Shown here: positions 1 to 64,000 of the stretch, piece after piece
How positions within the stretch are numbered: position 1 is the first letter of the stretch
Layout of the letters: every line of letters begins with the position of its first letter
Notes under the pieces: model-generated
What the model saw: the letters and a program-made list of their open reading frames with translations, nothing else
What the model was told of the DNA's origin: nothing
Database searches by the model: none
Assembly (NCBI GenBank): GCA_963718525.1
Contig: OY970355.1
Location: 2,184,025-2,248,024, forward strand
Length of the DNA: 64,000 nucleotides
DNA from: Candidatus Dormiibacterota bacterium
Lineage (GTDB): Bacteria; Chloroflexota; Dormibacteria; Aeolococcales; Aeolococcaceae
Direction of reading: 5' to 3'
Translations under genes and position numbers: made by a program

Positions 1-384
1 GCTGCAGCCGCCCAGCGCAGCCATGAGATCGTCGACCTTGCGAGTGCTGATGCCGAGCACGTAGGCCTCCTGGACCGCCGCCAGCAGGGCCCGATCAATA
101 CGCCGTCGCGGCTCGAGCAAGGTCGGGAAGAAGCTCCCCGTGCGCAGCCTGGGGATCTGCAGCTCGAGGCGTCCCGAGCCGGTGTCGAGGATCCGCTCCC
201 GATAGCCGTTGCGGTACGTGGTGCGCGTTGAAGCTCGCTCGTGCGGGCCGGCGCCGATCTGGGTGGACGCCTCGGCTTCGATCAAGCGCTGCATAGCGTG
301 TTCGAGGACGCGCCGCAACACGTCCGTGTCTGCGCCCTGGAGTTGCTCGAGCAGTGCCGGGGGCATCATCCTGTTCTGGGCCAT
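1..384 (-). CDS. IS256-family (Mutator-type) transposase, N-terminal part only (window edge)
   Basis: The reverse strand reads MAQNRMMPPALLEQLQGADTDVLRRVLEHAMQRLIEAEASTQIGAGPHERASTRTTYRNGYRERILDTGSGRLELQIP.LRTGSFFPTLLEPRRRIDRALLAAVQEAYVLGISTRKVDDLMAALGGCS. ATG at 384-382 follows an AGGAGA. This is the same protein as 57438+. Confidence 0.85.
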   Translation of the reverse strand, partial: MAQNRMMPPALLEQLQGADTDVLRRVLEHAMQRLIEAEASTQIGAGPHERASTRTTYRNGYRERILDTGSGRLELQIPRLRTGSFFPTLLEPRRRIDRALLAAVQEAYVLGISTRKVDDLMAALGGCS

Positions 385-502
385 CGTGGGTCTCCTGGTT
401 TGGGTAAGAGCTTCCAAGAGAACTCCGCGGTGGCCTTCTTTGTCTACCTCGTCGGCAGCGCTGGGGTCACCCCGGATTTACACCACACTACGGGACATCA
501 CT
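1..502 (-). mobile_element. IS256-family insertion sequence, copy A (partial, runs off the left edge)
   Basis: Bases 1-502 are the reverse complement of the left ~500 nt of the IS256 copy at 57320. I saw one mismatch, a K/R codon. The terminal sequence ...CGGGACATCACT ends at 502. Confidence 0.85.
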
Positions 503-527
503 CAACGCGCTCGCCTCGTTGTAGAGG

Positions 528-645
528 TCCGGTAGATACTTGCCACCGCAGGTCAACGAGGTGCTTGACGGCGCGCAGCGCGTCCGCCTAGTGCTTGACA
601 CAGCCGGCCTCCCTCCAGTCCGCTGGGACTGAGCGCCATCGGGTT
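528..645 (+). repeat. Segment homologous to 4446-4566 (distal part of a type-A repeat unit or IS leader remnant)
   Basis: It aligns by eye with 4446-4566 and shares three RTRCTTGMC motifs and ...CCTCCCTCC.GTCCGCT..GGACTGAGCGCCATCGG. It sits immediately next to the IS256 copy A end. Confidence 0.6.
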
Positions 646-832
646 CTTTGAAGTACAGCCGTAGGAGCATCTCGACCTCGTTGATCCGAGCTCCTCTCGC
701 GTGGTGAAACTCCCGAACTCGAAAGTCGTGCTGGCACCCTCCGCGTTCGCATGCTGGCAGCCTCCCGGTCCCCAGGATCGCGGACTACATTGGCTGCGGA
801 AGATCGAAGACTACTCTCACATAGAGGTGACC

Positions 833-1297
833 ATGAACGAGTTTGACATCGTGACTGTCATTGACCGGCCCGCGGATCAAGTCTTTGCGTTTCTCGTGGA
901 CGTCGACAAGGCTGCTGACTGGAATCCCCAAGTGATCGAGGCGCGGCAGACGAGCGATGGACCGCTCGGCGTGGGCAGCAGACTTCTATATGTTGGAAGG
1001 TTCCTGGGACGCCGTTTCGAATCGGTCTCGGAATGTACTGACTACACCCCCAACGAAAGGTTCAGTACCAAGACGACCTCCGGACCTTTCCACCTCGAAA
1101 TCGACAACACTCTGAGTTCTGTCGATGGCGGAACCAGGCTGGCAACCGTCTATCGGGGCGAGAGTCGGGGCTTTTTCAAGCTGGCGGAGCCGGTCGTCGT
1201 GCGCTTGACCAAGAAACAGTTCGAAACCGCGACAGAGAACTTGAAGGCGCTGATTGAGACCGAGGCCACGGAAACGATCCACGAGCTTTCGCGATAG
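833..1297 (+). CDS. SRPBCC-superfamily protein (polyketide cyclase/dehydrase-like)
   Basis: Translation MNEFDIVTVIDRPADQVFAFLVDVDKAADWNP... has the typical SRPBCC/Polyketide_cyc2 N-terminus. ATG at 833 follows AGAGGTGA. The upstream part of ORF 701-1297 is probably not translated. Confidence 0.75.
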   Translation: MNEFDIVTVIDRPADQVFAFLVDVDKAADWNPQVIEARQTSDGPLGVGSRLLYVGRFLGRRFESVSECTDYTPNERFSTKTTSGPFHLEIDNTLSSVDGGTRLATVYRGESRGFFKLAEPVVVRLTKKQFETATENLKALIETEATETIHELSR

Positions 1298-1858
1298 CCA
1301 CTGGGTCTGCCCCTAAGCTGACACCCGCTCATTGGGGCGCCCGTCGCGGCGCACGAGTGGATAGCCTTACAGAGCCGTTGTGCCTACGGAGCATGTGCCG
1401 CGCGAGTCGGCACCACGCAAATGCACGAGGTTCTCGGTGGTCGTCACTGGTCCTGAACCGGCTTTCGAGGAAGGCCGAGGGCATTGGCGGGGTCTCGAGG
1501 TCGGCGGGACCCCATAAGGATGGCAACACCCCGGACGTCGTGGTGGCAGCCCCATTCCCCTCGCCGGGTGCCTGACTAAAGTGGAGGAGTGCGCCGGGAA
1601 CCAGTGCCTTGGATTCGTCGCTATCGTCGCGACCGGCGGCAACGACTGCGAGATCATTTGATGCACCCGCCGGTCAACAGCGCCCTGAGATCGGCGTGAC
1701 CGAGTTCTGGCTTCCGACCCGACTTGCGCCACGAAAGCATCCGAGCCAGTTCAGTCGTCCGTGGCGGCAGCTGGAGATCAACGTGGTAGCCCTCCGCCTG
1801 CATCACGAGCCCGAATTCTCACCGCCGTCAACCGAGCGTGCCCGAAGTCGATGACCAC

Positions 1859-3988
1859 ATGAGCTCGCGCACTGCGACACGACTGTCCTGGGGGATCGGC
1901 GGCGTCTGTCTGGTCCTTCTCACCCTCAGCCTCGTGCTGTTGGCGCTCGACTGGAAAGCGATCGACTCGCCGGGGACCGCACAGCTCCCATACTTCATCG
2001 CCGCGCCCATCATCGGAGTCCTCGGTGTGCTGATCGCGGCCCGCCGCCCGAACCATCCGATCGGTTGGTTGCTTCTCGCGATCGCCGCCAGCAACGCGAT
2101 CTCGCTGACTGCCAACTTCGTCGCCATCCGCGGGATATTGAGCGACGCCTCACTCTACGGCTGGGTGGGGTGGGCAGCCTGGGTGTACAACATCACAGGA
2201 GCGATTGGGGCGCTCTTGATCGCTTTTCTTATCCTCGTCTTCCCCGACGGTTGGCTGCTTCCAGGCCGGCGGTGGCGCTGGGCTGTTTGGGTGGTATCGA
2301 CCGCGGCGGCCGTAGCACTTCTTGCGTCGTCAATCGCCGTGACGTCCCAGCAGTTGTCTCCACGCCTCCCCAGCGTTCCTAACCCGGTGGCAGTGGACGC
2401 GCTCAACAACGTCACAAGCGGCAACGGACCGATCAACGTCGGCGTCCTCCTATTGCTCGTTACCGTTCTGGCCGCGGTGGTGGTGCGCCTCCGCCGCTCT
2501 CGGGGCGTGGAACGTATTCAAATGCGCTGGTTCGCATACGTCGCGGCGGCGTCCGTCCTTGTCATCGTCGCCGGATTCTTCCTGAACAATGCCAACGCGA
2601 CGCTCGGCAACAACATCAGTAATGCCGGATTCGGTTTCGGGTTCTATCTGCTCGTGCCCGCGACGATCGGGCTCGCCATCATCAGGTACGGGCTCTACGA
2701 CCTAGACGTCTTCATCAGCCGGACGCTGGTCTACGGGTCGCTGGCGGTGTTCATCACGGCGGTCTATGTGGGCATCGCGGTGGGGGTCGGGGCGCTAGTG
2801 GGGAGCGGCGGCAAGCCCAACCTAGCGTTGTCGATCCTGGCCACGGCGATCGTGGCGATCGGTTTCCAGCCGGTGCGTGAGCGGGTCCAGAAGGTCGCCA
2901 ACCGTTTGGTGTATGGCAAGCGGGCGACGCCCTACGAGGTGTTGAGCGAGTTCTCGGGACGGGTGGCGGAGACGTATGCGGCGGATGAGGTGCTGCCCCG
3001 GATGGCGCAGGTACTTCAGGAAGGAACGGGAGCGGAATCGGCGACGGTATGGCTGCGCGGGACGGAGGAACTGCGGCCCGCGGCAACGTTTCCGAACGGA
3101 GTGGGAACCCACGTTGCAGTGCCGATGCGCAACGGAACGCTGCCCGCCCTAGAGGAGGCCACCCTAGCGGTTGAGGTTCGCCATCAAGGCGAACTGCTTG
3201 GCGCTCTGAGCGTGACCAAGCGCCGTGGCGAGGCGCTGACGCCGATCGAGCAGAAGCTCGTCGACGACCTCGCGCATCAGGCGGGGCTGGTGCTCAAGAA
3301 CGTGGGTCTGAGCGCCGACCTGCAGACGCGGCTCGATGAATTGCGCGCCTCGCGACAGCGCTTGGTGAGCGCTCAGGACGTGGAGCGGCGCCGTCTGGAG
3401 CGCAACCTCCACGACGGCGCCCAGCAGCATCTGGTCGCCTTGAAAGTGAAACTGGGACTGGCGGAGTTGCTCCTGGCACGGGATCCCGAGAAGGCTGCCG
3501 TGACCCTAGAGCAGCTCAAGAGCGACGCCGACGAAGCCCTGGAGGCGCTGCGCGACCTGGCCCGAGGGATCTACCCCCCGCTGCTCGCCGACAAGGGTCT
3601 GGTGGTTGCCCTCGAATCCCAGGCGCGCAAGGCGACGGTGCCAGTGCGCGTGGAATCGGCGGGGGTCGCGCGCTACGCGCAGGACGTCGAGGCGACGGTG
3701 TATTTCTGCGTGCTCGAAGCGCTGCAGAACGTGCAGAAATATGCGGGGGCATCTCAGGTTGTGGTGCGCCTGCGTGCTGGCACCGATCCCGCCACTTTGA
3801 CCTTCGAGGTGGAGGATGACGGCACGGGATTCGAGACCGCGACCGCCCGCAAGGGTGCTGGGCTCACCAACATGAACGATCGGGTGGACGCGCTCGGCGG
3901 TCAGGTGCAGGTGATCTCTCGCCCAGGTGCTGGGACTACCGTGTCCGGCGATTTGCCGCTGCAAGAACCCGTCGCGGCAGTGACCTAA
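1859..3988 (+). CDS. Sensor histidine kinase, NarL-partner type (multi-TM N-terminus, GAF-like region, HisKA_3, HATPase_c)
   Basis: H-box LERNLHDGAQQHLVAL, N-box EALQNVQKYA, and G-boxes DDGTGF and GAGLTNM. Several N-terminal hydrophobic helices. ATG 1859 aligns with the start of the paralog at 18405; GTG 1838 is an alternative start. No response regulator is adjacent. Confidence 0.85.
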   Translation: MSSRTATRLSWGIGGVCLVLLTLSLVLLALDWKAIDSPGTAQLPYFIAAPIIGVLGVLIAARRPNHPIGWLLLAIAASNAISLTANFVAIRGILSDASLYGWVGWAAWVYNITGAIGALLIAFLILVFPDGWLLPGRRWRWAVWVVSTAAAVALLASSIAVTSQQLSPRLPSVPNPVAVDALNNVTSGNGPINVGVLLLLVTVLAAVVVRLRRSRGVERIQMRWFAYVAAASVLVIVAGFFLNNANATLGNNISNAGFGFGFYLLVPATIGLAIIRYGLYDLDVFISRTLVYGSLAVFITAVYVGIAVGVGALVGSGGKPNLALSILATAIVAIGFQPVRERVQKVANRLVYGKRATPYEVLSEFSGRVAETYAADEVLPRMAQVLQEGTGAESATVWLRGTEELRPAATFPNGVGTHVAVPMRNGTLPALEEATLAVEVRHQGELLGALSVTKRRGEALTPIEQKLVDDLAHQAGLVLKNVGLSADLQTRLDELRASRQRLVSAQDVERRRLERNLHDGAQQHLVALKVKLGLAELLLARDPEKAAVTLEQLKSDADEALEALRDLARGIYPPLLADKGLVVALESQARKATVPVRVESAGVARYAQDVEATVYFCVLEALQNVQKYAGASQVVVRLRAGTDPATLTFEVEDDGTGFETATARKGAGLTNMNDRVDALGGQVQVISRPGAGTTVSGDLPLQEPVAAVT

Positions 3989-4067
3989 CGATTACGTCGT
4001 CCCTCGACGTTCTGGCGCCCAACGCAAGGAGGGCGTAAGGTGAGCGTCGCTCCTAGGAAGCCGGTGG

Positions 4068-4417
4068 ATGTCGACGCGATTCCAATGGAATCCAATCATC
4101 ACGCTCTAGTCATCATTCCAACCAATTCGCCACGAAACCACTCAAAGTCGAACTCACCCCGCATCGGGAAATAAGTGCTGGTCTGGGGGACCAGGGGTCG
4201 CAGGTTCGAGTCCTGTCTCCCCGACGGACGCGCAAGTTGAATTCACAGCGAGCGGTTGCGCGGTGCGTTAGGCCCCAGCGGCGAACGGGGTGTAGTGCTC
4301 TAACCAGGAATGATGACTTTTCCTGCAGAAGGCATCATTCCCCGCGGTTGAGGCCGGATGCCGCTGCTCATATGAAGAGATTGTGGCAGTCCAGCGCATA
4401 CATATCGCTTACAGTTT
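4068..4417 (+). repeat. tRNA-Pro(GGG) 3'-half repeat unit, copy 1 (type A downstream arm)
   Basis: Core 4178-4224 is CTGGTCTGGGGGACCAGGGGTCGCAGGTTCGAGTCCTGTCTCCCCGA. The upstream arm starts ATGTCGACGCGATTCCAATGGAATCCA. The downstream arm aligns with copies 5 and 8 as far as CGCTTACAGTTT. Confidence 0.9.
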
Positions 4418-4578
4418 GGAAGGCCTCGACCCGCTGTGAAAGTCCGGCAGATACTTGACATCGCAGGTCCAAGAGATGCTTGACGGTGTGCGGCGCGTCC
4501 GCCTGATGCTTGACACAACCGACCTCCCTCCGGTCCGCTCGTCCGCAAGGACTGAGCGCCATCGGAGGGACCAGGTTC

Positions 4579-4640
4579 GTGCTTGTGGAGTTGAACGTGG
4601 TGGAACAGCGCTACCGGGTCGTCCTGGAGACCTATCTCGG
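4579..4640 (+). pseudogene. Remnant of an IS481-like transposase N-terminus
   Basis: It reads VLVELNVVEQRYRVVLE, which I recognise as the N-terminal motif of a class of actinobacterial IS481-family transposases. The frame then degenerates and is cut by the IS481 insertion at 4745. Confidence 0.35.
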
Positions 4641-4744
4641 TGTCGCCGCGCGACTCCCGAGACTCAATGGCCAAGCTCTTGTTCTATGGGATCGGGAGAC
4701 ATCAAGCTGATTGAGTCCGGTGGCTCGAAGAGCCGCTACCTAGA

Positions 4745-5773
4745 TGTAGTGCCCATAGAGGTTGTTGACAAAGAGAGAGCCCCGCGGCTGAGTTTGGGTT
4801 GTTGAAATCCACCCAGACGGAGGCTCTCCGGTGTCCCATCCTAAGGCGGTACTCACCCCAGTAGGCAGGCTGATTCTGGTTCAGCGAATTGCCCAAGGAC
4901 GTCCCGCGGCGCACGTCGCCGGCGAGATGGGCGTGTCCCGGGCGACGGCGTACAAGTGGTGGCATCGGTACGTCCGAGAGGGCGAGGCGGGTCTGCTCGA
5001 TCGGAGCTCCCGGCCGCTGCGCAGCCCACGGCGGACATCGGCGCGGGTGGAGCGCCGGATCGAGGCTTTGCGACGCCGCACCAAGCTCGGTCCAGTCCGG
5101 ATCGCCGTCCGCCTGCAGATGCCGGCCTCGACCGTCCATCGCGTGTTGGTGCGCCGGCAGTTGAATCGGCTGAGTTGGATGGATCGACCCACGGGACGCG
5201 TGATTCGTCGCTACGAGCACGAACACCCGGGCGACCTGGTCCACGTCGATGTCAAGAAGCTGGGGCGGATCCCGCCCGGCGGTGGCTGGCGTGTGCACGG
5301 GCGCCTCGGACATCCCTCCACCGGTGTCGGCTACGACTACATCCACTCCGCGGTGGACGATCACTCACGGCTTGCCTACTCGGAGATCTGCAGCGACGAA
5401 AAAGGTCCGACTGCCGCTGCATTCTGGGTTCGTGCCACGGGGTTCTTCGCGGCCCACGGCATCGCGGTGCAACGTGTGCTCACCGACAACGCCTTCGCCT
5501 ACCGGAACTCCGTCATCTTCCGAGCCGCGGTGCTCCAAAGTGGCGCGGTGCAGCGCTTCACGCAGCCGCGCCGGCCTCAGACCAACGGCAAGGTCGAGCG
5601 CTTCAACCGGACCTTGCTTGAAGAATGGGCATACGTTCGACCCTATGCCTCAAATCAGCGACGCGCCCAGGCCTTGACGACCTGGCTGCACATCTACAAC
5701 CATCACCGTGCCCACACCAGTCTCGGTCAGCTCCCACCCATCTCACGCCTCAACAACGTGTCTGGGCATTACA
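4745..5773 (+). mobile_element. IS481-family insertion sequence (1029 bp) with CCTAGA target-site duplication
   Basis: Terminal inverted repeats are TGTAGTGCCCATAGAGGTTGTTGA (left) and TGTAATGCCCAGACACGTTGTTGA (reverse complement of the right end). It is flanked by CCTAGA at 4739-4744 and 5774-5779. NCTAGN duplication is characteristic of IS481. Confidence 0.85.
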
Positions 5774-5778
5774 CCTAG
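4831..5778 (+). CDS. IS481-family transposase (HTH + DDE/rve integrase core)
   Basis: MSHPKAVLTPVGRLILVQRI...GVSRATAYKWWHRY...HVDVKKLGRIP...DDHSRLAY...TDNAFAY...NGKVERFNRTLLEEWAY. The stop codon TAG lies inside the duplicated CCTAGA. Confidence 0.9.
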   Translation: MSHPKAVLTPVGRLILVQRIAQGRPAAHVAGEMGVSRATAYKWWHRYVREGEAGLLDRSSRPLRSPRRTSARVERRIEALRRRTKLGPVRIAVRLQMPASTVHRVLVRRQLNRLSWMDRPTGRVIRRYEHEHPGDLVHVDVKKLGRIPPGGGWRVHGRLGHPSTGVGYDYIHSAVDDHSRLAYSEICSDEKGPTAAAFWVRATGFFAAHGIAVQRVLTDNAFAYRNSVIFRAAVLQSGAVQRFTQPRRPQTNGKVERFNRTLLEEWAYVRPYASNQRRAQALTTWLHIYNHHRAHTSLGQLPPISRLNNVSGHYT

Positions 5779-5941
5779 ATATGTCGGGAGTGACAAATGG
5801 CGACTTCCCGAGTGGCTCGCCCAGCGGTCATGATGGAGGTCGTCGCCTGACATCTGCAGTCGCCATCATCGGGCCCTGTTGACGCGCGAGGCTCCTACAT
5901 AGAGACTTGGCAATCGCCGACCACCATGGAGGAACCGTTTG

Positions 5942-6325
5942 ATGCCAGGCGAACTGAGTAGTGTCGCAACCGACTTCTTCGCGGCGCTTGATGCCTTGGA
6001 TGCTGATCGGATGAGGCAGATGTTGACGGAGGACGTCCAGAGTGTCGACGAGGGCTCGCGACGCTGGCTGCGCGGCAGAGGCGACGTAGACAATTACCTC
6101 CGCGAGCTGATGCCCGCGGTGCGTGATGTGGAAACGCAACTTCGAGATGCGGAGGAGCGCATTTGGGGGGACACAGGGGTACTGACCTGTTGGATCGACC
6201 AGGACTACACGATGCACGGCACCCCGCAGCGCATCTCCGCTCCAACCACGCTGATCCTCCGTCGCGACGGCGGCGGCTGGAAGGTGGTGCTGTGGCATTC
6301 CATCCCTCTTCCCGAGCAGGCCTAG
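5942..6325 (+). CDS. NTF2-like / SnoaL-like (DUF4440-type) protein
   Basis: Small protein ending ...ISAPTTLILRRDGGGWKVVLWHSIPLP, typical of the NTF2 fold. GGAGGA lies 8 nt before ATG 5942. Confidence 0.65.
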   Translation: MPGELSSVATDFFAALDALDADRMRQMLTEDVQSVDEGSRRWLRGRGDVDNYLRELMPAVRDVETQLRDAEERIWGDTGVLTCWIDQDYTMHGTPQRISAPTTLILRRDGGGWKVVLWHSIPLPEQA

Positions 6326-6432
6326 CCATACCGTTAGTCCGGAAGGACGGCTAGCTCGAACTCGACCCAAAGTGAGCCGGCGAGTGTCAACGAACGTTGA
6401 GAGACGGGAGGCTTGAGGGATAGGGCATGTCG

Positions 6433-6467
6433 GGCGAACGAGGTGTAGTGCTCTAGCCGGGAATAAT
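6433..6467 (+). repeat. Solo fragment of the type-A downstream arm
   Basis: GGCGAACGAGGTGTAGTGCTCTAGCCGGGAATAAT matches GGCGAACGGGGTGTAGTGCTCTAACCAGGAATGAT of copy 1 (4280-4314). No core accompanies it. Confidence 0.5.
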
Positions 6468-6473
6468 CGAGGG

Positions 6474-6839
6474 TCAGCCGCGTGGGCGAAGTCCGTCGGT
6501 GATGTCCGCTTCGACGAGGATTTTCAGTGTTCCGTCGTGCTGGCGCTGAAAGACAACGACGTACTTTCCCTGCTCGGTCGGAGTTGCGTAGTGACCGACA
6601 TCGACGAGGTCGCCGTCCTCGAAAACGTCGACGCTGTCGAACTTGGTCGTGATGGGACCATCCTTCAGCGCTTTGTCGTAGACCGCGGCGACGGCTTGAT
6701 GACCCTGGAGCATCGGGGTGTCGGAGAAGCAAAGCCTGGCGTCATGCGTATACAGACCGATCATCCGGTCGACGTCCCGGTCCGCCAGGGCCTGAGCGTA
6801 TTCGTTGTTGATCGCGTCGACGTCGTCTCGGGTCGTCAT
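6474..6839 (-). CDS. NTF2-like / SnoaL-like (DUF4440-type) protein
   Basis: MTTRDDVDAINNEYAQALADRDVDRMIGLYTHDARL...GKYVVVFQRQHDGTLKIL, a typical DUF4440/SnoaL pattern. Confidence 0.65.
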   Translation of the reverse strand: MTTRDDVDAINNEYAQALADRDVDRMIGLYTHDARLCFSDTPMLQGHQAVAAVYDKALKDGPITTKFDSVDVFEDGDLVDVGHYATPTEQGKYVVVFQRQHDGTLKILVEADITDGLRPRG

Positions 6840-6961
6840 TCACTCCTCCAGCGCCATGCGGATTGTGTTGCAGGCGTGAGGGTAAGGCACCCGGCACATC
6901 GGACGTGATCGCGTCGGGCGTCGATGGTGATCCTCGCCGTCTCTCCGGATGACTGTTCGTG

Positions 6962-7753
6962 TTACTTAGAAAATTGCGTCGTCGGTCGAGGGCGGAGGGT
7001 GCCGTCGACACGGATGTCGACCCTCTCGTTGTAGAAAGCGATGAGCCCGGCGATGGGGAGGAGTTGGTGCGTCGGGAAGTCGTAGGTCCACGCCACCTCG
7101 TGCCGCGTCGCTTCGCCTGTGCCGAGTGACCAGTAACCACTGGTTCGTCCCTTGTACGGGCAGGCGGTGACGGTGTCTGTTGCTATCAGGTGCTCGAAGT
7201 GCACCTCGGTCCGATTCAGGTAGTACCGCGTAGGCAGACCAGTCTCGAAAACCATGACCGGTGATGACAACTCAGCGAGGACCGTCCCGCCGGCTTCCAC
7301 GCGGACGTGGCGTGTCGACCGCAGCGCATCGACCCGGGTATATGGGTTGCGGGGGTGGACGAAGACCTCCTCATCCTCCTCGAACCATGCGTCAAGGGCG
7401 TCCCAGTCGAAACGGGCGGTGCCCGCCAAGCTGCTCGGTGCCTCCGGCGTGAGAATCCGCACCGAGCGCGGACGATTCGTTCCGCCGACCTGCAGTCCGT
7501 GGAGTTGTGCCGTCCCATTTCGCCCCTGAGCCGTTGCCTTCTCGTCGACGAGCAGGAGCGGGTTCACGTCCGCAACCGGTATGTAGTACTGGGGATAGTT
7601 GGGCGACTCCCACACGTACTGCGCTCGAATGGTATCGAGCACCACCTCGCCGGCGAGGACGGCGCGGATCCGTCGAGGTACCGGCTCGATGTGGTCGATG
7701 GGAACGATCACCTGCGGGTAGTCACGCATCAGATCCCGCTCGGTGTTCAGCAT
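6962..7753 (-). CDS. DUF427-domain protein (two DUF427-like halves)
   Basis: IEPVPRRIRAVLAGEVVLDT...YVWESPNYPQYYIP and VRVEAGGTVLAE...VFETGLPTRYYL...CPYKG are DUF427 signatures. Start taken at ATG 7753 to avoid overlap with the anti-sigma gene. Confidence 0.7.
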   Translation of the reverse strand: MLNTERDLMRDYPQVIVPIDHIEPVPRRIRAVLAGEVVLDTIRAQYVWESPNYPQYYIPVADVNPLLLVDEKATAQGRNGTAQLHGLQVGGTNRPRSVRILTPEAPSSLAGTARFDWDALDAWFEEDEEVFVHPRNPYTRVDALRSTRHVRVEAGGTVLAELSSPVMVFETGLPTRYYLNRTEVHFEHLIATDTVTACPYKGRTSGYWSLGTGEATRHEVAWTYDFPTHQLLPIAGLIAFYNERVDIRVDGTLRPRPTTQFSK

Positions 7754-7775
7754 GCTGCGGTGTGGAACCTCCGGC

Positions 7776-7997
7776 TCAGGTCGCGGGAGGCGCGATCGCC
7801 GCCAGCAACCCCTCGAAGTCCTCCGCGCATGGGCCGCAAGCACGCAGGTGCGCGGCGATCCCCGGGTATCGTGATGCCGTGGCCGGGTCGGCGGCCACCA
7901 ACTCGACGTAGACGTGCATCCATCTCATCGCCTCCTCGCATCCCACATCCTGGGGATCGGTCTGCAGGAAGCGATCCAGCGCCGACTGCCCGTTCAC
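7776..7997 (-). CDS. Putative zinc-binding anti-sigma factor (ZAS, zf-HC2-like)
   Basis: 73 aa with an H-x3-C-x2-C motif (HLRACGPC). The start overlaps the stop of the ECF sigma gene (ATGA). Confidence 0.6.
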   Translation of the reverse strand: MNGQSALDRFLQTDPQDVGCEEAMRWMHVYVELVAADPATASRYPGIAAHLRACGPCAEDFEGLLAAIAPPAT

Positions 7998-8668
7998 GGT
8001 CGCCTCGAAGTGTTGTTGTTCAGATACCCATTAGCGACGAGCGCTGCCCGTAACTTACGTCGGGCGTCGAACAGAGCCTTGTAAATGGCGTTTCGGTTCG
8101 AGCCGAGCTCAGCGGCGAGCGCGTCAACGGGGACTTCATTGAGCACGATCGAGACGAAGATCCGACGTTGCCGGTTGGTCAGGACCGTGTCTATCAGCCG
8201 GTGCAAGGCGGCCACCAGTTCCCGCCACTCTGTCTCTTGGGCGGGGTCGAGGGCGAGCCGATTCGGGAGCCGCTCCCAGTGCTCTGCGTCAATCGGCGCG
8301 GTCGGGTTGCGCCAGAAATGACGTCCGATCTTCGTCGAGACCTCGAACATCACGAACTTGAACGCCCAGGTGGTGAATCGGCTATCGCCTCGAAACTGCC
8401 CGGTCTTCGCGATGATGGCCATCAGCGCGTCGTTTGCGGCCTGGTGAGCGATGTCATCGAGCTCGGGTCCACTGATCTTCAGCTGGCCGCTGCGCCGTTG
8501 TACTTCGCTGCGAGCGATGCGCAACAGCAGGGCATGGAGTCGGATCTGGGCAGCATCGCTGTCGCGGGCGCTGCCGCCGAGCGAGCGGAGCCACTCGGCA
8601 GAATCCGGATCCAGCTCTGCATCTAACGTCGCGCATCCGCCGCGTGCGGTCGGCTCCGCTGGCTCCAT
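7994..8668 (-). CDS. ECF-type RNA polymerase sigma-70 factor
   Basis: Region 2 (DDIAHQAANDALMAIIAKTGQFRGDSRFTTWAFKFV) and region 4 (LTNRQRRIFVSIVLNEVPVDALAAELGSNRNAIYKALFDARRKLR). Confidence 0.85.
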   Translation of the reverse strand: MEPAEPTARGGCATLDAELDPDSAEWLRSLGGSARDSDAAQIRLHALLLRIARSEVQRRSGQLKISGPELDDIAHQAANDALMAIIAKTGQFRGDSRFTTWAFKFVMFEVSTKIGRHFWRNPTAPIDAEHWERLPNRLALDPAQETEWRELVAALHRLIDTVLTNRQRRIFVSIVLNEVPVDALAAELGSNRNAIYKALFDARRKLRAALVANGYLNNNTSRRP

Positions 8669-8795
8669 AAACCGATTCTAGTGAGCCCGGCAACTCGTAC
8701 GCTTCGGCGCTCGGTTGATGGAGTCGCTCCCCAATGCCCCGGCCGTCTGAGGCGCACGAGGTAGAACTCGAGGCCGACGCCGCCACCAACCAAAC

Positions 8796-9560
8796 ATGAG
8801 TATCTCGTTGGAGGGTAAGACCGCGCTGGTCACCGGAGCGGGACGAGGCATCGGGCGTGCCGTTGCACTGCAGCTCACTGGTGCCGGTGTTGCGGTTGCC
8901 CTGGTCGCGCGGTCAAAAGACGAGCTCGACGAGACAGCTCATCGGGTGCGCGCGCTCGGTCGAGCTGCACTTGTTGTCCCGGCGGATCTCGGCAAGTTGG
9001 ACGAACTTCAGCGAGCCGTGCGACGCACAAACGACGAACTTGGTGCGGTGGACATACTTGTCAACAACGCTGCGGTCGTCTGGCCGCTCGGTGCGAGCGT
9101 CACCGTCGAGCCAGCCGAGTGGGCGGCGGCGATCGCGATAAACCTCGTGGCCGTCGCAGCGCTGAGTTTCGCGCTGCTCCCGTCCATGCTCGATCGAGGA
9201 TGGGGACGCATCGTCAATGTATCGAGCGCCATCGCCGAGCATCCCGGCGCCATGATCGGAGCCAACGCTTACGCGACCGGCAAGGCCGCCCTCGAAGCCC
9301 ACACGGTCAACCTGGCCGCCGAACTAGCCGGAAGTGGCGTCACCGTCAATGCCTTCCGACCCGGATCGGTCGACACCGCCATGCCCGCGTGGATCCGCGG
9401 CCAAGATCCAGCACGAATCGGGGCGCCACTGCACCAGCGGTTCGCGCGCTCGTATGCCGAAGGCCTACTGATCTCCCCCGAACAGCCTGCCCGGTCTCTG
9501 CTCATGCACCTGCAGCGTGACGCCACAGGAGAGATCTGGGACGTGTCTGACACCACATAG
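8796..9560 (+). CDS. SDR-family oxidoreductase
   Basis: Rossmann motif TALVTGAGRGIGRAV, an NNAA motif, and a Y-x3-K region (YATGKAALEA). Confidence 0.85.
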   Translation: MSISLEGKTALVTGAGRGIGRAVALQLTGAGVAVALVARSKDELDETAHRVRALGRAALVVPADLGKLDELQRAVRRTNDELGAVDILVNNAAVVWPLGASVTVEPAEWAAAIAINLVAVAALSFALLPSMLDRGWGRIVNVSSAIAEHPGAMIGANAYATGKAALEAHTVNLAAELAGSGVTVNAFRPGSVDTAMPAWIRGQDPARIGAPLHQRFARSYAEGLLISPEQPARSLLMHLQRDATGEIWDVSDTT

Positions 9561-9589
9561 CTTCAACCGCACAGTAAGGAGACCCACAC

Positions 9590-10075
9590 ATGACTCTGCT
9601 GCATCCGGGCGACGTTTTCCCTTCGCTCACCGTGATGCCGGTCGGCGGGGCAGCGCTCCAGCTTCCGGATGCGGTCACTGGCCATTTCGCCGCAGTCTTG
9701 TTCTACCGAGGATCGTGGTGTCCATACTGCAACGGCCAGCTGCGGGCCTTCGCGCGAGCTCACGACAGTCTTGCTGTCGTGGACGCGAAGGTGGTCGCAC
9801 TCTCGGTCGATGACGAGAGCACGACCCAAGCATTGATCGCAAAGCTCGGCCTCAACTTCCCCGTCGGATACAGCGCCGACGCCAAGGCCGTCGCAGAGGC
9901 GACCGGGGCGTTCGTCAACCCCGACCCGATGTATCTGCAATCCACGGGGTTCGTGCTCGACCCCGGCGGACGCGTCGTCGTCAGCGTCTACTCGAGCGGC
10001 GCCATCGGGCGGCTCGTCCCCGAGGACGTAGTGGGTTTGATCCGCTACCTGCGCGACCATGCCGCTGCCGCATGA
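9590..10075 (+). CDS. Peroxiredoxin / AhpC-TSA (redoxin) family protein
   Basis: FYRGSWCPYCNGQLRAF active-site motif. AAGGAGA precedes the ATG. Confidence 0.8.
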   Translation: MTLLHPGDVFPSLTVMPVGGAALQLPDAVTGHFAAVLFYRGSWCPYCNGQLRAFARAHDSLAVVDAKVVALSVDDESTTQALIAKLGLNFPVGYSADAKAVAEATGAFVNPDPMYLQSTGFVLDPGGRVVVSVYSSGAIGRLVPEDVVGLIRYLRDHAAAA

Positions 10076-10201
10076 ACACTGCTTCGAACGAAGGAGCAAG
10101 CCGTGGGATCTTCATGATCGCCTGCGTCGCCGCGGCCTGCTGACGCCAAGTGACTAAGATGCCGCCTTGGACCGTCACACGAGAGAAGTCAAGGAGCCGA
10201 A

Positions 10202-10465
10202 ATGACCGCTGCCACCATCGCTGAGCAGGTCAGCGCCATTAACGCCGGCGCGCAGCTTCACTCGGTCTCGACCTCACCACCGTCAATGCCGACGGCGCCA
10301 TCGCATCCCTATGCCCGCACCTTCATCATCGACGCCGACCGTGTCATTCGCTGGATAGACGTTCACCCCGACTACTCCACCCGCCCCGAACCAGCTGACA
10401 TCCTGGCCGCCCACGATGGCTGCCGGGTTCTGACCGTTGACCCGACCCCAAGGAGAAGGACATGA
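10202..10465 (+). pseudogene. Probable remnant of a second AhpC/TSA-family gene (C-terminal part, frame-broken)
   Basis: ...ARTFIIDADRVIRWIDVHPDYSTRPEPADILAA resembles a peroxiredoxin C-terminus. The preceding LGLDLTTVNADGAIA reads in another frame, and there is no catalytic N-terminus. Confidence 0.4.
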
Positions 10466-10758
10466 CGATACGACTGGGCGTGCTCGCCCTCCTCGAAGCT
10501 AAGCCCGGTAAAGGCGATGAGCTTGGCGCCTTCCTCGAGGCCGGTCGGGGCCTCGCGGCGGCGGAACCCGGAACCGTGACCTGGTATGCGTTCAAGATCA
10601 CCGACGCCAGCTACGGGATCTTCGACACCTTCGAAACCGGCGACGCCCGACAAGCCCACCTGGACGGCGAGATCCCCCGAGCCCTCGCCCAGATCGGACC
10701 GGACCTGCTGGCCCGGGACCCTGACATTCGCCTCGTCGACGTCATCGCCGTCAAATAG
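10462..10758 (+). CDS. Antibiotic-biosynthesis-monooxygenase (ABM) domain protein
   Basis: 98 aa, LEAKPGKGDELGAFLEAG...GTVTWYAFKI...YGIFDTFE...AHL, a typical ABM ferredoxin-like fold pattern. Confidence 0.7.
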   Translation: MTIRLGVLALLEAKPGKGDELGAFLEAGRGLAAAEPGTVTWYAFKITDASYGIFDTFETGDARQAHLDGEIPRALAQIGPDLLARDPDIRLVDVIAVK

Positions 10759-10969
10759 ATCAGCGCCTTCGTTACAGGCTGATAAAGGGGCCGGCGACGA
10801 CTGGGAGGGGTTCCGGTATGGCTCTGCTCTACGACCACCCTTTCTCCCGCTCGGGGCTTTCGAGGGGGTCGTATTAGGGATTGACCAGGTTCCCCACGTC
10901 GGTCGCTCCCCCGTGGCTCTAGTGCACCAGGTGGTGTCGTCGATCGGTGAATCTGCGTTGAAGTGACGG

Positions 10970-11548
10970 CTAGGGTAAGGGGGGCCTCAGTCCGTTGAAG
11001 AAGACGGTGACAAGGGTCCGAGATCGCTCGACCCCGTTTGGCGCATCGGTGTCCAGGCAGAGAGCGCTCACGGCACGTAACAGGTCCGCCTGGTTGACGC
11101 CCGGTCGTATCGTCCCGGCCGCGACCCCGGCATCGAGCAGGCGACCCGCGGCGCCGTGCACTCGGGCCTCGGCCGTGCCGACCGGGTACGCATCGAGGTT
11201 GAACACGGTAAGAACGGCTGCCGCAAGGCCGCGTTTGGCGGTGATGAAATTTACCAGTCGCTGCATCCACTTCCCAAGCGCCTCATCCGGGGGCAGCGCC
11301 GCCAGCAGCTGGTCTGCGGCGACGTCGAGGGCGTCAACCTCTTGGCTGTAGAGGGCCCATACCAGCGCGTCACGAGTCGGAAAGTGCCGGTACAGGGTGC
11401 CCATACCGACACCGGCCCGGCGAGCGATCTCATCCACGCCGGCCGTCGGGTTTGTCTTCAGAGTCGCCGCCGCGGCCTCAAGGAGTTGGGCACGGTTGCG
11501 GGCTGCGTCGGCTCGCAGTGGCTTCTCGATGGGGTTATTTGCGGTCAC
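10970..11548 (-). CDS. TetR-family transcriptional regulator
   Basis: N-terminal HTH RADAARNRAQLLEAAAATL...VDEIARRAGVGMGTLYRHFPTRDAL. Confidence 0.85.
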   Translation of the reverse strand: MTANNPIEKPLRADAARNRAQLLEAAAATLKTNPTAGVDEIARRAGVGMGTLYRHFPTRDALVWALYSQEVDALDVAADQLLAALPPDEALGKWMQRLVNFITAKRGLAAAVLTVFNLDAYPVGTAEARVHGAAGRLLDAGVAAGTIRPGVNQADLLRAVSALCLDTDAPNGVERSRTLVTVFFNGLRPPLP

Positions 11549-11652
11549 GGGCTCCCCATTTGACGAAACGGAGTGATCTCCGTATCATATACCGGAGCGC
11601 GCTCCGCTTACCGGATCAGAGGCCCCCTACCGAGGGCGAAGGAGAACACGAA

Positions 11653-12333
11653 ATGGCGGTCACGCTAATCACAGGAGCGAACAAGGGACTCGGACACGAG
11701 ACTGCCCGCCGGCTGATCGATGACGGGCACATTGTGTACATGGGGGCTCGTAGCGTCGAGCGTGGACAGGCGGCCGCGTCCGAACTCGGCGGACGATTTG
11801 TGCATCTCGATGTCACCGATGACGGTTCCGTTGAGTTGGCCATGCGCTCAATCGCCGACCAGGAAGGGCACTTGGACGTCCTGGTCAACAACGCCGGGAT
11901 CGGTCTGCTGGCGCTCAACGGCCCGGAGGCGCTCGAGGTGTTCGACACCAACGTAATCGGCGTCATCCGAGTCACCCAGGCGGCCCTGCCACTGCTGGAG
12001 CGGGCTGACAACCCGGTGGTGGTCAACGTCTCCAGCGCCCTCGGTTCGTTCTGGGCCGTCACCAATCCCGAGCGGCCCGCATCCCGTTATCCCGCGATCG
12101 TTTACGGCGCGAGCAAGGCCGCTGTGTCCATGCTCACGCTCCAGTACGCAAAGGCTCATCCAGACATCAAGTTCAATGCCGTCGAGCCAGGCTACACCGC
12201 GACCGACCTCGGGGGCGGCGGCCACGGGCGGCCGGTGGAGGAGAGCGCCGAGGTCATTGTCCGCATGGCTAGCATCGGCAAGGATGGGCCAACCGGCACC
12301 TTCCAGGAGGACGCTGGCGAACTGGCCTGGTAA
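11653..12333 (+). CDS. SDR-family oxidoreductase
   Basis: MAVTLITGANKGLGHETARRL, NNAG, and YGASKAA motifs. ATG 11653 follows GAAGGAGA. The long upstream extension of ORF 11452 overlaps the TetR gene and is rejected. Confidence 0.85.
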   Translation: MAVTLITGANKGLGHETARRLIDDGHIVYMGARSVERGQAAASELGGRFVHLDVTDDGSVELAMRSIADQEGHLDVLVNNAGIGLLALNGPEALEVFDTNVIGVIRVTQAALPLLERADNPVVVNVSSALGSFWAVTNPERPASRYPAIVYGASKAAVSMLTLQYAKAHPDIKFNAVEPGYTATDLGGGGHGRPVEESAEVIVRMASIGKDGPTGTFQEDAGELAW

Positions 12334-12495
12334 ACCCACTGCCGCTGCGAAGGCGTGAGGGGCAGACCCCACCCTCGGAGGAACACTCATGCGAAACCTC
12401 AGACAGCTCAGCGCTTAGTCACACGAGCGTCGTGTCACCAGACTCACGGCCGCCTGCACCACGTGTCGTGATGCAGGCGGCCGGGTTCTGAGGAG

Positions 12496-12957
12496 TCACG
12501 TCGCCGATGGGCGCGGTTCAGTCAGTGAGGCGATGCATGCAGTGAGCAGGCGCCGCATCTGATCTTGGTCGCTGACATCCAGGTTGGCCAGCATGTCTTG
12601 CTCGACGCGACGAACCGCGGCGCTGGCCACGTGAAGCTGGCGGCGCCCGCGGGCGGTCAGCTCGGTCGGCAGGACTCTGCCGACGGGTGCCTGCGCCGGG
12701 CGGACAACCAGTCCCTCGCGCTCAAGGGCCTGAAGGAGCAGATGCATCGACTGCCGGGTGACGAAGGCGCCGCGGGCAAGCTCGGAGTTGGACAGACCCG
12801 GTCGTTGGGCAAGCAGCTCCAAGCAGGCGTAGTGGGTGATCGTCATCCCCAGCGGCCTCAGCACGGACTCCAGGGCAGAGTGCAGGGCGCTCGCGGCCGC
12901 CTTCAGCATGTACCCGAGCGATGTGTCCAGCGCGATTCCGGGCTCGCCTTGACTCAT
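12496..12957 (-). CDS. MarR-family transcriptional regulator
   Basis: Winged-HTH pattern ITHYACLELLAQRPGLSNSELARGAFVTRQSMHLLLQALEREGLVVR. Confidence 0.85.
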   Translation of the reverse strand: MSQGEPGIALDTSLGYMLKAAASALHSALESVLRPLGMTITHYACLELLAQRPGLSNSELARGAFVTRQSMHLLLQALEREGLVVRPAQAPVGRVLPTELTARGRRQLHVASAAVRRVEQDMLANLDVSDQDQMRRLLTACIASLTEPRPSAT

Positions 12958-13021
12958 GTCAGCATTCTGACATATAGTGGTCGAGTGTCAGAAAACTGAC
13001 ATACTATGAGGAGCCAAACAC

Positions 13022-13390
13022 ATGGCTGTCACCGGACCCGACTTCATCTCACTGCAGGTGCGCGACCTGGAGCGTTCCGCCGCTTTCTACGAGCAATACC
13101 TGGGGCTCAAGCGCTCCAACGCAGGACCGCCGCACGCCGTCGTGTTCGACACCAGGCCGATCGCCTTCGCCGTCCGCGACGTCGTCGCCGGCGTCGACCT
13201 GGACGCGATCGCGCAGCCGGGGCAGGGAATGGCGCTGTGGCTGCACGCTCCCGACGCGCAGGACATCCACGACGCCCTCGCCGCCGCCGGCATGACGATC
13301 ATCTCAGCGCCCGTCGACGGGCCGTTCGGCCGCACTTTCACGTTCGCGGACCCCGACGGCTACCAGGTGACCCTCCATGACCGTGCCTGA
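13022..13390 (+). CDS. VOC / glyoxalase-bleomycin-resistance family protein
   Basis: FISLQVRDLERSAAFYEQYLGL...FGRTFTFADPDGYQVTLH. Confidence 0.8.
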   Translation: MAVTGPDFISLQVRDLERSAAFYEQYLGLKRSNAGPPHAVVFDTRPIAFAVRDVVAGVDLDAIAQPGQGMALWLHAPDAQDIHDALAAAGMTIISAPVDGPFGRTFTFADPDGYQVTLHDRA

Positions 13391-14240
13391 GGCGAGCGCC
13401 CTAGTTTTCGGGGCCACGGGTTCCCTCGGCCGCCACGTTCTGGACGGGCTTGTCGCCCGAGAAACCGCACCCGAGATGATCACCGCGGTCGGTCGTAACG
13501 AGTCGCGCCTAGCGGAACTTGCCGCGGCCGGGTTCGGCACGGCAGCCATCGATCTGTCAGATTCGAACGGTATCGCGAAACTCGTCTCCAGACACTCCGA
13601 CATGGTCCTGATTTCGGGCAGCGACTCGGATCGTCTCTCCCAGCACATGTCCGTAATCCAGGCGGCGAAGAACGCCGATGCCCGCCACGTCTATTACACC
13701 AGCGGCGTTCGGGCCGACGACAGCCGGTTCGAGATCAATGCCGACCACAAAGCAACTGAAGATGCCCTTATCGCTTCCGGGGTGACCTATACGATTCTCC
13801 GGAACACGTGGTACATCGAGAACTACATTCCGTCCTTGGCTTGGCCTCGTTTCACCGGCGTTCTCGCCGCGGCCGTCGGTGACGCCGTCGTTGCGGCAGC
13901 CAGCCGGCGTGACCTTGCGGAGGCGTTGGCCATCGTCGTCACCACGGATGGGCACGACAACGTCACATATAGTCTCTCGGGCGACACGAACTTCAGCTAC
14001 GCGGAAATTGCGGAAGCGATGTCGGTGGTCCTTGAACGGGACGTCACGTACCTCCCGGTCACCCCTGATGAGTTGCGAGTGACGCTCACCGGTTTCGGCA
14101 TGAACGAGGAACTGACCAGCCGCCTGGTAGGCCTTGATGAAACTATCGCTGCTGGAGCATTCTCCCGAGTCGGTGACGACCTCGCCCGTCTTCTCGGCCG
14201 GCCGACAACGGGCCTCGTCGAAGGGCTGACAGAGGAGTGA
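13377..14240 (+). CDS. NmrA-like / NAD(P)H-binding atypical SDR
   Basis: LVFGATGSLGRHVLDGL Rossmann motif and ...YTILRNTWYIENY, typical of the NmrA/SDR_a5 family. Confidence 0.75.
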   Translation: MTVPEASALVFGATGSLGRHVLDGLVARETAPEMITAVGRNESRLAELAAAGFGTAAIDLSDSNGIAKLVSRHSDMVLISGSDSDRLSQHMSVIQAAKNADARHVYYTSGVRADDSRFEINADHKATEDALIASGVTYTILRNTWYIENYIPSLAWPRFTGVLAAAVGDAVVAAASRRDLAEALAIVVTTDGHDNVTYSLSGDTNFSYAEIAEAMSVVLERDVTYLPVTPDELRVTLTGFGMNEELTSRLVGLDETIAAGAFSRVGDDLARLLGRPTTGLVEGLTEE

Positions 14241-14289
14241 ACGCCACAGACGGACAGACAACACCGGCGGACTCGGCTCGTGCCCCATC

Positions 14290-14660
14290 AGCCCTGGGAC
14301 GACAATTCTGGATCAATGCCGTCAGTTTGGATGAGCTGTTATTAACGTCGCTGGCTACCGGCGTGCTATCGGCGCTTCTGGATATCTCGGACGCCGAGCG
14401 CAATGCCCGTTACTCGCTGCGGCGAGACGTGTAGTCCAGGAGCGTTTCGTGGTTGTTCCGGCTGCCGTCTACTCAGGGCACGAAGCGGTCGCACGCTCAC
14501 GGGCGCGCGAAAGTGATTGGTCGACCGTCGCTTTGGCGCTCGCGACGGACGCGGCGATTCTGACCAGCGACCCCGACTTCCTGGGCAGCGGAGTGGTCAT
14601 GTAGCCTACGAGACGCTTGCTACGGAGCTTGAGCGCGCCACAGGGCTGGGACCCGAATGA
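14290..14660 (+). pseudogene. Degenerate PIN-domain (VapC-like) gene remnant
   Basis: ...DWSTVALALATDAAILTSDPDFLGSGVV then TAG. It continues in the +1 frame as VAYETLATELERATGLGPE. This resembles the C-terminus of PIN_3-type proteins, but the N-terminal part is poorly preserved. Confidence 0.3.
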
Positions 14661-14724
14661 TGCGCGCCGCGTCGTCGATGCTTACCTCCGTACACGTATC
14701 GCCGTGGCAAGGTCCAGTGTAGTT

Positions 14725-14985
14725 CGGCCGTTTCCAAACACGGGGATCAGTCGTTATTCAAACCAATTCGCCACAAAATCACTCTAAATCGAACTCAGCA
14801 CGTGGCGAGAAATAAGGACTAGTCTGGGGGACCAGGGGTCGCAGGTTCGAGTCCTGTCTCCCCGATTCGCAGCCCATTGCACTGCGGTGCAGCCCATTCC
14901 ACCGGATTGCAGTGGATTCCAAGTTGCCGGGATCCATTCTGCGGGGACTAGTACTTCTTAGCGGACTCAGTGCCTTCCTGCGATG
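14725..14985 (+). repeat. tRNA-Pro(GGG) 3'-half repeat unit, copy 2 (type B downstream arm)
   Basis: Core 14819-14865 has A at core position 3. The downstream arm is ATTCGCAGCCCATTGCACTGCGGTGCAGCCCATTCCACCGGATTGCAGTGGATTCCA...GCGGGGACTAGT...CCTTCCTGCGA. The upstream hexamer pair is degenerate. Confidence 0.85.
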
Positions 14986-15201
14986 CCATGCGGTTCGCTG
15001 CGGTCGACACCCCAGAGTCTCCAGTTTTGCCGGGGCGGTTCCGTGTTGAATATGAGCAGGCGTCAGCCCTGCCCTCCGTCTCCGGCGGGACTTGCTCGGA
15101 CCAGTTGCGCCCGCGTGGATAATGCGCTCGTGAGCACAAGGCTCGAGCCCGCGCGCCTGATGGTGTCCGAGCCGTCTCGACGCCGTGGCCGGTGAGGCAC
15201 G

Positions 15202-15963
15202 ATGGCCTTGACCGCCAACCAATTGGAGCAGTTCGTCGAGGAGGGCTTTGTCAAGCTCGAACGGGCGTTTCCCGAGAACGTTGGACAGCAGTGTCGACGG
15301 GAGCTCTGGGACGCCATCGGGTGTGACCCATCCGACCGATCGACTTGGACTCAGCCGTTCATTCGCCTTGACAGCTTCGGCACAGCTGCCTTCCGAGCCG
15401 CAGCAAACACGCCTCCGCTACTGGAGGCCTTCGATCAACTCGTCGGCGTGGGGCGCTGGATCGTATTGACCGGTCTCGGAACCTTTCCTCTTCGCTTTCC
15501 CAGCACAGAAGCGCCACTGGAGGCCGGGTGGCATGTGGAAGCCAGCTTTGCGGGGGCTCAACGCGAAATGCGCGTCAATCTGCGCTCCCGTGGTCGCGCG
15601 CTGCTCATGTTGTTCCTCTTCTCCGAGGTAAGCTCCGATGACGCGCCGACACAGGTGCGCGTCGGTTCACATCTCGATGTTCCGCAGTTCTTGAAGTCAG
15701 CGGGGGACGATGGTGTGGCATGGATGACACTGTGCCAACAGGTAGTTCCGGCGTCGGCCGGCCGTCCCATCGAGCTGGCCACGGGCTCGCTCGGAGACGT
15801 GTATCTCTGCCATCCGTTTCTCGTGCACACGGGGACTGCTCATCGTGGCCATACGCCACGGTTCATGGCCCAACCACCGCTCAGATCCATCGAGCCGCTT
15901 GACCTGGACTCGCCGAATCCGACTCCAGTCGAGCGAGCGGTCATCATCGGTCGGGACCGCTGA
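15202..15963 (+). CDS. Phytanoyl-CoA dioxygenase (PhyH)-family Fe(II)/2-oxoglutarate oxygenase
   Basis: LTANQLEQFVEEGFVKLERAF is a typical PhyH N-terminus, and ...CHPFLVHTG... is a C-terminal His motif. Confidence 0.65.
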   Translation: MALTANQLEQFVEEGFVKLERAFPENVGQQCRRELWDAIGCDPSDRSTWTQPFIRLDSFGTAAFRAAANTPPLLEAFDQLVGVGRWIVLTGLGTFPLRFPSTEAPLEAGWHVEASFAGAQREMRVNLRSRGRALLMLFLFSEVSSDDAPTQVRVGSHLDVPQFLKSAGDDGVAWMTLCQQVVPASAGRPIELATGSLGDVYLCHPFLVHTGTAHRGHTPRFMAQPPLRSIEPLDLDSPNPTPVERAVIIGRDR

Positions 15964-16265
15964 CCCGGCCGGCGGTTCGGGTCGCCTCCAAATTCCGCGG
16001 GCCTACGCCACGCGGTGCAGCCATTCTGCCCAATGCACCGCCTTCCAGCCACTAGCGTGGTCGCTCGGCACCTTGTCCGACCTCATGGCCAACGCCGCTG
16101 AGCTGCCCAACAACCGTGTAACTCGGGCACCGCAGGTGGCTGAGCGGTCGGTCGTTCGCTCCGCTCACCGTCGCCAGAGCCCGAATCGCCCCATGTGGCA
16201 AGCGAGCCACGGCACATCCGCCTCGCTCACCCCAGCGTGCCATTAACACACCAGAGCGGATCGAC

Positions 16266-18405
16266 CTAGCTGACCGCGCTGCCGGCGAGCACCTGGTGCG
16301 ACACAGGAACTGTGGCGCGGAGTGTCGTCCCCCGCCCCACGGTCGATTCGACCTGAAGGTTCCCCCCGAGGGCATCGAGGCGGTCTTCCATATTGGTCAG
16401 CCCATTGCCGCGAGCGGTAGTGCTGACGACAAAGCCGCGCCCGTCATCGTTGACCTCGACAGTGAGCAGATCACCGTCCTGCCTTAGGCGCACGACGGCT
16501 CTCGATGCCTTCGCGTACTTCTGAATGTTCTGAAGGGCTTCGAGAATGCAGAAGTACAGTGCGGCCTCGGTGTCTTGTGGATAGCGTCCGATGCCATCGA
16601 TTTCGATGGTGATCGGCAGCGTGGCCTTGCGCGCCTGGGCTTGGAGGGCGGTGGGCAGGCCCTTCTCAGCCAGCAGCGGGGGATAGATGCCGCGGGCCAG
16701 ATCGCGGAGCGTCTCCAATGCTTCATCCGCATCGCCTTTGAGTTGCTCAAGAGTTGTGATCGCCTTCTTCGGATCTTTCGTCAGCAACATCTCGACGAGG
16801 CCGAGCTTGACCTTGATCGCCACCAAGTATTGCTGGGCTCCATCGTGGAGGTCGCGCTCCAGCTTGCGGCGTTCATGATCTTGTGCAGCCACGAGCCTCT
16901 GCCGGGAGCCTCGGAGGTCCACAAGTCGGGCTTGCAAATCAGCGGTGAGGCCGACATTCTTGAGGACGAGACCCGCCTGATGGGCGAGGTCGTCCATGAG
17001 CTTGATCTCGATCGGCGAGAGCGATTCGCCGCGACGCTTGGTCACTGTCAACGCACCCAGCACGTCGCCCTGATGGCGAACCAGCAGTGATCGATCCGCA
17101 TTGGGGATCGAGAGTTCTCCAGCGCCGTTCAAGTGCAACACCGAGGGTATTGCGGCATCGAGCGGGAAGGCTGCAGCACGACGCAACTCATCGCCGCTGC
17201 GCAGCCAGATCTCGGAGAGTTCAGCAGCGGTGCCTTCCGCGAGGACCCGGGCCATACGCGGGAGCACCTCGTCGCTGGCGTACAACTCGGCAACCCGCTC
17301 GGAGAACTGTGAGAGGACTTCGTACGGAGTAGCTCGCTTCCCGTAGACGAGCAGATTCGCAACTCGCTGTACCCGCTCCCGAACCGGCTGGAAGCCAATG
17401 GCCACTATGGCGGTGGCGAGAATGGACAGGGCCAGGTTGGGTTTGCCGCCACTGCCGACGAGAGTGCCGATGCCGACTGCGATGCCGACGTATACCGCAG
17501 TGATGAAGACAGCCAGTGAGCCGTACACGATGCTCCGGCCGATGAAGACGTCGAGGTCGTAGAGGCCGTACCTCATCACAGCGAGCCCGATTGTGAGCGG
17601 GAGGGCGACTACAAGCCCAAAGTCTAAGGTGTAGTTGTCTATGGCAGTCCCCGCATTGGAGAGGAGCGGCGTGAACGTCAAGATGAAGATTCCCAAGGCA
17701 GTGGCAGCCACATAGGCAAACCAGCGCATTTGGCGCCGTTCAACGCCCCGCGACCGGCGGAAGCGCACCACCACCGCCGTTACTAGAATTACGAAAATCA
17801 GCAGGAACAGCAGGCTTTGAAAGCCGCCGTTAATGTTGGTCAGGCTATCGAGTGCGGGTATCGCGAGAGGGTTGGTCAGACTGGGCAGCCGCGGCGATAA
17901 CTGCGCCGATTGCGTTGAAACCATCGTCGATGCAGTCAGGACAACGGCGGTGGTAAGCCCCACCCAGGCGGCCCATCGCCAGCGCGGTCCGGGCAGTATC
18001 CGTCCGTTAGGGAAGACGAAGACTACGAAGAGCAGCAACAAGGCACCAATACCAAAGCCGTTGTTGTACACCCAGGCTGCCCATGTCACCCAAGCGCGAG
18101 GTGATGCGCCGGATAGCAACCCGCGCATCGCGATGAAGTCGGCGAAAAGGCAGATTGAGTCAGCCACAGCAATGGCCAGCAGCAACCAACCAATCGAGTT
18201 CCGGGGGCGGCGGATCGCGATCAGCACGCCGAGGATGGCGGTGATGGGCGCACCGAGGAAATAGCCCAACCGCGCGGTTCTCACCGAGTTCGATCGCCTT
18301 CCAGTCGAGCGGCAACAGGACCAGGCTGGCAACCACCAGTCCGAGGCAGAACACCCCCACACACCAGGCGAGCGGAACGGCCCTGCGCTCCCAGCGTGCT
18401 GTCAT
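16266..18405 (-). CDS. Sensor histidine kinase, paralog of 1859-3988, with an apparent N-terminal frameshift
   Basis: It aligns along its length with the first kinase (e.g. VFITAVYVGIAVG.G.LVGSGGKPNLALSILATAIVAIGFQPVRERVQ; H-box LERDLHDGAQQYLVAI). The uninterrupted ORF is 16266-18362. The homologous start MTARWERRAVPLAW...LDWKAIELGEN is in another frame (ATG 18405), with the frame break at about 18270-18280. Confidence 0.75.
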
Positions 18406-18820
18406 GAGGCCACAGTACCCGCGGGCCTGATGGGCTGTCGATGGTGCAACCGCCCCCCGCGAAAGGGTGGCTGCACTCCTCGCTCTCGAGAGGCGGCGCG
18501 ATTTCAGCGACGGTGAGTTTAGAAACCAAGACCCCGCGCCCGCCTCCGAGCAGCGCCAACGCAGCCTTGATGCGGTTCGCGTCAGGCCCACCCTCAGGGC
18601 CGTCACTGTGCCGCCGTGTGAGGAATCCCTCGCTCACCCTGGCGTACAACTTTCACACCAGAACTCGGGACGGCAGTGGAGCTAGCGGCGCATCCTACAA
18701 GTGCGTAGGCCACAGGCTGGTCGTAGCCGATGAACCGCGAGGTGGGCGTGAGGCTCCAGCCGTTGTCGGCAAGCCCGGCCCTGGCCCCTTCGCCGAGGCC
18801 AGGGTCGGACTCATTCGGAT

Positions 18821-19759
18821 CTAAGGTGTGACGAGCGTGAAGATGCCCCCATCTACGGAGATGCCGTTGCCGTTGCCAGTCGCCGCAAAACCGGTCGCCG
18901 TCGGGGCGAGGCCCTCGAAAGCGAACAGGTACAAGGGATTGCCGTCATAGCGCACCTGCGTGCCGTTCGGCGTGTGCAGGGTGCCGAGATTCGCCGGCGA
19001 AAGCCCACCCGACACCCCGGGCGTGCCGCTGGTAAGCATGCCGGGCCAGGCGCGTGCACATGCGCCCGTGCACGCGCTGTGTCCAGGGGTGTCCTTTGTG
19101 TAGCTATACACCGGGAAGTCGATCCACCCGATGCCGGTAAACATAGGCGTGGCGAGGACCTTCGTGCCGCCGATCTTCGTGGTCGTCAGCGTGCCGGCCC
19201 ACGGCAGAGCCCGCCCCGAAGGCGCCATCAGGTTCCAGACGCCGTGCCAGGGCGGGAGGCTGGGCTCGTCCCATCCCTCACCCGTGACCTCGCCGGGACC
19301 CTGGTCGAACAGGTACAGCGGGTGTCCGGCATAGGTGACCTGGTCACCAACGCCAGCTCGCCACACCGTGCCGAGCAGCTGCTGCGACGCTCCGGAACCG
19401 GCGATTGGAGTGCCGGTCGTCGTAATGGCGGGCCACTCGGCGTTCGTGTCGTTTGACGGTCCGGTGCACAGGAGCGTTCCGACCGGAGTGACCACTGGCT
19501 TGCTCGTGCAGCCGAACGTCCTGCCGTGGTCGCTCGTGATGAAGTAGAGGCTGAAGCCAGCGTACGGGCCCGAGCCGACGACCAGCGCCCTGCCGAAGGC
19601 GGTGGGCGCCGTGGTGATGACGGTTCCCGTTGCCGCCGAGGCGGTTCCCGCGAAAACCGGGACACTAGCGAGACTGACGACAAGGGCGGCGCCGGCGACG
19701 ATCCCACGCAGCCCCGGCCGTACGCCGGGAGACTGGTCGGATCCAAAGTGGGTGTTCAT
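18821..19759 (-). CDS. Secreted protein with tandem lipoprotein repeats (COG4315 / PF03640-like)
   Basis: Signal peptide GLRGIVAGAALVVSLASVPVFAGTASA. Repeated G.PLYLF motifs (VTYAGHPLYLFDQG, VRYDGNPLYLFAFEG). ATG 19759 follows AGGGGAG. Confidence 0.75.
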   Translation of the reverse strand: MNTHFGSDQSPGVRPGLRGIVAGAALVVSLASVPVFAGTASAATGTVITTAPTAFGRALVVGSGPYAGFSLYFITSDHGRTFGCTSKPVVTPVGTLLCTGPSNDTNAEWPAITTTGTPIAGSGASQQLLGTVWRAGVGDQVTYAGHPLYLFDQGPGEVTGEGWDEPSLPPWHGVWNLMAPSGRALPWAGTLTTTKIGGTKVLATPMFTGIGWIDFPVYSYTKDTPGHSACTGACARAWPGMLTSGTPGVSGGLSPANLGTLHTPNGTQVRYDGNPLYLFAFEGLAPTATGFAATGNGNGISVDGGIFTLVTP

Positions 19760-19875
19760 ATGCTCCCCTGATGCAGTTCGTGTGCGATGGGGCACATAGC
19801 CCCCAATAAAGTTGCTCCCTGCTACCTCGCAGGAATTCGTAGTCATGTTTTGTCTGGAAGAGCCCCCTCAGCCCA

Positions 19876-20131
19876 TCAATCCCCTCCTCTGTGCCTGTCG
19901 ACCGCTGACGGCCTATCCTGAGCCGCGAGCAGCCGACGGTTGCAGCGATGATTGTGCATCACCGAGTAGAGCCAGCTGGCGACGAGGAGGCCACCGCCGC
20001 TGAGCCCAAGCCCGCCAGGCACCATGAACTGTGTCCACACCTCTGAGCGTGATGTCATCACGGGCACCGTATCCGCGCCGTAGACGGGTTGTCGATGGTG
20101 CGACCGCCCCTGGCGAGTGGGTGGCAGCACT
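19876..20131 (-). pseudogene. Remnant of a histidine-kinase 5' region (leader hairpin plus first codons)
   Basis: A 41-nt leader hairpin motif at 20091-20131 matches 18437-18477 upstream of the kinase at 18405. The following ORF starts MTSRSEVW...LLVASWLY versus MTARWERR...VVASLVLL. Confidence 0.35.
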
Positions 20132-20333
20132 ACCCCGGCGGTCGGGTTACGGCTTCCCAATTGCGCTCCGGAGGTAATGGCGGACACACCGAGGAGGCGT
20201 GCACGAAAAAGCATCGGCCCTCGGACAGCCCCGGCGGCTGTCAGGAGCGCGTCGGACAGTTCGAGAACGAGCACCGTCGCGCACGCCAGCATCCGTGAAT
20301 GTCGCCAGAGCAGCCGAGCAGAGAACGGGTACC

Positions 20334-20723
20334 ATGGGGGTGGAAATGCCCTTGAGCGATGGTTCGGGCTTACCGCTGGCGGACCACCAACGGAGGCGAT
20401 CGTTTCGCCGTCGGCTCACCCTGGTTGCGGGATTTGGCATCTGTGTAGTCAGTCTCTTGGTTGCCTGCTCCCCTGAGGCCTCCCACGTAGTTGCTACGCA
20501 CACACCCACAGCAGTCGAGGCGCCTGTGAGCAGCCCTAGCAGCGCCCAGCCGCTATCGCCTCAGACGGCGGTTATGCGCCTTCAATGTGCCGGTGTCCTC
20601 GTAGATGGCAGGTGGGATATAGCAAGTTCGGATCCGTACGTGGCGGGCCGCAGACTTCTCAAACTCATCAACAGACGGCCCGGCCCAGAATTGGATATAC
20701 AGCGCCAGGGTGTATGCACATGA
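20334..20723 (+). CDS. Hypothetical lipoprotein
   Basis: RRRLTLVAGFGICVVSLLVACS is a signal peptide plus lipobox. The C-terminal part may continue by frameshift into 20710-20979. Confidence 0.4.
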   Translation: MGVEMPLSDGSGLPLADHQRRRSFRRRLTLVAGFGICVVSLLVACSPEASHVVATHTPTAVEAPVSSPSSAQPLSPQTAVMRLQCAGVLVDGRWDIASSDPYVAGRRLLKLINRRPGPELDIQRQGVCT

Positions 20724-20979
20724 CCCCGGAATGTTGTTGGAGCCGGCGGTAGGGAGTTCTCCGTACCCTCCTTCGCTTTGGAGCGGAACGCAGGAGAACG
20801 TCGCAGTCGCAGCCGGGCACCATGTTCGCGTTCCGATCACGTGGCCGTATGTCGACTCTCAGGGACAGCACCTTCCGAGCGCCACGTACTACGTGGTGGT
20901 CTCCGGAACTGTCACGCCGCCGGGCTACCCTGCAATGGTGAGCACTTGCACCATCGGTTTACGACAAGCGAGAGGCTAG
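20710..20979 (+). CDS. Hypothetical protein (possibly the frameshifted continuation of 20334-20723)
   Basis: ORF only, with no recognisable motif. Its frame stays open upstream to about 20620, overlapping the previous ORF. Confidence 0.25.
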   Translation: MYAHDPGMLLEPAVGSSPYPPSLWSGTQENVAVAAGHHVRVPITWPYVDSQGQHLPSATYYVVVSGTVTPPGYPAMVSTCTIGLRQARG

Positions 20980-21112
20980 ACCGTCACACGAGCGTCCTGT
21001 CACCAGATCCAGGGGCTTCAGATGCTCGACCCGCCCAACAGCCGCACAGAATGCCCCAAAGTCAAGAGCGGAGGGGAGCGAAGCAACAGGCAGTACGCGC
21101 GGGTGTGTGTTG

Positions 21113-21385
21113 GCGGAATTCCAATGGATTCCAACGCACCTGGTCTAGTCGTCATGCCAACCAATTCGCCACAAAACCACGCTAAATCGAATTCAGCGCT
21201 CATCGGGAAATGAGGACTAGTCTGGGGGACCAGGGGTCGCAGGTTCGAGTCCTGTCTCCCCGACGGACGCCAAATTTGATCTCAGTGCAGGGATTTCCAG
21301 TGCCATCCACTGGGCTCAATCCTGCGGGGACTAGCCCAAATTTCTCGAATAATGACTTTTCCAGCAAAACCACATTCTCTCCAGC
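21113..21385 (+). repeat. tRNA-Pro(GGG) 3'-half repeat unit, copy 3 (hybrid A/B arm), directly abutting the integrase gene
   Basis: Core 21217-21263. The upstream arm has GGAATTCCAATGGATTCCA. Downstream is CGGACGCC (A-like), then ATTTCCAGTGCCATCCACTGGG...GCGGGGACTAGCC...AATAATGACTTTTCCAGCAAAACC (B-like). The unit ends at the integrase ATG. Confidence 0.9.
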
Positions 21386-22384
21386 ATGGCCAGCACGATC
21401 GACACCCATCTGAAGCCGTTGCGGCGGCGCGCTCCCGCCAGCCCGCCGCCGACCAGCAGGAGGGTCTCCATCGACCGCTGCGTCGATCTGATGGCGACGC
21501 GCTATCAGTGGGCCGACACCACCCGGGTCAACGCTCGGGACTACCTCGCCGGCGGCCGGTTCCTCGCCTTCTGTCAGGCGCGGGGCATCGAAACCGTCGA
21601 CCAGCTCAGTAACGAAGCGATCCTCGACTTCGTCGGTGACGTCCGTGACCGCGTGGGGGTCAGCCGCAACACACTGCGTGGCTACCGCAATTACTTCAGA
21701 CGGCTTGCAGATTTCTGCGCCACCACTCCAGGGTTTGCGAATCACTCCTTCACGTCCGGCGCCGTTCCGAGTGCTCCCAAGGAACCACGGCGAAGGCGCT
21801 CAGACGCGCTGACCCTGAGCGAAGAGCAGGCGCTCGTTGCCGCCCTCGTCGGACATCGTCGTGACAGTCTCATCGTCCGTGTCCTGTTGGCGTGCGGTCT
21901 GCGCGTCAATGAGCTCTGCGCGCTGTGCGTCGATGACGTGAAGCTCGCGGCGCGGCCGCCGCGGGTGCTCGTCACAAAGGCCCAGGGTGACATCACCAAG
22001 AGTGGCGTCGATCGCCAGGTGAGCTTCCGGCACCCGTATGCGAAGGAGCTCCTCCGAGACCTCGCGGCGTGGATCGAACGATACCGGCCGGAGTCTCGCC
22101 ACCCCGATCTCTTCATTTCCGAACGACGCTCATCAGGTGAGCCGCTCACCACGACGGCAGTGCAGCAGATGGTGCAGCGAGCTGCGCGGAGCGCGGGACT
22201 TCGGCCCATCCATCCACATCTCCTTCGGCGTACATGGGCGACGCGCCTTGCCGACGCTGGCGCCACGGTGACGGACCTCATGCAACAGGCTGGGTGGAGC
22301 AGCATCGAGATGGTGACCGTGTACTACGCCGGTTCTGAAGAGCGCGCGATCGAGCGAGTCGCCGGTCTGCGCGTCGAGGGCTGA
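21386..22384 (+). CDS. Tyrosine recombinase / phage-type integrase (Xer-like architecture)
   Basis: N-terminal SAM-like domain (YLAGGRFLAFCQARGIETVDQLSNEAILDFV). Catalytic region GLRVNEL...HPHLLRRTWATRLADAG...AGWSSIEMVTVYY (R, H-x-x-R, W/H, Y). Confidence 0.9.
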   Translation: MASTIDTHLKPLRRRAPASPPPTSRRVSIDRCVDLMATRYQWADTTRVNARDYLAGGRFLAFCQARGIETVDQLSNEAILDFVGDVRDRVGVSRNTLRGYRNYFRRLADFCATTPGFANHSFTSGAVPSAPKEPRRRRSDALTLSEEQALVAALVGHRRDSLIVRVLLACGLRVNELCALCVDDVKLAARPPRVLVTKAQGDITKSGVDRQVSFRHPYAKELLRDLAAWIERYRPESRHPDLFISERRSSGEPLTTTAVQQMVQRAARSAGLRPIHPHLLRRTWATRLADAGATVTDLMQQAGWSSIEMVTVYYAGSEERAIERVAGLRVEG

Positions 22385-22766
22385 TCAGCCGTTCGGGTTC
22401 AGCGACCTTATCCGTGGGACCTTTGACCGGTAGCTTGGGTGGCGGAAGGTGGCGGTTGAGTTTCGCCAGGCACGCGGCTCACAGGTACGAGAGGTTAGCG
22501 ACGACGTGGCCAAAATGTCGATTCGGCGAAGATCAACCAAGCGCCCCTCGATGAAGCGGCGCGGCTTCGTAACGAGAACTGTGCTACGACTCGAACCGCT
22601 CACGTAGATCGAGCGTAAGCCGCCTTGCTGTCCCCGACACGGCAGTAGCGACGCGATCGGCTCCCCGCCAATGCCCCGATCGATCTGCCGAACCGGGGGC
22701 ACGACTGAGGCATCTCGACCTTCGATGGTTGGCGTCTAATGCGGGACGTCTGAACCACGTGGGTGA

Positions 22767-22792
22767 ACCGGCCGGCCCGCAGGCCGGCCGGT
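22767..22792. terminator. Perfect 11-bp GC hairpin between convergent genes
   Basis: ACCGGCCGGCC-CGCA-GGCCGGCCGGT. It lies about 14 nt beyond the stop of the ACT gene (22806, minus strand) and about 380 nt downstream of the integrase. No U-tract. Confidence 0.5.
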
Positions 22793-22805
22793 CCACATGA
22801 AGGGG

Positions 22806-22991
22806 TTAGCGAGACGCGACGGCCGCAGGCTCCTTCCAGGCCATCTCGAGCGCCGAAAGTTCCTCGCAACCAAGCACCAGACGCGTGTCGGTCGCAAGGT
22901 AGGCGGTGGTGAGATTGATACCGGCATCGGCGAGGCGTCGCGTGACCTTTCCGAGCATGCCGGGCTGGTTGTCAATGCGCTCAACAATCAT
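22806..22991 (-). CDS. ACT-domain protein (second half of a split two-ACT gene?)
   Basis: MIVERIDNQPGMLGKVTRRLADAGINLTTAYL is a typical ACT motif. It overlaps the upstream ACT ORF by 11 nt. Confidence 0.55.
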   Translation of the reverse strand: MIVERIDNQPGMLGKVTRRLADAGINLTTAYLATDTRLVLGCEELSALEMAWKEPAAVASR

Positions 22992-23202
22992 GCGACTCGC
23001 GAGTGACCTTGTAGCCGACCTTGGCGATCGCGCGGCTGGTCGCGGCCTTGTCGGTGGTCAGCACGTGGAAGATGACGCTCCCGTTCTGCTCGACGGCGCA
23101 CAGGCCCTCGATGTTGATCTTCTCGCGGCCCAACTCCTCCGCGAGTGCCGCAAGACTGCCCTTGCTGTGCGGTACGACGATGTTGAAGTCATATGCGTGT
23201 AT
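22981..23202 (-). CDS. ACT-domain protein (first half), with no canonical start codon
   Basis: IHAYDFNIVVPHSKGSLAALAEELGREKINIEGL ACT motif. A perfect AGGAGG (23214-23209) is followed after 6 nt by ATA rather than ATG. Confidence 0.45.
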   Translation of the reverse strand: MHAYDFNIVVPHSKGSLAALAEELGREKINIEGLCAVEQNGSVIFHVLTTDKAATSRAIAKVGYKVTRESHDC

Positions 23203-23657
23203 GACTGGCCTCCTGTGTCGGGCGCCGAGTGTCTCAGCTGGCCCGACCTCCACCGTGCGCGTGCTGTCATACGAAACGCAACCGATGCGAACCGCGCACG
23301 GTGGTCGGGCGGCGCATACCGTTCTAAACCCTTGGCGCATGCTGCGATTCCGTTCAGACGGGGTGAGCGGATACGGCGGGAACTATCCGCTTACACTCGG
23401 ATGCATCCCGATGCCGTACGAGCGCGCGCTCGTCGCGACGTTTGGCTGTTTTTGGTGCCATTGCGTGGCCGGGGCCGACTGATACCGCTCACATACACTC
23501 CCGCTCAGCGTAGCGACACTCACAGAGAGGGCTGACCTCATGCTCGCGGTCGCGCGATTCTTAACTGCCTCGTCTGCGGGAGACGCCTCTACTCTGGCGA
23601 TGTCGTCCGCTCGGAGCCCGATCTCCAACGACGGAATGATCTGGCTGCTGACCGCGC

Positions 23658-23873
23658 TCAGGTGGAGGCTAGCGGCGTATGAGCGAGGTCGCGAGCATAC
23701 AGATACTGTCCGCACGCCAGACACTTCTTGACGGGATGCTCCGGCCGCTTGGACACCTCCGGCTGATCGTCATCATTTGGATGCGCGTCATCCAGATTAG
23801 CTGTATCAAAGCTCAGCGACAGAAGACGGTCAGAGCCACAGCGGGCACACAATTGAGACAAGGCTTCTCCCAT
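23658..23873 (-). CDS. Hypothetical small zinc-ribbon-like protein
   Basis: 71 aa with two CxxC pairs (CARCG ... CLACG). No other support. Confidence 0.3.
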   Translation of the reverse strand: MGEALSQLCARCGSDRLLSLSFDTANLDDAHPNDDDQPEVSKRPEHPVKKCLACGQYLYARDLAHTPLAST

Positions 23874-24022
23874 CGTGCCGCGCGCTCATCCCTTCGTCTG
23901 TCCGCTAGCGCGCCTTCCGGCGCTAGACGCATAGCTCGGTGTCCCGATGAGGGGCAGCAGATTTCTTCGCGTCTCTACGGTGCGGCGGCCCGCGCAAGAT
24001 CGACGGCCCTGAGAAACTCCCC

Positions 24023-24745
24023 TCACCTCATGGTGTTGTTGCGTTGTGCCCTCCGGATAACTCCGTCCAACTGGGCGGTGATAGCTCGGTAGCACTCACA
24101 CGTGGCTGCCTCGAGCCCGACGCGATCAACGATGGTGACTCGACCGCGGGAGTACCCGATGAGGCCCGCGGCTCGAAGGCGCTCTGCGGACAGGGTGACC
24201 GTGGCTCGACGCGAGCCGAGTATCTGGCCGAGGAGCTCGTGGGTGATGGCGAACTCGTCAGTGCCGACGCGGTCGTGGCTCATCAGCAGCCAGCGGCTCA
24301 GGCGCTCTTCGTTCGAGTGGAGTCGATTGCACGCCGCCGCCTGGGCGATCTCGCCGAAGAAAGCCAGAACATAATCGTTGACGAGTTCCTGCAGACGGGG
24401 GTCGGCTTCGACCTCGTTGAGGAAGGTCGATGCGTCCATGCGGTCAATCCATCCTCCCACCGAGGAGATGGCCCGAAATGCGAGTGAGCCCCCCGGGCGG
24501 ATGGGCAGGCCGACGATGCCTTCGTTGCCAATCGAGGCCACCTCCACGCTCGTGCCTTCTTGGAACGGCGTGACCAAGGAAACCACGCAATTGCGGGGGA
24601 AGTCGACGAAGGCAATTGGCTCACCCGGCTCGAACAGTATCGTGCCGGAATCCAGGCACACCGGACTCAGCGATCGTCGGAGCCGCCGACTGCCGTCCAT
24701 TGGAAGCGCATCAAGAAGCCGGTTTGCCCCGGCGTTGACGCTCAT
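24023..24745 (-). CDS. Crp/Fnr-family transcriptional regulator
   Basis: cNMP-binding-like N-terminal domain (GTILFEPGEPIAFVDFP). C-terminal HTH ITHELLGQILGSRRATVTLSAERLRAAGLIGYSRGRVTIVD. Start taken at ATG 24745. Confidence 0.8.
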   Translation of the reverse strand: MSVNAGANRLLDALPMDGSRRLRRSLSPVCLDSGTILFEPGEPIAFVDFPRNCVVSLVTPFQEGTSVEVASIGNEGIVGLPIRPGGSLAFRAISSVGGWIDRMDASTFLNEVEADPRLQELVNDYVLAFFGEIAQAAACNRLHSNEERLSRWLLMSHDRVGTDEFAITHELLGQILGSRRATVTLSAERLRAAGLIGYSRGRVTIVDRVGLEAATCECYRAITAQLDGVIRRAQRNNTMR

Positions 24746-25063
24746 GCCGCGGTCCACTTGGGTTGCCTCTTGCGTGTTGCACACGCGCTGGTAGGGCGGC
24801 GGCTCTCTCAATTGGATCGTCACCCGTCGGCCGCGGCGGCCTAGCCTTCAAACTGATCCTACGCGGCGCATTGCCCTCTCGGGTTCATCATGGGGCACGT
24901 GGTCAGCCTGAGCGGACCATGAAAGCGCACGGTCGGTCACCTAGCGTGCAATTCACACACCAAATCCGATCGCAGGTGCTCGCGACCCTCGCAGCAAGGG
25001 ACTGTCGCCGACTTCCCGCTGTCTCTCAGCGGCAACGCAGAACAGGCATGGAGGCCTCGGAGA

Positions 25064-26164
<1,101 letters not shown>

Positions 26165-26215
26165 CTGACAACGCGCTGCGCAGTGTTGCGGGGAAGCAGT
26201 AGGATCCTCGCTTCG

Positions 26216-26452
26216 CTACGGGGAAATCAGCGTCTTTGGTTTCAGCAGCGCATCGTCTGTCCCCAGCGCCGCGCGTTCATCCGTGATGCGCTGTCGCGTG
26301 TCCTCCTCGTCGATGGGGCGTGCCGCAGCCTTGCGGGGGCGACCGGGAGGACGGCGTCCGCGCACGAAACTTTCGAGGTCCTCTGGGTAAACGCCCCAGA
26401 CCGGTCCCACCTTGATGCCAAAGAGTCGCTGGCTGGCAAGCAACCTGCGCAC
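26216..26452 (-). CDS. Small HTH DNA-binding protein, excisionase/MerR-like (HTH_17-type)
   Basis: The frame is open from about 26520 and reads LSVVQAAAQLHASPAYVRRLLASQRLFGIKVGPVWGVYPEDLESFV. The only in-frame start (GTG 26452) falls inside the HTH, so the gene may be start-defective. Confidence 0.45.
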   Translation of the reverse strand: MRRLLASQRLFGIKVGPVWGVYPEDLESFVRGRRPPGRPRKAAARPIDEEDTRQRITDERAALGTDDALLKPKTLISP

Positions 26453-26705
26453 GTACGCTGGCGATGCGTGGAGTTGGGCTGCGGCCTGGACAACAGAAAG
26501 GGGATGGGATCCTATGATGGCCTCATGATACTAGCACGGCGGCGCAACAATTTATCGTGCGACCTGCTATGTTGGGATGGTCCCAGGACCGAGGCGAGAG
26601 CCGTCAAGGCGCCGGTCGGGGCGACCTTTCTCAGGGGTTGTCAGCCAGTTCCTCCACGTTTCTTCTTGGCCCTCCAAACGCGCACTCCGTTGGAGGAGCA
26701 CCCAC

Positions 26706-28202
26706 ATGGCTGTTGCGACCCGCCCCACCGAGAAAACTCGGTTTTTCAATGCCTCGCCCCGCGACCTGCTCATCAATGGCAAATTCGAGCAGGCCGAGAG
26801 CGGTAGGACCTTCGACACGCTCAACCCGGCCACCGACACAGTGCTCGCGAGCATCGCCGAGGGCGACGCACACGACATCGATCGCGCGGTGCGAGCGGCT
26901 CGCCGGGCATTCGAGAACGGCCCCTGGAGCCGCATGACCCCATCCGAACGCGGTCAGATCATGCACCGGATCGGCGACCTGATCATGGAACACGCAGACG
27001 AACTCGCAGAGCTTGATTGCCTGGACAACGGCAAAGCCCTCAGCGTGGCCCGCGCGGCTGATGTTCCGCTCGCCGCCGACCTGTTCTGGTACATGGCAGG
27101 CTGGGCCACAAAGCTCAACGGTGGCACCATCAACCCGTCGGTGCCCTACCTCCCCGGCGCCGAATTTCACGCGTACACGCTGCGCGAGCCGGTCGGTGTG
27201 GTCGGCCAGATCATCCCCTGGAACTTTCCGCTGCTGATGGCCGCCTGGAAGCTGGGTCCGGCATTGGCCACGGGTTGCACGGTGGTCCTCAAGCCTGCCG
27301 AACAGACGCCGCTCTCGGCTCTGCGGTTGGGTGAACTGATGCTCGAGGCCGGTCTCCCCGACGGAGTGGTCAACGTCGTCACCGGATTTGGTGAGACAGC
27401 TGGCGCCGCACTCGCCGCGCATCCGGGCGTCGATAAGATCGCCTTCACCGGCTCCACCGACGTCGGCAAACTCATCGCAACGGCTGCAACCGGCAATCTG
27501 AAGAAGGTCTCGCTGGAACTCGGCGGCAAGTCGCCGAACATCGTCTTTTCCGACGCCGACATCGACGCGGCCATCGCCGGCGCGGCACAGGGGATCTTCT
27601 TCAACCAGGGCGAGGTGTGCTGCGCCGGGAGCCGTCTGTTCGTGCAGCAGGACCGCTTCGATGAAGTGGTCGAGGGTGTCGCCAAGGCGGCCAGGAAGAT
27701 CAACGTCGGACCCGGCATGGATCCAGACACGCAGATGGGCCCGCTCGTCTCTCGCGAGCAGTTCGACCGGGTGACCGGATACCTCGCCAAGGGTGAGCAG
27801 GCGGGCAACCGCGCGCTGGCCGGCGGCCACGCACTCGACCGGCCGGGCTACTTCGTGGAGCCGACCGTGTTGGTGGACGTCGAACCCAACGACGTCGTGC
27901 TGCGCGAAGAGATCTTTGGACCGGTGATCGTCGCGTTGCCGTTCAGTGACGTCAACGACCTTGCCAGTCAAGCAAACGACACCGTCTACGGACTGGCCGC
28001 AGGCGTGTGGACTCAGGACATCTCAAAGGCTCATAAGCTGGCCAAGCGCATCAAGGCGGGCACGGTATGGGTCAATACCTACAACGTGTTCAGCGCGGAG
28101 CTGCCCTTTGGCGGCTTCAAGCAAAGCGGCTGGGGCCGCGAGATGGGCGAGGAAGTCCTCTCCAGCTACCTCGAGACCAAGTCGGTGATCGTCCAACTCT
28201 AG
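26706..28202 (+). CDS. NAD(P)-dependent aldehyde dehydrogenase
   Basis: FTGSTDVGK, ELGGKSP and the catalytic FFNQGEVCCAGSR motifs. ATG 26706 follows GGAGGAG. Confidence 0.9.
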   Translation: MAVATRPTEKTRFFNASPRDLLINGKFEQAESGRTFDTLNPATDTVLASIAEGDAHDIDRAVRAARRAFENGPWSRMTPSERGQIMHRIGDLIMEHADELAELDCLDNGKALSVARAADVPLAADLFWYMAGWATKLNGGTINPSVPYLPGAEFHAYTLREPVGVVGQIIPWNFPLLMAAWKLGPALATGCTVVLKPAEQTPLSALRLGELMLEAGLPDGVVNVVTGFGETAGAALAAHPGVDKIAFTGSTDVGKLIATAATGNLKKVSLELGGKSPNIVFSDADIDAAIAGAAQGIFFNQGEVCCAGSRLFVQQDRFDEVVEGVAKAARKINVGPGMDPDTQMGPLVSREQFDRVTGYLAKGEQAGNRALAGGHALDRPGYFVEPTVLVDVEPNDVVLREEIFGPVIVALPFSDVNDLASQANDTVYGLAAGVWTQDISKAHKLAKRIKAGTVWVNTYNVFSAELPFGGFKQSGWGREMGEEVLSSYLETKSVIVQL

Positions 28203-28219
28203 TCTGGTTTCTCTGCGGG

Positions 28220-28250
28220 AGTCGCCGCCGTCGACCCGGCGGCGGCGACT
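28220..28250 (+). terminator. GC-rich hairpin downstream of the aldehyde dehydrogenase gene
   Basis: AGTCGCCGCCG-9 nt-CGGCGGCGACT starts 18 nt after the stop codon. No clear U-tract. Confidence 0.5.
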
Positions 28251-28712
28251 TACTCGCAAATCAGCCTTTCGACGCCAGGAAGTGCACCGGCTCAGCAAGG
28301 AATAGCCGGCAAGTCGACCAAGGACAAGAAGGATCAAGAAGATGCGCAAACAGACGCAGTTCGCGCGGCAACGATTCCTGCAGCAGCAGGCAGCTCAGTT
28401 TCTCAACGAGTCGGAGTTGCCCTTCACGGTACCGCTGTGCCTCCCGATCGTTGACTCGGACCCGTTTGTCGCGCGGACGGCCGCCTGTGATCCCGTAACA
28501 ACCCCTCCCAAAGTTTGATCGTCCTACAGCAGCAAACGGGTGGGTCCGCGCTGTGCGTGGTATCGGGGTTCGAGGAGGAGCACCGCGGCGCACGCGAGCG
28601 TCCTATCGCATGACAGCGCGCGTCAGCAGCAGACGCCGCCCATGGTCGCCAGGATCCCCATATCCGAGACAGCAGCGGGGAGAGCAGCACAGCGTTACGA
28701 CGCTTCGGCCTG

Positions 28713-28995
28713 CATGTCCACGCGATTTCAAAGGAATCCATCACGCCTGCTCTAGTCGTCATTCCAACCGTTTCCCGACGAAAGCACTCTAAATCGAACT
28801 CAGCACGCGGCGGAAATAAGTGCTGGTCTGGGGGACCAGGGGTCGCAGGTTCGAGTCCTGTCTCCCCGATTCGCAGCACATTGCAGAGCAGGGCAGCCGT
28901 TTCCAACGGATTCCAATGGATTCCAGCTTGCAGGATTCATTCAGCGGGGACTAGTGCTCACTCTCTGATTGATGTTCTTTCCTGCAAAACCACTG
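28713..28995 (+). repeat. tRNA-Pro(GGG) 3'-half repeat unit, copy 4 (type B)
   Basis: Core 28823-28869. The downstream arm has TTTCCA/ATTCCA/ATTCCA at 28900, 28910 and 28920 and ATTCAT at 28935, then GCGGGGACTAGTGCTC...TTTCCTGCAAAACCACT. Confidence 0.9.
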
Positions 28996-29282
28996 TGTTC
29001 GGCCCCTTAGATACGGTCCAAAGGAAATGTCGTAACCGCTGACAATGTCAAAAGCGATGGAGGTGATTGATGCCGGGCAGCACCATTACACCGCCGGCGC
29101 CGCCGCCGTCGCCGTTCAGCTCCCGGGCTATCCACTAACCGAAGACATCGGCACCGCCACCGGGCCGACCACTGGTCACGCCGTCGGGGGAGTCGGCAAC
29201 CCCCACCTCGTCTGGCTGCTCGCCGGCCCACTCTGTCTCCTGGCCGGCCTGGGCAGCGCTCGGGCAAGCAGGCCTCCCAAAT

Positions 29283-29411
29283 CTAGCCGCGGGTGCCGAG
29301 GACTTCCGTGACACCAAGCTGCTGGACGAACAGCAGGCTGTCGGCGTTGGCCCAGTACTCGGCCAGCATCCCGTCGACCACGCGGAGCGTGTCGGTGCCG
29401 GTGAAGCCCAA
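29283..29411 (-). pseudogene. C-terminal remnant of a SnoaL-like ester cyclase
   Basis: Reverse strand reads GFTGTDTLRVVDGMLAEYWANADSLLFVQQLGVTEVLGTRG*. It is preceded by an in-frame stop, with no N-terminal part. Confidence 0.4.
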
Positions 29412-29478
29412 TTATCGGGATGCGGACCTCTTCACCAGAAACCACTAGTCCAGCTGCGCAAGTCCGTCATGGCGCGGT

Positions 29479-30366
29479 TCAGGCGGCGTCAACCGTGTTG
29501 AAAAAGTCGAGAAGAGCCTTGGCCAACTGCTCGGGCGCCTCCAGTGCTGCGTAGTGGCCGACGCCTTCGAGGCTGATTGATCGAACCGGGTCGGCGGCGA
29601 CCTGCATCATAGTCGCGAAGGTGAACTCGCCACCTCCGGCCCCGATCGCCAGTACGGGCATGCTCAGCTTGCCGGCGGCGACAACGGACACGATGTCTTC
29701 ACCTTCTTGGAGCATGGACTGATAGAGGCCGATCGCGCCGCGCCAGCCCCCGGGACGGGAGTAGGTGCGGACAAACTCGTCGATGTCGGCTTTGGTGATC
29801 GCATCGGGAGTGGCGCTCATGGCCGGGAACGCGAACTGCCCGAGGAACTCGCGCTCGCGTCCGATAAGCAGCATCTCGGGGATGTTCGGAGCCGCGAGGA
29901 CGCCGATGTGCCAGCTTCCCCCGTGGGTAATGTCAGCCAGCATCTCGAGGCCGAAGCCCGGCAGCCCCATCTCGATCGCGCTGAAACTGAGCACGTCGTC
30001 GGGGTGAGTGGCGGCGAGGCGAAGGACGGTCGCCCCACTGATGTCCTGGCCTGTGAGGTGAAGGGGACCAAGGTTGAGCGATTCGATGAGCAGATGCAGG
30101 TCTTCGGTGGAGGCCTTGCTGTCGTAGGTACCTGCCCTATGGTCGGAATCACCGAAGCCGCGGAGATCCACCGCGAATACCCGGTGGCTGCTAGCGAGCA
30201 GGGGGATGAGCTTGCGGAAGGTCCACCACGTTTCGGGGAAACCATGCACCAGCAGGACCGGAGACCCCTCGCTTCCCGCTGCCGCGTAGTGCAGCATGGT
30301 TCCGTTGACTTTGGCGTAGTGGTGCGTGACCCCAGGCAGGGAAGCGTGCTGTGCTTGAGCGGTCAT
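29479..30366 (-). CDS. Alpha/beta hydrolase (epoxide hydrolase / haloalkane dehalogenase-like)
   Basis: LLVHGFPETWWTFRKLIPLL...DLRGFGDS is the typical epoxide-hydrolase-type N-terminus. Nucleophile region LTGQDISG. Confidence 0.8.
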   Translation of the reverse strand: MTAQAQHASLPGVTHHYAKVNGTMLHYAAAGSEGSPVLLVHGFPETWWTFRKLIPLLASSHRVFAVDLRGFGDSDHRAGTYDSKASTEDLHLLIESLNLGPLHLTGQDISGATVLRLAATHPDDVLSFSAIEMGLPGFGLEMLADITHGGSWHIGVLAAPNIPEMLLIGREREFLGQFAFPAMSATPDAITKADIDEFVRTYSRPGGWRGAIGLYQSMLQEGEDIVSVVAAGKLSMPVLAIGAGGGEFTFATMMQVAADPVRSISLEGVGHYAALEAPEQLAKALLDFFNTVDAA

Positions 30367-30465
30367 CTCAGACTCCTTGTGACAGCCGACCTAATGGTCA
30401 ACCTGGTTGTCCATACTAGACAACCAGGTTGACGTTGTCAAGGCGCGTGCGGTAGTCTCCGCTGC

Positions 30466-30966
30466 ATGTCACGCTCGGGCGCCGATCTCGCACTGCTCCT
30501 GCTTGGAGGCTTCCGCGTCCTGGTGGGCGACGCGATGGTGGAGCTTGCCCACCGCGGCTATGAAGACGTCCGGCCCACCCACGATTTCGCGATGCGGGCA
30601 ATCGCCGCGGGTGCCGACAACGCATCGGAACTGGCCCGCCGTCTATCGGTCTCCAAGCAAGCAGCGGCAAAAACCGTCGCGGTGCTCCGAGAGCGCGGGT
30701 ACGTGGCACGAGAGGCCGATCCGCTCGACGCACGCCGAAAACGTCTGCACGTCACGGCCCTCGGTTTCGAGGTTCTGCGAGAAGGCGAAGCCATCTTCGA
30801 CGAGCTCCGCGACAAATGGAAGCTGCAGATCGGCTCCGACGAGCTCGAGCGTCTTGAATTCCGACTCGCTGCGCTGGTGGGTGCTTCGCGGATACGTGTC
30901 GAGACGCCAGGCTGGATTCCCGATGACCTCGACCAGCCGACATCCGCGTCGCCGCCAAGGATCTGA
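30466..30966 (+). CDS. MarR-family transcriptional regulator
   Basis: ASELARRLSVSKQAAAKTVAVLRERGYVAREADPLDARRKRLHVT. Confidence 0.8.
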   Translation: MSRSGADLALLLLGGFRVLVGDAMVELAHRGYEDVRPTHDFAMRAIAAGADNASELARRLSVSKQAAAKTVAVLRERGYVAREADPLDARRKRLHVTALGFEVLREGEAIFDELRDKWKLQIGSDELERLEFRLAALVGASRIRVETPGWIPDDLDQPTSASPPRI

Positions 30967-31137
30967 AGATGCCGAGTTTCAGGCGGAGTACGCGGACGCT
31001 CCGCATCCCTTCGGAGGTTGAACGGCCGGGGCTGATCGCGCAAGCCACGGCTGGCTCGCCGGGATGGAGCGGGGCGAGGATGGCATCTCGGCGGCGATGC
31101 TGCGGCTGGTCCCTCGAGTGGTATCCATGGACGCTGC

Positions 31138-32019
31138 TCAGACGAAGTAGTGGCCCCGTTCGATGTCCTCGATGAGGCCGGGGTGGGTGGGCTTCCAGCC
31201 CATGAGTTCCTGCGTGATGGTGCTCGAGGCGGGCATGTCGGCGCTGAGCAGGCGCACCAGCAAACCCCCGTACTCCGCTGCCGGCAGAGACCGGGCCGGC
31301 AGGTTCAAGTGCCGGCCGATTACCTCGGCAATCTCGCGGACGGGCACGCCTTCGTCACCGACGGCGTTGAGCACTGAGCCGGCAGGCGCCCTCTCGACAG
31401 CCAGCCGATACAGGTTGGCAGCGTCCTTCACGTGGACGGCGGGCCAACGGTTGCTCCCATCGCCGATGTAGCCGGAGACGCCCTTCGTCCGGGCCATGGC
31501 GATGAGCTGGGGGATGAATCCGTGACGCTCCCCCTCACCGTGCACCGAGCGGGGCAGCATGACGAGGCAGGAGCGAACGCCTTTGCCTGCGGCAGCGAGG
31601 GCGGCCTGCATGTTGGTGACGCGGGCGGCGATTGGCCCGGCGGCGATGAGTTCGTCGCGTTCCGTTGCGGCTCGGCCGGGTGTCGCCAGCGTTGCGCCAG
31701 AGATCACCAGCGGCTTGCCGGAGCCGGCGAGGCCGCCGATAAACGTCTCGATGGCCGCAGCGTCGGCCCGCGTCGCAGCCTCGCTCACGCTAGGCACGAC
31801 GAAGGCGAGGTGGATGACGCCGTCGCTCTCGAGGGTGCCGGCGCGAAGCACCTCGGTGTCGCTCAGGTCGCCGCGTAGCACCTCTGCACCCAACTCGGCG
31901 ACGGCGGTGCCGGAGGCGTCCGAGCGCGCGAGTCCGAGGACTTGGTGGCCGGCACTGATGAGTTCGGGGACGACGGCTGAGCCGATCCAGCCGGAGGCCC
32001 CGGTGACGAAGATTCGCAT
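31138..32019 (-). CDS. NAD-dependent epimerase/dehydratase-family SDR
   Basis: MRIFVTGASGWIGSAVVPELISAGHQV. ATG 32019 follows GAGGAGAG. Confidence 0.8.
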   Translation of the reverse strand: MRIFVTGASGWIGSAVVPELISAGHQVLGLARSDASGTAVAELGAEVLRGDLSDTEVLRAGTLESDGVIHLAFVVPSVSEAATRADAAAIETFIGGLAGSGKPLVISGATLATPGRAATERDELIAAGPIAARVTNMQAALAAAGKGVRSCLVMLPRSVHGEGERHGFIPQLIAMARTKGVSGYIGDGSNRWPAVHVKDAANLYRLAVERAPAGSVLNAVGDEGVPVREIAEVIGRHLNLPARSLPAAEYGGLLVRLLSADMPASSTITQELMGWKPTHPGLIEDIERGHYFV

Positions 32020-32116
32020 GAATACTCTCCTCGGTCGTACTTGGGCGGTGAGGATGCTCAGCGCAGACGCCGCGGCCACGACTGATGCGATCCGGTCGCA
32101 TCAGGCTACCACACTG

Positions 32117-32764
32117 ATGCGACAACGTCGCGTCACCTATGCTGTGCTGGTGAGTAGATGGGCGCCGGACGCGCGTGAGCATCTGGAGGCCGCCGCCCTG
32201 GACCTGTTCGTGGAGAACGGGTACGAGGAAACGACCGTCGCGCAGATCGCGGATCGCGCCGGCTTGAACCGCGCCACGTTTTTCCGGCACTTCGCCGACA
32301 AGCGGGAGGTCCTGTTCGGCGGTGAAGACGTCCTGGCCGAGCTGTTCGCCGAGGGCATCAGGGCTGCCGCGACGGATGCCACGCTCATCGAGTGCCTCCA
32401 GGCGGCGTTAGCGGCCGCCAGCGTCGCGATGACCCCGCAACAGCGCGCTCGGGCCGCCCAGCGCGTGCTGGTCGTTGCGGCGAACAGCGAGGTGCAGGAG
32501 CGGGGACTGCTCAAGCACGCCCGAATCGCCAAATCGATCAGCACCGCGCTGCGCGACCGGGGCGCAGACGAGCTGACAGCCAGCCTGGCGGCGGAAGTGG
32601 GGATGCTCGCGTTCTCAATCGCGGTTGAGCGCTGGATGAAGGCGGACCATGACGTACCGTTCGCGGTTCACACGGCAGCGGCGTTGAGCGACCTACGGGT
32701 GCGTGCGGCTGAGATTGGCTCCCCGTCTCGCCGCGCGGCCCTACGCGGGCGTAGCCAAACATAG
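32117..32764 (+). CDS. TetR-family transcriptional regulator
   Basis: HLEAAALDLFVENGYEETTVAQIADRAGLNRATFFRHFADKREVL. Only the C-terminal ~215 codons of ORF 31559-32764 are credible. The start is uncertain (ATG 32117 or GTG 32150). Confidence 0.8.
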   Translation: MRQRRVTYAVLVSRWAPDAREHLEAAALDLFVENGYEETTVAQIADRAGLNRATFFRHFADKREVLFGGEDVLAELFAEGIRAAATDATLIECLQAALAAASVAMTPQQRARAAQRVLVVAANSEVQERGLLKHARIAKSISTALRDRGADELTASLAAEVGMLAFSIAVERWMKADHDVPFAVHTAAALSDLRVRAAEIGSPSRRAALRGRSQT

Positions 32765-32991
32765 GAGACCAACTCACTCTTGCTTCCGGTCAAGAGGGAC
32801 CAGTTCGCTAACCGGAACAGGGGCAGCGGAACCCCGGGCGCCCAATTACTTCAGGCGTCTCCCGACGGGCTGTCTTAACGCCAGCCGTCCTTCACGGGCA
32901 ATGTGCCCCTCACTGGAGACCGGCCTCGTTTTTGAAAACCGGCCACCGGAGCGAGACCTGAACGAGACTGGGGTGTCCTGACTTTGGTGGA

Positions 32992-33765
32992 GTGGGGCGC
33001 GTAACCCGTTCTGCCGCTCTGTCGGGTAAGACTTCGTGTTATCGTCCTGTTCATGCGCACGACCGGGACAGTGACAGCGTGGCACGACTGGCTGAGCGCG
33101 CAGCGCGACTTCGGGGTAGGGCGGAGGATGCGGTGACGACGTTACGCCGCGCTTCTCTGCTGCATGACCTTGGGCGGGCTGCCGTGCCCACCGGGATATG
33201 GGAGCGTCCCGGCCGCCTGAGCAGCGCCGAGTGGGAACGCGTACGGCTGCACGCCTACCAGACCGAGCGGATCCTTGCGCGGTCATCGGCGCTGACGGAA
33301 GCCGGGCGCATCGCCGGCATGCATCACGAGCGGATCGACGGCAGCGGGTACCATCGTGGCTCGCGCGCCGCGGAGCAGGACATCGACTGCCGGCTGCTGG
33401 CCGCGGCCGATGCTTACAGCGCGCTCACGGAGTCGCGTCCATACCGGCCCGCATTCAGCCCTGACGCCGCTGCTCACACACTGCGCGAGATGGCGCTCGA
33501 CCCCGAAAACGTCGAGTGCGTGCTGGAGGCGGCAGGCCAGACGCGACGGCGGATACGGTCACGACCCGCCGGGCTGACCGAGCGTGAGGTCGCCGTGCTC
33601 CGACTCATCGTGCGTGGAATGTCGATGGGCGAGGTTGCCACGGCGCTGCACATCTCGACATCGACCGTGCACACACACCTGGCGCATGTGTACGAGAAGG
33701 CGGGAATCTCCACGCGAGCAGCGGCGGCGTTGTTCGCGATGGAAAACGACCTGCTCGATCCCTAG
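32992..33765 (+). CDS. HD-GYP-like domain fused to a LuxR-type HTH, probably N-terminally truncated
   Basis: LHDLGRAAVP...HHERIDGSGYHRG (HD-GYP) and LTEREVAVLRLIVRGMSMGEVATALHISTSTVHTHLAHVYEKAGI (GerE/LuxR). The HD domain begins almost at the ORF start. Confidence 0.65.
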   Translation: MGRVTRSAALSGKTSCYRPVHAHDRDSDSVARLAERAARLRGRAEDAVTTLRRASLLHDLGRAAVPTGIWERPGRLSSAEWERVRLHAYQTERILARSSALTEAGRIAGMHHERIDGSGYHRGSRAAEQDIDCRLLAAADAYSALTESRPYRPAFSPDAAAHTLREMALDPENVECVLEAAGQTRRRIRSRPAGLTEREVAVLRLIVRGMSMGEVATALHISTSTVHTHLAHVYEKAGISTRAAAALFAMENDLLDP

Positions 33766-33793
33766 CAGTTTTCAGAAATCGACAGAACTGTCG

Positions 33794-35224
33794 ATGGACG
33801 AAGGGGCCGGCCGCCGATACGGTCCGGCCATGACAAGCAACAGCGCCCCATCGACCCTCGCGGAAATCCATCGTGATAGCGATGACGACAGCCTCACACG
33901 ACTGCCCGCTGCCGAGATGGCGCGGCTCGTACGGACCCGGACGCTCGACCCCGTCGAGCTCCTCGAGGCGAGCCTGCGGCGCATCGAAGCGCTGGAGCCG
34001 CGCCTCCATGCCTTCGTCGCAGTCCTCGAGCGTTCGGCCCTTGACGAGGCAGAACGCCTGCGCGACCGGTCCGACCTCGATCGCCTACCGCTGGCCGGCG
34101 TCCCGGTTGCCGTCAAAGACAACATCGAGATCGCCGGTGAACCCACGACTCAGGGCTCCCGAGCCACGTCCCAAGCGCCGGCCGCGGAGGACTCAACCAT
34201 CGTGCGGCGGCTGCGCGAGGCCGGCGCGGTAATTGTGGGCAGGACGGTCATGCCTGAGCTCGCGATCTGGCCGTTCACCGAGCCCGAAGCGTTCCCGGCC
34301 CCACGGAACCCGTGGAACCTGGACTGCACGCCCGGCGGGTCGAGCGGAGGTTCGGCGGTTGCCGTGGCTGCCCGCATGGCTGCCCTTGCCGTGGGTTCGG
34401 ACGGCGGTGGATCGCTTCGCGTCCCTGCGGCCTGCTGCGGCATCGTGGGCGTCAAACCGGCACCGGGTCTCGTGCCCCTGCCCGGGGAGCAAACCGAGCA
34501 CTGGCATGGCCTCACAGCGTTCGGACCGCTAGCGCGCAACGTGACTGACGCAGCGCTGTTGCTCGACGTCCTCGCGGAGAGCCATGCCCATCAGGATCCC
34601 GCGGCGGCAACGAGCGGACTGCGCATCGCCATCTCGACTCGCCACCCCGTGTTCGGCGTTCGACCATCCCGCGAGATTCGCGAGTTGCTCTCGAGCACGG
34701 CGGCTGCGCTGGCGGCAGCCGGCCACACCGTTGCATCCGCGGATCCTCGATACCCGATGTTGCCGACGCAGTTCACTAGCCGGTGGCTTGCAGGCATCGC
34801 TCAGGACGCCACCCATGTCGACATGGCGCGGGTCGAATCACGGACGGCCGCGATGGTCCGGCGCGGGCAGCGAGCGCAACGCACGGTACGACCTGCGAGC
34901 GAGAGCAAGTTCGCCAAGTACATCCAACGTTGGTTGGAGGGATGCGACGTCCTCATCACGCCGGTGCTCGCGTCGCCTCCTGTGCCGATTGGCAAATGGG
35001 GAGGCCGGGGATGGACCTCAACGATGCTCGGCGTCGGTCGGTGGACCTACACGAGCATGTGGAATGTCGCCGGCGTCGCGGCGGTTGCCATACCGGCCGG
35101 CATGACCGGTGAAGGCCTGCCCCTGGGTGTGCAACTCATTGGGCCGGCAGGTTCCGAGTCACTGCTGCTCTCGGTCGCGACACAGTTGGAGCGGGCGAAT
35201 CCTTGGCCGACGGCTCCGGTCTAG
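33794..35224 (+). CDS. Amidase (amidase-signature family, GatA-like)
   Basis: GVPVAVKDNIEIAG...GGSSGGSAVAVAA...GSDGGGSLRVPAA signature. The alternative start ATG 33830 is equally plausible. Confidence 0.85.
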   Translation: MDEGAGRRYGPAMTSNSAPSTLAEIHRDSDDDSLTRLPAAEMARLVRTRTLDPVELLEASLRRIEALEPRLHAFVAVLERSALDEAERLRDRSDLDRLPLAGVPVAVKDNIEIAGEPTTQGSRATSQAPAAEDSTIVRRLREAGAVIVGRTVMPELAIWPFTEPEAFPAPRNPWNLDCTPGGSSGGSAVAVAARMAALAVGSDGGGSLRVPAACCGIVGVKPAPGLVPLPGEQTEHWHGLTAFGPLARNVTDAALLLDVLAESHAHQDPAAATSGLRIAISTRHPVFGVRPSREIRELLSSTAAALAAAGHTVASADPRYPMLPTQFTSRWLAGIAQDATHVDMARVESRTAAMVRRGQRAQRTVRPASESKFAKYIQRWLEGCDVLITPVLASPPVPIGKWGGRGWTSTMLGVGRWTYTSMWNVAGVAAVAIPAGMTGEGLPLGVQLIGPAGSESLLLSVATQLERANPWPTAPV

Positions 35225-35331
35225 AGCCGATGCTCCGAGACCACCCCGGTCAACGCGTCACGATGCAACGACCCGCCAGAGCATCCGCGCCGGCGACTGG
35301 CACACATCAGGTGACCAAACGCACGTCTCGT

Positions 35332-35620
35332 GATGTCGAAGCGATTCCAGTGGATTCCATCAAACAAGCTCTAGTCGTCATTCCAACCATTTCCCACAAA
35401 ACCACTCTAAATCGAACTCAGCACTCATCGGGAAATGAGGGCTAGTCTGGGGGACCAGGGGTCGCAGGTTCGAGTCCTGTCTCCCCGACGGACGCGCGAT
35501 TTGATTCGCGGCGAGCGATTAAGGCACGTTGGGCACCGGCGGTGGAACGGATGTAGCGCTGTAACCAGGAATGATGGCTGTTCCTGCAAAAGGCATCATT
35601 CCCCTGTTAGAGCCGGTGTC
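35332..35620 (+). repeat. tRNA-Pro(GGG) 3'-half repeat unit, copy 5 (type A)
   Basis: Core 35442-35488. The upstream arm has GCGATTCCAGTGGATTCCA. The downstream arm is CGGACGCGCGATTTGATTCGCGG...GTAGCGCTGTAACCAGGAATGATGGCTGTTCCTGCAAAAGGCATCATTCC. Confidence 0.9.
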
Positions 35621-35685
35621 GTCCAGAGACCGGCCCGGACGCCGCCACGACTGCAGAGGCAGTCGAACTTGAACCGCATTCAGCC

Positions 35686-36171
35686 TCAGACCCGCGCCTG
35701 GACGGCCGGCTGTCGTATCACGTGCGCCCCAAGTGGGACGACGACGACGGGCAGTTCAGTCTGCAGCGTCAGCCCATGGCTGGTGCTCCCGTGGAGCAAT
35801 TCGGCGAATGCATGCTGGCCTCGGGTGCCCACGACAATCAGCTGGGCTCCCACCTCCGTGGCCACATCTGCGAGCACGATGGGTGCTGACCCCTCCTGCA
35901 CGCGCGACTCCCACGCGACACCGGCCGCCCTGAGAGGCTCGCAGAACTCGGTGATCACCCGCTCCTGCAGGTCCGCGCTGGTCTGATCGACAACGTCCTG
36001 CGGGACATACATCACGTACCCGCCGGCTCCGACGATTGGCGGCGCCAGCGGAGGTGCTACGTGAACGAGGACTACTCGCGCGCCGAGTTGGCGTGCGAGC
36101 TCGGCGGTCCAGGCGACTGCGTTCTGCCCTTGGCTGGATCCATCCGTACCTACGACGATTGTCTTGATCAT
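35686..36171 (-). CDS. Universal stress protein (UspA family)
   Basis: MIKTIVVGTDGSSQGQNAVAWTAELA...LIVVGTRGQHAFAELLHGSTSHGL. Confidence 0.85.
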   Translation of the reverse strand: MIKTIVVGTDGSSQGQNAVAWTAELARQLGARVVLVHVAPPLAPPIVGAGGYVMYVPQDVVDQTSADLQERVITEFCEPLRAAGVAWESRVQEGSAPIVLADVATEVGAQLIVVGTRGQHAFAELLHGSTSHGLTLQTELPVVVVPLGAHVIRQPAVQARV

Positions 36172-36333
36172 CAGACGACCTCCATGACTCGGTATGCCCC
36201 TGTGATACAGCCGTTGGGCCGCACTCGCTAGAGCCGAACGACATCAGGTGTATACGGACCTTTGGCTCCATTAAGGTCCCAGGAGAGCGTCATGCAAGAC
36301 TCCGTCGGTCAGGAGCCGTTCGTCACGTCGATC

Positions 36334-38292
36334 CTATCGGCGAATGAGGTCTGCAACCGCGTACTCGGATGGTGAGGAAAACTGGCTCGAGTACAGGTCG
36401 TAATAGAACCCGCGGCGCTCGAGCAGCTCGGTGTGGCTGCCGACCTCGACGATCCGGCCTGCATCCATCACCACGATGAAGTCGGCGTTGCGGATCGTGG
36501 ACAGACGATGGGCGATCACGAAGCTCGTCCGACCGGACCGGAGGCGCGCCATCGCCTCCTGGATGAGCACCTCGGTCCGCGTGTCGACGTTGCTCGTCGC
36601 TTCGTCGAGGATGAGAATGGCCGGCTTGGCGAGGAAAGCCCTGGCGATCGTGATCAACTGCTGCTGCCCTGACGAGATGTTGGACGCATCCTCGTCAAGG
36701 ACCGTGTCGTAGCCGTCTGGGAGCGTGCGCACGAACTGGTCGACATAGGCAGCTTTGCCCGCTTCGACAACATCCTCGGTGGTGGCTCCGTCTCTGGCGT
36801 ACGCGATGTTCTCTCGGATGCTTCCAGCGAAGAGCCAGGTGTCCTGAAGCACCATGCCGAACATGCTGCGCAGGCGTTCGCGGGGGAGCAGGTTGATGTC
36901 CACGCCGTCGACGAGGATGTGTCCGGAATTGATCTGATAGAAACGCATCAACAGGTTGACGATGGTTGTCTTGCCGGCGCCGGTGGGGCCCACGATCGCG
37001 ACTGTCTGGCCGGGGAGCACGTCCAAGCTGAAGTCGTGAATGAGCGGTTTGTCTGCGACGTAGCGGAACGCGACGTGCTCCAGCGTCACGTGCCCTTGAG
37101 TCCGCCCAGCGGGCGAGGATCCCACGGCATCGGGCTCCTCCTCGGCGGCGAGAAACTCGAAGACGCGTTCGGCCGATGCCAGCCCCGACTGCAGGAGATT
37201 CATCTGGCTGGCGATCTGGGTGATCGGCATCGTGAACTGCCGCGAGTACTGAATGAACGCCTGGACATCGCCGAGGGTCATCGTGCCGGACACGACCCGG
37301 TAACCGCCGATGACGGCGATTGCGACGTAGTTCAGGTTGGCTAGGAGCTGCATCGCCGGTTGCATCGTGCCGGAGAGGAATTGCGCGCGAAAGCTCGCCT
37401 CATAGAGCTTCTGGTTCTTGCCATCGAAGTCGTCGATGGTGCTCGCCGTCCGGCCGTAGACCTGGACCAACGCGTGCCCCGTGTGGGTCTGCTCCACATG
37501 GGCATTGACGGTGCCGGTCCGCTCCCACTGCGCTGCGAACTGCTTCTGGGCGCGGCGAGCGATCACAAGGGTCACGCCGATCGACATGGGAACGGTGACG
37601 AGCGAGATGACCGCCAGCAACGGGCTGATCCACAGCATCATCCCGAGCACGCCGACGATCGTCAGCGCCGATGTGAGCAGCTGGCTGAGTCCCTGCTGCA
37701 AGGTCGTCGTGACGTTGTCGATGTCGTTGGTGACCCGGCTCAACAGGTCACCGTGCGGATGGCTGTCAAAGTACTGCAGGGGGAGACGCCGGAGCTTCGC
37801 CTCAACATCACGGCGCATACCGAACACGGTTCGTTGCGCCACGCCCGCCATGAGGTAACCCTGCATCCAGCTGAACGCCGCGCCGAGGAGGTAGAGCAAC
37901 GCCACCACACCGAGGATCACACCCAGCCCTGTGAAATCGATCCCCCGCCCGGGGGTCACATTCATGCCAGAGAGCATCTGGGCCAGCTGCCCCTGACCGT
38001 GGAGCCGGAGCCCGGCGATCACCTGCGCCTTGGTCATCCCCGCCGGCAGCCCCTTGCCGACCACACCATTGAAGATGAGGTTGGTGGCATTGCCGATGAT
38101 CCGCGGTGCGATCACCGTAAAGGCGATCCCGGTGGACGCGAGCACTGCCGCCAGCGTGATTCGCGGGGCCTCCGGACGGAGGCGGCCGACTAACTGGCGG
38201 AGCGTGCGGCCTGGATGTCGCGTGGTTTGTGGAGGCCCGGTCGGCCCTCGAAACGCTCCGGGGCGTCCGCCCATCGGGCCGCGCGCCATCAT
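36334..38292 (-). CDS. ABC transporter, fused permease/ATP-binding subunit (type-1 exporter, second of a pair)
   Basis: Six-TM domain followed by Walker A GPTGAGKTT, signature SSGQQQL and Walker B ILILDEATS. ATG 38292 overlaps the upstream stop (ATGA). Confidence 0.9.
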   Translation of the reverse strand: MMARGPMGGRPGAFRGPTGPPQTTRHPGRTLRQLVGRLRPEAPRITLAAVLASTGIAFTVIAPRIIGNATNLIFNGVVGKGLPAGMTKAQVIAGLRLHGQGQLAQMLSGMNVTPGRGIDFTGLGVILGVVALLYLLGAAFSWMQGYLMAGVAQRTVFGMRRDVEAKLRRLPLQYFDSHPHGDLLSRVTNDIDNVTTTLQQGLSQLLTSALTIVGVLGMMLWISPLLAVISLVTVPMSIGVTLVIARRAQKQFAAQWERTGTVNAHVEQTHTGHALVQVYGRTASTIDDFDGKNQKLYEASFRAQFLSGTMQPAMQLLANLNYVAIAVIGGYRVVSGTMTLGDVQAFIQYSRQFTMPITQIASQMNLLQSGLASAERVFEFLAAEEEPDAVGSSPAGRTQGHVTLEHVAFRYVADKPLIHDFSLDVLPGQTVAIVGPTGAGKTTIVNLLMRFYQINSGHILVDGVDINLLPRERLRSMFGMVLQDTWLFAGSIRENIAYARDGATTEDVVEAGKAAYVDQFVRTLPDGYDTVLDEDASNISSGQQQLITIARAFLAKPAILILDEATSNVDTRTEVLIQEAMARLRSGRTSFVIAHRLSTIRNADFIVVMDAGRIVEVGSHTELLERRGFYYDLYSSQFSSPSEYAVADLIRR

Positions 38293-40022
38293 GCCGCCGC
38301 CTCCCCGAGCTGCGACGCGACGATCTCCTGGTACTGGGAGCAGGAAGCCAGAAGCTCTTCGTGCGTGCCGAGGCCGACGATGCGCCCACCGTCGAGCACG
38401 ATGATCCGGTCGGCCTGGAGGATCGTGCTCACCCGCTGGGCCACAATCACCACGGTGTTCCCGCGAGTCCTGTCGACGAGTGCCGCCCGCAGCCGAGCGT
38501 CGGTGGTGGCATCCAGGGCTGAGAAGCAATCGTCGAACAGATAGATGAGCGGACGCTTCAGGAGCGCTCGCGCGATCGCCAGACGCTGACGCTGACCGCC
38601 GGACACGTTGGTCCCGCCTTGGTCGATGGGAGCATCGAGGCCACCGGGCATCGACCCGACGAACTCGCGCGCCTGCGCTACCTCGAGCGCGTCCCAGAGG
38701 TCGTCATCGGTTGCATCCTGGTTGGCAAAACGGAGGTTGGTGGCCACCGTTCCGCTGAACAGATAAGCCTGCTGGGGCACCAGCCCGATGTCGGCCCAGA
38801 GGCTCTCCAGTGTGCGGTCGCGGACGTCGACGCCATCCATGAACAGCGCGCCCGCACTCGCGTCGAAGAATCGTGGGATGAGATGCAACAGCGTCGTCTT
38901 TCCCGCGCCGGTGCCGCCGATGATGGCGGCGGTCTCACCTGGCTGTAACGTGAAGGACAGCCCGCGGAGCACCGGTTGCTCACTGCTGGGGTAGCCGAAG
39001 GTAACATCACGAAACTCGACGACCCCCGTCGGATGCACCGGCACGACTGGATGAGCCGGATCCGCGATCGCCGGCTGGAGGCGGATGACTTCTTCGATGC
39101 GCTCGGCGCTGGCTTCGGCGCGGGGGACCAGGATCACCATCATGACGGCCATCAACACCGACATCAGGATCTGGAGGATGTACGCGAGGAATGCTGTGAG
39201 ATTCCCGATCGGCATGCTCCCGCTGTCGACGAGGTGGCCGCCGAACCAGAGCACCGCAACGCTCGACAGGTTCATCACTCCCATGAGCGCCGGCATGGCG
39301 AGCACGAAGATCCTGTTGACGCGCAGCGTCGTCGCCGTGAGATCGGCGTTGGCGGTTGCAAACCGGTGTTCCTCGTAGTCCGAGCGTACGAACGCCCGAA
39401 TGACCCGAACGCCGGTGATCTGCTCGCGCAGCACCTGGTTGATGCGGTCGATCTTGACCTGCATCTTCTGGAACAGCGGGACCGCGACGTACAGCATTGC
39501 AAGGATCAACGCGGCCATGAGCGGGACGACCACGACCAGGAGCAACGACAGGCTCACATCCTCGCGAAGCGACATGATGACGCCGCCGATCATCATGATC
39601 GGCGCCCCGACGATGACGGTCAGGGCCATCTGCAGGAAGAGTTGGATCTGCTGGACGTCGTTGGTGTTGCGCGTAATCAACGACGGCGTTCCGAAGGTGT
39701 TCATCTCGCGCGATGACAGCTGTAGCACGCGAGCGAAGACCGAAGCACGAAGATCGCGGCCCACCCCCATCGACGTCCGCGACGCCCAGTACACAGCGAT
39801 GATCGCGATGATGCCCTGGATCACGGTCACGCCGAGCATCAGGCCGCCGGTGCGCCAGATGTAGGGGATATCCCCCTTTGAGACACCGTTGTTGATGATG
39901 TCGGCCGTGAGATTGGGCAGGTAGAGCCCCAGGACGGTCTGGAATGTGATCAGCACGACCACGCCCGAAACCTGCCGCCAGTACCGCTGCAGGTGGGAGC
40001 GCAAAAGGCGCATGAGAGTCAT
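38289..40022 (-). CDS. ABC transporter, fused permease/ATP-binding subunit (type-1 exporter, first of a pair)
   Basis: Walker A GGTGAGKTT, signature SGGQRQRLAIARA and Walker B IYLFDDCFSALD. Start taken at MTLMRLLRSHLQRY (ATG 40022). Confidence 0.9.
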   Translation of the reverse strand: MTLMRLLRSHLQRYWRQVSGVVVLITFQTVLGLYLPNLTADIINNGVSKGDIPYIWRTGGLMLGVTVIQGIIAIIAVYWASRTSMGVGRDLRASVFARVLQLSSREMNTFGTPSLITRNTNDVQQIQLFLQMALTVIVGAPIMMIGGVIMSLREDVSLSLLLVVVVPLMAALILAMLYVAVPLFQKMQVKIDRINQVLREQITGVRVIRAFVRSDYEEHRFATANADLTATTLRVNRIFVLAMPALMGVMNLSSVAVLWFGGHLVDSGSMPIGNLTAFLAYILQILMSVLMAVMMVILVPRAEASAERIEEVIRLQPAIADPAHPVVPVHPTGVVEFRDVTFGYPSSEQPVLRGLSFTLQPGETAAIIGGTGAGKTTLLHLIPRFFDASAGALFMDGVDVRDRTLESLWADIGLVPQQAYLFSGTVATNLRFANQDATDDDLWDALEVAQAREFVGSMPGGLDAPIDQGGTNVSGGQRQRLAIARALLKRPLIYLFDDCFSALDATTDARLRAALVDRTRGNTVVIVAQRVSTILQADRIIVLDGGRIVGLGTHEELLASCSQYQEIVASQLGEAAA

Positions 40023-40245
40023 CGTCGCGGCAAGTGGCGCTCGGACGCATTCGAGGTTAGTCTTCGCCGATCTTGATCGATGTGCACTGCCTTCATCCCG
40101 TTGACAGACCCAGTGAGGGCATTCGGCTACAGTGTCGAGCCTGAGGCGCAAGGAGCCCAGGGGCAATCGGCCCCAATCCCGCTGGGCCAAACGTCCTGGT
40201 GCAAACGTCCGCGACACCAACGACTGGTCTTGAGAGGAGACCGAA

Positions 40246-40662
40246 ATGGAGAGACAACCCCAGACGAGAGTTCATGAGCTCAGCAGAGAAGAGTCGATGG
40301 AGCTCCTGCAACTCCATTCCTTCGTCGGGAGGATAGGCTTTGTCGTGGAGGGGCTGCCCTTGATCCTCCCGGTCAACTACCTCGCCGACGACGAGTTCAT
40401 CGTGTTCTGCACCGAGCCAGGCACGAAGCTGAGCACCATCGGCGGCGGCGCGCGCGTGGTGTTCGAGGTAGACGACAGCCGACCTCTCTACCACGCCGGC
40501 TGGAGTGTCGTGGTCAAAGGGACAGCTCGTGAGATCACCGACGTGAGCGAGTTGGACGAGCTGCGTCGTGGGCCGCTGCATTCGTGGGCAACACGCTCCA
40601 CCGAACATTGGGTCCGAATCTCGATGGATGAGGTGACAGGCCGTCGGATCCCAGAGGTCTAA
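40246..40662 (+). CDS. Pyridoxamine 5'-phosphate oxidase-family (PPOX/FMN-binding split-barrel) protein
   Basis: LSREESMELLQLHSFVGRIGFVVEGLPLILPVNY...GWSVVVKGTA is a typical Pyridox_ox_2 pattern. Confidence 0.7.
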   Translation: MERQPQTRVHELSREESMELLQLHSFVGRIGFVVEGLPLILPVNYLADDEFIVFCTEPGTKLSTIGGGARVVFEVDDSRPLYHAGWSVVVKGTAREITDVSELDELRRGPLHSWATRSTEHWVRISMDEVTGRRIPEV

Positions 40663-40819
40663 CAGTCGGGGTCGCGCTCTCTGCCTCGTTCCGGTCGAAC
40701 CAGCGCAAGCAGCATGACGTACGCCGCACAAGGCTCACGAGCCGGTCGCTTCGGCCCGGCTGATTCAGGTCAATTGGCCCTGTTGGGCTCGACATGAATC
40801 GTCCACCCTGGGTGCAGCC

Positions 40820-41257
40820 ATGGCCAACGTGCTCCGGCGGTTCCGAAGGTTGTCTCCTCCGGGCGCAGCCATGGGAGGAGTTGCGCCTCCGACTGACCCG
40901 GAAGTAGCGCGCATCTCTGAGCTCGCGCCCGTATTCGTCGCCTTGGATGCCGTGCAGAATGAGGTCGACGCAATCGTAGAAGCTGCACGCGTCGAGGCAG
41001 ATCGGATCCGGTCGCAGGTTGCTGCCGACGCTGAAGCGGTCATTGCGCGCGCGACAGAGCGGGCCATCGCTGTTAAGACGCAGGAGTCGCAGCGCCGGCT
41101 CGAACGATCTGCGACCGAGCGTGAGACACGGATCGCCGCAGGGGAGGCGCAAGCAGCTACGGTGCGGACGAACGCCGACGCAAGAGCAGCTGCCGTTGCA
41201 GATGCGGTCGTCCTGCACCTTGCCTCCTTGGCTGTGGCGGGTGGGGTCGATCGATGA
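40820..41257 (+). CDS. V/A-type ATPase peripheral-stalk subunit (G/H-like), assigned by context
   Basis: Ala/Arg/Glu-rich coiled-coil protein of 145 aa. It is the first gene of the V-ATPase operon and overlaps the next gene (ATGA). Confidence 0.5.
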   Translation: MANVLRRFRRLSPPGAAMGGVAPPTDPEVARISELAPVFVALDAVQNEVDAIVEAARVEADRIRSQVAADAEAVIARATERAIAVKTQESQRRLERSATERETRIAAGEAQAATVRTNADARAAAVADAVVLHLASLAVAGGVDR

Positions 41258-42105
41258 GCGCCGGGTGGATCGCCGGGGATGTGCGAGCGCGTGGTCTGGC
41301 GAGTGAGCCCTCGGATGTCGCGGCGAGTGTCGCGTCCGCGACGAATCTCAGCGGCGGCGTCGCGGTGCTCGGTCATGCGAGGTGGATACGCGACATCGAA
41401 ACAGCCACGACGGTCGCGGCCAGTCAGCGTGCGGTGTTCGAGACGCTCCTCTGGCGGCTTCGAGTCACCGCCGGGTGGCTGCCGTCAGAAGGTGTTGAGA
41501 TGGTCCGGAGCTGCGTCGTCTGGTTTGAAATCAGGAATATCGAGGACCGGCTCGCCTACTTCGCGGGCGCGCTGGCTGAAGTGCCATACGAACTCGGCCG
41601 TCTCGGAATCATCTCGAGGGCACTCGGCCTGACCAGCAGCGGAGAGGACATCCGGCGGCTGATGGCCGCCTCAGCGTGGGGCGATCCGGGTGGTGCGGAT
41701 GCGTACCGGATCAGGATCTGGCTCCGCCGCATGTGGCACAAGCGGGCCCGCGACGCGTCTCCCCAGCTCCGGGTCTGGTCGGATGCGGCCGCATGGCTGT
41801 TGGCCGTGCGCGAGAGAACGGCAGCGCGGTCGGGTGCCGATCTCCTGGCTCGCACGCCTCCGTCGCTCCCGTCGTCCTGGAAGTGGGCGTCAGTCGACTG
41901 GGCCGGGCCAGATCTTTGGCGCGCTGAGGAACGCTGGTGGATCCAGGTACGGAAGGACGGCCTGCGGCTGCTGCACGCGCCGATCGGAACACCGGGTCCT
42001 GCGCTGGGGGCCATCACCACCCTCGCTTCGTCAGCGCGTCGAATAGCGACGGCGCTGGAGATCGCCGCGGGCGTGGGGGGCGGAGGCATCGATGCCGCCG
42101 ACTAA
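41254..42105 (+). CDS. V/A-type ATPase subunit C (d-type), assigned mainly by position
   Basis: 283 aa between the stalk gene and subunit I, with an N-terminal W..G.VRARGL motif similar to AC39-family proteins. Confidence 0.55.
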   Translation: MSAGWIAGDVRARGLASEPSDVAASVASATNLSGGVAVLGHARWIRDIETATTVAASQRAVFETLLWRLRVTAGWLPSEGVEMVRSCVVWFEIRNIEDRLAYFAGALAEVPYELGRLGIISRALGLTSSGEDIRRLMAASAWGDPGGADAYRIRIWLRRMWHKRARDASPQLRVWSDAAAWLLAVRERTAARSGADLLARTPPSLPSSWKWASVDWAGPDLWRAEERWWIQVRKDGLRLLHAPIGTPGPALGAITTLASSARRIATALEIAAGVGGGGIDAAD

Positions 42106-43471
42106 CGCCGCCGGGGCGGTTCGCATGTCTCGGGCCGCCGTTCTCATTGCCGAGAACCAAGTGCGAGCCGGGCTCGTCGAAGTGGCCGCTGCCGGATGCG
42201 TGGATTTCGACGAGGTAGGCACAACGCCGGAGGACGAGATCAGCGAGGCGCTCAGGAGATTGGCGCCCGGCGCGACAACAGCGCCCTCGGTGGTGACGAG
42301 GATCGCCGTCGACCCTTCGAAACTGGAGCGTGAGGGCCGGCGTGATCTGCTCACCGGCGAGCAACAACTCCATCGCCTGGCTGCCGGTGGCCTCCATCGT
42401 GATGGGGTAGCCGCCTGGCTGGGGTGGCTGCCCGAGAACGAACGCGCTGGCCTGTCCCGTCGTCTTGAGCCGATTGGTGGCGCAGTGGTTGCACTCCCTC
42501 GGCCGCCCTGGCGTGAGCCACCGACGCAACTGGCGGACAACCTGGGGAGAGCTCGATTTCATGTACTCGTCGACAGCTTTGGCGTGGTGCCGTACGCGGA
42601 CATCGATCCGACCCTGTTTGCTGCGGCAACGTACATCGTCATGTTCGGGATGATGTTCGCCGACGCCGGTCACGGCGCGATCGTCGCCATCCTTGGAATC
42701 ATCGCGGGGCTGCAGCGGCGCTGGCCCGCCTTGCGATCGGCGTGGCCGCTCATCACCGCGTGTGGTGTGTCCGCGTGCGTGTTCGGTGTCCTCTTCGGGG
42801 AGTTCTTCGGCCCGACCGGGGTCGTGGCGCCACTGTGGATCCGTCCTCTCGACGATCCAGAGTTGTTGCTCCTCGCAGCGGTGCTGTTTGGCGCGGTGCT
42901 GATGAGTGGGAGTTACGCCATGGGGACCATCAACCGATACCGCGAAGGAGGCTGGGGTCGCGCGCTCGTCGCCGCGTCGGGCATCGCGGGGTTCTCTGTG
43001 TTCGCCGCCTTCGGTGTTCTCGCTGCGGGCATCGTCTCGCACCAGATCGTTCTCATCGTTGCGGCCGTCGTGGTCGGGGCGTTCGGCCTCGGCCTGCTGA
43101 CGCTCGGCCTTCGGCGCGACGCTGCTTCGGGAGGAGGCGCTGCAGCGGAGATGGCGGTCGGCATCTTCGACACGGTGATTCGGGTCGGTACCAACCTCGT
43201 CTCATTCGCACGGCTCGCCGCGTTCGGGCTGGTGCACGCCGCGATCGAGGGACTTGTGTGGTCGGCGACGTCGTCGCTCGTCGGACGGGGATGGCTGACC
43301 CTCATCGGGATCATCGCGTTCGTCGTCGGCAACGCGATCGCCTTCGGACTCGAAGGCTTGGTTGTCGGCATCCAGGCACTTCGACTCGAGTATTACGAGC
43401 TGTTCTCTCGCTTGTTCGTTGGTGAGGGACGCAGGTTCCACCCCTGGCACCTCAATATCGTGGAGGCTTGA
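42092..43471 (+). CDS. V/A-type ATPase subunit I (a-type membrane subunit), short form
   Basis: VPYADIDPTLFAAATYIVMFGMMFADAGHG, multiple TM helices, and a C-terminal ALRLEYYELFSRLFVGEGRRFHPW. Confidence 0.8.
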   Translation: MPPTNAAGAVRMSRAAVLIAENQVRAGLVEVAAAGCVDFDEVGTTPEDEISEALRRLAPGATTAPSVVTRIAVDPSKLEREGRRDLLTGEQQLHRLAAGGLHRDGVAAWLGWLPENERAGLSRRLEPIGGAVVALPRPPWREPPTQLADNLGRARFHVLVDSFGVVPYADIDPTLFAAATYIVMFGMMFADAGHGAIVAILGIIAGLQRRWPALRSAWPLITACGVSACVFGVLFGEFFGPTGVVAPLWIRPLDDPELLLLAAVLFGAVLMSGSYAMGTINRYREGGWGRALVAASGIAGFSVFAAFGVLAAGIVSHQIVLIVAAVVVGAFGLGLLTLGLRRDAASGGGAAAEMAVGIFDTVIRVGTNLVSFARLAAFGLVHAAIEGLVWSATSSLVGRGWLTLIGIIAFVVGNAIAFGLEGLVVGIQALRLEYYELFSRLFVGEGRRFHPWHLNIVEA

Positions 43472-44114
<643 letters not shown>

Positions 44115-44118
<4 letters not shown>

Positions 44119-44648
44119 ATCAGCTCGAACCGCTGCGTCAGAGCCTGCTCAACGCGGCTTCGGCCCGCGCCGCCGCGACGATCGCGCAGGCGCGCGCAGA
44201 CGCGACGGTGACACAGGCGGCTGCGAAGGCGAGAGCGGCAAAGATCATCGCCGCGGCGCGTGCGGAAGGCAGGCGCGCGACCGAGGCGAGAGCGCAGACG
44301 CAACGCGTCGAGGCCGAGCGCGCGGCGCGGGCGCTTATCCTCACTGCCGAACGAGGAGTCGAAGACAAAGCGCGGACTCGGGCACTGGCTGCGGCGATGA
44401 CCTTTCGCCACCAGCCCGAATACATCAAGCTCCTCGACACCCTGGAGGCGAGCGCACGCCGCCGCCTCGGACCCGCCGCGGAGATCGAGCGCGATCCGCC
44501 CGACGCCGGGGGAGTGCGCGCCCGGCTGGGGCGCCGAAGCATCGACCTCACCCTGGTGTCGCTGGTCGATCAAACGCTCAGGAGTGTTCGCGATGACGCC
44601 GCGGACCCGGCCGTGATCGGCTCCGGCACCTCGGAGCTCGCGAAATGA
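44115..44648 (+). CDS. V/A-type ATPase subunit E
   Basis: N-terminal Ala/Arg coiled coil, then a globular C-terminus (HQPEYIKLLDTLEASARRRLG...IDLTLVSLVDQTL). GTG 44115 overlaps the subunit F stop. Confidence 0.65.
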
Positions 44649-46384
44649 GCAGTGCACCTGCGGATCTTCGGATGGGGAAGGTCCGACGCGTCAACGGCCC
44701 AGTGGTCGATGTCGTTGGGCTCCCCGGCGTGGCCATGTTCGACGTCGTCGCCATCGGCGATGCGGGACTCGCCGGAGAGATCGTCAGCATCGATGGAGAC
44801 GTTGCGACCGCCCAGGTGTACGAGTATGACGGCGGCGTCTCACCGGGAGACCCCGTCAGGAGCCGCGGCGAAGCACTCTCCGTCACCCTCGGACCCGGGT
44901 TGCTCGGGCGCGTCTTCGACGGAATCCTCCGGCCGCTCGACGAGAAGGACGTCTGGCTCACGTCCGGGCGGGCCGACGACACGTCCGCCGGCATGGCCTG
45001 GCACTTCACCCCCGACGCCACCGTGGGCGAGGAGGTAGCACCGGGCGCGCTGCTCGGACGGGTCACGGAAGGTGAGTTTTTCGAGCACCGCATCCTCGTC
45101 CCGCCGGAGGTCGAGGGTGTCCTGTCCTGGCTATCGCCCGAAGGCGACACCAGCGCTGACCAACCCATCGCGCGCGTCGGTGCAGTCGATGTGTCGCTCT
45201 CGCACCGGTGGCCCGTCCGGCGCCCACGCCCCGCAGTCGCGCGCGACGGCGAGCCACGGTTACTCCGGACCGGTCAGCGCGTCCTCGACCTTCTCTACCC
45301 CATCCTCCGCGGCAGCAGCGCATCAGTGCCGGGCGGCTTCGGCACCGGCAAGACACTCTTGCAACAGCAGATCGCCAAGTGGTGCGATGCCGAAGTGATC
45401 GTCTATGTCGGCTGCGGCGAGCGCGGCAACGAGATGATCGACGTCCTCGAGGATCTTGCCCGCCTCAGGGATCCGCGCACCGGTGGAGCCCTGCGCGAGC
45501 GGACGGTCTGTATCGCCAATACGTCGAACATGCCGGTCATGGCGCGCGAAGCCAGTATCTACACGGGCGTCGCGGTTGCGGAGTACTTCCGCGACATGGG
45601 GTACGACGTCGTCGTTATCGCCAACTCGACGTCTCGCTGGGCGGAGGCGCTCCGCGAGTTCGCGTCGCGGACGAATCAGCTTCCGGCGGAGGAGGGGTAC
45701 CCCGCGACGCTCGGATCGGCACTTGCGGCGTTCTACGAGCGCGCGGGGAACTTCACGACTCTCGGCGGCACCCGCGGTTCGGTGACCATCATCGGGGCAG
45801 TCTCACCTCCGGGCGGGGATCTCACTGAGCCGGTGACCGCCCAGACGCGGCGATTTGTCCGGTGCGTCTGGTCGCTCGACCGTGACCTCGCATACGCGCG
45901 TCACTATCCTGCGGTCAGCTGGAACGAGAGCTTTTCACGCGATGCGGAACGCGTCGGTGTGATGCGATCCGAGAGTGGCGACACGGCGTGGGCGGAGCGC
46001 CGTGCTTTGGCCCTAGCGCTGCTCGCCGAATCGGAGCGACTCGAGTCACTTGTGGAACTTGTGGGAGCATCGGCGCTGCCGAATCGTCAGCGGATCACGC
46101 TTCGTTCCGCGAAGCTACTGCGCGAGGCCGTGCTTCAACAGGACGCGACGAGTACCGACGATGCGTACTGCGGCGAGGCAAAGCAGGAAGCGCTGCTCGA
46201 GATGGTTCTCGCCATTAACAGCGCGTTGATCGAACGTCTCGAGGCCGGCGTCGATGCCCAGCGCCTCGAACAAGTCGACCTTGCCCGGGTCTCGTCCGCA
46301 CGGGAGAGCGGTGGGCCCGATGACGTGGCCGCGGTCACCGCGGTGCGGGCCTCTGTTCTTGCACTGCTGAAGACGGTCACATGA
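44645..46384 (+). CDS. V/A-type ATPase catalytic subunit A
   Basis: GKVRRVNGPVVDVVG..., Walker A PGGFGTGKT, and ...SRWAEALREF...EEGYPA... with the V/A-specific insert. Confidence 0.95.
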   Translation: MSSAPADLRMGKVRRVNGPVVDVVGLPGVAMFDVVAIGDAGLAGEIVSIDGDVATAQVYEYDGGVSPGDPVRSRGEALSVTLGPGLLGRVFDGILRPLDEKDVWLTSGRADDTSAGMAWHFTPDATVGEEVAPGALLGRVTEGEFFEHRILVPPEVEGVLSWLSPEGDTSADQPIARVGAVDVSLSHRWPVRRPRPAVARDGEPRLLRTGQRVLDLLYPILRGSSASVPGGFGTGKTLLQQQIAKWCDAEVIVYVGCGERGNEMIDVLEDLARLRDPRTGGALRERTVCIANTSNMPVMAREASIYTGVAVAEYFRDMGYDVVVIANSTSRWAEALREFASRTNQLPAEEGYPATLGSALAAFYERAGNFTTLGGTRGSVTIIGAVSPPGGDLTEPVTAQTRRFVRCVWSLDRDLAYARHYPAVSWNESFSRDAERVGVMRSESGDTAWAERRALALALLAESERLESLVELVGASALPNRQRITLRSAKLLREAVLQQDATSTDDAYCGEAKQEALLEMVLAINSALIERLEAGVDAQRLEQVDLARVSSARESGGPDDVAAVTAVRASVLALLKTVT

Positions 46385-47787
46385 TCGACGCGATTCCGAT
46401 CGAATACACGGGAGCCCGCAGCGCTGACGGCCCACTGCTGGTGATCGAGCACGTCACCGGAGTGGGCTGGGACGAGGATGCGGTCATCACCCTTGCGTCG
46501 GGCGAACGGCGACATGGAGTCGTGCTGGACGTCAACGACGATCTGGCGGTTGTGCAGGTGTTCGAGGGAACGTCGGGGATCAGCCTTTCGGGGACTCGAG
46601 TGGCCTTCAGCGGCAGCCCGATACGAGTGCCCGTAGGCGCCCAGTGGCTTGGGCGGGTCTGCAACGGTCGAGGGGACCCCATCGACGGAGGTCCGCCCGT
46701 GCGCGGAGACCGCCTCGTCGCCGTCAACGGCGTGCCGATCAACCCGGCGGCTCGGGAGTTGCCGCGGGATCCCATCGTCACCGGTATCTCGGCCATCGAT
46801 GGACTGACCACCCTCGTGCGCGGCCAGAAGTTGCCCATCTTCTCGGTGGGTGGCCTGCCCCACCTCGAGCTTGCCGCGCAGATTGCCGCGCAAGCGCGGG
46901 TGGCGGACGGAGCGTTCCAGATCGTCTTTGCGGCCATGGGCGTCACGCACGCCGATGCTGATGCGACGCGTGACGCGCTCGAGGAGCGATCCGAGTCGGG
47001 CGACCTGGTCCTGTTCCTCAACACGGCATCGGATCCGGTCATCGAACGCGTGCTGACGCCTCGCATCGCGCTCACGGTTGCCGAGCACCTCGCCTTCGAA
47101 CGCGGCGGCCACGTCCTCGTCCTCATGTGCGACATGACGAGCTATGCAGAAGCGGTGCGTGAGGTGGCGGCAGCTCGTGGTGAAGTCCCGGGGCGCCAGG
47201 GCTACCCGGGATACCTCTTCAGCGATCTGGCATCCATCTACGAACGCTGCGGCAGGCTGCGCATCAGCTCGGGCTCCCTGACCCAGATTCCTGTTCTCAC
47301 CATGCCGGCGGGCGACATCACCCACCCTGTCCCGGATCTAACGGGCTACATCACCGAAGGTCAGATCGTGCTGTCCCAGGAGATGCAGAGTCGCAACGTC
47401 TACCCGCCATTCGACGCGCTCTCCTCACTGTCGCGTCTGATGCGGCATGGGGTGGGGCCAGGACAGACCCGCAAGGATCACATGGCGGTCGCGGGGCAGG
47501 TGTACGCCGCGCTGGGTCACGCCCGGCAGGTTCGTGAGCTGACGGACCTCGTGGGCGAGACGGGCCTGTCGGAGGGTGACCGCGCCTATCTCCGTTTTGC
47601 GGACGCGCTCGAGGCGGGGTTCATCAATCAAGGGCGCACTGAGCATCGCGCCATAGACGACACCCTCGAGCATGCCTGGACCGCGCTGACGATGCTGCCG
47701 GCGGGTGACCTGTCGCGGCTCGACCCCGTCGAGCGCGCGCGTCACATGGCGTTGAGCGACCGCGGTCGCTCCCGGGAGTCCACATGA
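46381..47787 (+). CDS. V/A-type ATPase subunit B
   Basis: GPLLVIEHV...PVNGVPINP...ITGISAIDGLTTLVRGQKLPIFS...DMTSYAEAVREV...GYPGYLFSDLASIYER. Confidence 0.95.
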   Translation: MIDAIPIEYTGARSADGPLLVIEHVTGVGWDEDAVITLASGERRHGVVLDVNDDLAVVQVFEGTSGISLSGTRVAFSGSPIRVPVGAQWLGRVCNGRGDPIDGGPPVRGDRLVAVNGVPINPAARELPRDPIVTGISAIDGLTTLVRGQKLPIFSVGGLPHLELAAQIAAQARVADGAFQIVFAAMGVTHADADATRDALEERSESGDLVLFLNTASDPVIERVLTPRIALTVAEHLAFERGGHVLVLMCDMTSYAEAVREVAAARGEVPGRQGYPGYLFSDLASIYERCGRLRISSGSLTQIPVLTMPAGDITHPVPDLTGYITEGQIVLSQEMQSRNVYPPFDALSSLSRLMRHGVGPGQTRKDHMAVAGQVYAALGHARQVRELTDLVGETGLSEGDRAYLRFADALEAGFINQGRTEHRAIDDTLEHAWTALTMLPAGDLSRLDPVERARHMALSDRGRSREST

Positions 47788-48281
47788 TCCGCGTCCCGCC
47801 CGGGCGATCAGGGCAGGTGTGGCTGCGGCGTCGCCTCGAAACCGCCAAGCGGGGGATCGACATCCTCGGTCGCAAACAGAGCCTTCTCGCCGTCGAGCGC
47901 GAGGGCCGCGATCTCCACGCAACGTCGGCACGAACCGCGTGGATCGATGCCTGCGCCGAGGCCCAACGGTGGTGTTCGCGGGCGTTGCGGCTCGGACATG
48001 AACACCAGATCGCCGTGGTGGCCGCTCATCTGGATGCGTCCGCGACTATTACTGTCGAGTGGCACAACGTGATGGCGGTATCCATCCCCGAGAACGCTCA
48101 TTGTGCGTTTTCGGATCTCACGCTTGCGAGTGCGAGTGGCGGTTCCAGCGCCACCGACCGAGCCGTGGAGGCGCTTGCGTGTGCCCTTGAGAAAGCTGCT
48201 GCTCATGCCGCCATCCAGCGTGCGCTGGCCAATATCGACGCTGAGCTGCTGCAAACGCGCCGGCGTCTCCGGCTCCGGTGA
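47784..48281 (+). CDS. V/A-type ATPase subunit D, C-terminally truncated
   Basis: MIRVPPGRSGQVWLRRRLETAKRGIDILGRKQ... is a typical subunit D N-terminus. It ends ...AELLQTRRRLRLR*, inside the conserved TxRRVNALE region and about 50 aa short of typical length. Confidence 0.75.
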   Translation: MIRVPPGRSGQVWLRRRLETAKRGIDILGRKQSLLAVEREGRDLHATSARTAWIDACAEAQRWCSRALRLGHEHQIAVVAAHLDASATITVEWHNVMAVSIPENAHCAFSDLTLASASGGSSATDRAVEALACALEKAAAHAAIQRALANIDAELLQTRRRLRLR

Positions 48282-50467
48282 CTCTGAGCGTCGGCAACAT
48301 CGTTCCCGCGGACATACGCCTCCTCGAGGTCGACTCCCTGGAGTGCGACGAAGCCGTGCTCACCGGCGAGTCGCTACCCGTGCCCAAGACCGCGGAGCCG
48401 CAGCCGGATGCGGCCGGCGTCAACCTCGCTTCCTGCGTGTTCATGGGCACCATCGTCCACGAGGGGGCGGCTCGCGGCGTGGTGGTCGCAACGGGCCCCG
48501 CGACGGCGTTCGGTGGCATCGCATCCGGTCTTGCGGAGCCTGCGACGGCCTCCGCATTCCAGCAGGGTTTGAGCAGCTTCTCGACACTTCTGGTCCGCGT
48601 CGCCGGGGTGCTCACACTGACCATCTTCGTCTTCAACATCGCCTTCCACAAACCGATCCTCGATGCATTGCTTTTCTCGCTGGCCATCGCGGTGGGCATC
48701 ACCCCGGAGCTGATGCCCGCAATCGTCACCGTGGGGCTGTCGAGTGGATCACGCGCACTGGCTCGGCGCAAGGTGCTGGTCAAACGACTGGTCGCGATCG
48801 AAGATCTCGGCAATATCCAGATCCTCTTCACCGACAAGACCGGGACGCTTACCGAAGGGGCGATCACGTTCGATCGTAGCCTCGGGGCAGATGGCCAGCC
48901 TTCAGACTCGCCGCTGCGCTTCGGCCTCGTGTGCAACGAGTCCACCCCAGGAACCGGTGGACCGGTTGGGGGCAATCCGCTCGATCAGGCACTGTGGCAG
49001 AGCCCACGGTGTGCGGCCCTCACCCAGCTTCCCGACGGCCCCTCGGCGTTCGCTCGAATGGGACGCGTCCCATTCGACCACGAGCGGCAGATGGCGTCGG
49101 TGCTGGTCGACGGACCCACGGGGCGCTTGCTGGTCGCCAAAGGCGCGCCTGAATCGGTGCTCGCACGGTGCGTCGGGCTACCCGAGGCGGCAGGACCGAC
49201 CCTGGATCGACTCTTCGCTGAGGGCGCTCGCGTGGTCGCGGTGGCAACCCGAACTGGAACGACCACAAGACCCTGCGCGGACGACGAGCGGGATCTGACC
49301 CTGGTCGGGTATCTCACCTTCGTTGACCGACCTAAGGTGGATGCGGGCGACGCGATCGCCCGGCTGCATGGGCTCGGCATCGAGGTCAAGATCATCACTG
49401 GCGACAACGGCACCGTCGCGGCGACGGTGTGCCGGCACATCGGTGTCGATCCCGGGACGGTCGTGACGGGCACGGAGATCGATGCCCTGGACGACGATGC
49501 GCTTGCCCTGGTAATCACCCGGACACGGGTCTTCGCGCGGGTCAGTCCAGATCAGAAGTCTCGGATCATCAAGGTCACGAGGCGAACAGGCGTCGACGTC
49601 GCGTTCCTTGGCGATGGTGTTAACGACGCCGTTGCTCTGCACCACGCGGACGTCGGCATCTCAGTGGACTCTGCAACTGACGTCGCGAAAGATGCGGCGG
49701 ACATCGTGCTCCTCGACAAGGATCTTGGCGTGCTGGCCGATGGCGTTGTCGAGGGTCGGCGCGTCTTCGCCAACACCATCAAGTACGTCCTGATGGCGAC
49801 ATCTTCGAACTTCGGTAACATGTTCAGTGCCGCGGTCGCCTCGGTATTTCTCTCGTTCCTGCCGATGCTGCCGTCGCAGATTCTGCTCAACAACCTGCTT
49901 TACAATGCGGGCCAGCTCGCAATCCCCACGGACGCGGTGGACTCCGAAACCCTGGCTCGACCCGCCGCGTGGGACATCGCCTTTGTTCGGCGGTTCATGA
50001 TCGTCTTCGGCCCAGTGAGCTCCGTGTTCGACTTTCTCACCTTCTTCGTCATGCTCGACCTGCTCAGCGCGGGCCACAGTGAGTTCCGGACGGGTTGGTT
50101 CGTGGAGTCGCTCGCAACGCAGACACTGGTGATCTATGTCATTCGCACTCGGCGGGTCCCTTTCCTACGTAGCCGGCCGAGCCCGGCGATGCTGGTGCTT
50201 CCGCCTTTATGCGCATTGGTCGGTGCGATCGTTCCCTTCACACCGGTCGCGCGCATCCTGGGATTCTCACCATTACCACCGCTCTTCTTCCTGATCCTGG
50301 TCGCGATGATCGCGACATATCTCGGCCTGGTGGAATGCGCCAAAATCGTCTTCTACGCTGCGCACCCCCGGGCGTTCGCGAAACCTCCGTCCACGCATCC
50401 CGATCGACTTACCCGAAGAATCGTCCGCCGGCTCAGCCATTTCACGCGCCATCAGTCAGCGGGATGA
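48278..50467 (+). CDS. mgtA: MgtA-type (magnesium-importing) P-type ATPase, 5'-truncated and probably non-functional
   Basis: DKTGTLT, TGDN and GDGVNDAVAL motifs. The MgtA-like C-terminal membrane domain has LPMLPSQILLNNLLYNAGQLAIPTDAVD. The ORF begins inside the actuator domain (LSVGNIVPADIRLLEV...LTGESLPV), so roughly 150-180 N-terminal residues including TM1-2 are missing. Confidence 0.8.
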   Translation: MTLSVGNIVPADIRLLEVDSLECDEAVLTGESLPVPKTAEPQPDAAGVNLASCVFMGTIVHEGAARGVVVATGPATAFGGIASGLAEPATASAFQQGLSSFSTLLVRVAGVLTLTIFVFNIAFHKPILDALLFSLAIAVGITPELMPAIVTVGLSSGSRALARRKVLVKRLVAIEDLGNIQILFTDKTGTLTEGAITFDRSLGADGQPSDSPLRFGLVCNESTPGTGGPVGGNPLDQALWQSPRCAALTQLPDGPSAFARMGRVPFDHERQMASVLVDGPTGRLLVAKGAPESVLARCVGLPEAAGPTLDRLFAEGARVVAVATRTGTTTRPCADDERDLTLVGYLTFVDRPKVDAGDAIARLHGLGIEVKIITGDNGTVAATVCRHIGVDPGTVVTGTEIDALDDDALALVITRTRVFARVSPDQKSRIIKVTRRTGVDVAFLGDGVNDAVALHHADVGISVDSATDVAKDAADIVLLDKDLGVLADGVVEGRRVFANTIKYVLMATSSNFGNMFSAAVASVFLSFLPMLPSQILLNNLLYNAGQLAIPTDAVDSETLARPAAWDIAFVRRFMIVFGPVSSVFDFLTFFVMLDLLSAGHSEFRTGWFVESLATQTLVIYVIRTRRVPFLRSRPSPAMLVLPPLCALVGAIVPFTPVARILGFSPLPPLFFLILVAMIATYLGLVECAKIVFYAAHPRAFAKPPSTHPDRLTRRIVRRLSHFTRHQSAG

Positions 50468-50605
50468 CGTGGCGCGATGCCGGGTCCGGCGCAAGAGAAG
50501 ATCAGTGCGTTTTCAAGGCCGGAGGCGTGGTCACAAGTCGGGACCAACGCCTCTTGACAGGCCTCCGATCTGGCTATTAGATGAGCCTTGACTGACCAAT
50601 CACAG

Positions 50606-51181
50606 ATGCCTAAGGCGGAAGTTGTGAGCACGCAGAAGATCGTTGTGGGAGTGAATGGGTCGGCGGCATCGGACGCCGCACTCGAATGGGCAATCCAGGA
50701 GGCAGCATCCCGCGGCGCCGAGATCATCGCGGTGCATGTGCTGAAGCCTATCGCCGCCTCTGGCGGTACGACAGTGAGAGACGTTCGCCTGCGGGAGTTC
50801 GACTACCTGGGCGACGAGGTGCGATCGCATGTCAAGAAGGAGTTGTTTGGGCCCCTGACCAAGCATCGGATCATCGTTGCCGAAGGGCATCCAGCAACAG
50901 GGATATTGCACGTCGCCGACACCGAGGACGCAGATCTCATCGTAGTGGGCAATGGGCAACACAGCACGATGGAGGATCTCTTCCTCGGGAGTGTTGCCCA
51001 CGAGTTGACCCACAAAACACGGCGTCCTTTTGCGTTGATTCCTTCGGCGAGGCGCGTCGGAGCGATCGACGCCATGGGACGCGATCAACGAACCGCGCCT
51101 ACACCGAGGCAGACTTGGTCGCATCGGACCGGCGATCAGATCGATGAGGTCGCAGCGGGCGCACTCGAACTGGTTCGGTAG
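50606..51181 (+). CDS. Universal stress protein (UspA family)
   Basis: KIVVGVNGSAASDAALEWAIQEAASRGAEIIAVHV...LIVVGNGQHSTMEDLFLGSVAHEL. TTG 50588 is an alternative start. Confidence 0.8.
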   Translation: MPKAEVVSTQKIVVGVNGSAASDAALEWAIQEAASRGAEIIAVHVLKPIAASGGTTVRDVRLREFDYLGDEVRSHVKKELFGPLTKHRIIVAEGHPATGILHVADTEDADLIVVGNGQHSTMEDLFLGSVAHELTHKTRRPFALIPSARRVGAIDAMGRDQRTAPTPRQTWSHRTGDQIDEVAAGALELVR

Positions 51182-51652
51182 CTCCTTCGACGGGCTCCTC
51201 GGTGCGAACGCTGCTAGCAAGACCACCGTGACCCGCTTATAGTTGAGTTCGTGCGCCCGTCGCAGGTGGTAGTGCTGGCGAGCACCCACGACTGCATCGG
51301 GCTGCGGCGGCCCTTGTGCTTGAAGCGCGCCGCATCCGAGCCGCCTTGAGACCCGGTCAGGCAGTCCCCTCCCAAAATCCAGGGACACGCAACAGCGGCA
51401 AGGCGGTGCCCACGGTTCGGGCACATCCGCAAACGATCTGTGTGACCAAGGACCCTGGCATCGCTCCGAGTCCAGCGTCAAGCTGCGCTTTGGGTCTAGC
51501 GCGCGTGCGAGGAGACAACCCACATGGTAGTAACTGCAGGAGCCGGTACAACTGTCGCGCCGGCTGGGGATCTTCATGCTCTCCTCTGGCGACGGAAGTG
51601 CTCACGTCCCTCCGGCTAGCCGTGGATGACTAAAGAGTTGGATGGCTAAAGA

Positions 51653-52561
51653 ATGAGAGCAGCACGGATGCCCGCTGTCGTTGCCCTGGCCGCATTGGCC
51701 CTGATCTGTCTCTATTCGGCCTTTACCGTCGGCAGAGTCCTCTTTTCGAATGCGCCACAAGAGGTCGCGTTTACCCTGGGCACTGTCGATCGGGATGTGA
51801 CCTACTGCGGATCACAAACACTGGATCTCTATCTCCCTCGTGAGGCTGCGACGCATCCCCTTCCCATCGCGATGTACGTCCACGGCGGAGGTTTGACCTC
51901 GGGTGATAAGTCGGACATCAACCCGGTCTTCCTCGACGCCCTTGCCTCGGCCGGCTACGCGGCGGCAAGCATCAACTATCGACTTGCGCCGATGTCCAAG
52001 TTTCCGGCGCAGATCGAGGATGTCAAGTGCGCAATCCGATTTCTGCGCAGCAATGCACCGAAATATGATCTGAACGCGAAGGAGATGTTCGCATTCGGCA
52101 CCAGTGCTGGAGGACAGCTTGTCGCGCTTGCCGCACTCGCTGGCCCACACTCGGCCTTCGATGTCGGCGCTTACCTAGCGGAGCCGAGCAGTGTTACGGC
52201 AGTTGCCGATATGTTCGGGCCCGCGAACCTGGCACAAGGAGGAGGCTATTCAACCGCAGGCGTTCAACAAGCCTTCAGCCAACAGGGCGACACAGTGCTG
52301 GCCAGCCCGACCCACTTCGTTGCAGCACACGCGCCGCCAATCCTGATCGTTCAGGGTGTGGACGACGCGAAGGTCATTGAGTTGCAGTCGACTGAACTGT
52401 ACGACGACCTGAGAGCCGTGGGCGACCAGACGCAGATTGTCCTGGTCCAGAACATGGGGCACATGTTCGTGCAGGTTGGCTCAAGACCGATTGATCCAAG
52501 CCTCGCGCAGATTGCGCAGGACATGGTGAACTTCTTCGGTCGCGACGCCGGGGGTGGGTGA
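51653..52561 (+). CDS. Secreted alpha/beta hydrolase (esterase/lipase, Abhydrolase_3-like)
   Basis: N-terminal signal-like helix, HGGG oxyanion motif (YVHGGGLTSGDK) and a GxSxG nucleophile (GTSAGGQL). Confidence 0.8.
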   Translation: MRAARMPAVVALAALALICLYSAFTVGRVLFSNAPQEVAFTLGTVDRDVTYCGSQTLDLYLPREAATHPLPIAMYVHGGGLTSGDKSDINPVFLDALASAGYAAASINYRLAPMSKFPAQIEDVKCAIRFLRSNAPKYDLNAKEMFAFGTSAGGQLVALAALAGPHSAFDVGAYLAEPSSVTAVADMFGPANLAQGGGYSTAGVQQAFSQQGDTVLASPTHFVAAHAPPILIVQGVDDAKVIELQSTELYDDLRAVGDQTQIVLVQNMGHMFVQVGSRPIDPSLAQIAQDMVNFFGRDAGGG

Positions 52562-53335
52562 ATGAACACACTGTCGTCAACGGGGTCCGACGCCAACGCC
52601 CAGGCCAGGGCCGGGCGTCTGATAGTCGCTGGGTATGCGGCTGCGGCCTTGGGTCTGGTTGCGTTTCTCACGATCAACGGAATGTCAGGAGTCTCCGCAT
52701 TTGTTGAGATCGGCACGACGGCTTTGGTTGTGGTCGGACTCCTGCTTCCGGCTGTAGGAATGCTGCAATTGAGAAGGACCATAGATGGAAGTCGAAAGGC
52801 GGCAAGAGATGGCCTGGCCTTGCAGGCGCTCGGGCTGGTTGGTCTGCTGCTTGGGTTGGTTCCCCTCCAGATCTCGTCGTCTCTCTCTGCCTTGTACGGA
52901 ATCAGTGCCGTCGTGATCGTCGCGGCGGCCGCATCGGCGGTGGGTGGCGCATCCCTGACACGCAGCCATCTTCGGGGCATCAATGCTGCGCTTGGCCGAG
53001 GTGCTGACTACCTGATACTCGGCATGGTGCTCATCTTCGCCGGCGTGGCATTGATTCTCGGGTCGAACGTGGCCTCCTACTTTGTCCTCTCAGGCGTTGG
53101 GAACACGGTCTATTGCGATGTGGGTGCGACGATCTCAGCCTGCGGCTCTGTAACCGCAGCGTACGCATGCTTCGTGATGCACGCTCGCACGCGGCTCGGC
53201 TTGGCATCCCTTGAGTATGTGGACGAACCGCATGACAGCGCTGAAGGCGATACTCGGCGTCAAGGGAAGTGGCGCAAGGGAACGCGAACTATCGGTGGCG
53301 ACGTCTTGCCTAGTCCAATGGGCCACCAGAGCTAG
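52562..53335 (+). CDS. Hypothetical integral membrane protein
   Basis: Several hydrophobic helices. The ATG directly follows the esterase stop (TGAATG). No recognisable domain. Confidence 0.55.
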   Translation: MNTLSSTGSDANAQARAGRLIVAGYAAAALGLVAFLTINGMSGVSAFVEIGTTALVVVGLLLPAVGMLQLRRTIDGSRKAARDGLALQALGLVGLLLGLVPLQISSSLSALYGISAVVIVAAAASAVGGASLTRSHLRGINAALGRGADYLILGMVLIFAGVALILGSNVASYFVLSGVGNTVYCDVGATISACGSVTAAYACFVMHARTRLGLASLEYVDEPHDSAEGDTRRQGKWRKGTRTIGGDVLPSPMGHQS

Positions 53336-53361
53336 GACTTTCGCCTCTTGCAGCTGGTTCG

Positions 53362-54048
53362 ATGCGGTCCGACACTGATGTCAGATTCCGATTTCAACCC
53401 AAAGGAGGTGCGCTGATAGCACTCATGGGAATGCGTTCAGGGACCGCGGTCAGATCGACTCCCGCCCCCGCCTACGAATGGACCGCCGTCGCGCTCGCGG
53501 GCATCTGGCTGAGTGTGGTCTTGGCAAGCATCTTTGCGCCGCCGATGGTCACCGGTACCCAGCACGACCAAGCTCCCGTCGCCGCGTTTGCGGACTGGAT
53601 CTGGGGAGCAATCGCTACGGGGGCGGTGCTTCGAACGTCGATGAAAGGGATCCGCGTGGGAGCGACGTCACGAGCAGCCTGGGTAACGCTGGGAGTCTCG
53701 GTTGCGGTCGTGTGGGTTGGGGTTCTCCTAGTCAGCGTCTTCACCCCGGACTTCGTGACCGGCACCGATCCCACTCGCCTGCCGTTCGGAGCGATGCTGA
53801 GTCCCATCGCCGGGTCGGTGCTCACCGGGATCGTTTGCAGCTTCATCAGGGCGGGCTTTCGACGGCCCAAGGCGGCTGTGGAAGAGGCGAGAGCGACGGC
53901 CCCACCGACCGCCCCAACCGTCTCGCAGAAGGCACTTGCTGCGGACGCGACCGCCATGCTTCGTCAGCTCCTGGAGCTACGCGACGCTGGCGCGATCACT
54001 CAAGAGGAATTCGACACGAAGAAACGCGAGCTTCTGAGCCGGATCTGA
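53362..54048 (+). CDS. Membrane protein with C-terminal SHOCT domain
   Basis: Four hydrophobic segments, then LRQLLELRDAGAITQEEFDTKKRELLSRI (SHOCT motif). The start is uncertain. Confidence 0.65.
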   Translation: MRSDTDVRFRFQPKGGALIALMGMRSGTAVRSTPAPAYEWTAVALAGIWLSVVLASIFAPPMVTGTQHDQAPVAAFADWIWGAIATGAVLRTSMKGIRVGATSRAAWVTLGVSVAVVWVGVLLVSVFTPDFVTGTDPTRLPFGAMLSPIAGSVLTGIVCSFIRAGFRRPKAAVEEARATAPPTAPTVSQKALAADATAMLRQLLELRDAGAITQEEFDTKKRELLSRI

Positions 54049-54049
54049 C

Positions 54050-55255
54050 GTGAAACGCACAACCATCATCGGCACTGCGATCGCCGCTCTCGGCCTCGCA
54101 GCGTGTGGCTCGACAGCCGCTCCTAGGGCTACCCCGACCCCAGCGCCGACAGTCGCTTCAACCCCTGCGCCGACGGCAACGCCCGTGCCGACTCCATCCC
54201 CCACTCCCGTGCCGCCTCCGGCGCTGGTGGTGACCGCAGGGCGGATGTCCGCGACTTCTGTGCAACTCAGCCTAGTCGGTGAGAACGGCAGTGTCGTCGC
54301 CACGGTCGACGACCCCGGAGGCGTCGACGGCCACGCGTACTACGTCGGGTCCGACGATGTCTACTTCCTCGACGGCACCACCGTGAAGGCGTTCGGCAGA
54401 ACCGGCACGGTCTCGGTCGTGGGCGAGGTGCCGCAGGTGAAGACATCCGTCACCGCGACGGATCTCCAGGGGTACACCACGTTTGCTGTGTCCCCGGACC
54501 AGACAACGCTGGTGTTCGGTATCCCCTTGGCAATGACCTTCGACAACAGCGCGACCACCGATCATTCACAGCTCTGGACCGAGCCCACGGGGGGCACTGC
54601 CGCGGACGCGACCATGGTCTACGACGACGCCAACAACAGCGACAACGGCGGCGAGGTCCTGATGCCCTTCGCTTGGAGCAACGCCGGAATCTCGGTGTCG
54701 GAGATGTGCAAAGGACTCGGCGGAGTGGGACCGTTCCTCCAGTTCACTGGCTGCGCCCAAGCCACGTTTAACCCAACCACGCGGACGCTCACGCAGGTCC
54801 AAGTCAACAACACTTGGGGAGGGTATCTCTGTCCCGCGACAATCGCACCCGGATCGGTGTGCGTCGAGGACGGGAATTCGAGCCTGACGGTGGTGCGCAG
54901 CTCGGGCAACGAGACGATTGCCCTGCACCCTGTGAACGCAGCGGCGTACGGTCCCGTGAGCGTGTCGGGCGACGGACGCTACCTGGCGTATGGCGCGTAT
55001 GTGGGGGTCTTCGATTCCGGTTATTACGTAACCACGGTCGTGGATCTGAACACCAAACAGACCGTTTCCACCATACGGAATTTCGCGCCGGAGGTATGGC
55101 TCCCCGACGATCGTCTGGTCGGGTGGGATAACGACTTCCCGGAACGAGGAGCGACCTGGTTGCTCTCACCTGCCTTCACAAGCCGCACGAATATCTCACC
55201 CGCCCCGGCGGTAGGCGCTCTCGGGGTGCTCCCTGCCCACATCCCGCTGGCGTAG
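54050..55255 (+). CDS. Hypothetical lipoprotein
   Basis: MKRTTIIGTAIAALGLAACGS has a lipobox, followed by a Pro/Thr/Ala linker. No recognisable domain. Confidence 0.65.
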   Translation: MKRTTIIGTAIAALGLAACGSTAAPRATPTPAPTVASTPAPTATPVPTPSPTPVPPPALVVTAGRMSATSVQLSLVGENGSVVATVDDPGGVDGHAYYVGSDDVYFLDGTTVKAFGRTGTVSVVGEVPQVKTSVTATDLQGYTTFAVSPDQTTLVFGIPLAMTFDNSATTDHSQLWTEPTGGTAADATMVYDDANNSDNGGEVLMPFAWSNAGISVSEMCKGLGGVGPFLQFTGCAQATFNPTTRTLTQVQVNNTWGGYLCPATIAPGSVCVEDGNSSLTVVRSSGNETIALHPVNAAAYGPVSVSGDGRYLAYGAYVGVFDSGYYVTTVVDLNTKQTVSTIRNFAPEVWLPDDRLVGWDNDFPERGATWLLSPAFTSRTNISPAPAVGALGVLPAHIPLA

Positions 55256-55611
55256 GTCTTTAGCTCCGGGTGGGCCGAATGGGAGCTCCTCGAAACGGCC
55301 TCAGAGCGCCTGTGGGGAGGGCGGTGAGGTCAAGCCACCTGAAGCCGGACGTGGTCTGAGATCGCCGTGGGTGCGGCTAATCGCGATCGGGGCGTGTAAG
55401 GCGAGCTGGCGCTTCCACTCCATCTAGGCCTACCAAGGGTCAAATCCTTCTTGCTACACCCCCTCTAGGCGCTGCGGAGGGTCGATTCGAATTCACCGAG
55501 CGGCAACGGTCATCCCATGCGCCCGTGGTGGCATCAGGACCGTGCGGGCGTGTTCGAGGTAAGAGCACAATGGGGAAGAAGCGATCTGGGGTACGCCCAA
55601 TAGCCCTGCGT

Positions 55612-55793
55612 GGATGTCGACGCGATTCCAGCGGATTCCATTACCCGACCTATTGTCGTCATTCCAACCATTTACCAACGAAAGCCCTTATAAGTCGCAC
55701 TCACTCCGATCGCGAAATAGGTACTGGTCTGGGGGCCAGTGGTCGCAGGTTCGAGTCCTGTCTCCCCGATTCGCAGCCCATTGCACTGCAGTG
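55612..55793 (+). repeat. tRNA-Pro(GGG) 3'-half repeat unit, copy 6 (type B, degenerate core, truncated downstream arm)
   Basis: Core 55724-55769 carries one deletion and one substitution (GGGGGCCAGTGGTC). The upstream arm has GCGATTCCAGCGGATTCCA. Downstream similarity stops after ATTCGCAGCCCATTGCACTGCAGTG. Confidence 0.85.
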
Positions 55794-55810
55794 AAGATGT
55801 TTTCGCTCAG

Positions 55811-56677
55811 CTAGCTACGCCGGCCGGTCACGCGGTCAAGCGTGAGGAGGGTAAGGTCAGCGACGTTGCAGGCCTCACGTACGACCATGAGCGCCATCTC
55901 GGTAGTGACGCCGGTCGGCAAGGTGCGGCCATGGCCGGCTCCTTCAAGACCGCGCAACTTGTTGACTTGGTCGGCGATGGTCCAGGAACTCTGGAGGATT
56001 GCCTTGATATTGGTCGCTCCTACGCGGGTGGTGTCCACTTGGGAAGGAAGCAACCCGAGCCGGTCGCGAGCGAGATGCCAAAGTGGGTTGAAGTCGGCAT
56101 TTGCGGGCGCAGGGAAATCCATCTCCTGAAGAACGAATTTAGCGACCGCCTCGAGCAAGTCCTTCGCCGACCCGAGTAACTGACCCGGATCATCCGCGGC
56201 CCGGCGCAAGCGGTCGAGCTGCTCGTCGAGCGCGTCCCTGCGGCCCGGCGCAAGCGGTCGAGCTGCTCGTCGAGCGCGTCCCTGCCTCCGGTCGCGAGGT
56301 CGATGGGCCGATCCGCGTCAAAACGCCGTCGTCGGACAGGATCAGCCAGCGCGACGGAACGCCTGCTGAGCGATCCGGACGGCAGCCGGGTCATGGGTTT
56401 CGCTCGCCTTGTCGAAGCAACCGCATACCCGAAGTTCGACCAGGATTGCCTCAACTAAGCTTCGCGCGCGACGTGGCCGTCGGATAGCTGCAGTCAGGAC
56501 CGTGTGGACACGTGTTTGTTTGTTCGGTGTTTGCGTTGCCCGTGAGTAGGGATCGGCGTCGCCATATCCCGCCCCGGCCACAAAACGGCTGATGGTGGGG
56601 TGTGAAGGGCCCGCGCCGCCATAGAAGAAGCGCGCCAATGCAACCGCAACTCCGTCACTCACAGGAGCTTCGCCCAT
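55811..56677 (-). pseudogene. Abortive-infection (Abi_C-domain) protein gene, disrupted
   Basis: The C-terminal ORF has QLLGSAKDLLEAVAKFVL...NKLRGLEGAGHGR (Abi_C signature). The N-terminal ORF (56342-56677) reads MGEAPVSDGVAVALARFFYGGAGPSHPTISRF.... The two are separated by a 44-nt tandem duplication and at least one further frame change. Confidence 0.7.
56196..56283. repeat. Perfect 44-nt tandem duplication inside the Abi gene
   Basis: GCGGCCCGGCGCAAGCGGTCGAGCTGCTCGTCGAGCGCGTCCCT occurs at 56196-56239 and again at 56240-56283. Confidence 0.95.
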
Positions 56678-57110
56678 GGCTTCATTCTCCCTCGTGGTTG
56701 GCCGCTGGCATCGAGCCGAGCGATCGTCCCAAAAGTAGTTGCGGCGAATCACGACCGGTCGAGCCGACTTGCGGGGAAGGCGGGTTTCGATGGTGGAGCA
56801 GGGCGCCATGTCAACTCCCTTGAGAAGCGAGCTTGGTCTCGCTACGGCCAGGGTCGGAATACGAACCAGCATTGACCTGGGGACCAGGTTTCGGGGCTCT
56901 GCACGAGGCGCGATACGACGTTTGTTCGTTGAAAGTCGGCTGGCGTCCAGGCGGGATTCGGACTTAGACGCTACCGAACGGCGGCCCATGGGTCCTGTCA
57001 CCGGACCCGCAGCGGCCAAGAGTTTGACGGCGCCGACGGTCACTTCGGCGCGCGGGATGCCCGCGGACGAACGATCAGCCCGGAAGAGGCGATCAGTTCG
57101 GGGGGCGCTG

Positions 57111-57319
57111 GCTGTCGAAGCGAATCCACCGGATTCCAACAAGCACGATCTAGCCGTCATTCCAACCATTTCCCGACGAAAGCCCTCCAACTCGAACTCA
57201 ATCCGCATCGGGAAATAAGGACTAGTCTGGGGGACCAGGAGTAGCAGGTTCGAGTCCTGTCTCCCCGATTCGCAGCCCTTTGCAGGGCAGTGCAGCCTTG
57301 TCCAGCCAATTCCACCCCC
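57111..57319 (+). repeat. tRNA-Pro(GGG) 3'-half repeat unit, copy 7 (type B), left part, interrupted by IS256
   Basis: Core 57222-57268 has two substitutions (CCAGGAGTAGCAGG). The downstream arm ...CAGCCTTGTCCAGCCAATTCCACCCCC is cut at 57319. Confidence 0.85.
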
Positions 57320-57437
57320 AGTGATGTCCCGTAGTGTGGTGTAAATCCGGGGTGACCCCAGCGCTGCCGACGAGGTAGACAAAGAAGGCCACCGCGGAGT
57401 TCTCTTGGAAGCTCTTACCCAAACCAGGAGACCCACG

Positions 57438-58493
57438 ATGGCCCAGAACAGGATGATGCCCCCGGCACTGCTCGAGCAACTCCAGGGCGCAGACACGGAC
57501 GTGTTGCGGCGCGTCCTCGAACACGCTATGCAGCGCTTGATCGAAGCCGAGGCGTCCACCCAGATCGGCGCCGGCCCGCACGAGCGAGCTTCAACGCGCA
57601 CCACGTACCGCAACGGCTATCGGGAGCGGATCCTCGACACCGGCTCGGGACGCCTCGAGCTGCAGATCCCCAAGCTGCGCACGGGGAGCTTCTTCCCGAC
57701 CTTGCTCGAGCCGCGACGGCGTATTGATCGGGCCCTGCTGGCGGCGGTCCAGGAGGCCTACGTGCTCGGCATCAGCACTCGCAAGGTCGACGATCTCATG
57801 GCTGCGCTGGGCGGCTGCAGCATCAGTCGCAGCGAGGTGAGCAGGATCTGCGCCCTGCTCGACGAGGAGCTCGCCGAGTTCCGGGAGCGCCCCCTCGATG
57901 AGCCGTACCCGTACGTGTGGTTCGACGCCACGTACGAGAAGGTGCGTCAGGGCGCCCGCATCGTCAGCCAGGCGGCGGTGGTGGCGGTGGGCGTGCGCGA
58001 CACCGGCGAGAAGAGCGTGCTCGGCCTCGCCATTGGTGCCAGCGAGACCGAGGCCTTCTGGCTGGAGTTCTGCCGCAGCCTGGCCCGGCGCGGGCTGAGC
58101 GGCGTACAGCTGGTCATCTCCGACGCCCACGAAGGGCTGCGCAGTGCCTTGTCCCAGGTGTTCGCCGGCGCGACCTGGCAGCGCTGCAAGGTGCACTTCC
58201 TCCGCAACGTGGCCAGCGCGGTCCCCAAGCTGCACGCGCCGGCGGTGCTCGCGGTGGTGAAGTCGATCTTCCTGCAGCCCACTCGCGAGACTTCCCGTGA
58301 CGCCGTGAACCACGCGCTCAGCGTCTTGGAGCCACGCTTCCCAACTGTGGCTGCCAAGCTCCGCGCCGCTGAGGCCGATGTGCTCGCCTATCTGGACTTC
58401 CCGGTCGACCACTGGCGCTCGATCTCTTCGACCAATGCCATCGAGCGCGTCAACGCCGAGCTCGATCGTCGCGCCAAGGTGGTGGGCATCTTC
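57438..58493 (+). pseudogene. IS256-family transposase, N-terminal 352 codons (interrupted by IS110)
   Basis: MAQNRMMPPALLEQL...WLEFCRSLARRGLSGVQLVISDAHEGL...STNAIERVNAELDRRAKVVGIF. Similarity to IS256 transposases then stops abruptly. Confidence 0.85.
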
Positions 58494-58722
58494 CTGCGTC
58501 TGTACGCTCTCCCGTGGCAGTGGCGGAAGCACCGCTGTTGCTGCGAGGCTCCCGTGGGGCCGAGGGTGACCCGGCATTTTTCTGTCGAGCCCTCGGGCTC
58601 TGACCTGGTTAGGGCCAGTCCCCTCGGTCTTCGCGGGTGGCCGAGTGACCTCATAGCGGCGTGAATACTGAACGGCAGGAATGTCCGAGGCCATCCACCC
58701 ATCAACACCACGGAGGGTCGGC
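58494..58722 (+). ncRNA. Candidate IS110 bridge RNA (left non-coding end)
   Basis: The left non-coding end is 229 nt against an 11-nt right end. It contains CGCTGTTG (58533-58540), complementary to the right target flank CAACAGCG (59792-59799). It also contains CATAGCGGCG (58652-58661), identical to the IS right terminus (59779-59788). The structure was not modelled. Confidence 0.4.
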
Positions 58723-59778
58723 ATGGTCATCATCGGCATCGATTGCCACACAAGGGTTCATGTGGCTGCAGCCATTGACGGATCGGGGCAGGTCTGTGCG
58801 CGCTTCACAGCGGGTGCCAAGGCTGAGGAGCTCGAAGCGCTCACAAGGTGGGCGTGCCAACAAGCAGCCGGCCTGATCGCCGTCGAGGGCGCACGAGGCT
58901 TTGGCCTCGCGCTCACTCGATGCCTCCTCGCCGCTGGCTTGGAGGTCGTCGATGTCCCAACGCACATGACCGCTGACGGGCGCCGTCAGAGCCGCCGTCC
59001 GGGAAAGGACGATGAGAGCGATGCGGTGGTCATCGCGCGAGTTGCACTACGTGAACACGACCTGCCGCGGTTGCGTCCGGCGCATCTTGACTCGGATCTC
59101 AAACTGCTGGTGGACGCACGCGATCAGGTTGTTGCAGAAGGCACTCGTGTACGCAACCGGCTGCATGCGCTGCTGCTCACCGTGTCGCCCGGCTACCGCG
59201 ATCACACCGGCGCTCTGTCGAGCAAGCGCGCACTCATCGTCGCTCGTCGCTTGGTGCTCCGAGCACGAGCGGCAGATCCGGTTCGCTGCCGCCTGGCCCT
59301 TGCAGCCATTCGCCAACTCCACGCCATCGATGCTGAAGCAGCCGGGCTGGAGGGCGAGATCAAACAAGCCGTGAGCGCAAGGCACCCGAAGCAGCTGCTC
59401 GCCATTTGCGGTGTGAGCACGCTGGTGGCCGGCAAGCTCCTCGGTGAGGCCCACGACATCACACGCTTCCCGACGGCGGCGTCGTTCGCAGCCCACGCTG
59501 GCGCCGCCCCGCTTCCGGCATCGAGCGGCGTCACGCGGCGACACCGTCTCAACCGAGGCGGCAACCGTCAACTCAACCGAGCCCTCTTCACGATCGCCAT
59601 GGTGCAGGCACGCTGGCACCCTGGAGCGGTCGCCTATCTGGAGCGAAAACGTGGCGAAGGCAAGCGACCCGCCGAAGCGCGACGCTGCCTCATGCGCCAC
59701 CTTGCGGGTGTCGTCCACCGCGCCATGTTCCTCGACGCGACCGCGGTCAGCGCGAGTTCGGCCATGCCTGCCGCTTGA
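58723..59778 (+). CDS. IS110-family transposase/recombinase (DEDD RuvC-like N-terminal domain plus Tnp C-terminal domain)
   Basis: MVIIGIDCHTRVHVAAAID...IAVEGARGFG...VVDVP...DDESDAVVIARVAL...LLAICGVSTLVAGKLLGE...AGAAPLPASSG...RLNRGGNRQLNRALF. ATG 58723 follows GGAGGG. ORF 58681 is an alternative start. Confidence 0.9.
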   Translation: MVIIGIDCHTRVHVAAAIDGSGQVCARFTAGAKAEELEALTRWACQQAAGLIAVEGARGFGLALTRCLLAAGLEVVDVPTHMTADGRRQSRRPGKDDESDAVVIARVALREHDLPRLRPAHLDSDLKLLVDARDQVVAEGTRVRNRLHALLLTVSPGYRDHTGALSSKRALIVARRLVLRARAADPVRCRLALAAIRQLHAIDAEAAGLEGEIKQAVSARHPKQLLAICGVSTLVAGKLLGEAHDITRFPTAASFAAHAGAAPLPASSGVTRRHRLNRGGNRQLNRALFTIAMVQARWHPGAVAYLERKRGEGKRPAEARRCLMRHLAGVVHRAMFLDATAVSASSAMPAA

Positions 59779-59789
59779 CATAGCGGCGC

Positions 59790-59957
59790 CCCAACAGCGC
59801 CTCACTGCTGCGGCTGTTCACCGCGGTGCTCCAGGACCAGCACGACGAGTGGCAGGACGGCCGCCGTCACTTCAGTCAGCAGTCGATGGCTCGCGTTTTG
59901 CACCCCGACGGTCCGCCCTTGCTCACCAACCCACTCACGGAGGGACTGGTCGCGTAG
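59790..59957 (+). pseudogene. IS256-family transposase, C-terminal fragment
   Basis: PNSASLLRLFTAVLQDQHDEWQDGRRHFSQQSMARVLHPDGPPLLTNPLTEGLVA* is the typical IS256 transposase C-terminus. Confidence 0.8.
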
Positions 59958-60020
59958 TTCACCGACGTTGTGAGAACTCCACCGAATTCACACCACTACC
60001 GGGGACTTGACCCCACCCCC

Positions 60021-60100
60021 TTCCAACTTTCGGGGATCAGTCACTGTGCAGGGACTAGTCCTTATTCGCTAATTGATGGCCTTTCCTGCAAAACCACTCT
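60021..60100 (+). repeat. tRNA-Pro(GGG) 3'-half repeat unit, copy 7, right part of the downstream arm
   Basis: TTCCAACTTTCGGGGATCAGTCACTGTGCAGGGACTAGTCCTTATTCGCTAATTGATGGCCTTTCCTGCAAAACCACT aligns with copy 4 (28921-28994). Confidence 0.8.
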
Positions 60101-60318
60101 AATGTCGTGCGGCCAAACGGCGATGTCCCGAGCGGGGCGCGACGCTCGCTTCGGGCCATTGCTTGGCGCGCCGCGGTCGGAAATGCGGCTGCGACTGAAC
60201 ATCCGTTCACCCGGATTGAACGCCTTGATGAGTGACGCCAAGGCGACCGGAGTGATGCTCTAGCAACCGGCCCTACCGTACTCGGCCTTAATCGGCGGCG
60301 AGAGCAAAGGAGGTAATC

Positions 60319-62013
60319 ATGGAACCTCACGATTGCCACCGGATCTGGAGGGGCAGGTCGCGTAAGTTCGCGGCTCTGGCCGCGGTAATGTTGGGGTCGG
60401 CGGTGGTGGGCGCAAGACCTGCCTCGGCGACGACATTCACTGTGTGCGGCAGTGGATGTGCTTACAGTCAGATTGGTGCTGCGGTCGCAGCTGCGAGCAG
60501 GGGCGACACAGTGAGCATCGGCCCTGGCAAATACGTCGGCGGTTTCACGATCGACCAAAGCGTGAGCCTCGTCGGCGCTGGCGCCCATGAGACGACGATC
60601 AGCGGCGGGGGGCCGGTGATCACGGTCGGGAAGTTCGGGGCCAAGACTGAGCCCACAGTCGCGCTCCGCGACCTAACGATCACCGGTGGCGTGACGGCGT
60701 CGAGCCCGGTGTCGATTGCGTATGTCGCCAAAGCAGGAGTGCTTGCCCTAGGAGGGGGTATCTTCGTCCCGCCCGCCGCAAAGTTCGCCGCGGGCGCGAC
60801 TTTCACGGTCAGCGACAGCGTCATCACGGGCAATATCGCCGCAGCGACCGCGTCCGTCGACGCCGGCTTCTCATGTGGGACGCACGACTGCCGATTCGCC
60901 ATAGCCGGCGGTGGCGGGATCGACAACTGGGGCCTTCTGACGGTCGAGAACACGATCGTCAGCAACAACGAGTTGGCAGGAGCGGTCACGAGTGACGCCG
61001 ACGGAGCCGGTATTTACACGCAGCAAGGCGCAATCACCCTGAAGAACAGCGTCGTGACCGGCAACCGTGCGATGGCGATCGCTCCGGACGGCCGCTTTGC
61101 CGAGGGCGCGGGCATCATGGTCGACACGACCTTCTCGGCCGGAGCTTGCACGCCCTGCACCCTGTCTGTTCAAAACAGCATCGTGCGCGACAACAACTCA
61201 AGTCTCGTCAACAACACTCTGCCTTCCTCCGTGGGAGCGCAGTCTGGGATGAATGCCAACGCCGGCGGCATACATGTGGGTGACGGCATTCCCACGACGG
61301 TCAAGAACACGGCGATCGATGACAACTCAGCGACTGCAATCGATCGACGAGGCGAGGCGCTCGGCATCGACGCCGGCATGATCGTCGGGTACAGTCCGCT
61401 CATCATGCAGAACACTCAGATCGACGACAACCGGTCGACGACGACAGTGCTGACTTCGACCGATGTGGGGCCAGCAGGCAGCGCTCTCGAACTCGATGGG
61501 GGCGGCACGATCAGCGGCACGAGCATCGATGACAACCTCGCGATCTCAACAAGTTCGGGTGGCTTAGCCGACACGAACGGTGGCTTGGCCATTTTCTACT
61601 TTGGCAATCTCGGCGGGGCGCAGCTAGTGACCGTGCGAGACAGTGATATCAGCGGCAATGTCACCGAGTCGTTCAGCAAGACAGGCTCAGCCCAGATCGA
61701 GGGCGGTGCGGTCTTCAACAACAGCTTGCTCGTGATGCGCAACGATCGCGTGAGCGACAACGTCGGGCGAGCGGAGGCGCCGACCGGTGTGGCCCAAGGG
61801 GGAGGCACCTGGAACGGGGTCGACGCGAGCACGGGCGCCAGCCCTCCGGCTCAGCTGACCCTCGAGAACACGAGCGTCACCCACAACGCCCTCGAAGGAG
61901 GCGCAGGCGTGACTCTTCAAGGCGGTGGCATCTTCACGGAGTCTCCGGCAACGCTCACGCTCACCAACACGCAAATCGCGTTCAACCGCCCGGACCAGTG
62001 CTTCGGGTGCTGA
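60319..62013 (+). CDS. Secreted right-handed parallel beta-helix repeat protein (pectin-lyase-fold)
   Basis: Signal peptide ...AAVMLGSAVVGARPASA, a CGSGC motif, then many repeats of the type ..I..N.A...GGGI.N.G.LT...S.V.GN. AGGAGG precedes the ATG. Confidence 0.75.
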   Translation: MEPHDCHRIWRGRSRKFAALAAVMLGSAVVGARPASATTFTVCGSGCAYSQIGAAVAAASRGDTVSIGPGKYVGGFTIDQSVSLVGAGAHETTISGGGPVITVGKFGAKTEPTVALRDLTITGGVTASSPVSIAYVAKAGVLALGGGIFVPPAAKFAAGATFTVSDSVITGNIAAATASVDAGFSCGTHDCRFAIAGGGGIDNWGLLTVENTIVSNNELAGAVTSDADGAGIYTQQGAITLKNSVVTGNRAMAIAPDGRFAEGAGIMVDTTFSAGACTPCTLSVQNSIVRDNNSSLVNNTLPSSVGAQSGMNANAGGIHVGDGIPTTVKNTAIDDNSATAIDRRGEALGIDAGMIVGYSPLIMQNTQIDDNRSTTTVLTSTDVGPAGSALELDGGGTISGTSIDDNLAISTSSGGLADTNGGLAIFYFGNLGGAQLVTVRDSDISGNVTESFSKTGSAQIEGGAVFNNSLLVMRNDRVSDNVGRAEAPTGVAQGGGTWNGVDASTGASPPAQLTLENTSVTHNALEGGAGVTLQGGGIFTESPATLTLTNTQIAFNRPDQCFGC

Positions 62014-62188
62014 CGGGCGGCCGGCCAACCGCGTGAGCCAGTCCGACTCGCGCGCACCGCGGCGATGGGCAGCGCTCGCCGGAATTTGCCGCGACATGTT
62101 CATGCGGAGCTGGGCCTCGGTGCGACCACAGGAGGACCGTAGTTGTCGGCGCAAATCCGGAAGTGACGGTTCAAGAGGGGAACTTGCT

Positions 62189-63034
62189 TTGAAAGCGGCT
62201 GGGGCTACCGCGGTCGCGGTGCTGCTCGCGCTAGTGACGTCTGCGTGCGGTGGCACAGCCTCAAGCGAGTCATCGTCGAGCCACGCTCAGCCGGACACGT
62301 TGCAGAGGGTGACGTCCACCCTGGACGGCGAGACGACCATTCCTCTCCGGACCCGGTGGATCGCGACACCCCAGCCGGCTGGCGCCCCAGTGACCGGGGT
62401 GGACTTCCTGATCGATGGGAAGCTGATCTGGACCGAACAGTCTGCTCCATATGTCTTTGGGGGCGACGACAATGGCACCAATCTCGGCTTCCTGATCACC
62501 ACTTGGCTTTCGCCCGGCGTGCACACTTTCACCGCTCGTGCCACGGGTGTTGCCGGTAAGACCGTCTCCGATGATGTGACTGCTAGCGTTGCCGCAGCGC
62601 CCGCGCCACCCGCCGCGCTCAAAGGAACCTGGACGCGAACCGTGACCCAGCCAGACATCGAACATGCGGGTGTCACCGAAGGGCCGCCGCCGACCGGCCA
62701 GTGGCACCTCGTCTTCGATCAGATCGGCGCTTGGGAACTCGACCCCCTCGGTTCCGGCGTCGGGAGCCAGTATGAGGCTCAGGGCGACACGCTCAACGTC
62801 TACGCACCCATTCAGGAAGCGCCGTTCAGTAACGGAATCGGGGGGATCAGCATGTACGGTCACCGCGATCTTGGTGGGACGGACTGCAACGCGTCGGGGC
62901 CGTTCGGTTCCTATCGCTGGTCGGTCGCGGGCAACAAGCTGACCTTGTCTGTGATCAATGAAGGGTGCCCCAACCGGCAAGCAATCTGGGAAGGTGTCTG
63001 GAGCCTTGAGAGCCCGACGACACCTCCGACCTGA
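62189..63034 (+). CDS. Hypothetical lipoprotein with an Ig-like domain
   Basis: TTG start 8 nt after AGAGGGG. MKAAGATAVAVLLALVTSACGG has a lipobox. FLIDGKLIWTEQSAPYVFGGD...GVHTFTARATG resembles bacterial Ig-like domains. Confidence 0.6.
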   Translation: MKAAGATAVAVLLALVTSACGGTASSESSSSHAQPDTLQRVTSTLDGETTIPLRTRWIATPQPAGAPVTGVDFLIDGKLIWTEQSAPYVFGGDDNGTNLGFLITTWLSPGVHTFTARATGVAGKTVSDDVTASVAAAPAPPAALKGTWTRTVTQPDIEHAGVTEGPPPTGQWHLVFDQIGAWELDPLGSGVGSQYEAQGDTLNVYAPIQEAPFSNGIGGISMYGHRDLGGTDCNASGPFGSYRWSVAGNKLTLSVINEGCPNRQAIWEGVWSLESPTTPPT

Positions 63035-63188
63035 ACCACGTAGACCGGCGGAGGAGGGCGCGGTTGGCGAGAGAACTCGAGCAGCCCGTGAGCAGCCCAT
63101 TGGCGGCGATGGTAGCCACCCGGCGAGTCTCTGCACACTGGACAACGCGCCTCGGCAATTGCGGTTACCGCGTGTCGCTTCCTCAACC

Positions 63189-63264
63189 GAGTGCAAGTTC
63201 GGAGCCGTCAGCGCCTGACGCGAACGGAGTGCAAGTTCGGAGCCGTCAGCGCCTGACGCGAACG
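63189..63264. repeat. Perfect 38-nt tandem duplication (intergenic)
   Basis: GAGTGCAAGTTCGGAGCCGTCAGCGCCTGACGCGAACG occurs at 63189-63226 and again at 63227-63264. Confidence 0.95.
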
Positions 63265-63540
63265 GGCGTCTCCGTGAGTTCTGTGGCGCTTCGTTTACCG
63301 ACTGCTAGCCACGGACGGGATCATGGCCGAGGGTGGCTTGACCGATCCCCCGGCTCACGTCTGCCGTCACGAAGACCGGCGAGAGCAGCAATCCCCACAG
63401 GAGCTTCCTGTCACCAGCCTCATGGCGAACTGAGGGCTGACGCCGGCGGTTGACTCGCCGAGCACGATGCTCATGCTCAAGAGTGTGGAGCGGGAGAGGA
63501 GCGCTATCGGCTTCGGCCTTAAGCGTGCCTGTTGATTTCT

Positions 63541-63886
63541 TCGCGAATCAAATGGATTCCAATAGCCACGGTCTAGTCGTCATTCCAACCAATTCGCTAC
63601 GAAAGCCCTCTAAGTCGAACTCACCCTGAATCAGGAAATAAGGACTGGTCTGGGGGACCAGGGGTCGCAGGTTCGAGTCCTGTCTCCCCGACGGACGCGC
63701 AAGTTGAATTCACAGCGAGCGGTTGCGCGGCGCGTCAGGCGCCCGTTCGGTTAGCGGGGTATACTGGTCTAGTCAGGAACAATGCCTTTCCCTGCAAAAG
63801 GCCTTATTACCGACGACCGGGTCCGGATTCCGCTGCTGATAGAGCGGGATTGTGGCACCCCAGCGCATACACATCGCTTACAGTTT
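63541..63886 (+). repeat. tRNA-Pro(GGG) 3'-half repeat unit, copy 8 (type A)
   Basis: Core 63645-63691. The first 40 nt of the downstream arm are identical to copy 1 (CGGACGCGCAAGTTGAATTCACAGCGAGCGGTTGCGCGG). Similarity to copy 1 runs to CGCTTACAGTTT. Confidence 0.9.
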
Positions 63887-63892
63887 CTGGCG

Positions 63893-64000
63893 ATTGCCGT
63901 TTGGCTTGGAGGAGTTAGGTCCGAAAGGGTGAATTCGCCGGCTTCGTCGACGAAGCCGTGCATGCGGCCCTTGCTTTCGCTGTAATAGCCGACCAAGACT
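63893..64000 (-). CDS. 3' end of a gene entering from the right edge (hypothetical repeat protein)
   Basis: Reverse strand reads VLVGYYSESKGRMHGFVDEAGEFTLSDLTPP. The ORF then runs on into repeat copy 8, so its true stop is unclear and the gene may be truncated by the repeat. Confidence 0.25.

Follow-up and report, generated by a model that had tools for sequence, protein, structure and literature searches.

What are the repeated tRNA halves that divide this DNA into gene modules, and what brought the modules together? The window (the whole stretch of 64,000 nt analysed here) comes from Candidatus Dormiibacterota bacterium (GCA_963718525.1, contig OY970355.1, positions 2,184,025–2,248,024, forward strand). 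In the Dormibacterota, an uncultured phylum of soil bacteria, swappable gene modules form a long chain downstream of a tRNA-Pro(GGG) gene; they are joined through recombination sites of ~300 bases that each hold a copy of the second half of the tRNA, and hardly any module brings a recombinase of its own. The window is probably an internal part of such a cassette array, whose growth starts at the 3' end of the tRNA-Pro(GGG) gene on the chromosome.

The initial annotation had reported eight co-oriented units, and both their number and their positions hold: an nhmmer search with a profile built on the left arm and core returned exactly eight units in the window and no degenerate extras (Table 1), and the reported core-to-core distances of 10.6, 6.4, 7.6, 6.6, 20.3, 1.5 and 6.4 kb agree with the coordinates. 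The 47-mer core, always on the + strand, has no mismatch in units 1 to 5 and 8 and 2 mismatches in unit 7; in unit 6, it carries a 1-nt deletion (GGGGG-CCAG) and one substitution. No occurrence is expected in shuffled sequence. A type A arm remnant near the left edge implies a ninth unit, which is very probably situated immediately beyond that edge. Modules span 1.5–20 kb with genes on both strands, and the gene that comes first behind a unit points the same way as the unit in 55 of 117 cases and the opposite way in 62. No conjugation domain was found among ~50 scanned proteins, and no ICE was identified. The earlier statement that only one module has a recombinase stands for tyrosine integrases, but not for recombinases at large, since IS481, IS256 and IS110 transposases are also present.

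Table 1. Units, modules and mobile elements of the window.
Feature	Coordinates	Strand	Content
Distal type A arm remnant	517–626	+	Model positions 209–318, behind partial IS256
Unit 1	4047–4424	+	P arm 4047–4177, core 4178–4224, type A P' arm 4225–~4424
Remnant left end of IS481-family IS	to 4628		After unit 1
Module 1	4225–14818		SDRs, redoxin, TetR/MarR, glyoxalase, NmrA-like genes
IS481 transposase	4792–5775
Unit 2	14704–14990	+	P arm, core 14819–14865, type B P' arm
Module 2	14866–21216		Histidine kinase, lipoprotein, hypothetical genes
Unit 3	21089–21385	+	P arm, core 21217–21263, integrase-linked P' arm reaching integrase start codon
Module 3	21264–28822		Integrase, Crp-family regulator, RpoD-like sigma factor, aldehyde dehydrogenase
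Integrase	21386–22384	+	Xer-like tyrosine recombinase, 332 aa; only integrase in window
Unit 4	28708–28996	+	P arm, core 28823–28869, type B P' arm
Module 4	28870–35441		Hydrolase, MarR, TetR, truncated HD-GerE, amidase
Unit 5	35318–35616	+	P arm, core 35442–35488, type A P' arm (model positions 1–134)
Module 5	35489–55723		Usp, two ABC exporters, V/A-type ATPase operon, P-type ATPase, esterase, SHOCT protein
Unit 6	55592–55810	+	P arm, degenerate core 55724–55769, truncated type B arm
Module 6	55770–57221		Sole content: Abi_C fragment (55811–56209, minus strand)
Unit 7	57104–57322	+	P arm, core 57222–57268; type B arm stops after ~55 nt, then IS256
Module 7	57269–63644		IS256 and IS110 transposases, unannotated proteins
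IS256 transposase	57405–58664		Partial copy at 1–417
IS110 transposase	58681–59778
Unit 8	63511–63891	+	P arm, core 63645–63691, type A P' arm (model positions 1–199)

ARAGORN calls tRNA-Pro(GGG) genes in related Dormibacterota genomes, and the core is identical to their 3' part: 43–47 nt that begin with the anticodon stem-loop and end with the discriminator base. Its reading as a tRNA-Pro(GGG) 3' half is thus matched by a genuine gene of Candidatus Dormibacterota. For the position of the crossover, the compared stretch reads CTGGTCT in 40 of 40 true tRNAs and CTAGTCT (46), CTGGTCT (30) or CTAATCT (7) in internal units. ARAGORN called no tRNA gene within the window, whose own tRNA-Pro lies outside it. 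The comparison sequences are mostly MAG or metagenome contigs, in which repeats may cause misjoins, the key ones being long-read assemblies; in all 8 public contigs holding both, units lie 3' of the true tRNA and are co-oriented with it. Whether arrays begin at an intact tRNA-Pro(GGG), a point raised at the outset, is thereby answered for related contigs. One contig carries at least 6 units across 155 kb, another 7 units within 39 kb, so that arrays in public Dormibacterota contigs reach at least 155 kb. In one exceptional contig, two units lie 640 kb away from the tRNA in opposite orientation.

The junctions have an attP-like architecture: a conserved left (P) arm of ~110 nt, the core, and a right (P') arm. 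The downstream flanks had been taken for one family of roughly 75–85% similarity; instead, the right arms fall into type A, its integrase-linked variant A-int (unit 3) and type B, and true tRNAs bear the same types on their 3' side. Arms are conserved position by position across at least 84 units. Within the type A arm, conservation exceeds 90% over a 195-nt block, which closes with a hairpin and T-run, and the distal portion of the type B arm of unit 4 is a diverged copy of the P arm. The P arm shows no homology to the sequence upstream of the native tRNA, and RNAalifold gave no structure for it (covariation term ~0). We also found no covariation across 25 type A arms, no conserved fold in the arms, and no terminal inverted repeats or target duplications around the units. 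The P arm segregates with the upstream module and the P' arm with the downstream module. Right arms of integrase-less modules retain the region that lies just upstream of the integrase start in integrase-bearing copies, which suggests that integrase-less modules descend from integrase-bearing ones.

Where does the integrase stand in these arrays? The window integrase conserves the catalytic R..HxxR..W..Y residues, scores 97.5 bits against Pfam Phage_integrase and starts 123 nt past the third core; throughout its family, the gene lies ~124 nt 3' of a core and always within 130 nt. Its best models are XerA and XerC, all under their cut-offs, and no homologue above 42% identity was found outside its own 14-member family. 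A profile search of ~0.87 Mb around 148 cores recovered this integrase family alone. The integrase is rare, with 8 loci in 185,579 species genomes, and at each of the 7 readable loci it directly follows a true tRNA. In other genomes, it follows 3 of 29 true tRNAs, none of 67 P-units and none of 12 other cores. Within the window, it follows 1 of the 7 units counted, and 7 of the 8 junctions have none; outside, it is found at 0 of 79 internal junctions. Neither the six other complete window modules nor ~0.87 Mb of related loci contained integrase remnants. The integrase module is horizontally mobile: it is 95–98% identical between MAGs whose chromosomal flanks are only 78–82% identical.

Comparison with relatives revealed module exchange. 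The initial annotation had proposed to look for modules present in one relative and missing from another, and such differences were found between near-identical strains (99.1–99.97%), with identity switching exactly at the core. From the core rightwards, locus L115 matches the window at 99.5% identity, whereas on the left its arm differs (~75%) and the upstream module is unrelated. Conversely, L123 and L124 follow module 1 at 99.1% and 99.9% identity as far as the core, beyond which they carry other right arms and other cargo. Module 2 is replaced by other modules in all three loci, and the IS481 insertion is missing from L123 and L005. Across species, unit pairs had one flank in common in 28 cases and both flanks in 1. 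One divergence lies off a unit boundary: L120 departs from the window inside a gene at 33075, and relative to it module 4 is a fusion of two cassettes with its breakpoint there. No circular contig or excision product was seen among the contigs. In most array-bearing MAGs no integrase is seen, and present-day shuffling could therefore proceed by homologous recombination between the perfectly repeated cores.

What is the mechanism of module exchange? We consider it likely that integrase-less, att-bounded cassettes accrete and are reshuffled, driven by a rare mobile integrase module. The small Xer-like tyrosine recombinase would recombine cores, with strand exchange 3' of the third and fourth anticodon-stem bases, so that the tRNA would always be rebuilt intact. 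The rare and horizontally mobile integrase module would enter at the tRNA; when the integrase is present, integrase-less modules could be inserted, excised, deleted or co-mobilised in trans or in cis, in a CIME-like accretion. It would thus be this integrase that catalyses the swaps, through circular intermediates, and integrase-less modules would remain active substrates. Serial accretion of tRNA-Pro-targeting, mostly integrase-less CIME-like modules had been the explanation preferred in the initial annotation, and the core match, the anchoring, the clustering and the swaps at the core all support it. A bolder reading, which we hold possible but would not bet on, is that of a tRNA-anchored, integron-like gene-shuffling system in Dormibacterota: a single small Xer-like integrase would arrive on its own mobile module and, acting in trans, capture, excise and reorder dozens of integrase-less multi-gene cassettes. 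Its sites would be long and two-armed, built around the tRNA-Pro half, and the arms, the near-invariant 195-nt block of type A among them, would not be relics but would function in cis, as sites for accessory proteins or as a small RNA.

Alternatively, the units could be fossil att sites of an array that ordinary integrase-bearing islands built long ago before losing their integrases, with swaps, deletions and fusions now arising by RecA-dependent homologous recombination between the 300–450-bp units instead of site-specific recombination. The empty internal junctions outside the window (0 of 79), the array-bearing MAGs without an integrase and the cassette fusion that breaks inside a gene are all in line with such a history. 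Moreover, the 44–47-nt perfect core is the longest stretch of identity, and therefore homologous exchange would map there too. We nevertheless find this account unlikely for several reasons: (i) integrase pseudogene remnants are absent from the six other complete window modules and from ~0.87 Mb of related loci; (ii) the arms are position-specifically conserved across species, including the integrase-upstream region in integrase-less modules; (iii) swaps occur at less than 1% divergence in an integrase-carrying population; and (iv) the integrase module is internal in the window, so that either the integrase-less modules came later or the integrase inserted at an internal unit. A resident integrase beside the tRNA could also define a fixed capture site, with promoterless cassettes moved via folded single-stranded sites as IntI does with attC. 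This integron-like platform is improbable despite the integrase occupying array position 1, directly behind the tRNA, in 7 of 7 species genomes, at most once per genome, and despite the many integrase-less cassettes with conserved recombination sites: the integrase reaches 36.8 bits with the NCBIfam integron integrase model (cut-off 265), its module is mobile rather than resident and is missing from most arrays, the arms lack a conserved fold or covariation, and the multi-gene cassettes occupy both strands, with the first gene co-oriented in 55 of 117. The classical integron, earlier listed as an alternative, fails on its defining features (IntI type, attC folds, cassettes of single co-oriented ORFs).

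Two further explanations were weighed. If each unit were a structured ncRNA gene, either a tRNA-like RNA with extensions or a D-armless functional tRNA-Pro, its repetition would reflect RNA function rather than recombination. The Rfam tRNA model does reach 29.3 bits on unit 1 (cut-off 29) and 22–23 bits on two others, and the conserved type A block with its hairpin and T-run would suit such a gene. This borderline score concerns one of eight units, however. The window yields no ARAGORN call, conservation is poor in the would-be 5' acceptor strand, Rfam offers no match to any other family, and neither P-arm structure nor covariation in the 25 type A arms was detected; as the breakpoint data demand recombination at the core anyway, we give an RNA gene very little credence. 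Even harder to credit is a tRNA-derived non-autonomous repeat (MITE-, REP- or SINE-like) inserting between genes of a stable chromosome. Short conserved sequences with many copies per genome do resemble such repeats, but these copies gather on the 3' side of one tRNA gene, share one orientation, have no terminal inverted repeats or target duplications, and possess arms that segregate with different neighbours. Flank sharing between genomes is one-sided in 28 of 29 pairs and syntenic on both sides in 1, and this loss of synteny at the units contradicts the dispersed repeat raised initially.

Is such a system without precedent? As in tandem tRNA islands, the repeat is the 3' part of a tRNA, a tyrosine recombinase lies adjacent, module breakpoints fall at the repeat and an intact tRNA heads the array (8 of 8 related contigs). 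The initial annotation knew of no described system with such dense co-oriented half-gene junctions, but close precedents exist in the Dehalococcoides ssrA islands (PMC3146451), CIMEs and the tycheposon islands (bioRxiv 10.1101/2020.12.28.424599). In Dehalococcoides, a relative in the Chloroflexota/Dormibacterota neighbourhood, tandem islands follow one small-RNA gene on its 3' side, a direct repeat of that gene's 3' end bounds each of them, and more than 12 repeats occur within 100 kb; about half of the islands have no integration module and are proposed there as cis-mobilizable elements, and repeat-flanking sequence is conserved too (McMurdie et al. 2011, PMC3146451). However, their target is tmRNA instead of tRNA-Pro, their recombinase is a large serine recombinase in a six-gene module on 16 of 31 islands, and their repeat measures 20 bp plus a 15-bp motif (PMC3146451). 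The Dormibacterota arrays instead have a lone Xer-like tyrosine recombinase after ~3% of junctions and a core of 44–47 nt between conserved arms of 110 nt and 120–400 nt. CIMEs (ICESt1/ICESt3 of Streptococcus thermophilus) likewise have functional att sites on either side, contain neither integrase nor transfer genes, and stand in tandem with an integrase-bearing element able to move them (PMC5704250); similarly, 7 of 8 window junctions have no integrase, and the ~50 scanned proteins showed no conjugation domain. Yet CIMEs are usually single decayed ICE derivatives beside one ICE, and their transfer is conjugative (PMC5704250), whereas the Dormibacterota arrays hold many cassettes, with no conjugation genes or integrase remnants seen.

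Prochlorococcus tycheposons are also tyrosine-recombinase elements in tRNA genes, with tandem integrations split by partial tRNAs, older partial tRNAs scattered in cargo-rich islands, and gain and loss at strain level (Hackl et al., bioRxiv 10.1101/2020.12.28.424599). They are set apart by their description as bearing their own integrase and replication genes, and the partial tRNAs in them are presented as remnants rather than long, conserved sites with two arms (bioRxiv 10.1101/2020.12.28.424599); furthermore, the Dormibacterota integrase family has no close relatives outside Dormibacterota. Integrons share arrays of integrase-less cassettes, conserved recombination sites and at most one tyrosine recombinase per array. 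In contrast to integrons, the Dormibacterota integrase is not IntI and lies inside a cassette that is itself mobile, the sites are attP-like duplexes with a tRNA-derived core rather than folded attC hairpins, and the cassettes are multi-gene and bidirectional. Xer-dependent modules (IMEX elements and the pdif modules of Acinetobacter plasmids) also lack a recombinase and have at their ends the sites of a Xer-type tyrosine recombinase that acts in trans; they use the host XerC/XerD and 28-bp dif-like sites, whereas in the Dormibacterota arrays the Xer-like enzyme is dedicated and mobile, and goes with long-armed sites whose core derives from a tRNA.

Does the repeat that separates the gene modules derive from a tRNA? 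The initial annotation had described eight co-oriented copies of a 47-nt core, read as the 3' half of tRNA-Pro(GGG). We found zero-mismatch copies on the + strand at 4178, 14819, 21217, 28823, 35442 and 63645, where chance predicts none in the window. The copy at 57222 (+) carries two mismatches, and the one claimed at 55724 is also present, having lost one base and acquired one substitution. Searching the window with a profile of the left arm and core of 84 related units returned exactly these eight units. ARAGORN called no tRNA in the window, and the Rfam tRNA model barely reached its threshold on unit 1 (29.3 bits vs 29) and stayed below it on two further scanned units. When one genome per species was scanned (all counts being lower bounds), the central 40 nt of the core matched at least 114 stretches; Candidatus Dormibacterota MAGs account for nearly all of them. 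About 40 of the listed matches are intact tRNA-Pro(GGG) genes whose 5' half is normal, confirming the assigned origin of the core, and the others bear the conserved ~110-nt left arm that is found in the window units.

Consistent with an array that begins at this gene, units lie 3' of the intact tRNA and on the same strand in all eight contigs holding both. On CAVPXI010000013.1, the tRNA at 211,510 (−) is followed by six units from 155,026 to 56,402 (−). On CAWKDT010000009.1, 39 kb holds seven units; because only chunks containing an exact core were fetched, the true density is probably above that counted. The right-arm types of internal units are often found directly 3' of intact tRNAs too. 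Upstream of the tRNA, the native DNA consists of the end of a conserved gene and a promoter; the left arm has no homology to this flank, and its origin as a copy of the native promoter region was rejected. On CAVZPR010000001.1, two units lie ~640 kb from the tRNA-Pro gene in opposite orientation (L020 and L038 vs L034 and L039), an inverted pair that could be a second array or reflect a large inversion between units.

Each junction combines the core with a left (P) and a right (P') arm. Conservation of the P arm spans about −115 to −8 and includes a block conserved at >80%, TAGTCGTCATTCCAACCAATTCCCGACGAAACCACTCTAAATCGAACT, preceded by GATTCCA repeats; by its sequence, the core-proximal part is suggestive of an eroded tRNA 5' half. 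The P' arms are of several types (A, A-int, B and C), type C occurring in other genomes only. Type A contains a 195-nt block, >90% conserved across species, that ends in a hairpin and T-run; A-int is its integrase-linked variant, and the distal part of type B is a diverged P arm copy. Types A, A-int and B have in common a module, (A/G)CGGGG..TAGTGCTC .. GATGAC TTTTCCTGCAAAA, which sits 20–30 nt upstream of the integrase start in integrase-bearing copies, a position also kept in a distant lineage whose tRNA T-arm differs. Thus, integrase-less modules retain the integrase-upstream region without the gene. At L004, L036, L044 and other loci with a core but without the conserved P arm, some cores are flanked by another left arm (..GCAAATCGAATACGAAACGCACCTCTGGGGAGGACCACTGGTCT) and by right arms of other kinds, which points to at least one more element family using the same tRNA-Pro core.

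The units gave no sign of being genes themselves. An RNA gene was rejected, since Rfam gave just weak tRNA matches under gathering and E-value thresholds; the type A block had no Rfam match, and RNAalifold detected no covariation or conserved fold in 25 type A arms or 84 P arms. The non-coding type A block does include a 15-bp hairpin (GGAATGATGACTTTT/AAAAGGCATCATTCC). Codon periodicity was absent from the type A arm, where the apparent conserved ORFs arose from reading the wrong frame. Scanning the units for promoters and terminators yielded no signal exceeding shuffles. The right arm was rejected as a promoter serving cassettes in general, because the first gene that follows has no preferred strand (55 co-oriented vs 62 opposite across all loci). 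The last gene upstream shares the strand of the unit in 96 of 127 cases, the figure for all genes in these loci being 64%.

The integrase ORF (21386–22384, +) encodes a 332-aa tyrosine recombinase of the two-domain Xer type with conserved catalytic residues. It matches XerA and XerC best, with every score lying far under the family cut-offs, and comparison with family models rejected an integron integrase. A look-up of the exact protein sequence gave no match; 14 homologues share at least 67% identity, after which identity falls to 42% and about 30%. Across ~0.87 Mb around 148 cores, members of this family always lie ≤130 nt 3' of a core, and a broad recombinase profile detected no other tyrosine recombinase. 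Occupancy is low: 3/29 intact tRNAs, 1/7 window units, 0/67 units with the conserved P arm and 0/12 other cores elsewhere. The other window modules contain no integrase remnants. A peptide-pattern search of 185,579 species genomes, which divergent members may escape, returned eight loci, one per MAG, and in 7/7 readable ones the gene directly follows an intact tRNA. Similarity to the window copy is confined to arm and gene, the cargo being different. Moreover, the integrase module is 95–98% identical between MAGs whose chromosomal flanks are 78–82% identical, so the module moves horizontally. In a sister strain (L115:9971-10997), two overlapping ORFs replace the single integrase gene and the core is one A longer; this reflects either a genuine frameshift or a homopolymer error of long-read sequencing.

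The stretches between cores had been taken for separately acquired modules. In agreement with this, contigs from metagenome sample ERZ25039590 and two NCBI assemblies that are near-identical to parts of the window show different neighbours beyond the core (see table), except L122, which has the window arrangement; such comparison DNA is mostly MAGs and metagenome contigs, in which misjoins at repeats are possible, the key contigs apparently being long-read assemblies, judging by the names and sizes of the contigs. Upstream of its core, L115 carries an unrelated MMPL/two-component/sigma cassette, which was found again in three other species with different neighbours each time. Segment-wise identity changed at the core: the P arm goes with the upstream module and the P' arm with the downstream module. 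Among unit pairs from different loci with a similar flank (≥85% identity over ≥500 bp), one flank was common in 28 and both in one. The contig L120 does not respect a unit boundary: it is 99.97% identical to the window until 33075, inside an HD-GerE gene, and beyond this breakpoint holds the full-length 508-aa gene and an extra unit (L120:13097-14888). Therefore, a deletion that eliminated one unit joined two cassettes into window module 4. L124 was rejected as a circular cassette because its two ends fall in different IS types.

Features of the array and strain contigs matching the window
Feature	Position	Identity to window	Arrangement
Type A arms	window 4225-4424, 35489-35616, 63692-63891		
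IS481-family IS in type A arms	window 4425-4628 and 517-626; L070:4170-5655; L124:9470-10345		
IS256/Mutator-family copies	window 57405-58664; 1-417 (−)		second copy cut by window edge
IS110-family transposase	window 58681-59778		
Contig L122	window 10074-24237	99.94%	same as window
Contig L115	window 21217-32140, rightwards from core 3	99.5%	left arm just ~75% identical
Contig L123	module 1 as far as core 2	99.1%	then different type B arm and NACHT-type gene
Contig L124	module 1, match stops exactly at core end	99.9%	then type A arm and IS

Where in the core does exchange occur? Around bases 3 and 4 of the 47-mer, 40 of 40 intact tRNAs read CTGGTCT, and internal units read CTAGTCT (n = 46), CTGGTCT (n = 30) or CTAATCT (n = 7). 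Judging from these bases, strand exchange must lie 3' of them, because the tRNA would otherwise inherit the mismatch. Some tRNA-targeting integrases prefer the anticodon loop, and the predicted crossover position fits this preference.

What drives the exchange? The array fits accretion at the tRNA gene: the tRNA would be the entry point of an integrase module, cassettes that lack the gene but have conserved two-armed sites would pile up downstream, and recombination between co-oriented cores would insert, delete, fuse or co-mobilise cassettes. We infer that the integrase works in trans on integrase-less cassettes and that circular cassettes exist. Alternatively, homologous recombination across the identical core could drive present-day exchange, a serious rival that is strongest for the many arrays without an integrase.

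The closest precedent is the Dehalococcoides ssrA islands, tandem islands lying within 100 kb that have 20-bp ssrA repeats at their boundaries; 16 have a serine-recombinase module and 15 lack it, the latter being proposed to be cis-mobilizable (PMC3146451). In tycheposon islands, too, integrations occur in tandem and partial tRNAs are left behind (bioRxiv 10.1101/2020.12.28.424599). The Dormibacterota array differs from both in its target tRNA, minimal Xer-like enzyme, very long conserved arms, ~3% integrase occupancy and size, and the literature searched contained no description of it or its integrase in Dormibacterota. It extends the tandem-island/CIME principle to a case in which ~97% of junctions have no integrase. 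In these abundant uncultured soil and permafrost bacteria, the tRNA-Pro locus looks like a main site of accessory-gene turnover: arrays span tens to >150 kb, vary in content between strains otherwise >99% identical, and carry regulators, a sigma factor, transporters, an ATPase operon and defence fragments. With one 332-aa recombinase and a ~300-bp site, the locus is a simple testable system that could show how integrase-less modules stay mobile.

The arrays also look like IS sinks. A conserved protein beside type A arms was rejected as a system component, being the 386-aa DDE transposase of an IS481-family IS found at the same arm position (about +200) in several genomes. This IS has ~50-bp inverted ends (TGTGTAGAAGTCC..CTTGACA, two repeats in each) and duplicates ~13 bp of target sequence (GACGGCGAGCGTC); only left-end remnants of it persist in the window. 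A second, unrelated IS481-type transposase (4792–5775; 30% identical to the first) interrupts one such remnant, a site that is empty in L005 and L123. The IS256 copy at 57405 lies immediately 3' of the truncated right arm of unit 7. As for other cargo, the integrase module carries a full-length RpoD-like sigma-70 factor (25064–26164, regions 1.1 to 4) beside a Crp-family regulator, and the 20-kb module 5 holds two ABC exporters (36334–40220) and a V/A-type ATPase operon with a P-type cation ATPase (41254–50467). The gene initially annotated as a dead Abi gene is indeed a 132-aa ORF (55811–56209, −) with an Abi_C domain only, and the 1.5-kb module 6 has no other recognisable content.

Follow-up and report, generated by a model that had tools for sequence, protein, structure and literature searches.

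The window, by which is meant the whole stretch of 64,000 nucleotides that was analysed, contains one insertion sequence inside another. The outer one is an IS256-family element on the plus strand (57320-60012; 1397 bp when the insert is subtracted), which has imperfect terminal inverted repeats and is bordered by an 8-bp target duplication, CCACCCCC, at 57312-57319 and 60013-60020, all of this by direct reading. Its transposase gene, of the IS256 (Mutator) family, lies on the plus strand in two parts, a 5′ part at 57405-58493 that matches PF00872 (E 2.7e-116) and has ...AKVVGIF as its last residues, and a 3′ part at 59790-59957 that begins PNSASLLRLF and ends with the stop codon TAG at 59955-59957. 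The Pfam Transposase_mut profile is split cleanly by the insert, with profile positions 21-355 to the left and 356-378 to the right, and deletion of 58494-59789 (1296 nt) fuses ...VVGIF with PNSASLLRLF. The earlier note had recognised here an IS110-group element nested in the IS256 transposase gene, with the frame restored by its removal, and the coordinates that it gave are exact. What did the site look like without the insert? The same genome has a second copy of this IS256, uninterrupted and 100% identical, with its left 500 nt on the minus strand of window 1-502; in it the 3′ part of the gene runs on unbroken. At the insertion point that copy reads GGCATCTTCCCCAACAGCG, and the empty site is GGCATCTT-CC-CCAACAGCG. 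On comparison of filled and empty sites, the only ambiguity in the insert boundary is the dinucleotide CC (58493-58494 = 59789-59790); the insertion duplicates nothing beyond this shared dinucleotide and the target sequence is fixed, as is characteristic of the IS110 group. A core dinucleotide behaves in this way. The right copy of the core (59789-59790, plus strand) is CC both by direct reading and from the empty copy, and the left copy (58493-58494, plus strand), CC here, is TC in the second genomic copy of the inserted element and in two of the loci described below, L031 and L032.

The inserted element proper occupies 58495-59788 on the plus strand and consists of a left end (58495-58722), a recombinase gene and a right end (59779-59788), making 1296 bp when one copy of the core is included. 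The left end of the insert is 229 nt, up to the start codon ATG at 58723, and its right end is 11 nt. Terminal inverted repeats are absent, the ends TGCGTCTG... and ...ATAGCGGCG being unrelated, and this is the layout of the IS110 group. The recombinase gene (58723-59778, plus strand) encodes 351 amino acids and is preceded by the ribosome binding site GGAGGG. The translation has the DEDD residues as D7, E55, D97 and D100 and a catalytic serine loop at S268-G269, so that an N-terminal DEDD (RuvC-like) domain is combined with a C-terminal Tnp domain containing the catalytic serine, the combination expected of an IS110-group enzyme. Pfam identifies the domains as PF01548 and PF02371, and the protein passes NCBIfam NF033542, 'IS110 family RNA-guided transposase', with 164.5 bits against a cut-off of 140. 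Its C-terminal Tnp domain aligns to those of IS621 (8WT6) and ISCro4, for which there are solved structures, and the catalytic Ser-Gly, which in the IS621 recombinase is S241/G242 (PMC11208158), is kept as S268-G269. An in-frame ATG at 58681 was considered as start codon and rejected; it falls inside the donor loop of the conserved RNA discussed below and is not conserved in relatives, and therefore the start is taken as ATG 58723, behind GGAGGG. The stretch 58495-59788 with one CC core is an intact IS110-group insertion sequence, and probably an active one.

Exactly two copies of this IS110 element are present in the genome and they are 100% identical. The second, at G000:C1:2470512-2471807, interrupts another IS256 subtype, 90% identical to the first, at the same codon. 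Scanning of genome and metagenome collections yielded a graded series of relatives, from 95% to 59% protein identity. The left junction is GG(G/C)ATCTT-(C/T)C in every relative where it is readable, and the right ends finish A(T/G/A)AGCGGCG-CC and are followed in most by CC(A/G)AC; the right flanks of L050 and L051 are unlike that block. All of the relatives with a readable left junction, from more than 15 lineages, are at the VGIF-PN codons of an IS256-family transposase gene (the hyphen marks the point of insertion), with flanks encoding ...(V/S)VGIF-PN(R/S/T).... Beyond that block the flanks are widely different, and therefore many different IS256-family hosts are involved. The target, ATCTT-YC-CCAAC, encodes Ile-Phe-Pro-Asn within the conserved VGIFPN motif of IS256-family transposases. 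A check proposed in the earlier note, whether other copies share the target, has thus been run with a positive outcome, as the second genomic copy and the relatives are at the same site. One relative, with 61% protein identity, is carried by the Microbacterium sp. YJN-G plasmid pYJNG (NZ_CP060403.1, 72015-73076, WP_193599387.1). Its site is also in an IS256-type gene, ...RRTDSVGIF-PNRDAIIRL, and it shares the predicted bridge RNA, with 141.5 bits for the covariance model R1, but its group is that in which the left end is TGTGT and RDG is ACAGG (RDG being one of the donor guides considered below) and its right end is GATAGCGGCG. It is annotated as 'IS110 family transposase' only, and its host IS256 gene is missing from the PLSDB feature table, which omits pseudogenes.

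Is the second genomic copy a separate insertion? It might instead have been copied from that in the window by homologous recombination between IS256 copies, with no RNA-guided event of its own. The complete identity of the two IS110 copies would fit such copying, as would the right side of the second copy from +8 to +24, where there are five variant sites of the window's IS256 type, the rest of that IS256 being different (90%). However, the other IS256 type is what one reads immediately to the left of the element, where the base is T rather than C, and at every one of the 30-odd variant sites beyond it, so that a homologous crossover would need to lie no more than 1 nt away from the element. 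Moreover L031 shows a related element directly hitting the IS256 type of the second copy. Copying by recombination is on this evidence improbable, though worth keeping in mind, and it is more likely that the second copy results from its own insertion followed by gene conversion from the identical IS110 into its right flank.

The left end is where a bridge RNA would be encoded, and the earlier note proposed that it is. Folding of the left end as a single sequence gave nothing better than did shuffles (z = -1.0), and in a scan of 57000-60300 with Rfam 15, at E up to 10, there were chance-level matches only and no bridge-RNA family. It was from alignment only, not from the single-sequence fold, that the structure became clear. 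The alignment contained 15 left ends and shows two conserved stem-loops in which 99.2% of the 615 cells scored are paired and 11 pairs have changes on both sides; in controls with the partners slid by 1-3 columns, 36-50% were paired and 0-2 pairs had changes on both sides. That 11 stem pairs have compensatory changes is a sign of structure at the level of RNA. All features of the putative RNA are on the plus strand. First is a 5′ stem-loop (58513-58545) of about -21 kcal/mol, a hairpin that most relatives retain with quite different letters. Second is the predicted target-binding stem-loop (58556-58631), with outer stem 58556-58570 / 58618-58631 and inner stem 58584-58591 / 58596-58604, and compensatory changes at 5 pairs. 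Third is the predicted donor-binding stem-loop (58635-58696), with outer stem 58635-58642 / 58689-58696 plus GAC/GUC, and again 5 pairs with compensatory changes. A 5′ stem-loop followed by two others, both of which have a large internal loop, is the IS621 type of structure. A covariance model made from the target and donor stem-loops and searched in relatives matched over its full length, just upstream of the recombinase gene, even at 37-45% protein identity. The conserved paired stems, their compensatory changes and the model's matches in relatives all bear out the proposal, and the left end is predicted to encode an IS621-type bridge RNA at roughly 58513-58697.

Which DNA would the internal loops read? 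The earlier note had picked out three short matches in the left end, CGCTGTTG (58533-58540), GGAAG (58525-58529) and CATAGCGGCG (58652-58661), and suggested a check of their placement in the RNA structure. All three are where it said, and chance expectations for such matches were obtained with 3000-5000 Markov shuffles of the left end. When run, the placement check had a divided outcome: the proposed donor segment is in the donor loop, but the proposed target segments are outside the target loop, which the note had named as a refutation. In IS621 the left half-site of the donor consists of the end of RE, and its right half-site of the start of LE (PMC11208160, PMC11208158). Here CATAGCGGCG at 58652-58661 is identical to 59779-59788, the 10 nt with which the right end finishes, an identity with P = 0.0013 against left-end shuffles, and as RNA, CAUAGCGGCG, it is found in the third stem-loop, on the 5′ side of the internal loop, and so corresponds to LDG. 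In all lineages LDG and right end are the same and vary together, through the variants CGGCG, AGGCG, GAGC and AAGC; among relatives GATAGCGGCG goes with GATAGCGGCG and AGAGCGGCG with AGAGCGGCG, and in distant relatives the LDGs ATAGAGGCG, ATAGGAGC and ATAGAAGC each match their own right end. Its final two letters overlap an invariant 3-bp mini-stem, CGU/ACG, and the second core base is unmatched by it. On the other side of the loop is RDG, GCAGG (58675-58679, plus strand), the reverse complement of the core CC and the TGC with which the left end starts. It covaries with the third base of the left end, column 5/191 of the 15 sequences being C-G in 9, U-A in 6 and broken in none; where the left end starts TGT, RDG is ACAGG. 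The 5′ side of the donor loop thus reads like the right end, its 3′ side complements the core plus the start of the left end, and both covary with what they read. The proposal that CATAGCGGCG is a donor guide therefore holds, and from this covariation the match is judged to be a real and functional one. In the mechanism envisaged, the loop of the third stem-loop would read the element's own joined ends, CATAGCGGCG-CC-TGC, through LDG and RDG.

For the target, the corresponding segments are in the loop of the second stem-loop. On its 5′ side, LTG, GGCAUUUUUC (58573-58582, plus strand), reads like the top strand GGCATCTT followed by CC (or TC) and, with G.U allowed, can pair with the bottom strand at all 10 positions; taken alone this match has P 0.028. 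On the 3′ side, RTG, GUUAGGG (58608-58614, plus strand), forms pairs with top-strand CC+CCAAC, with one A-C mismatch which, being in the middle of the 7 nt, leaves 3+3 pairs only. Six relatives have instead the RTG GUUGGGG, which matches without any mismatch and accommodates the CCGAC variants through U.G pairing. The guide does not seem to extend past GUU, as the three letters 5′ of it vary and have no complementarity to the flank. As would be expected of a target loop, then, the 5′ side reads like LT plus core and the 3′ side is complementary, with one mismatch, to core plus RT. Within the close clade there is no covariation of target guides because there the target never changes. Distant relatives have other targets, and in them the same loop sides, located by model alignment, match their own flanks: L010 with TCCGCCTCC (left flank) and CGGGGATG (right flank), L011 with 11 nt and 8 nt, L009 with 7 nt and 8 nt, and L006 with 6 nt and 10 nt, the latter with wobble. 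Own matches average 6.75 nt and cross matches 4.3-4.8 nt. These distant relatives (L005-L011) have no empty sites and their LTG, RTG and RDG gave conflicting core registers, for which they were used only for this matching of loop and own flank. With good confidence the predicted target-binding loop can be placed at 58571-58617. Its proposed function would be to read the target ATCTT-YC-CCAAC, LTG pairing with the bottom strand and RTG with the top strand.

The target guides had been placed differently in the earlier note, at GGAAG (58525-58529) and CGCUGUUG (58533-58540), the RNA form of CGCTGTTG, which would pair with CTTCC of the left junction and with CAACAGCG, 3 nt past the right core. The 8-nt complementarity of CGCUGUUG to CAACAGCG is exact, and both occupied genomic sites carry CAACAGCG whereas two empty IS256 sites carry CAACACCG. 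However, an empty site identical to that of the window also exists, and therefore emptiness does not show a poor target. The two segments share one stable hairpin, the 5′ stem-loop, where GGAAG is in the apical loop and CGCUGUUG in the 3′ arm. By a rough estimate in the earlier note the 8-nt match had a several-percent chance of being fortuitous. Against the shuffles its P is 0.076 when only reverse complements of the right flank, its own class, are counted and 0.25 when all four acceptable classes are, so that it is not above chance; the match of GGAAG, likewise not above chance, carries no weight. The match to CAACAGCG, beginning 3 nt from the core, overlaps bases that are read by the conserved RTG. 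In IS621, LTG pairs with the bottom strand, so that it reads like the top strand (PMC11208160), and because of this the strand sense of GGAAG is wrong for LTG. Nor does the arm follow the right flank in relatives: in L031, the IS110 of which is 7% diverged at the DNA level, the arm CGTCGTTG is beside CAACACCG, matching at 6/8, and in L032 CGCCCGTG is beside the same CAACACCG. Guide placement in the 5′ hairpin is largely refuted by this and has very little probability left. Equally slight is the chance that the left end is a leader or protein-binding site only, the protein alone picking the site and the guide-like matches being inherited end sequences, since, though the invariance of the target means that conservation of LTG and RTG within the close clade could reflect any constraint, that view has against it the compensatory changes at 11 stem pairs, donor guides that change together with the ends, loops of distant relatives that match their own, different flanks, and membership of the recombinase in a family experimentally shown to be RNA-guided (PMC11208160).

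With the loops of the second and third stem-loops as the preferred positions of the guides, the letters next to them can be considered for handshake pairing. In RNAs of the IS621 type the handshake positions, 3′ of RTG and of RDG, are paired to position 7 of the opposite DNA partner. By direct reading and the handshake model of PMC11208158, the handshake positions of the target loop would be CC at 58615-58616 on the plus strand, and those of the donor loop AA at 58680-58681, after RDG, which can pair with the TT preceding the target core. The first position fits both loops, since the right end's last G is a possible partner for C58615 and a target T for A58680. The second fits the donor loop only, and the variable cases are too few for covariation to be assessed. 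The ends also have candidate promoter parts on the plus strand. A -35-like hexamer, TTGACA (59775-59780), overlaps the stop codon of the recombinase gene and its TTGAC is invariant in all relatives; a -10-like hexamer, TACGCT (58503-58508), is put forward by analogy with IS621 (PMC11208158), and is kept as TAnnnT in the nearest groups, L032 and L034, but not in more distant ones. In a predicted circular joint these would give TTGACA, 18 nt, TACGCT, with a candidate start near the foot of the 5′ hairpin. From the work on IS621, the element would be expected to excise as a circle, whose RE-LE joint would rebuild this promoter, and the DEDD/Ser recombinase would exchange strands beside the core.

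The core itself has an asymmetry. The donor core is CC and the target core is CC, or TC where the Phe codon is TTT, and opposite the variable core base are U in LTG and G in RTG, both of which can pair by wobble. At the loci with a TC core (the second genomic copy, L031 and L032) the left junction is TC and the right junction CC, in 3/3. At the synonymous third-codon positions of Ile-Phe-Pro-Asn the guides have U in LTG and G/A in RTG. IS621 is cleaved 3′ of the core (PMC11208158), and a 2025 bioRxiv preprint (10.1101/2025.10.25.684509) proposes a top-strand insertion model. Could the guides be tuned through wobble to a coding target, and could left TC with right CC be the footprint of the top-strand product of a cut 3′ of the core? 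It is a tentative idea, and doubtful, the pattern being of three cases that are possibly not all independent and no proof of the top-strand model. If true, G.U wobble lets one RNA accept ATC/ATT, TTC/TTT and AAC/GAC variants of the IS256 motif, and left TC with right CC is a natural footprint supporting that model.

Overall, that this is an IS110-group element with an IS621-type bridge RNA, and with target and donor guides as placed above, seems to us very probable. Its anatomy, the RNA stems, the matches and covariation of guides with DNA and the clade-wide fixed target all come from the present analysis. The known mechanism is left unchanged by these findings. What they provide is a clean reading, from nature, of each of the four guide segments in a bridge RNA distant from that of IS621, and, for an element with a CC core, empty sites, filled sites and graded relatives all to hand. 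They also reveal a whole actinobacterial clade living on a single block of conserved codons in IS256-family transposase genes, a landing site which is multi-copy, dispensable and itself mobile, so that the IS110 can ride on the IS256. For bridge-recombinase engineering, useful leads are offered by wobble pairs that are tolerated, by a core other than CT and by the asymmetry between left and right core.

How does the element compare with IS621 of E. coli (Durrant et al. 2024, PMC11208160; Hiraizumi et al. 2024, PMC11208158; PDB 8WT6)? Shared are the DEDD RuvC-like domain and the Tnp domain with its Ser-Gly loop, a long left end with a very short right end, the core dinucleotide at both junctions, and, as candidates in the present element, a -35 box in the right end with a -10-like box in the left end. 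The IS621 bridge RNA is 177 nt and consists of a 5′ stem-loop, target loop and donor loop (PMC11208160, PMC11208158); that predicted here is about 185 nt and has the same layout, 5′ stem-loop followed by target- and donor-binding stem-loops. In both, the 5′ sides of the loops read the bottom strand and the 3′ sides the top strand, and the first handshake position would fit in both loops. However, protein similarity to IS621 is weak (E about 1e-6, in the Tnp domain only). The core of IS621 is CT and that of this element is CC (YC in targets), which places it outside the IS621 subgroup and is a matter of subgroup only. RDG is here just 5 nt and RTG is internally mismatched in many members. The IS621 target is a REP sequence, and that of this element is a coding motif of another IS. 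The element is thus an IS110-group member with a predicted IS621-type bridge RNA, distant from IS621, and its landing site, conserved codons of IS256-family transposase genes, is new. The family habit of landing on other mobile elements is itself already documented, at least as cited in PMC11208160 (its refs 13 and 10), where IS1383 inserts in the inverted repeats of IS1384, and IS4321 and IS5075 in the terminal repeats of the Tn21 family. As so described, those elements resemble the present one in landing on a sequence of another mobile element that is conserved and repeated. However, IS4321 and IS5075 are of the IS1111 group, unlike this IS110-group element, and according to the same citations it is terminal repeats that they and IS1383 hit, whereas the present clade hits the VGIF-PN codons inside the transposase gene and truncates it.

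The IS110 element occupies two of the five IS256-type sites in the genome holding the window, as the other three are empty. Of the empty ones, L017 (G000:C1:2183353-2184526) is identical to the window's target, while L020 (G000:C1:738728-739018) reads GGCATCTT-CC-CCAACACCG and L018 (G000:C1:742019-743191) reads GGCATCTT-TC-CCAACACCG.

The second, identical IS110 copy in that genome lies in an IS256 of another subtype, 90% identical to that of the window. To the left of the element all variant sites, including the T adjoining it, are those of the 90% subtype, and from +36 onward to its right they are so again. In the intervening right flank (L001:2797-2832, which is G000:C1:2471808-2471843), the five variant sites between +8 and +24 match the window's IS256 subtype instead. 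Simple transposition does not account for this pattern. From the arrangement of the variant sites, it looks as if gene conversion had extended from the identical IS110 into the flank on its right, or as if homology had resolved a site-specific event that was one-ended.

In the window, the frame of the truncated IS256 transposase runs on through 58494-58664 (+) for 57 unrelated residues (LRLYALPWQW...DLIAA), to end at the stop TGA at 58665-58667, and this extension spans the region of the bridge RNA. Even with the element integrated, transcripts starting at the IS256 promoter would thus yield left-end RNA as well. Separately, about 45 nt to the left of the IS256 duplication site there is a tRNA-like 3′ fragment at 57209-57268 (+), matching RF00005 at 20.1 bits, which is under the gathering score of 29; it is probably part of repeat units within the window.

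For two relatives with 72–73% recombinase identity (L034:1286-2614 and L035:3-1283) the match is ~1330 nt long for 343 residues, so the gene has a ~300-nt insertion or other interruption. The right flanks of L051 and L050, CC-CTTCTGGAG... and CC-TCGACCGAC... respectively, are unlike the usual IS256 PN(R/S) continuation, and judged by these flanks the two elements may have inserted off target, or their hosts may have been rearranged. A distant relative (37–38% identity), present as three copies in another genome (L012, L014 and L015 in G019), is directly 3′ of a complete tRNA gene, and its target loop has on the 5′ side a repeat of the tRNA 3′ end (GTCTCCCGCTG). Its score with the covariance model of the target-binding and donor-binding stem-loops is weak, at 11.5 bits; it would be an IS110 lineage that targets the end of a tRNA gene.
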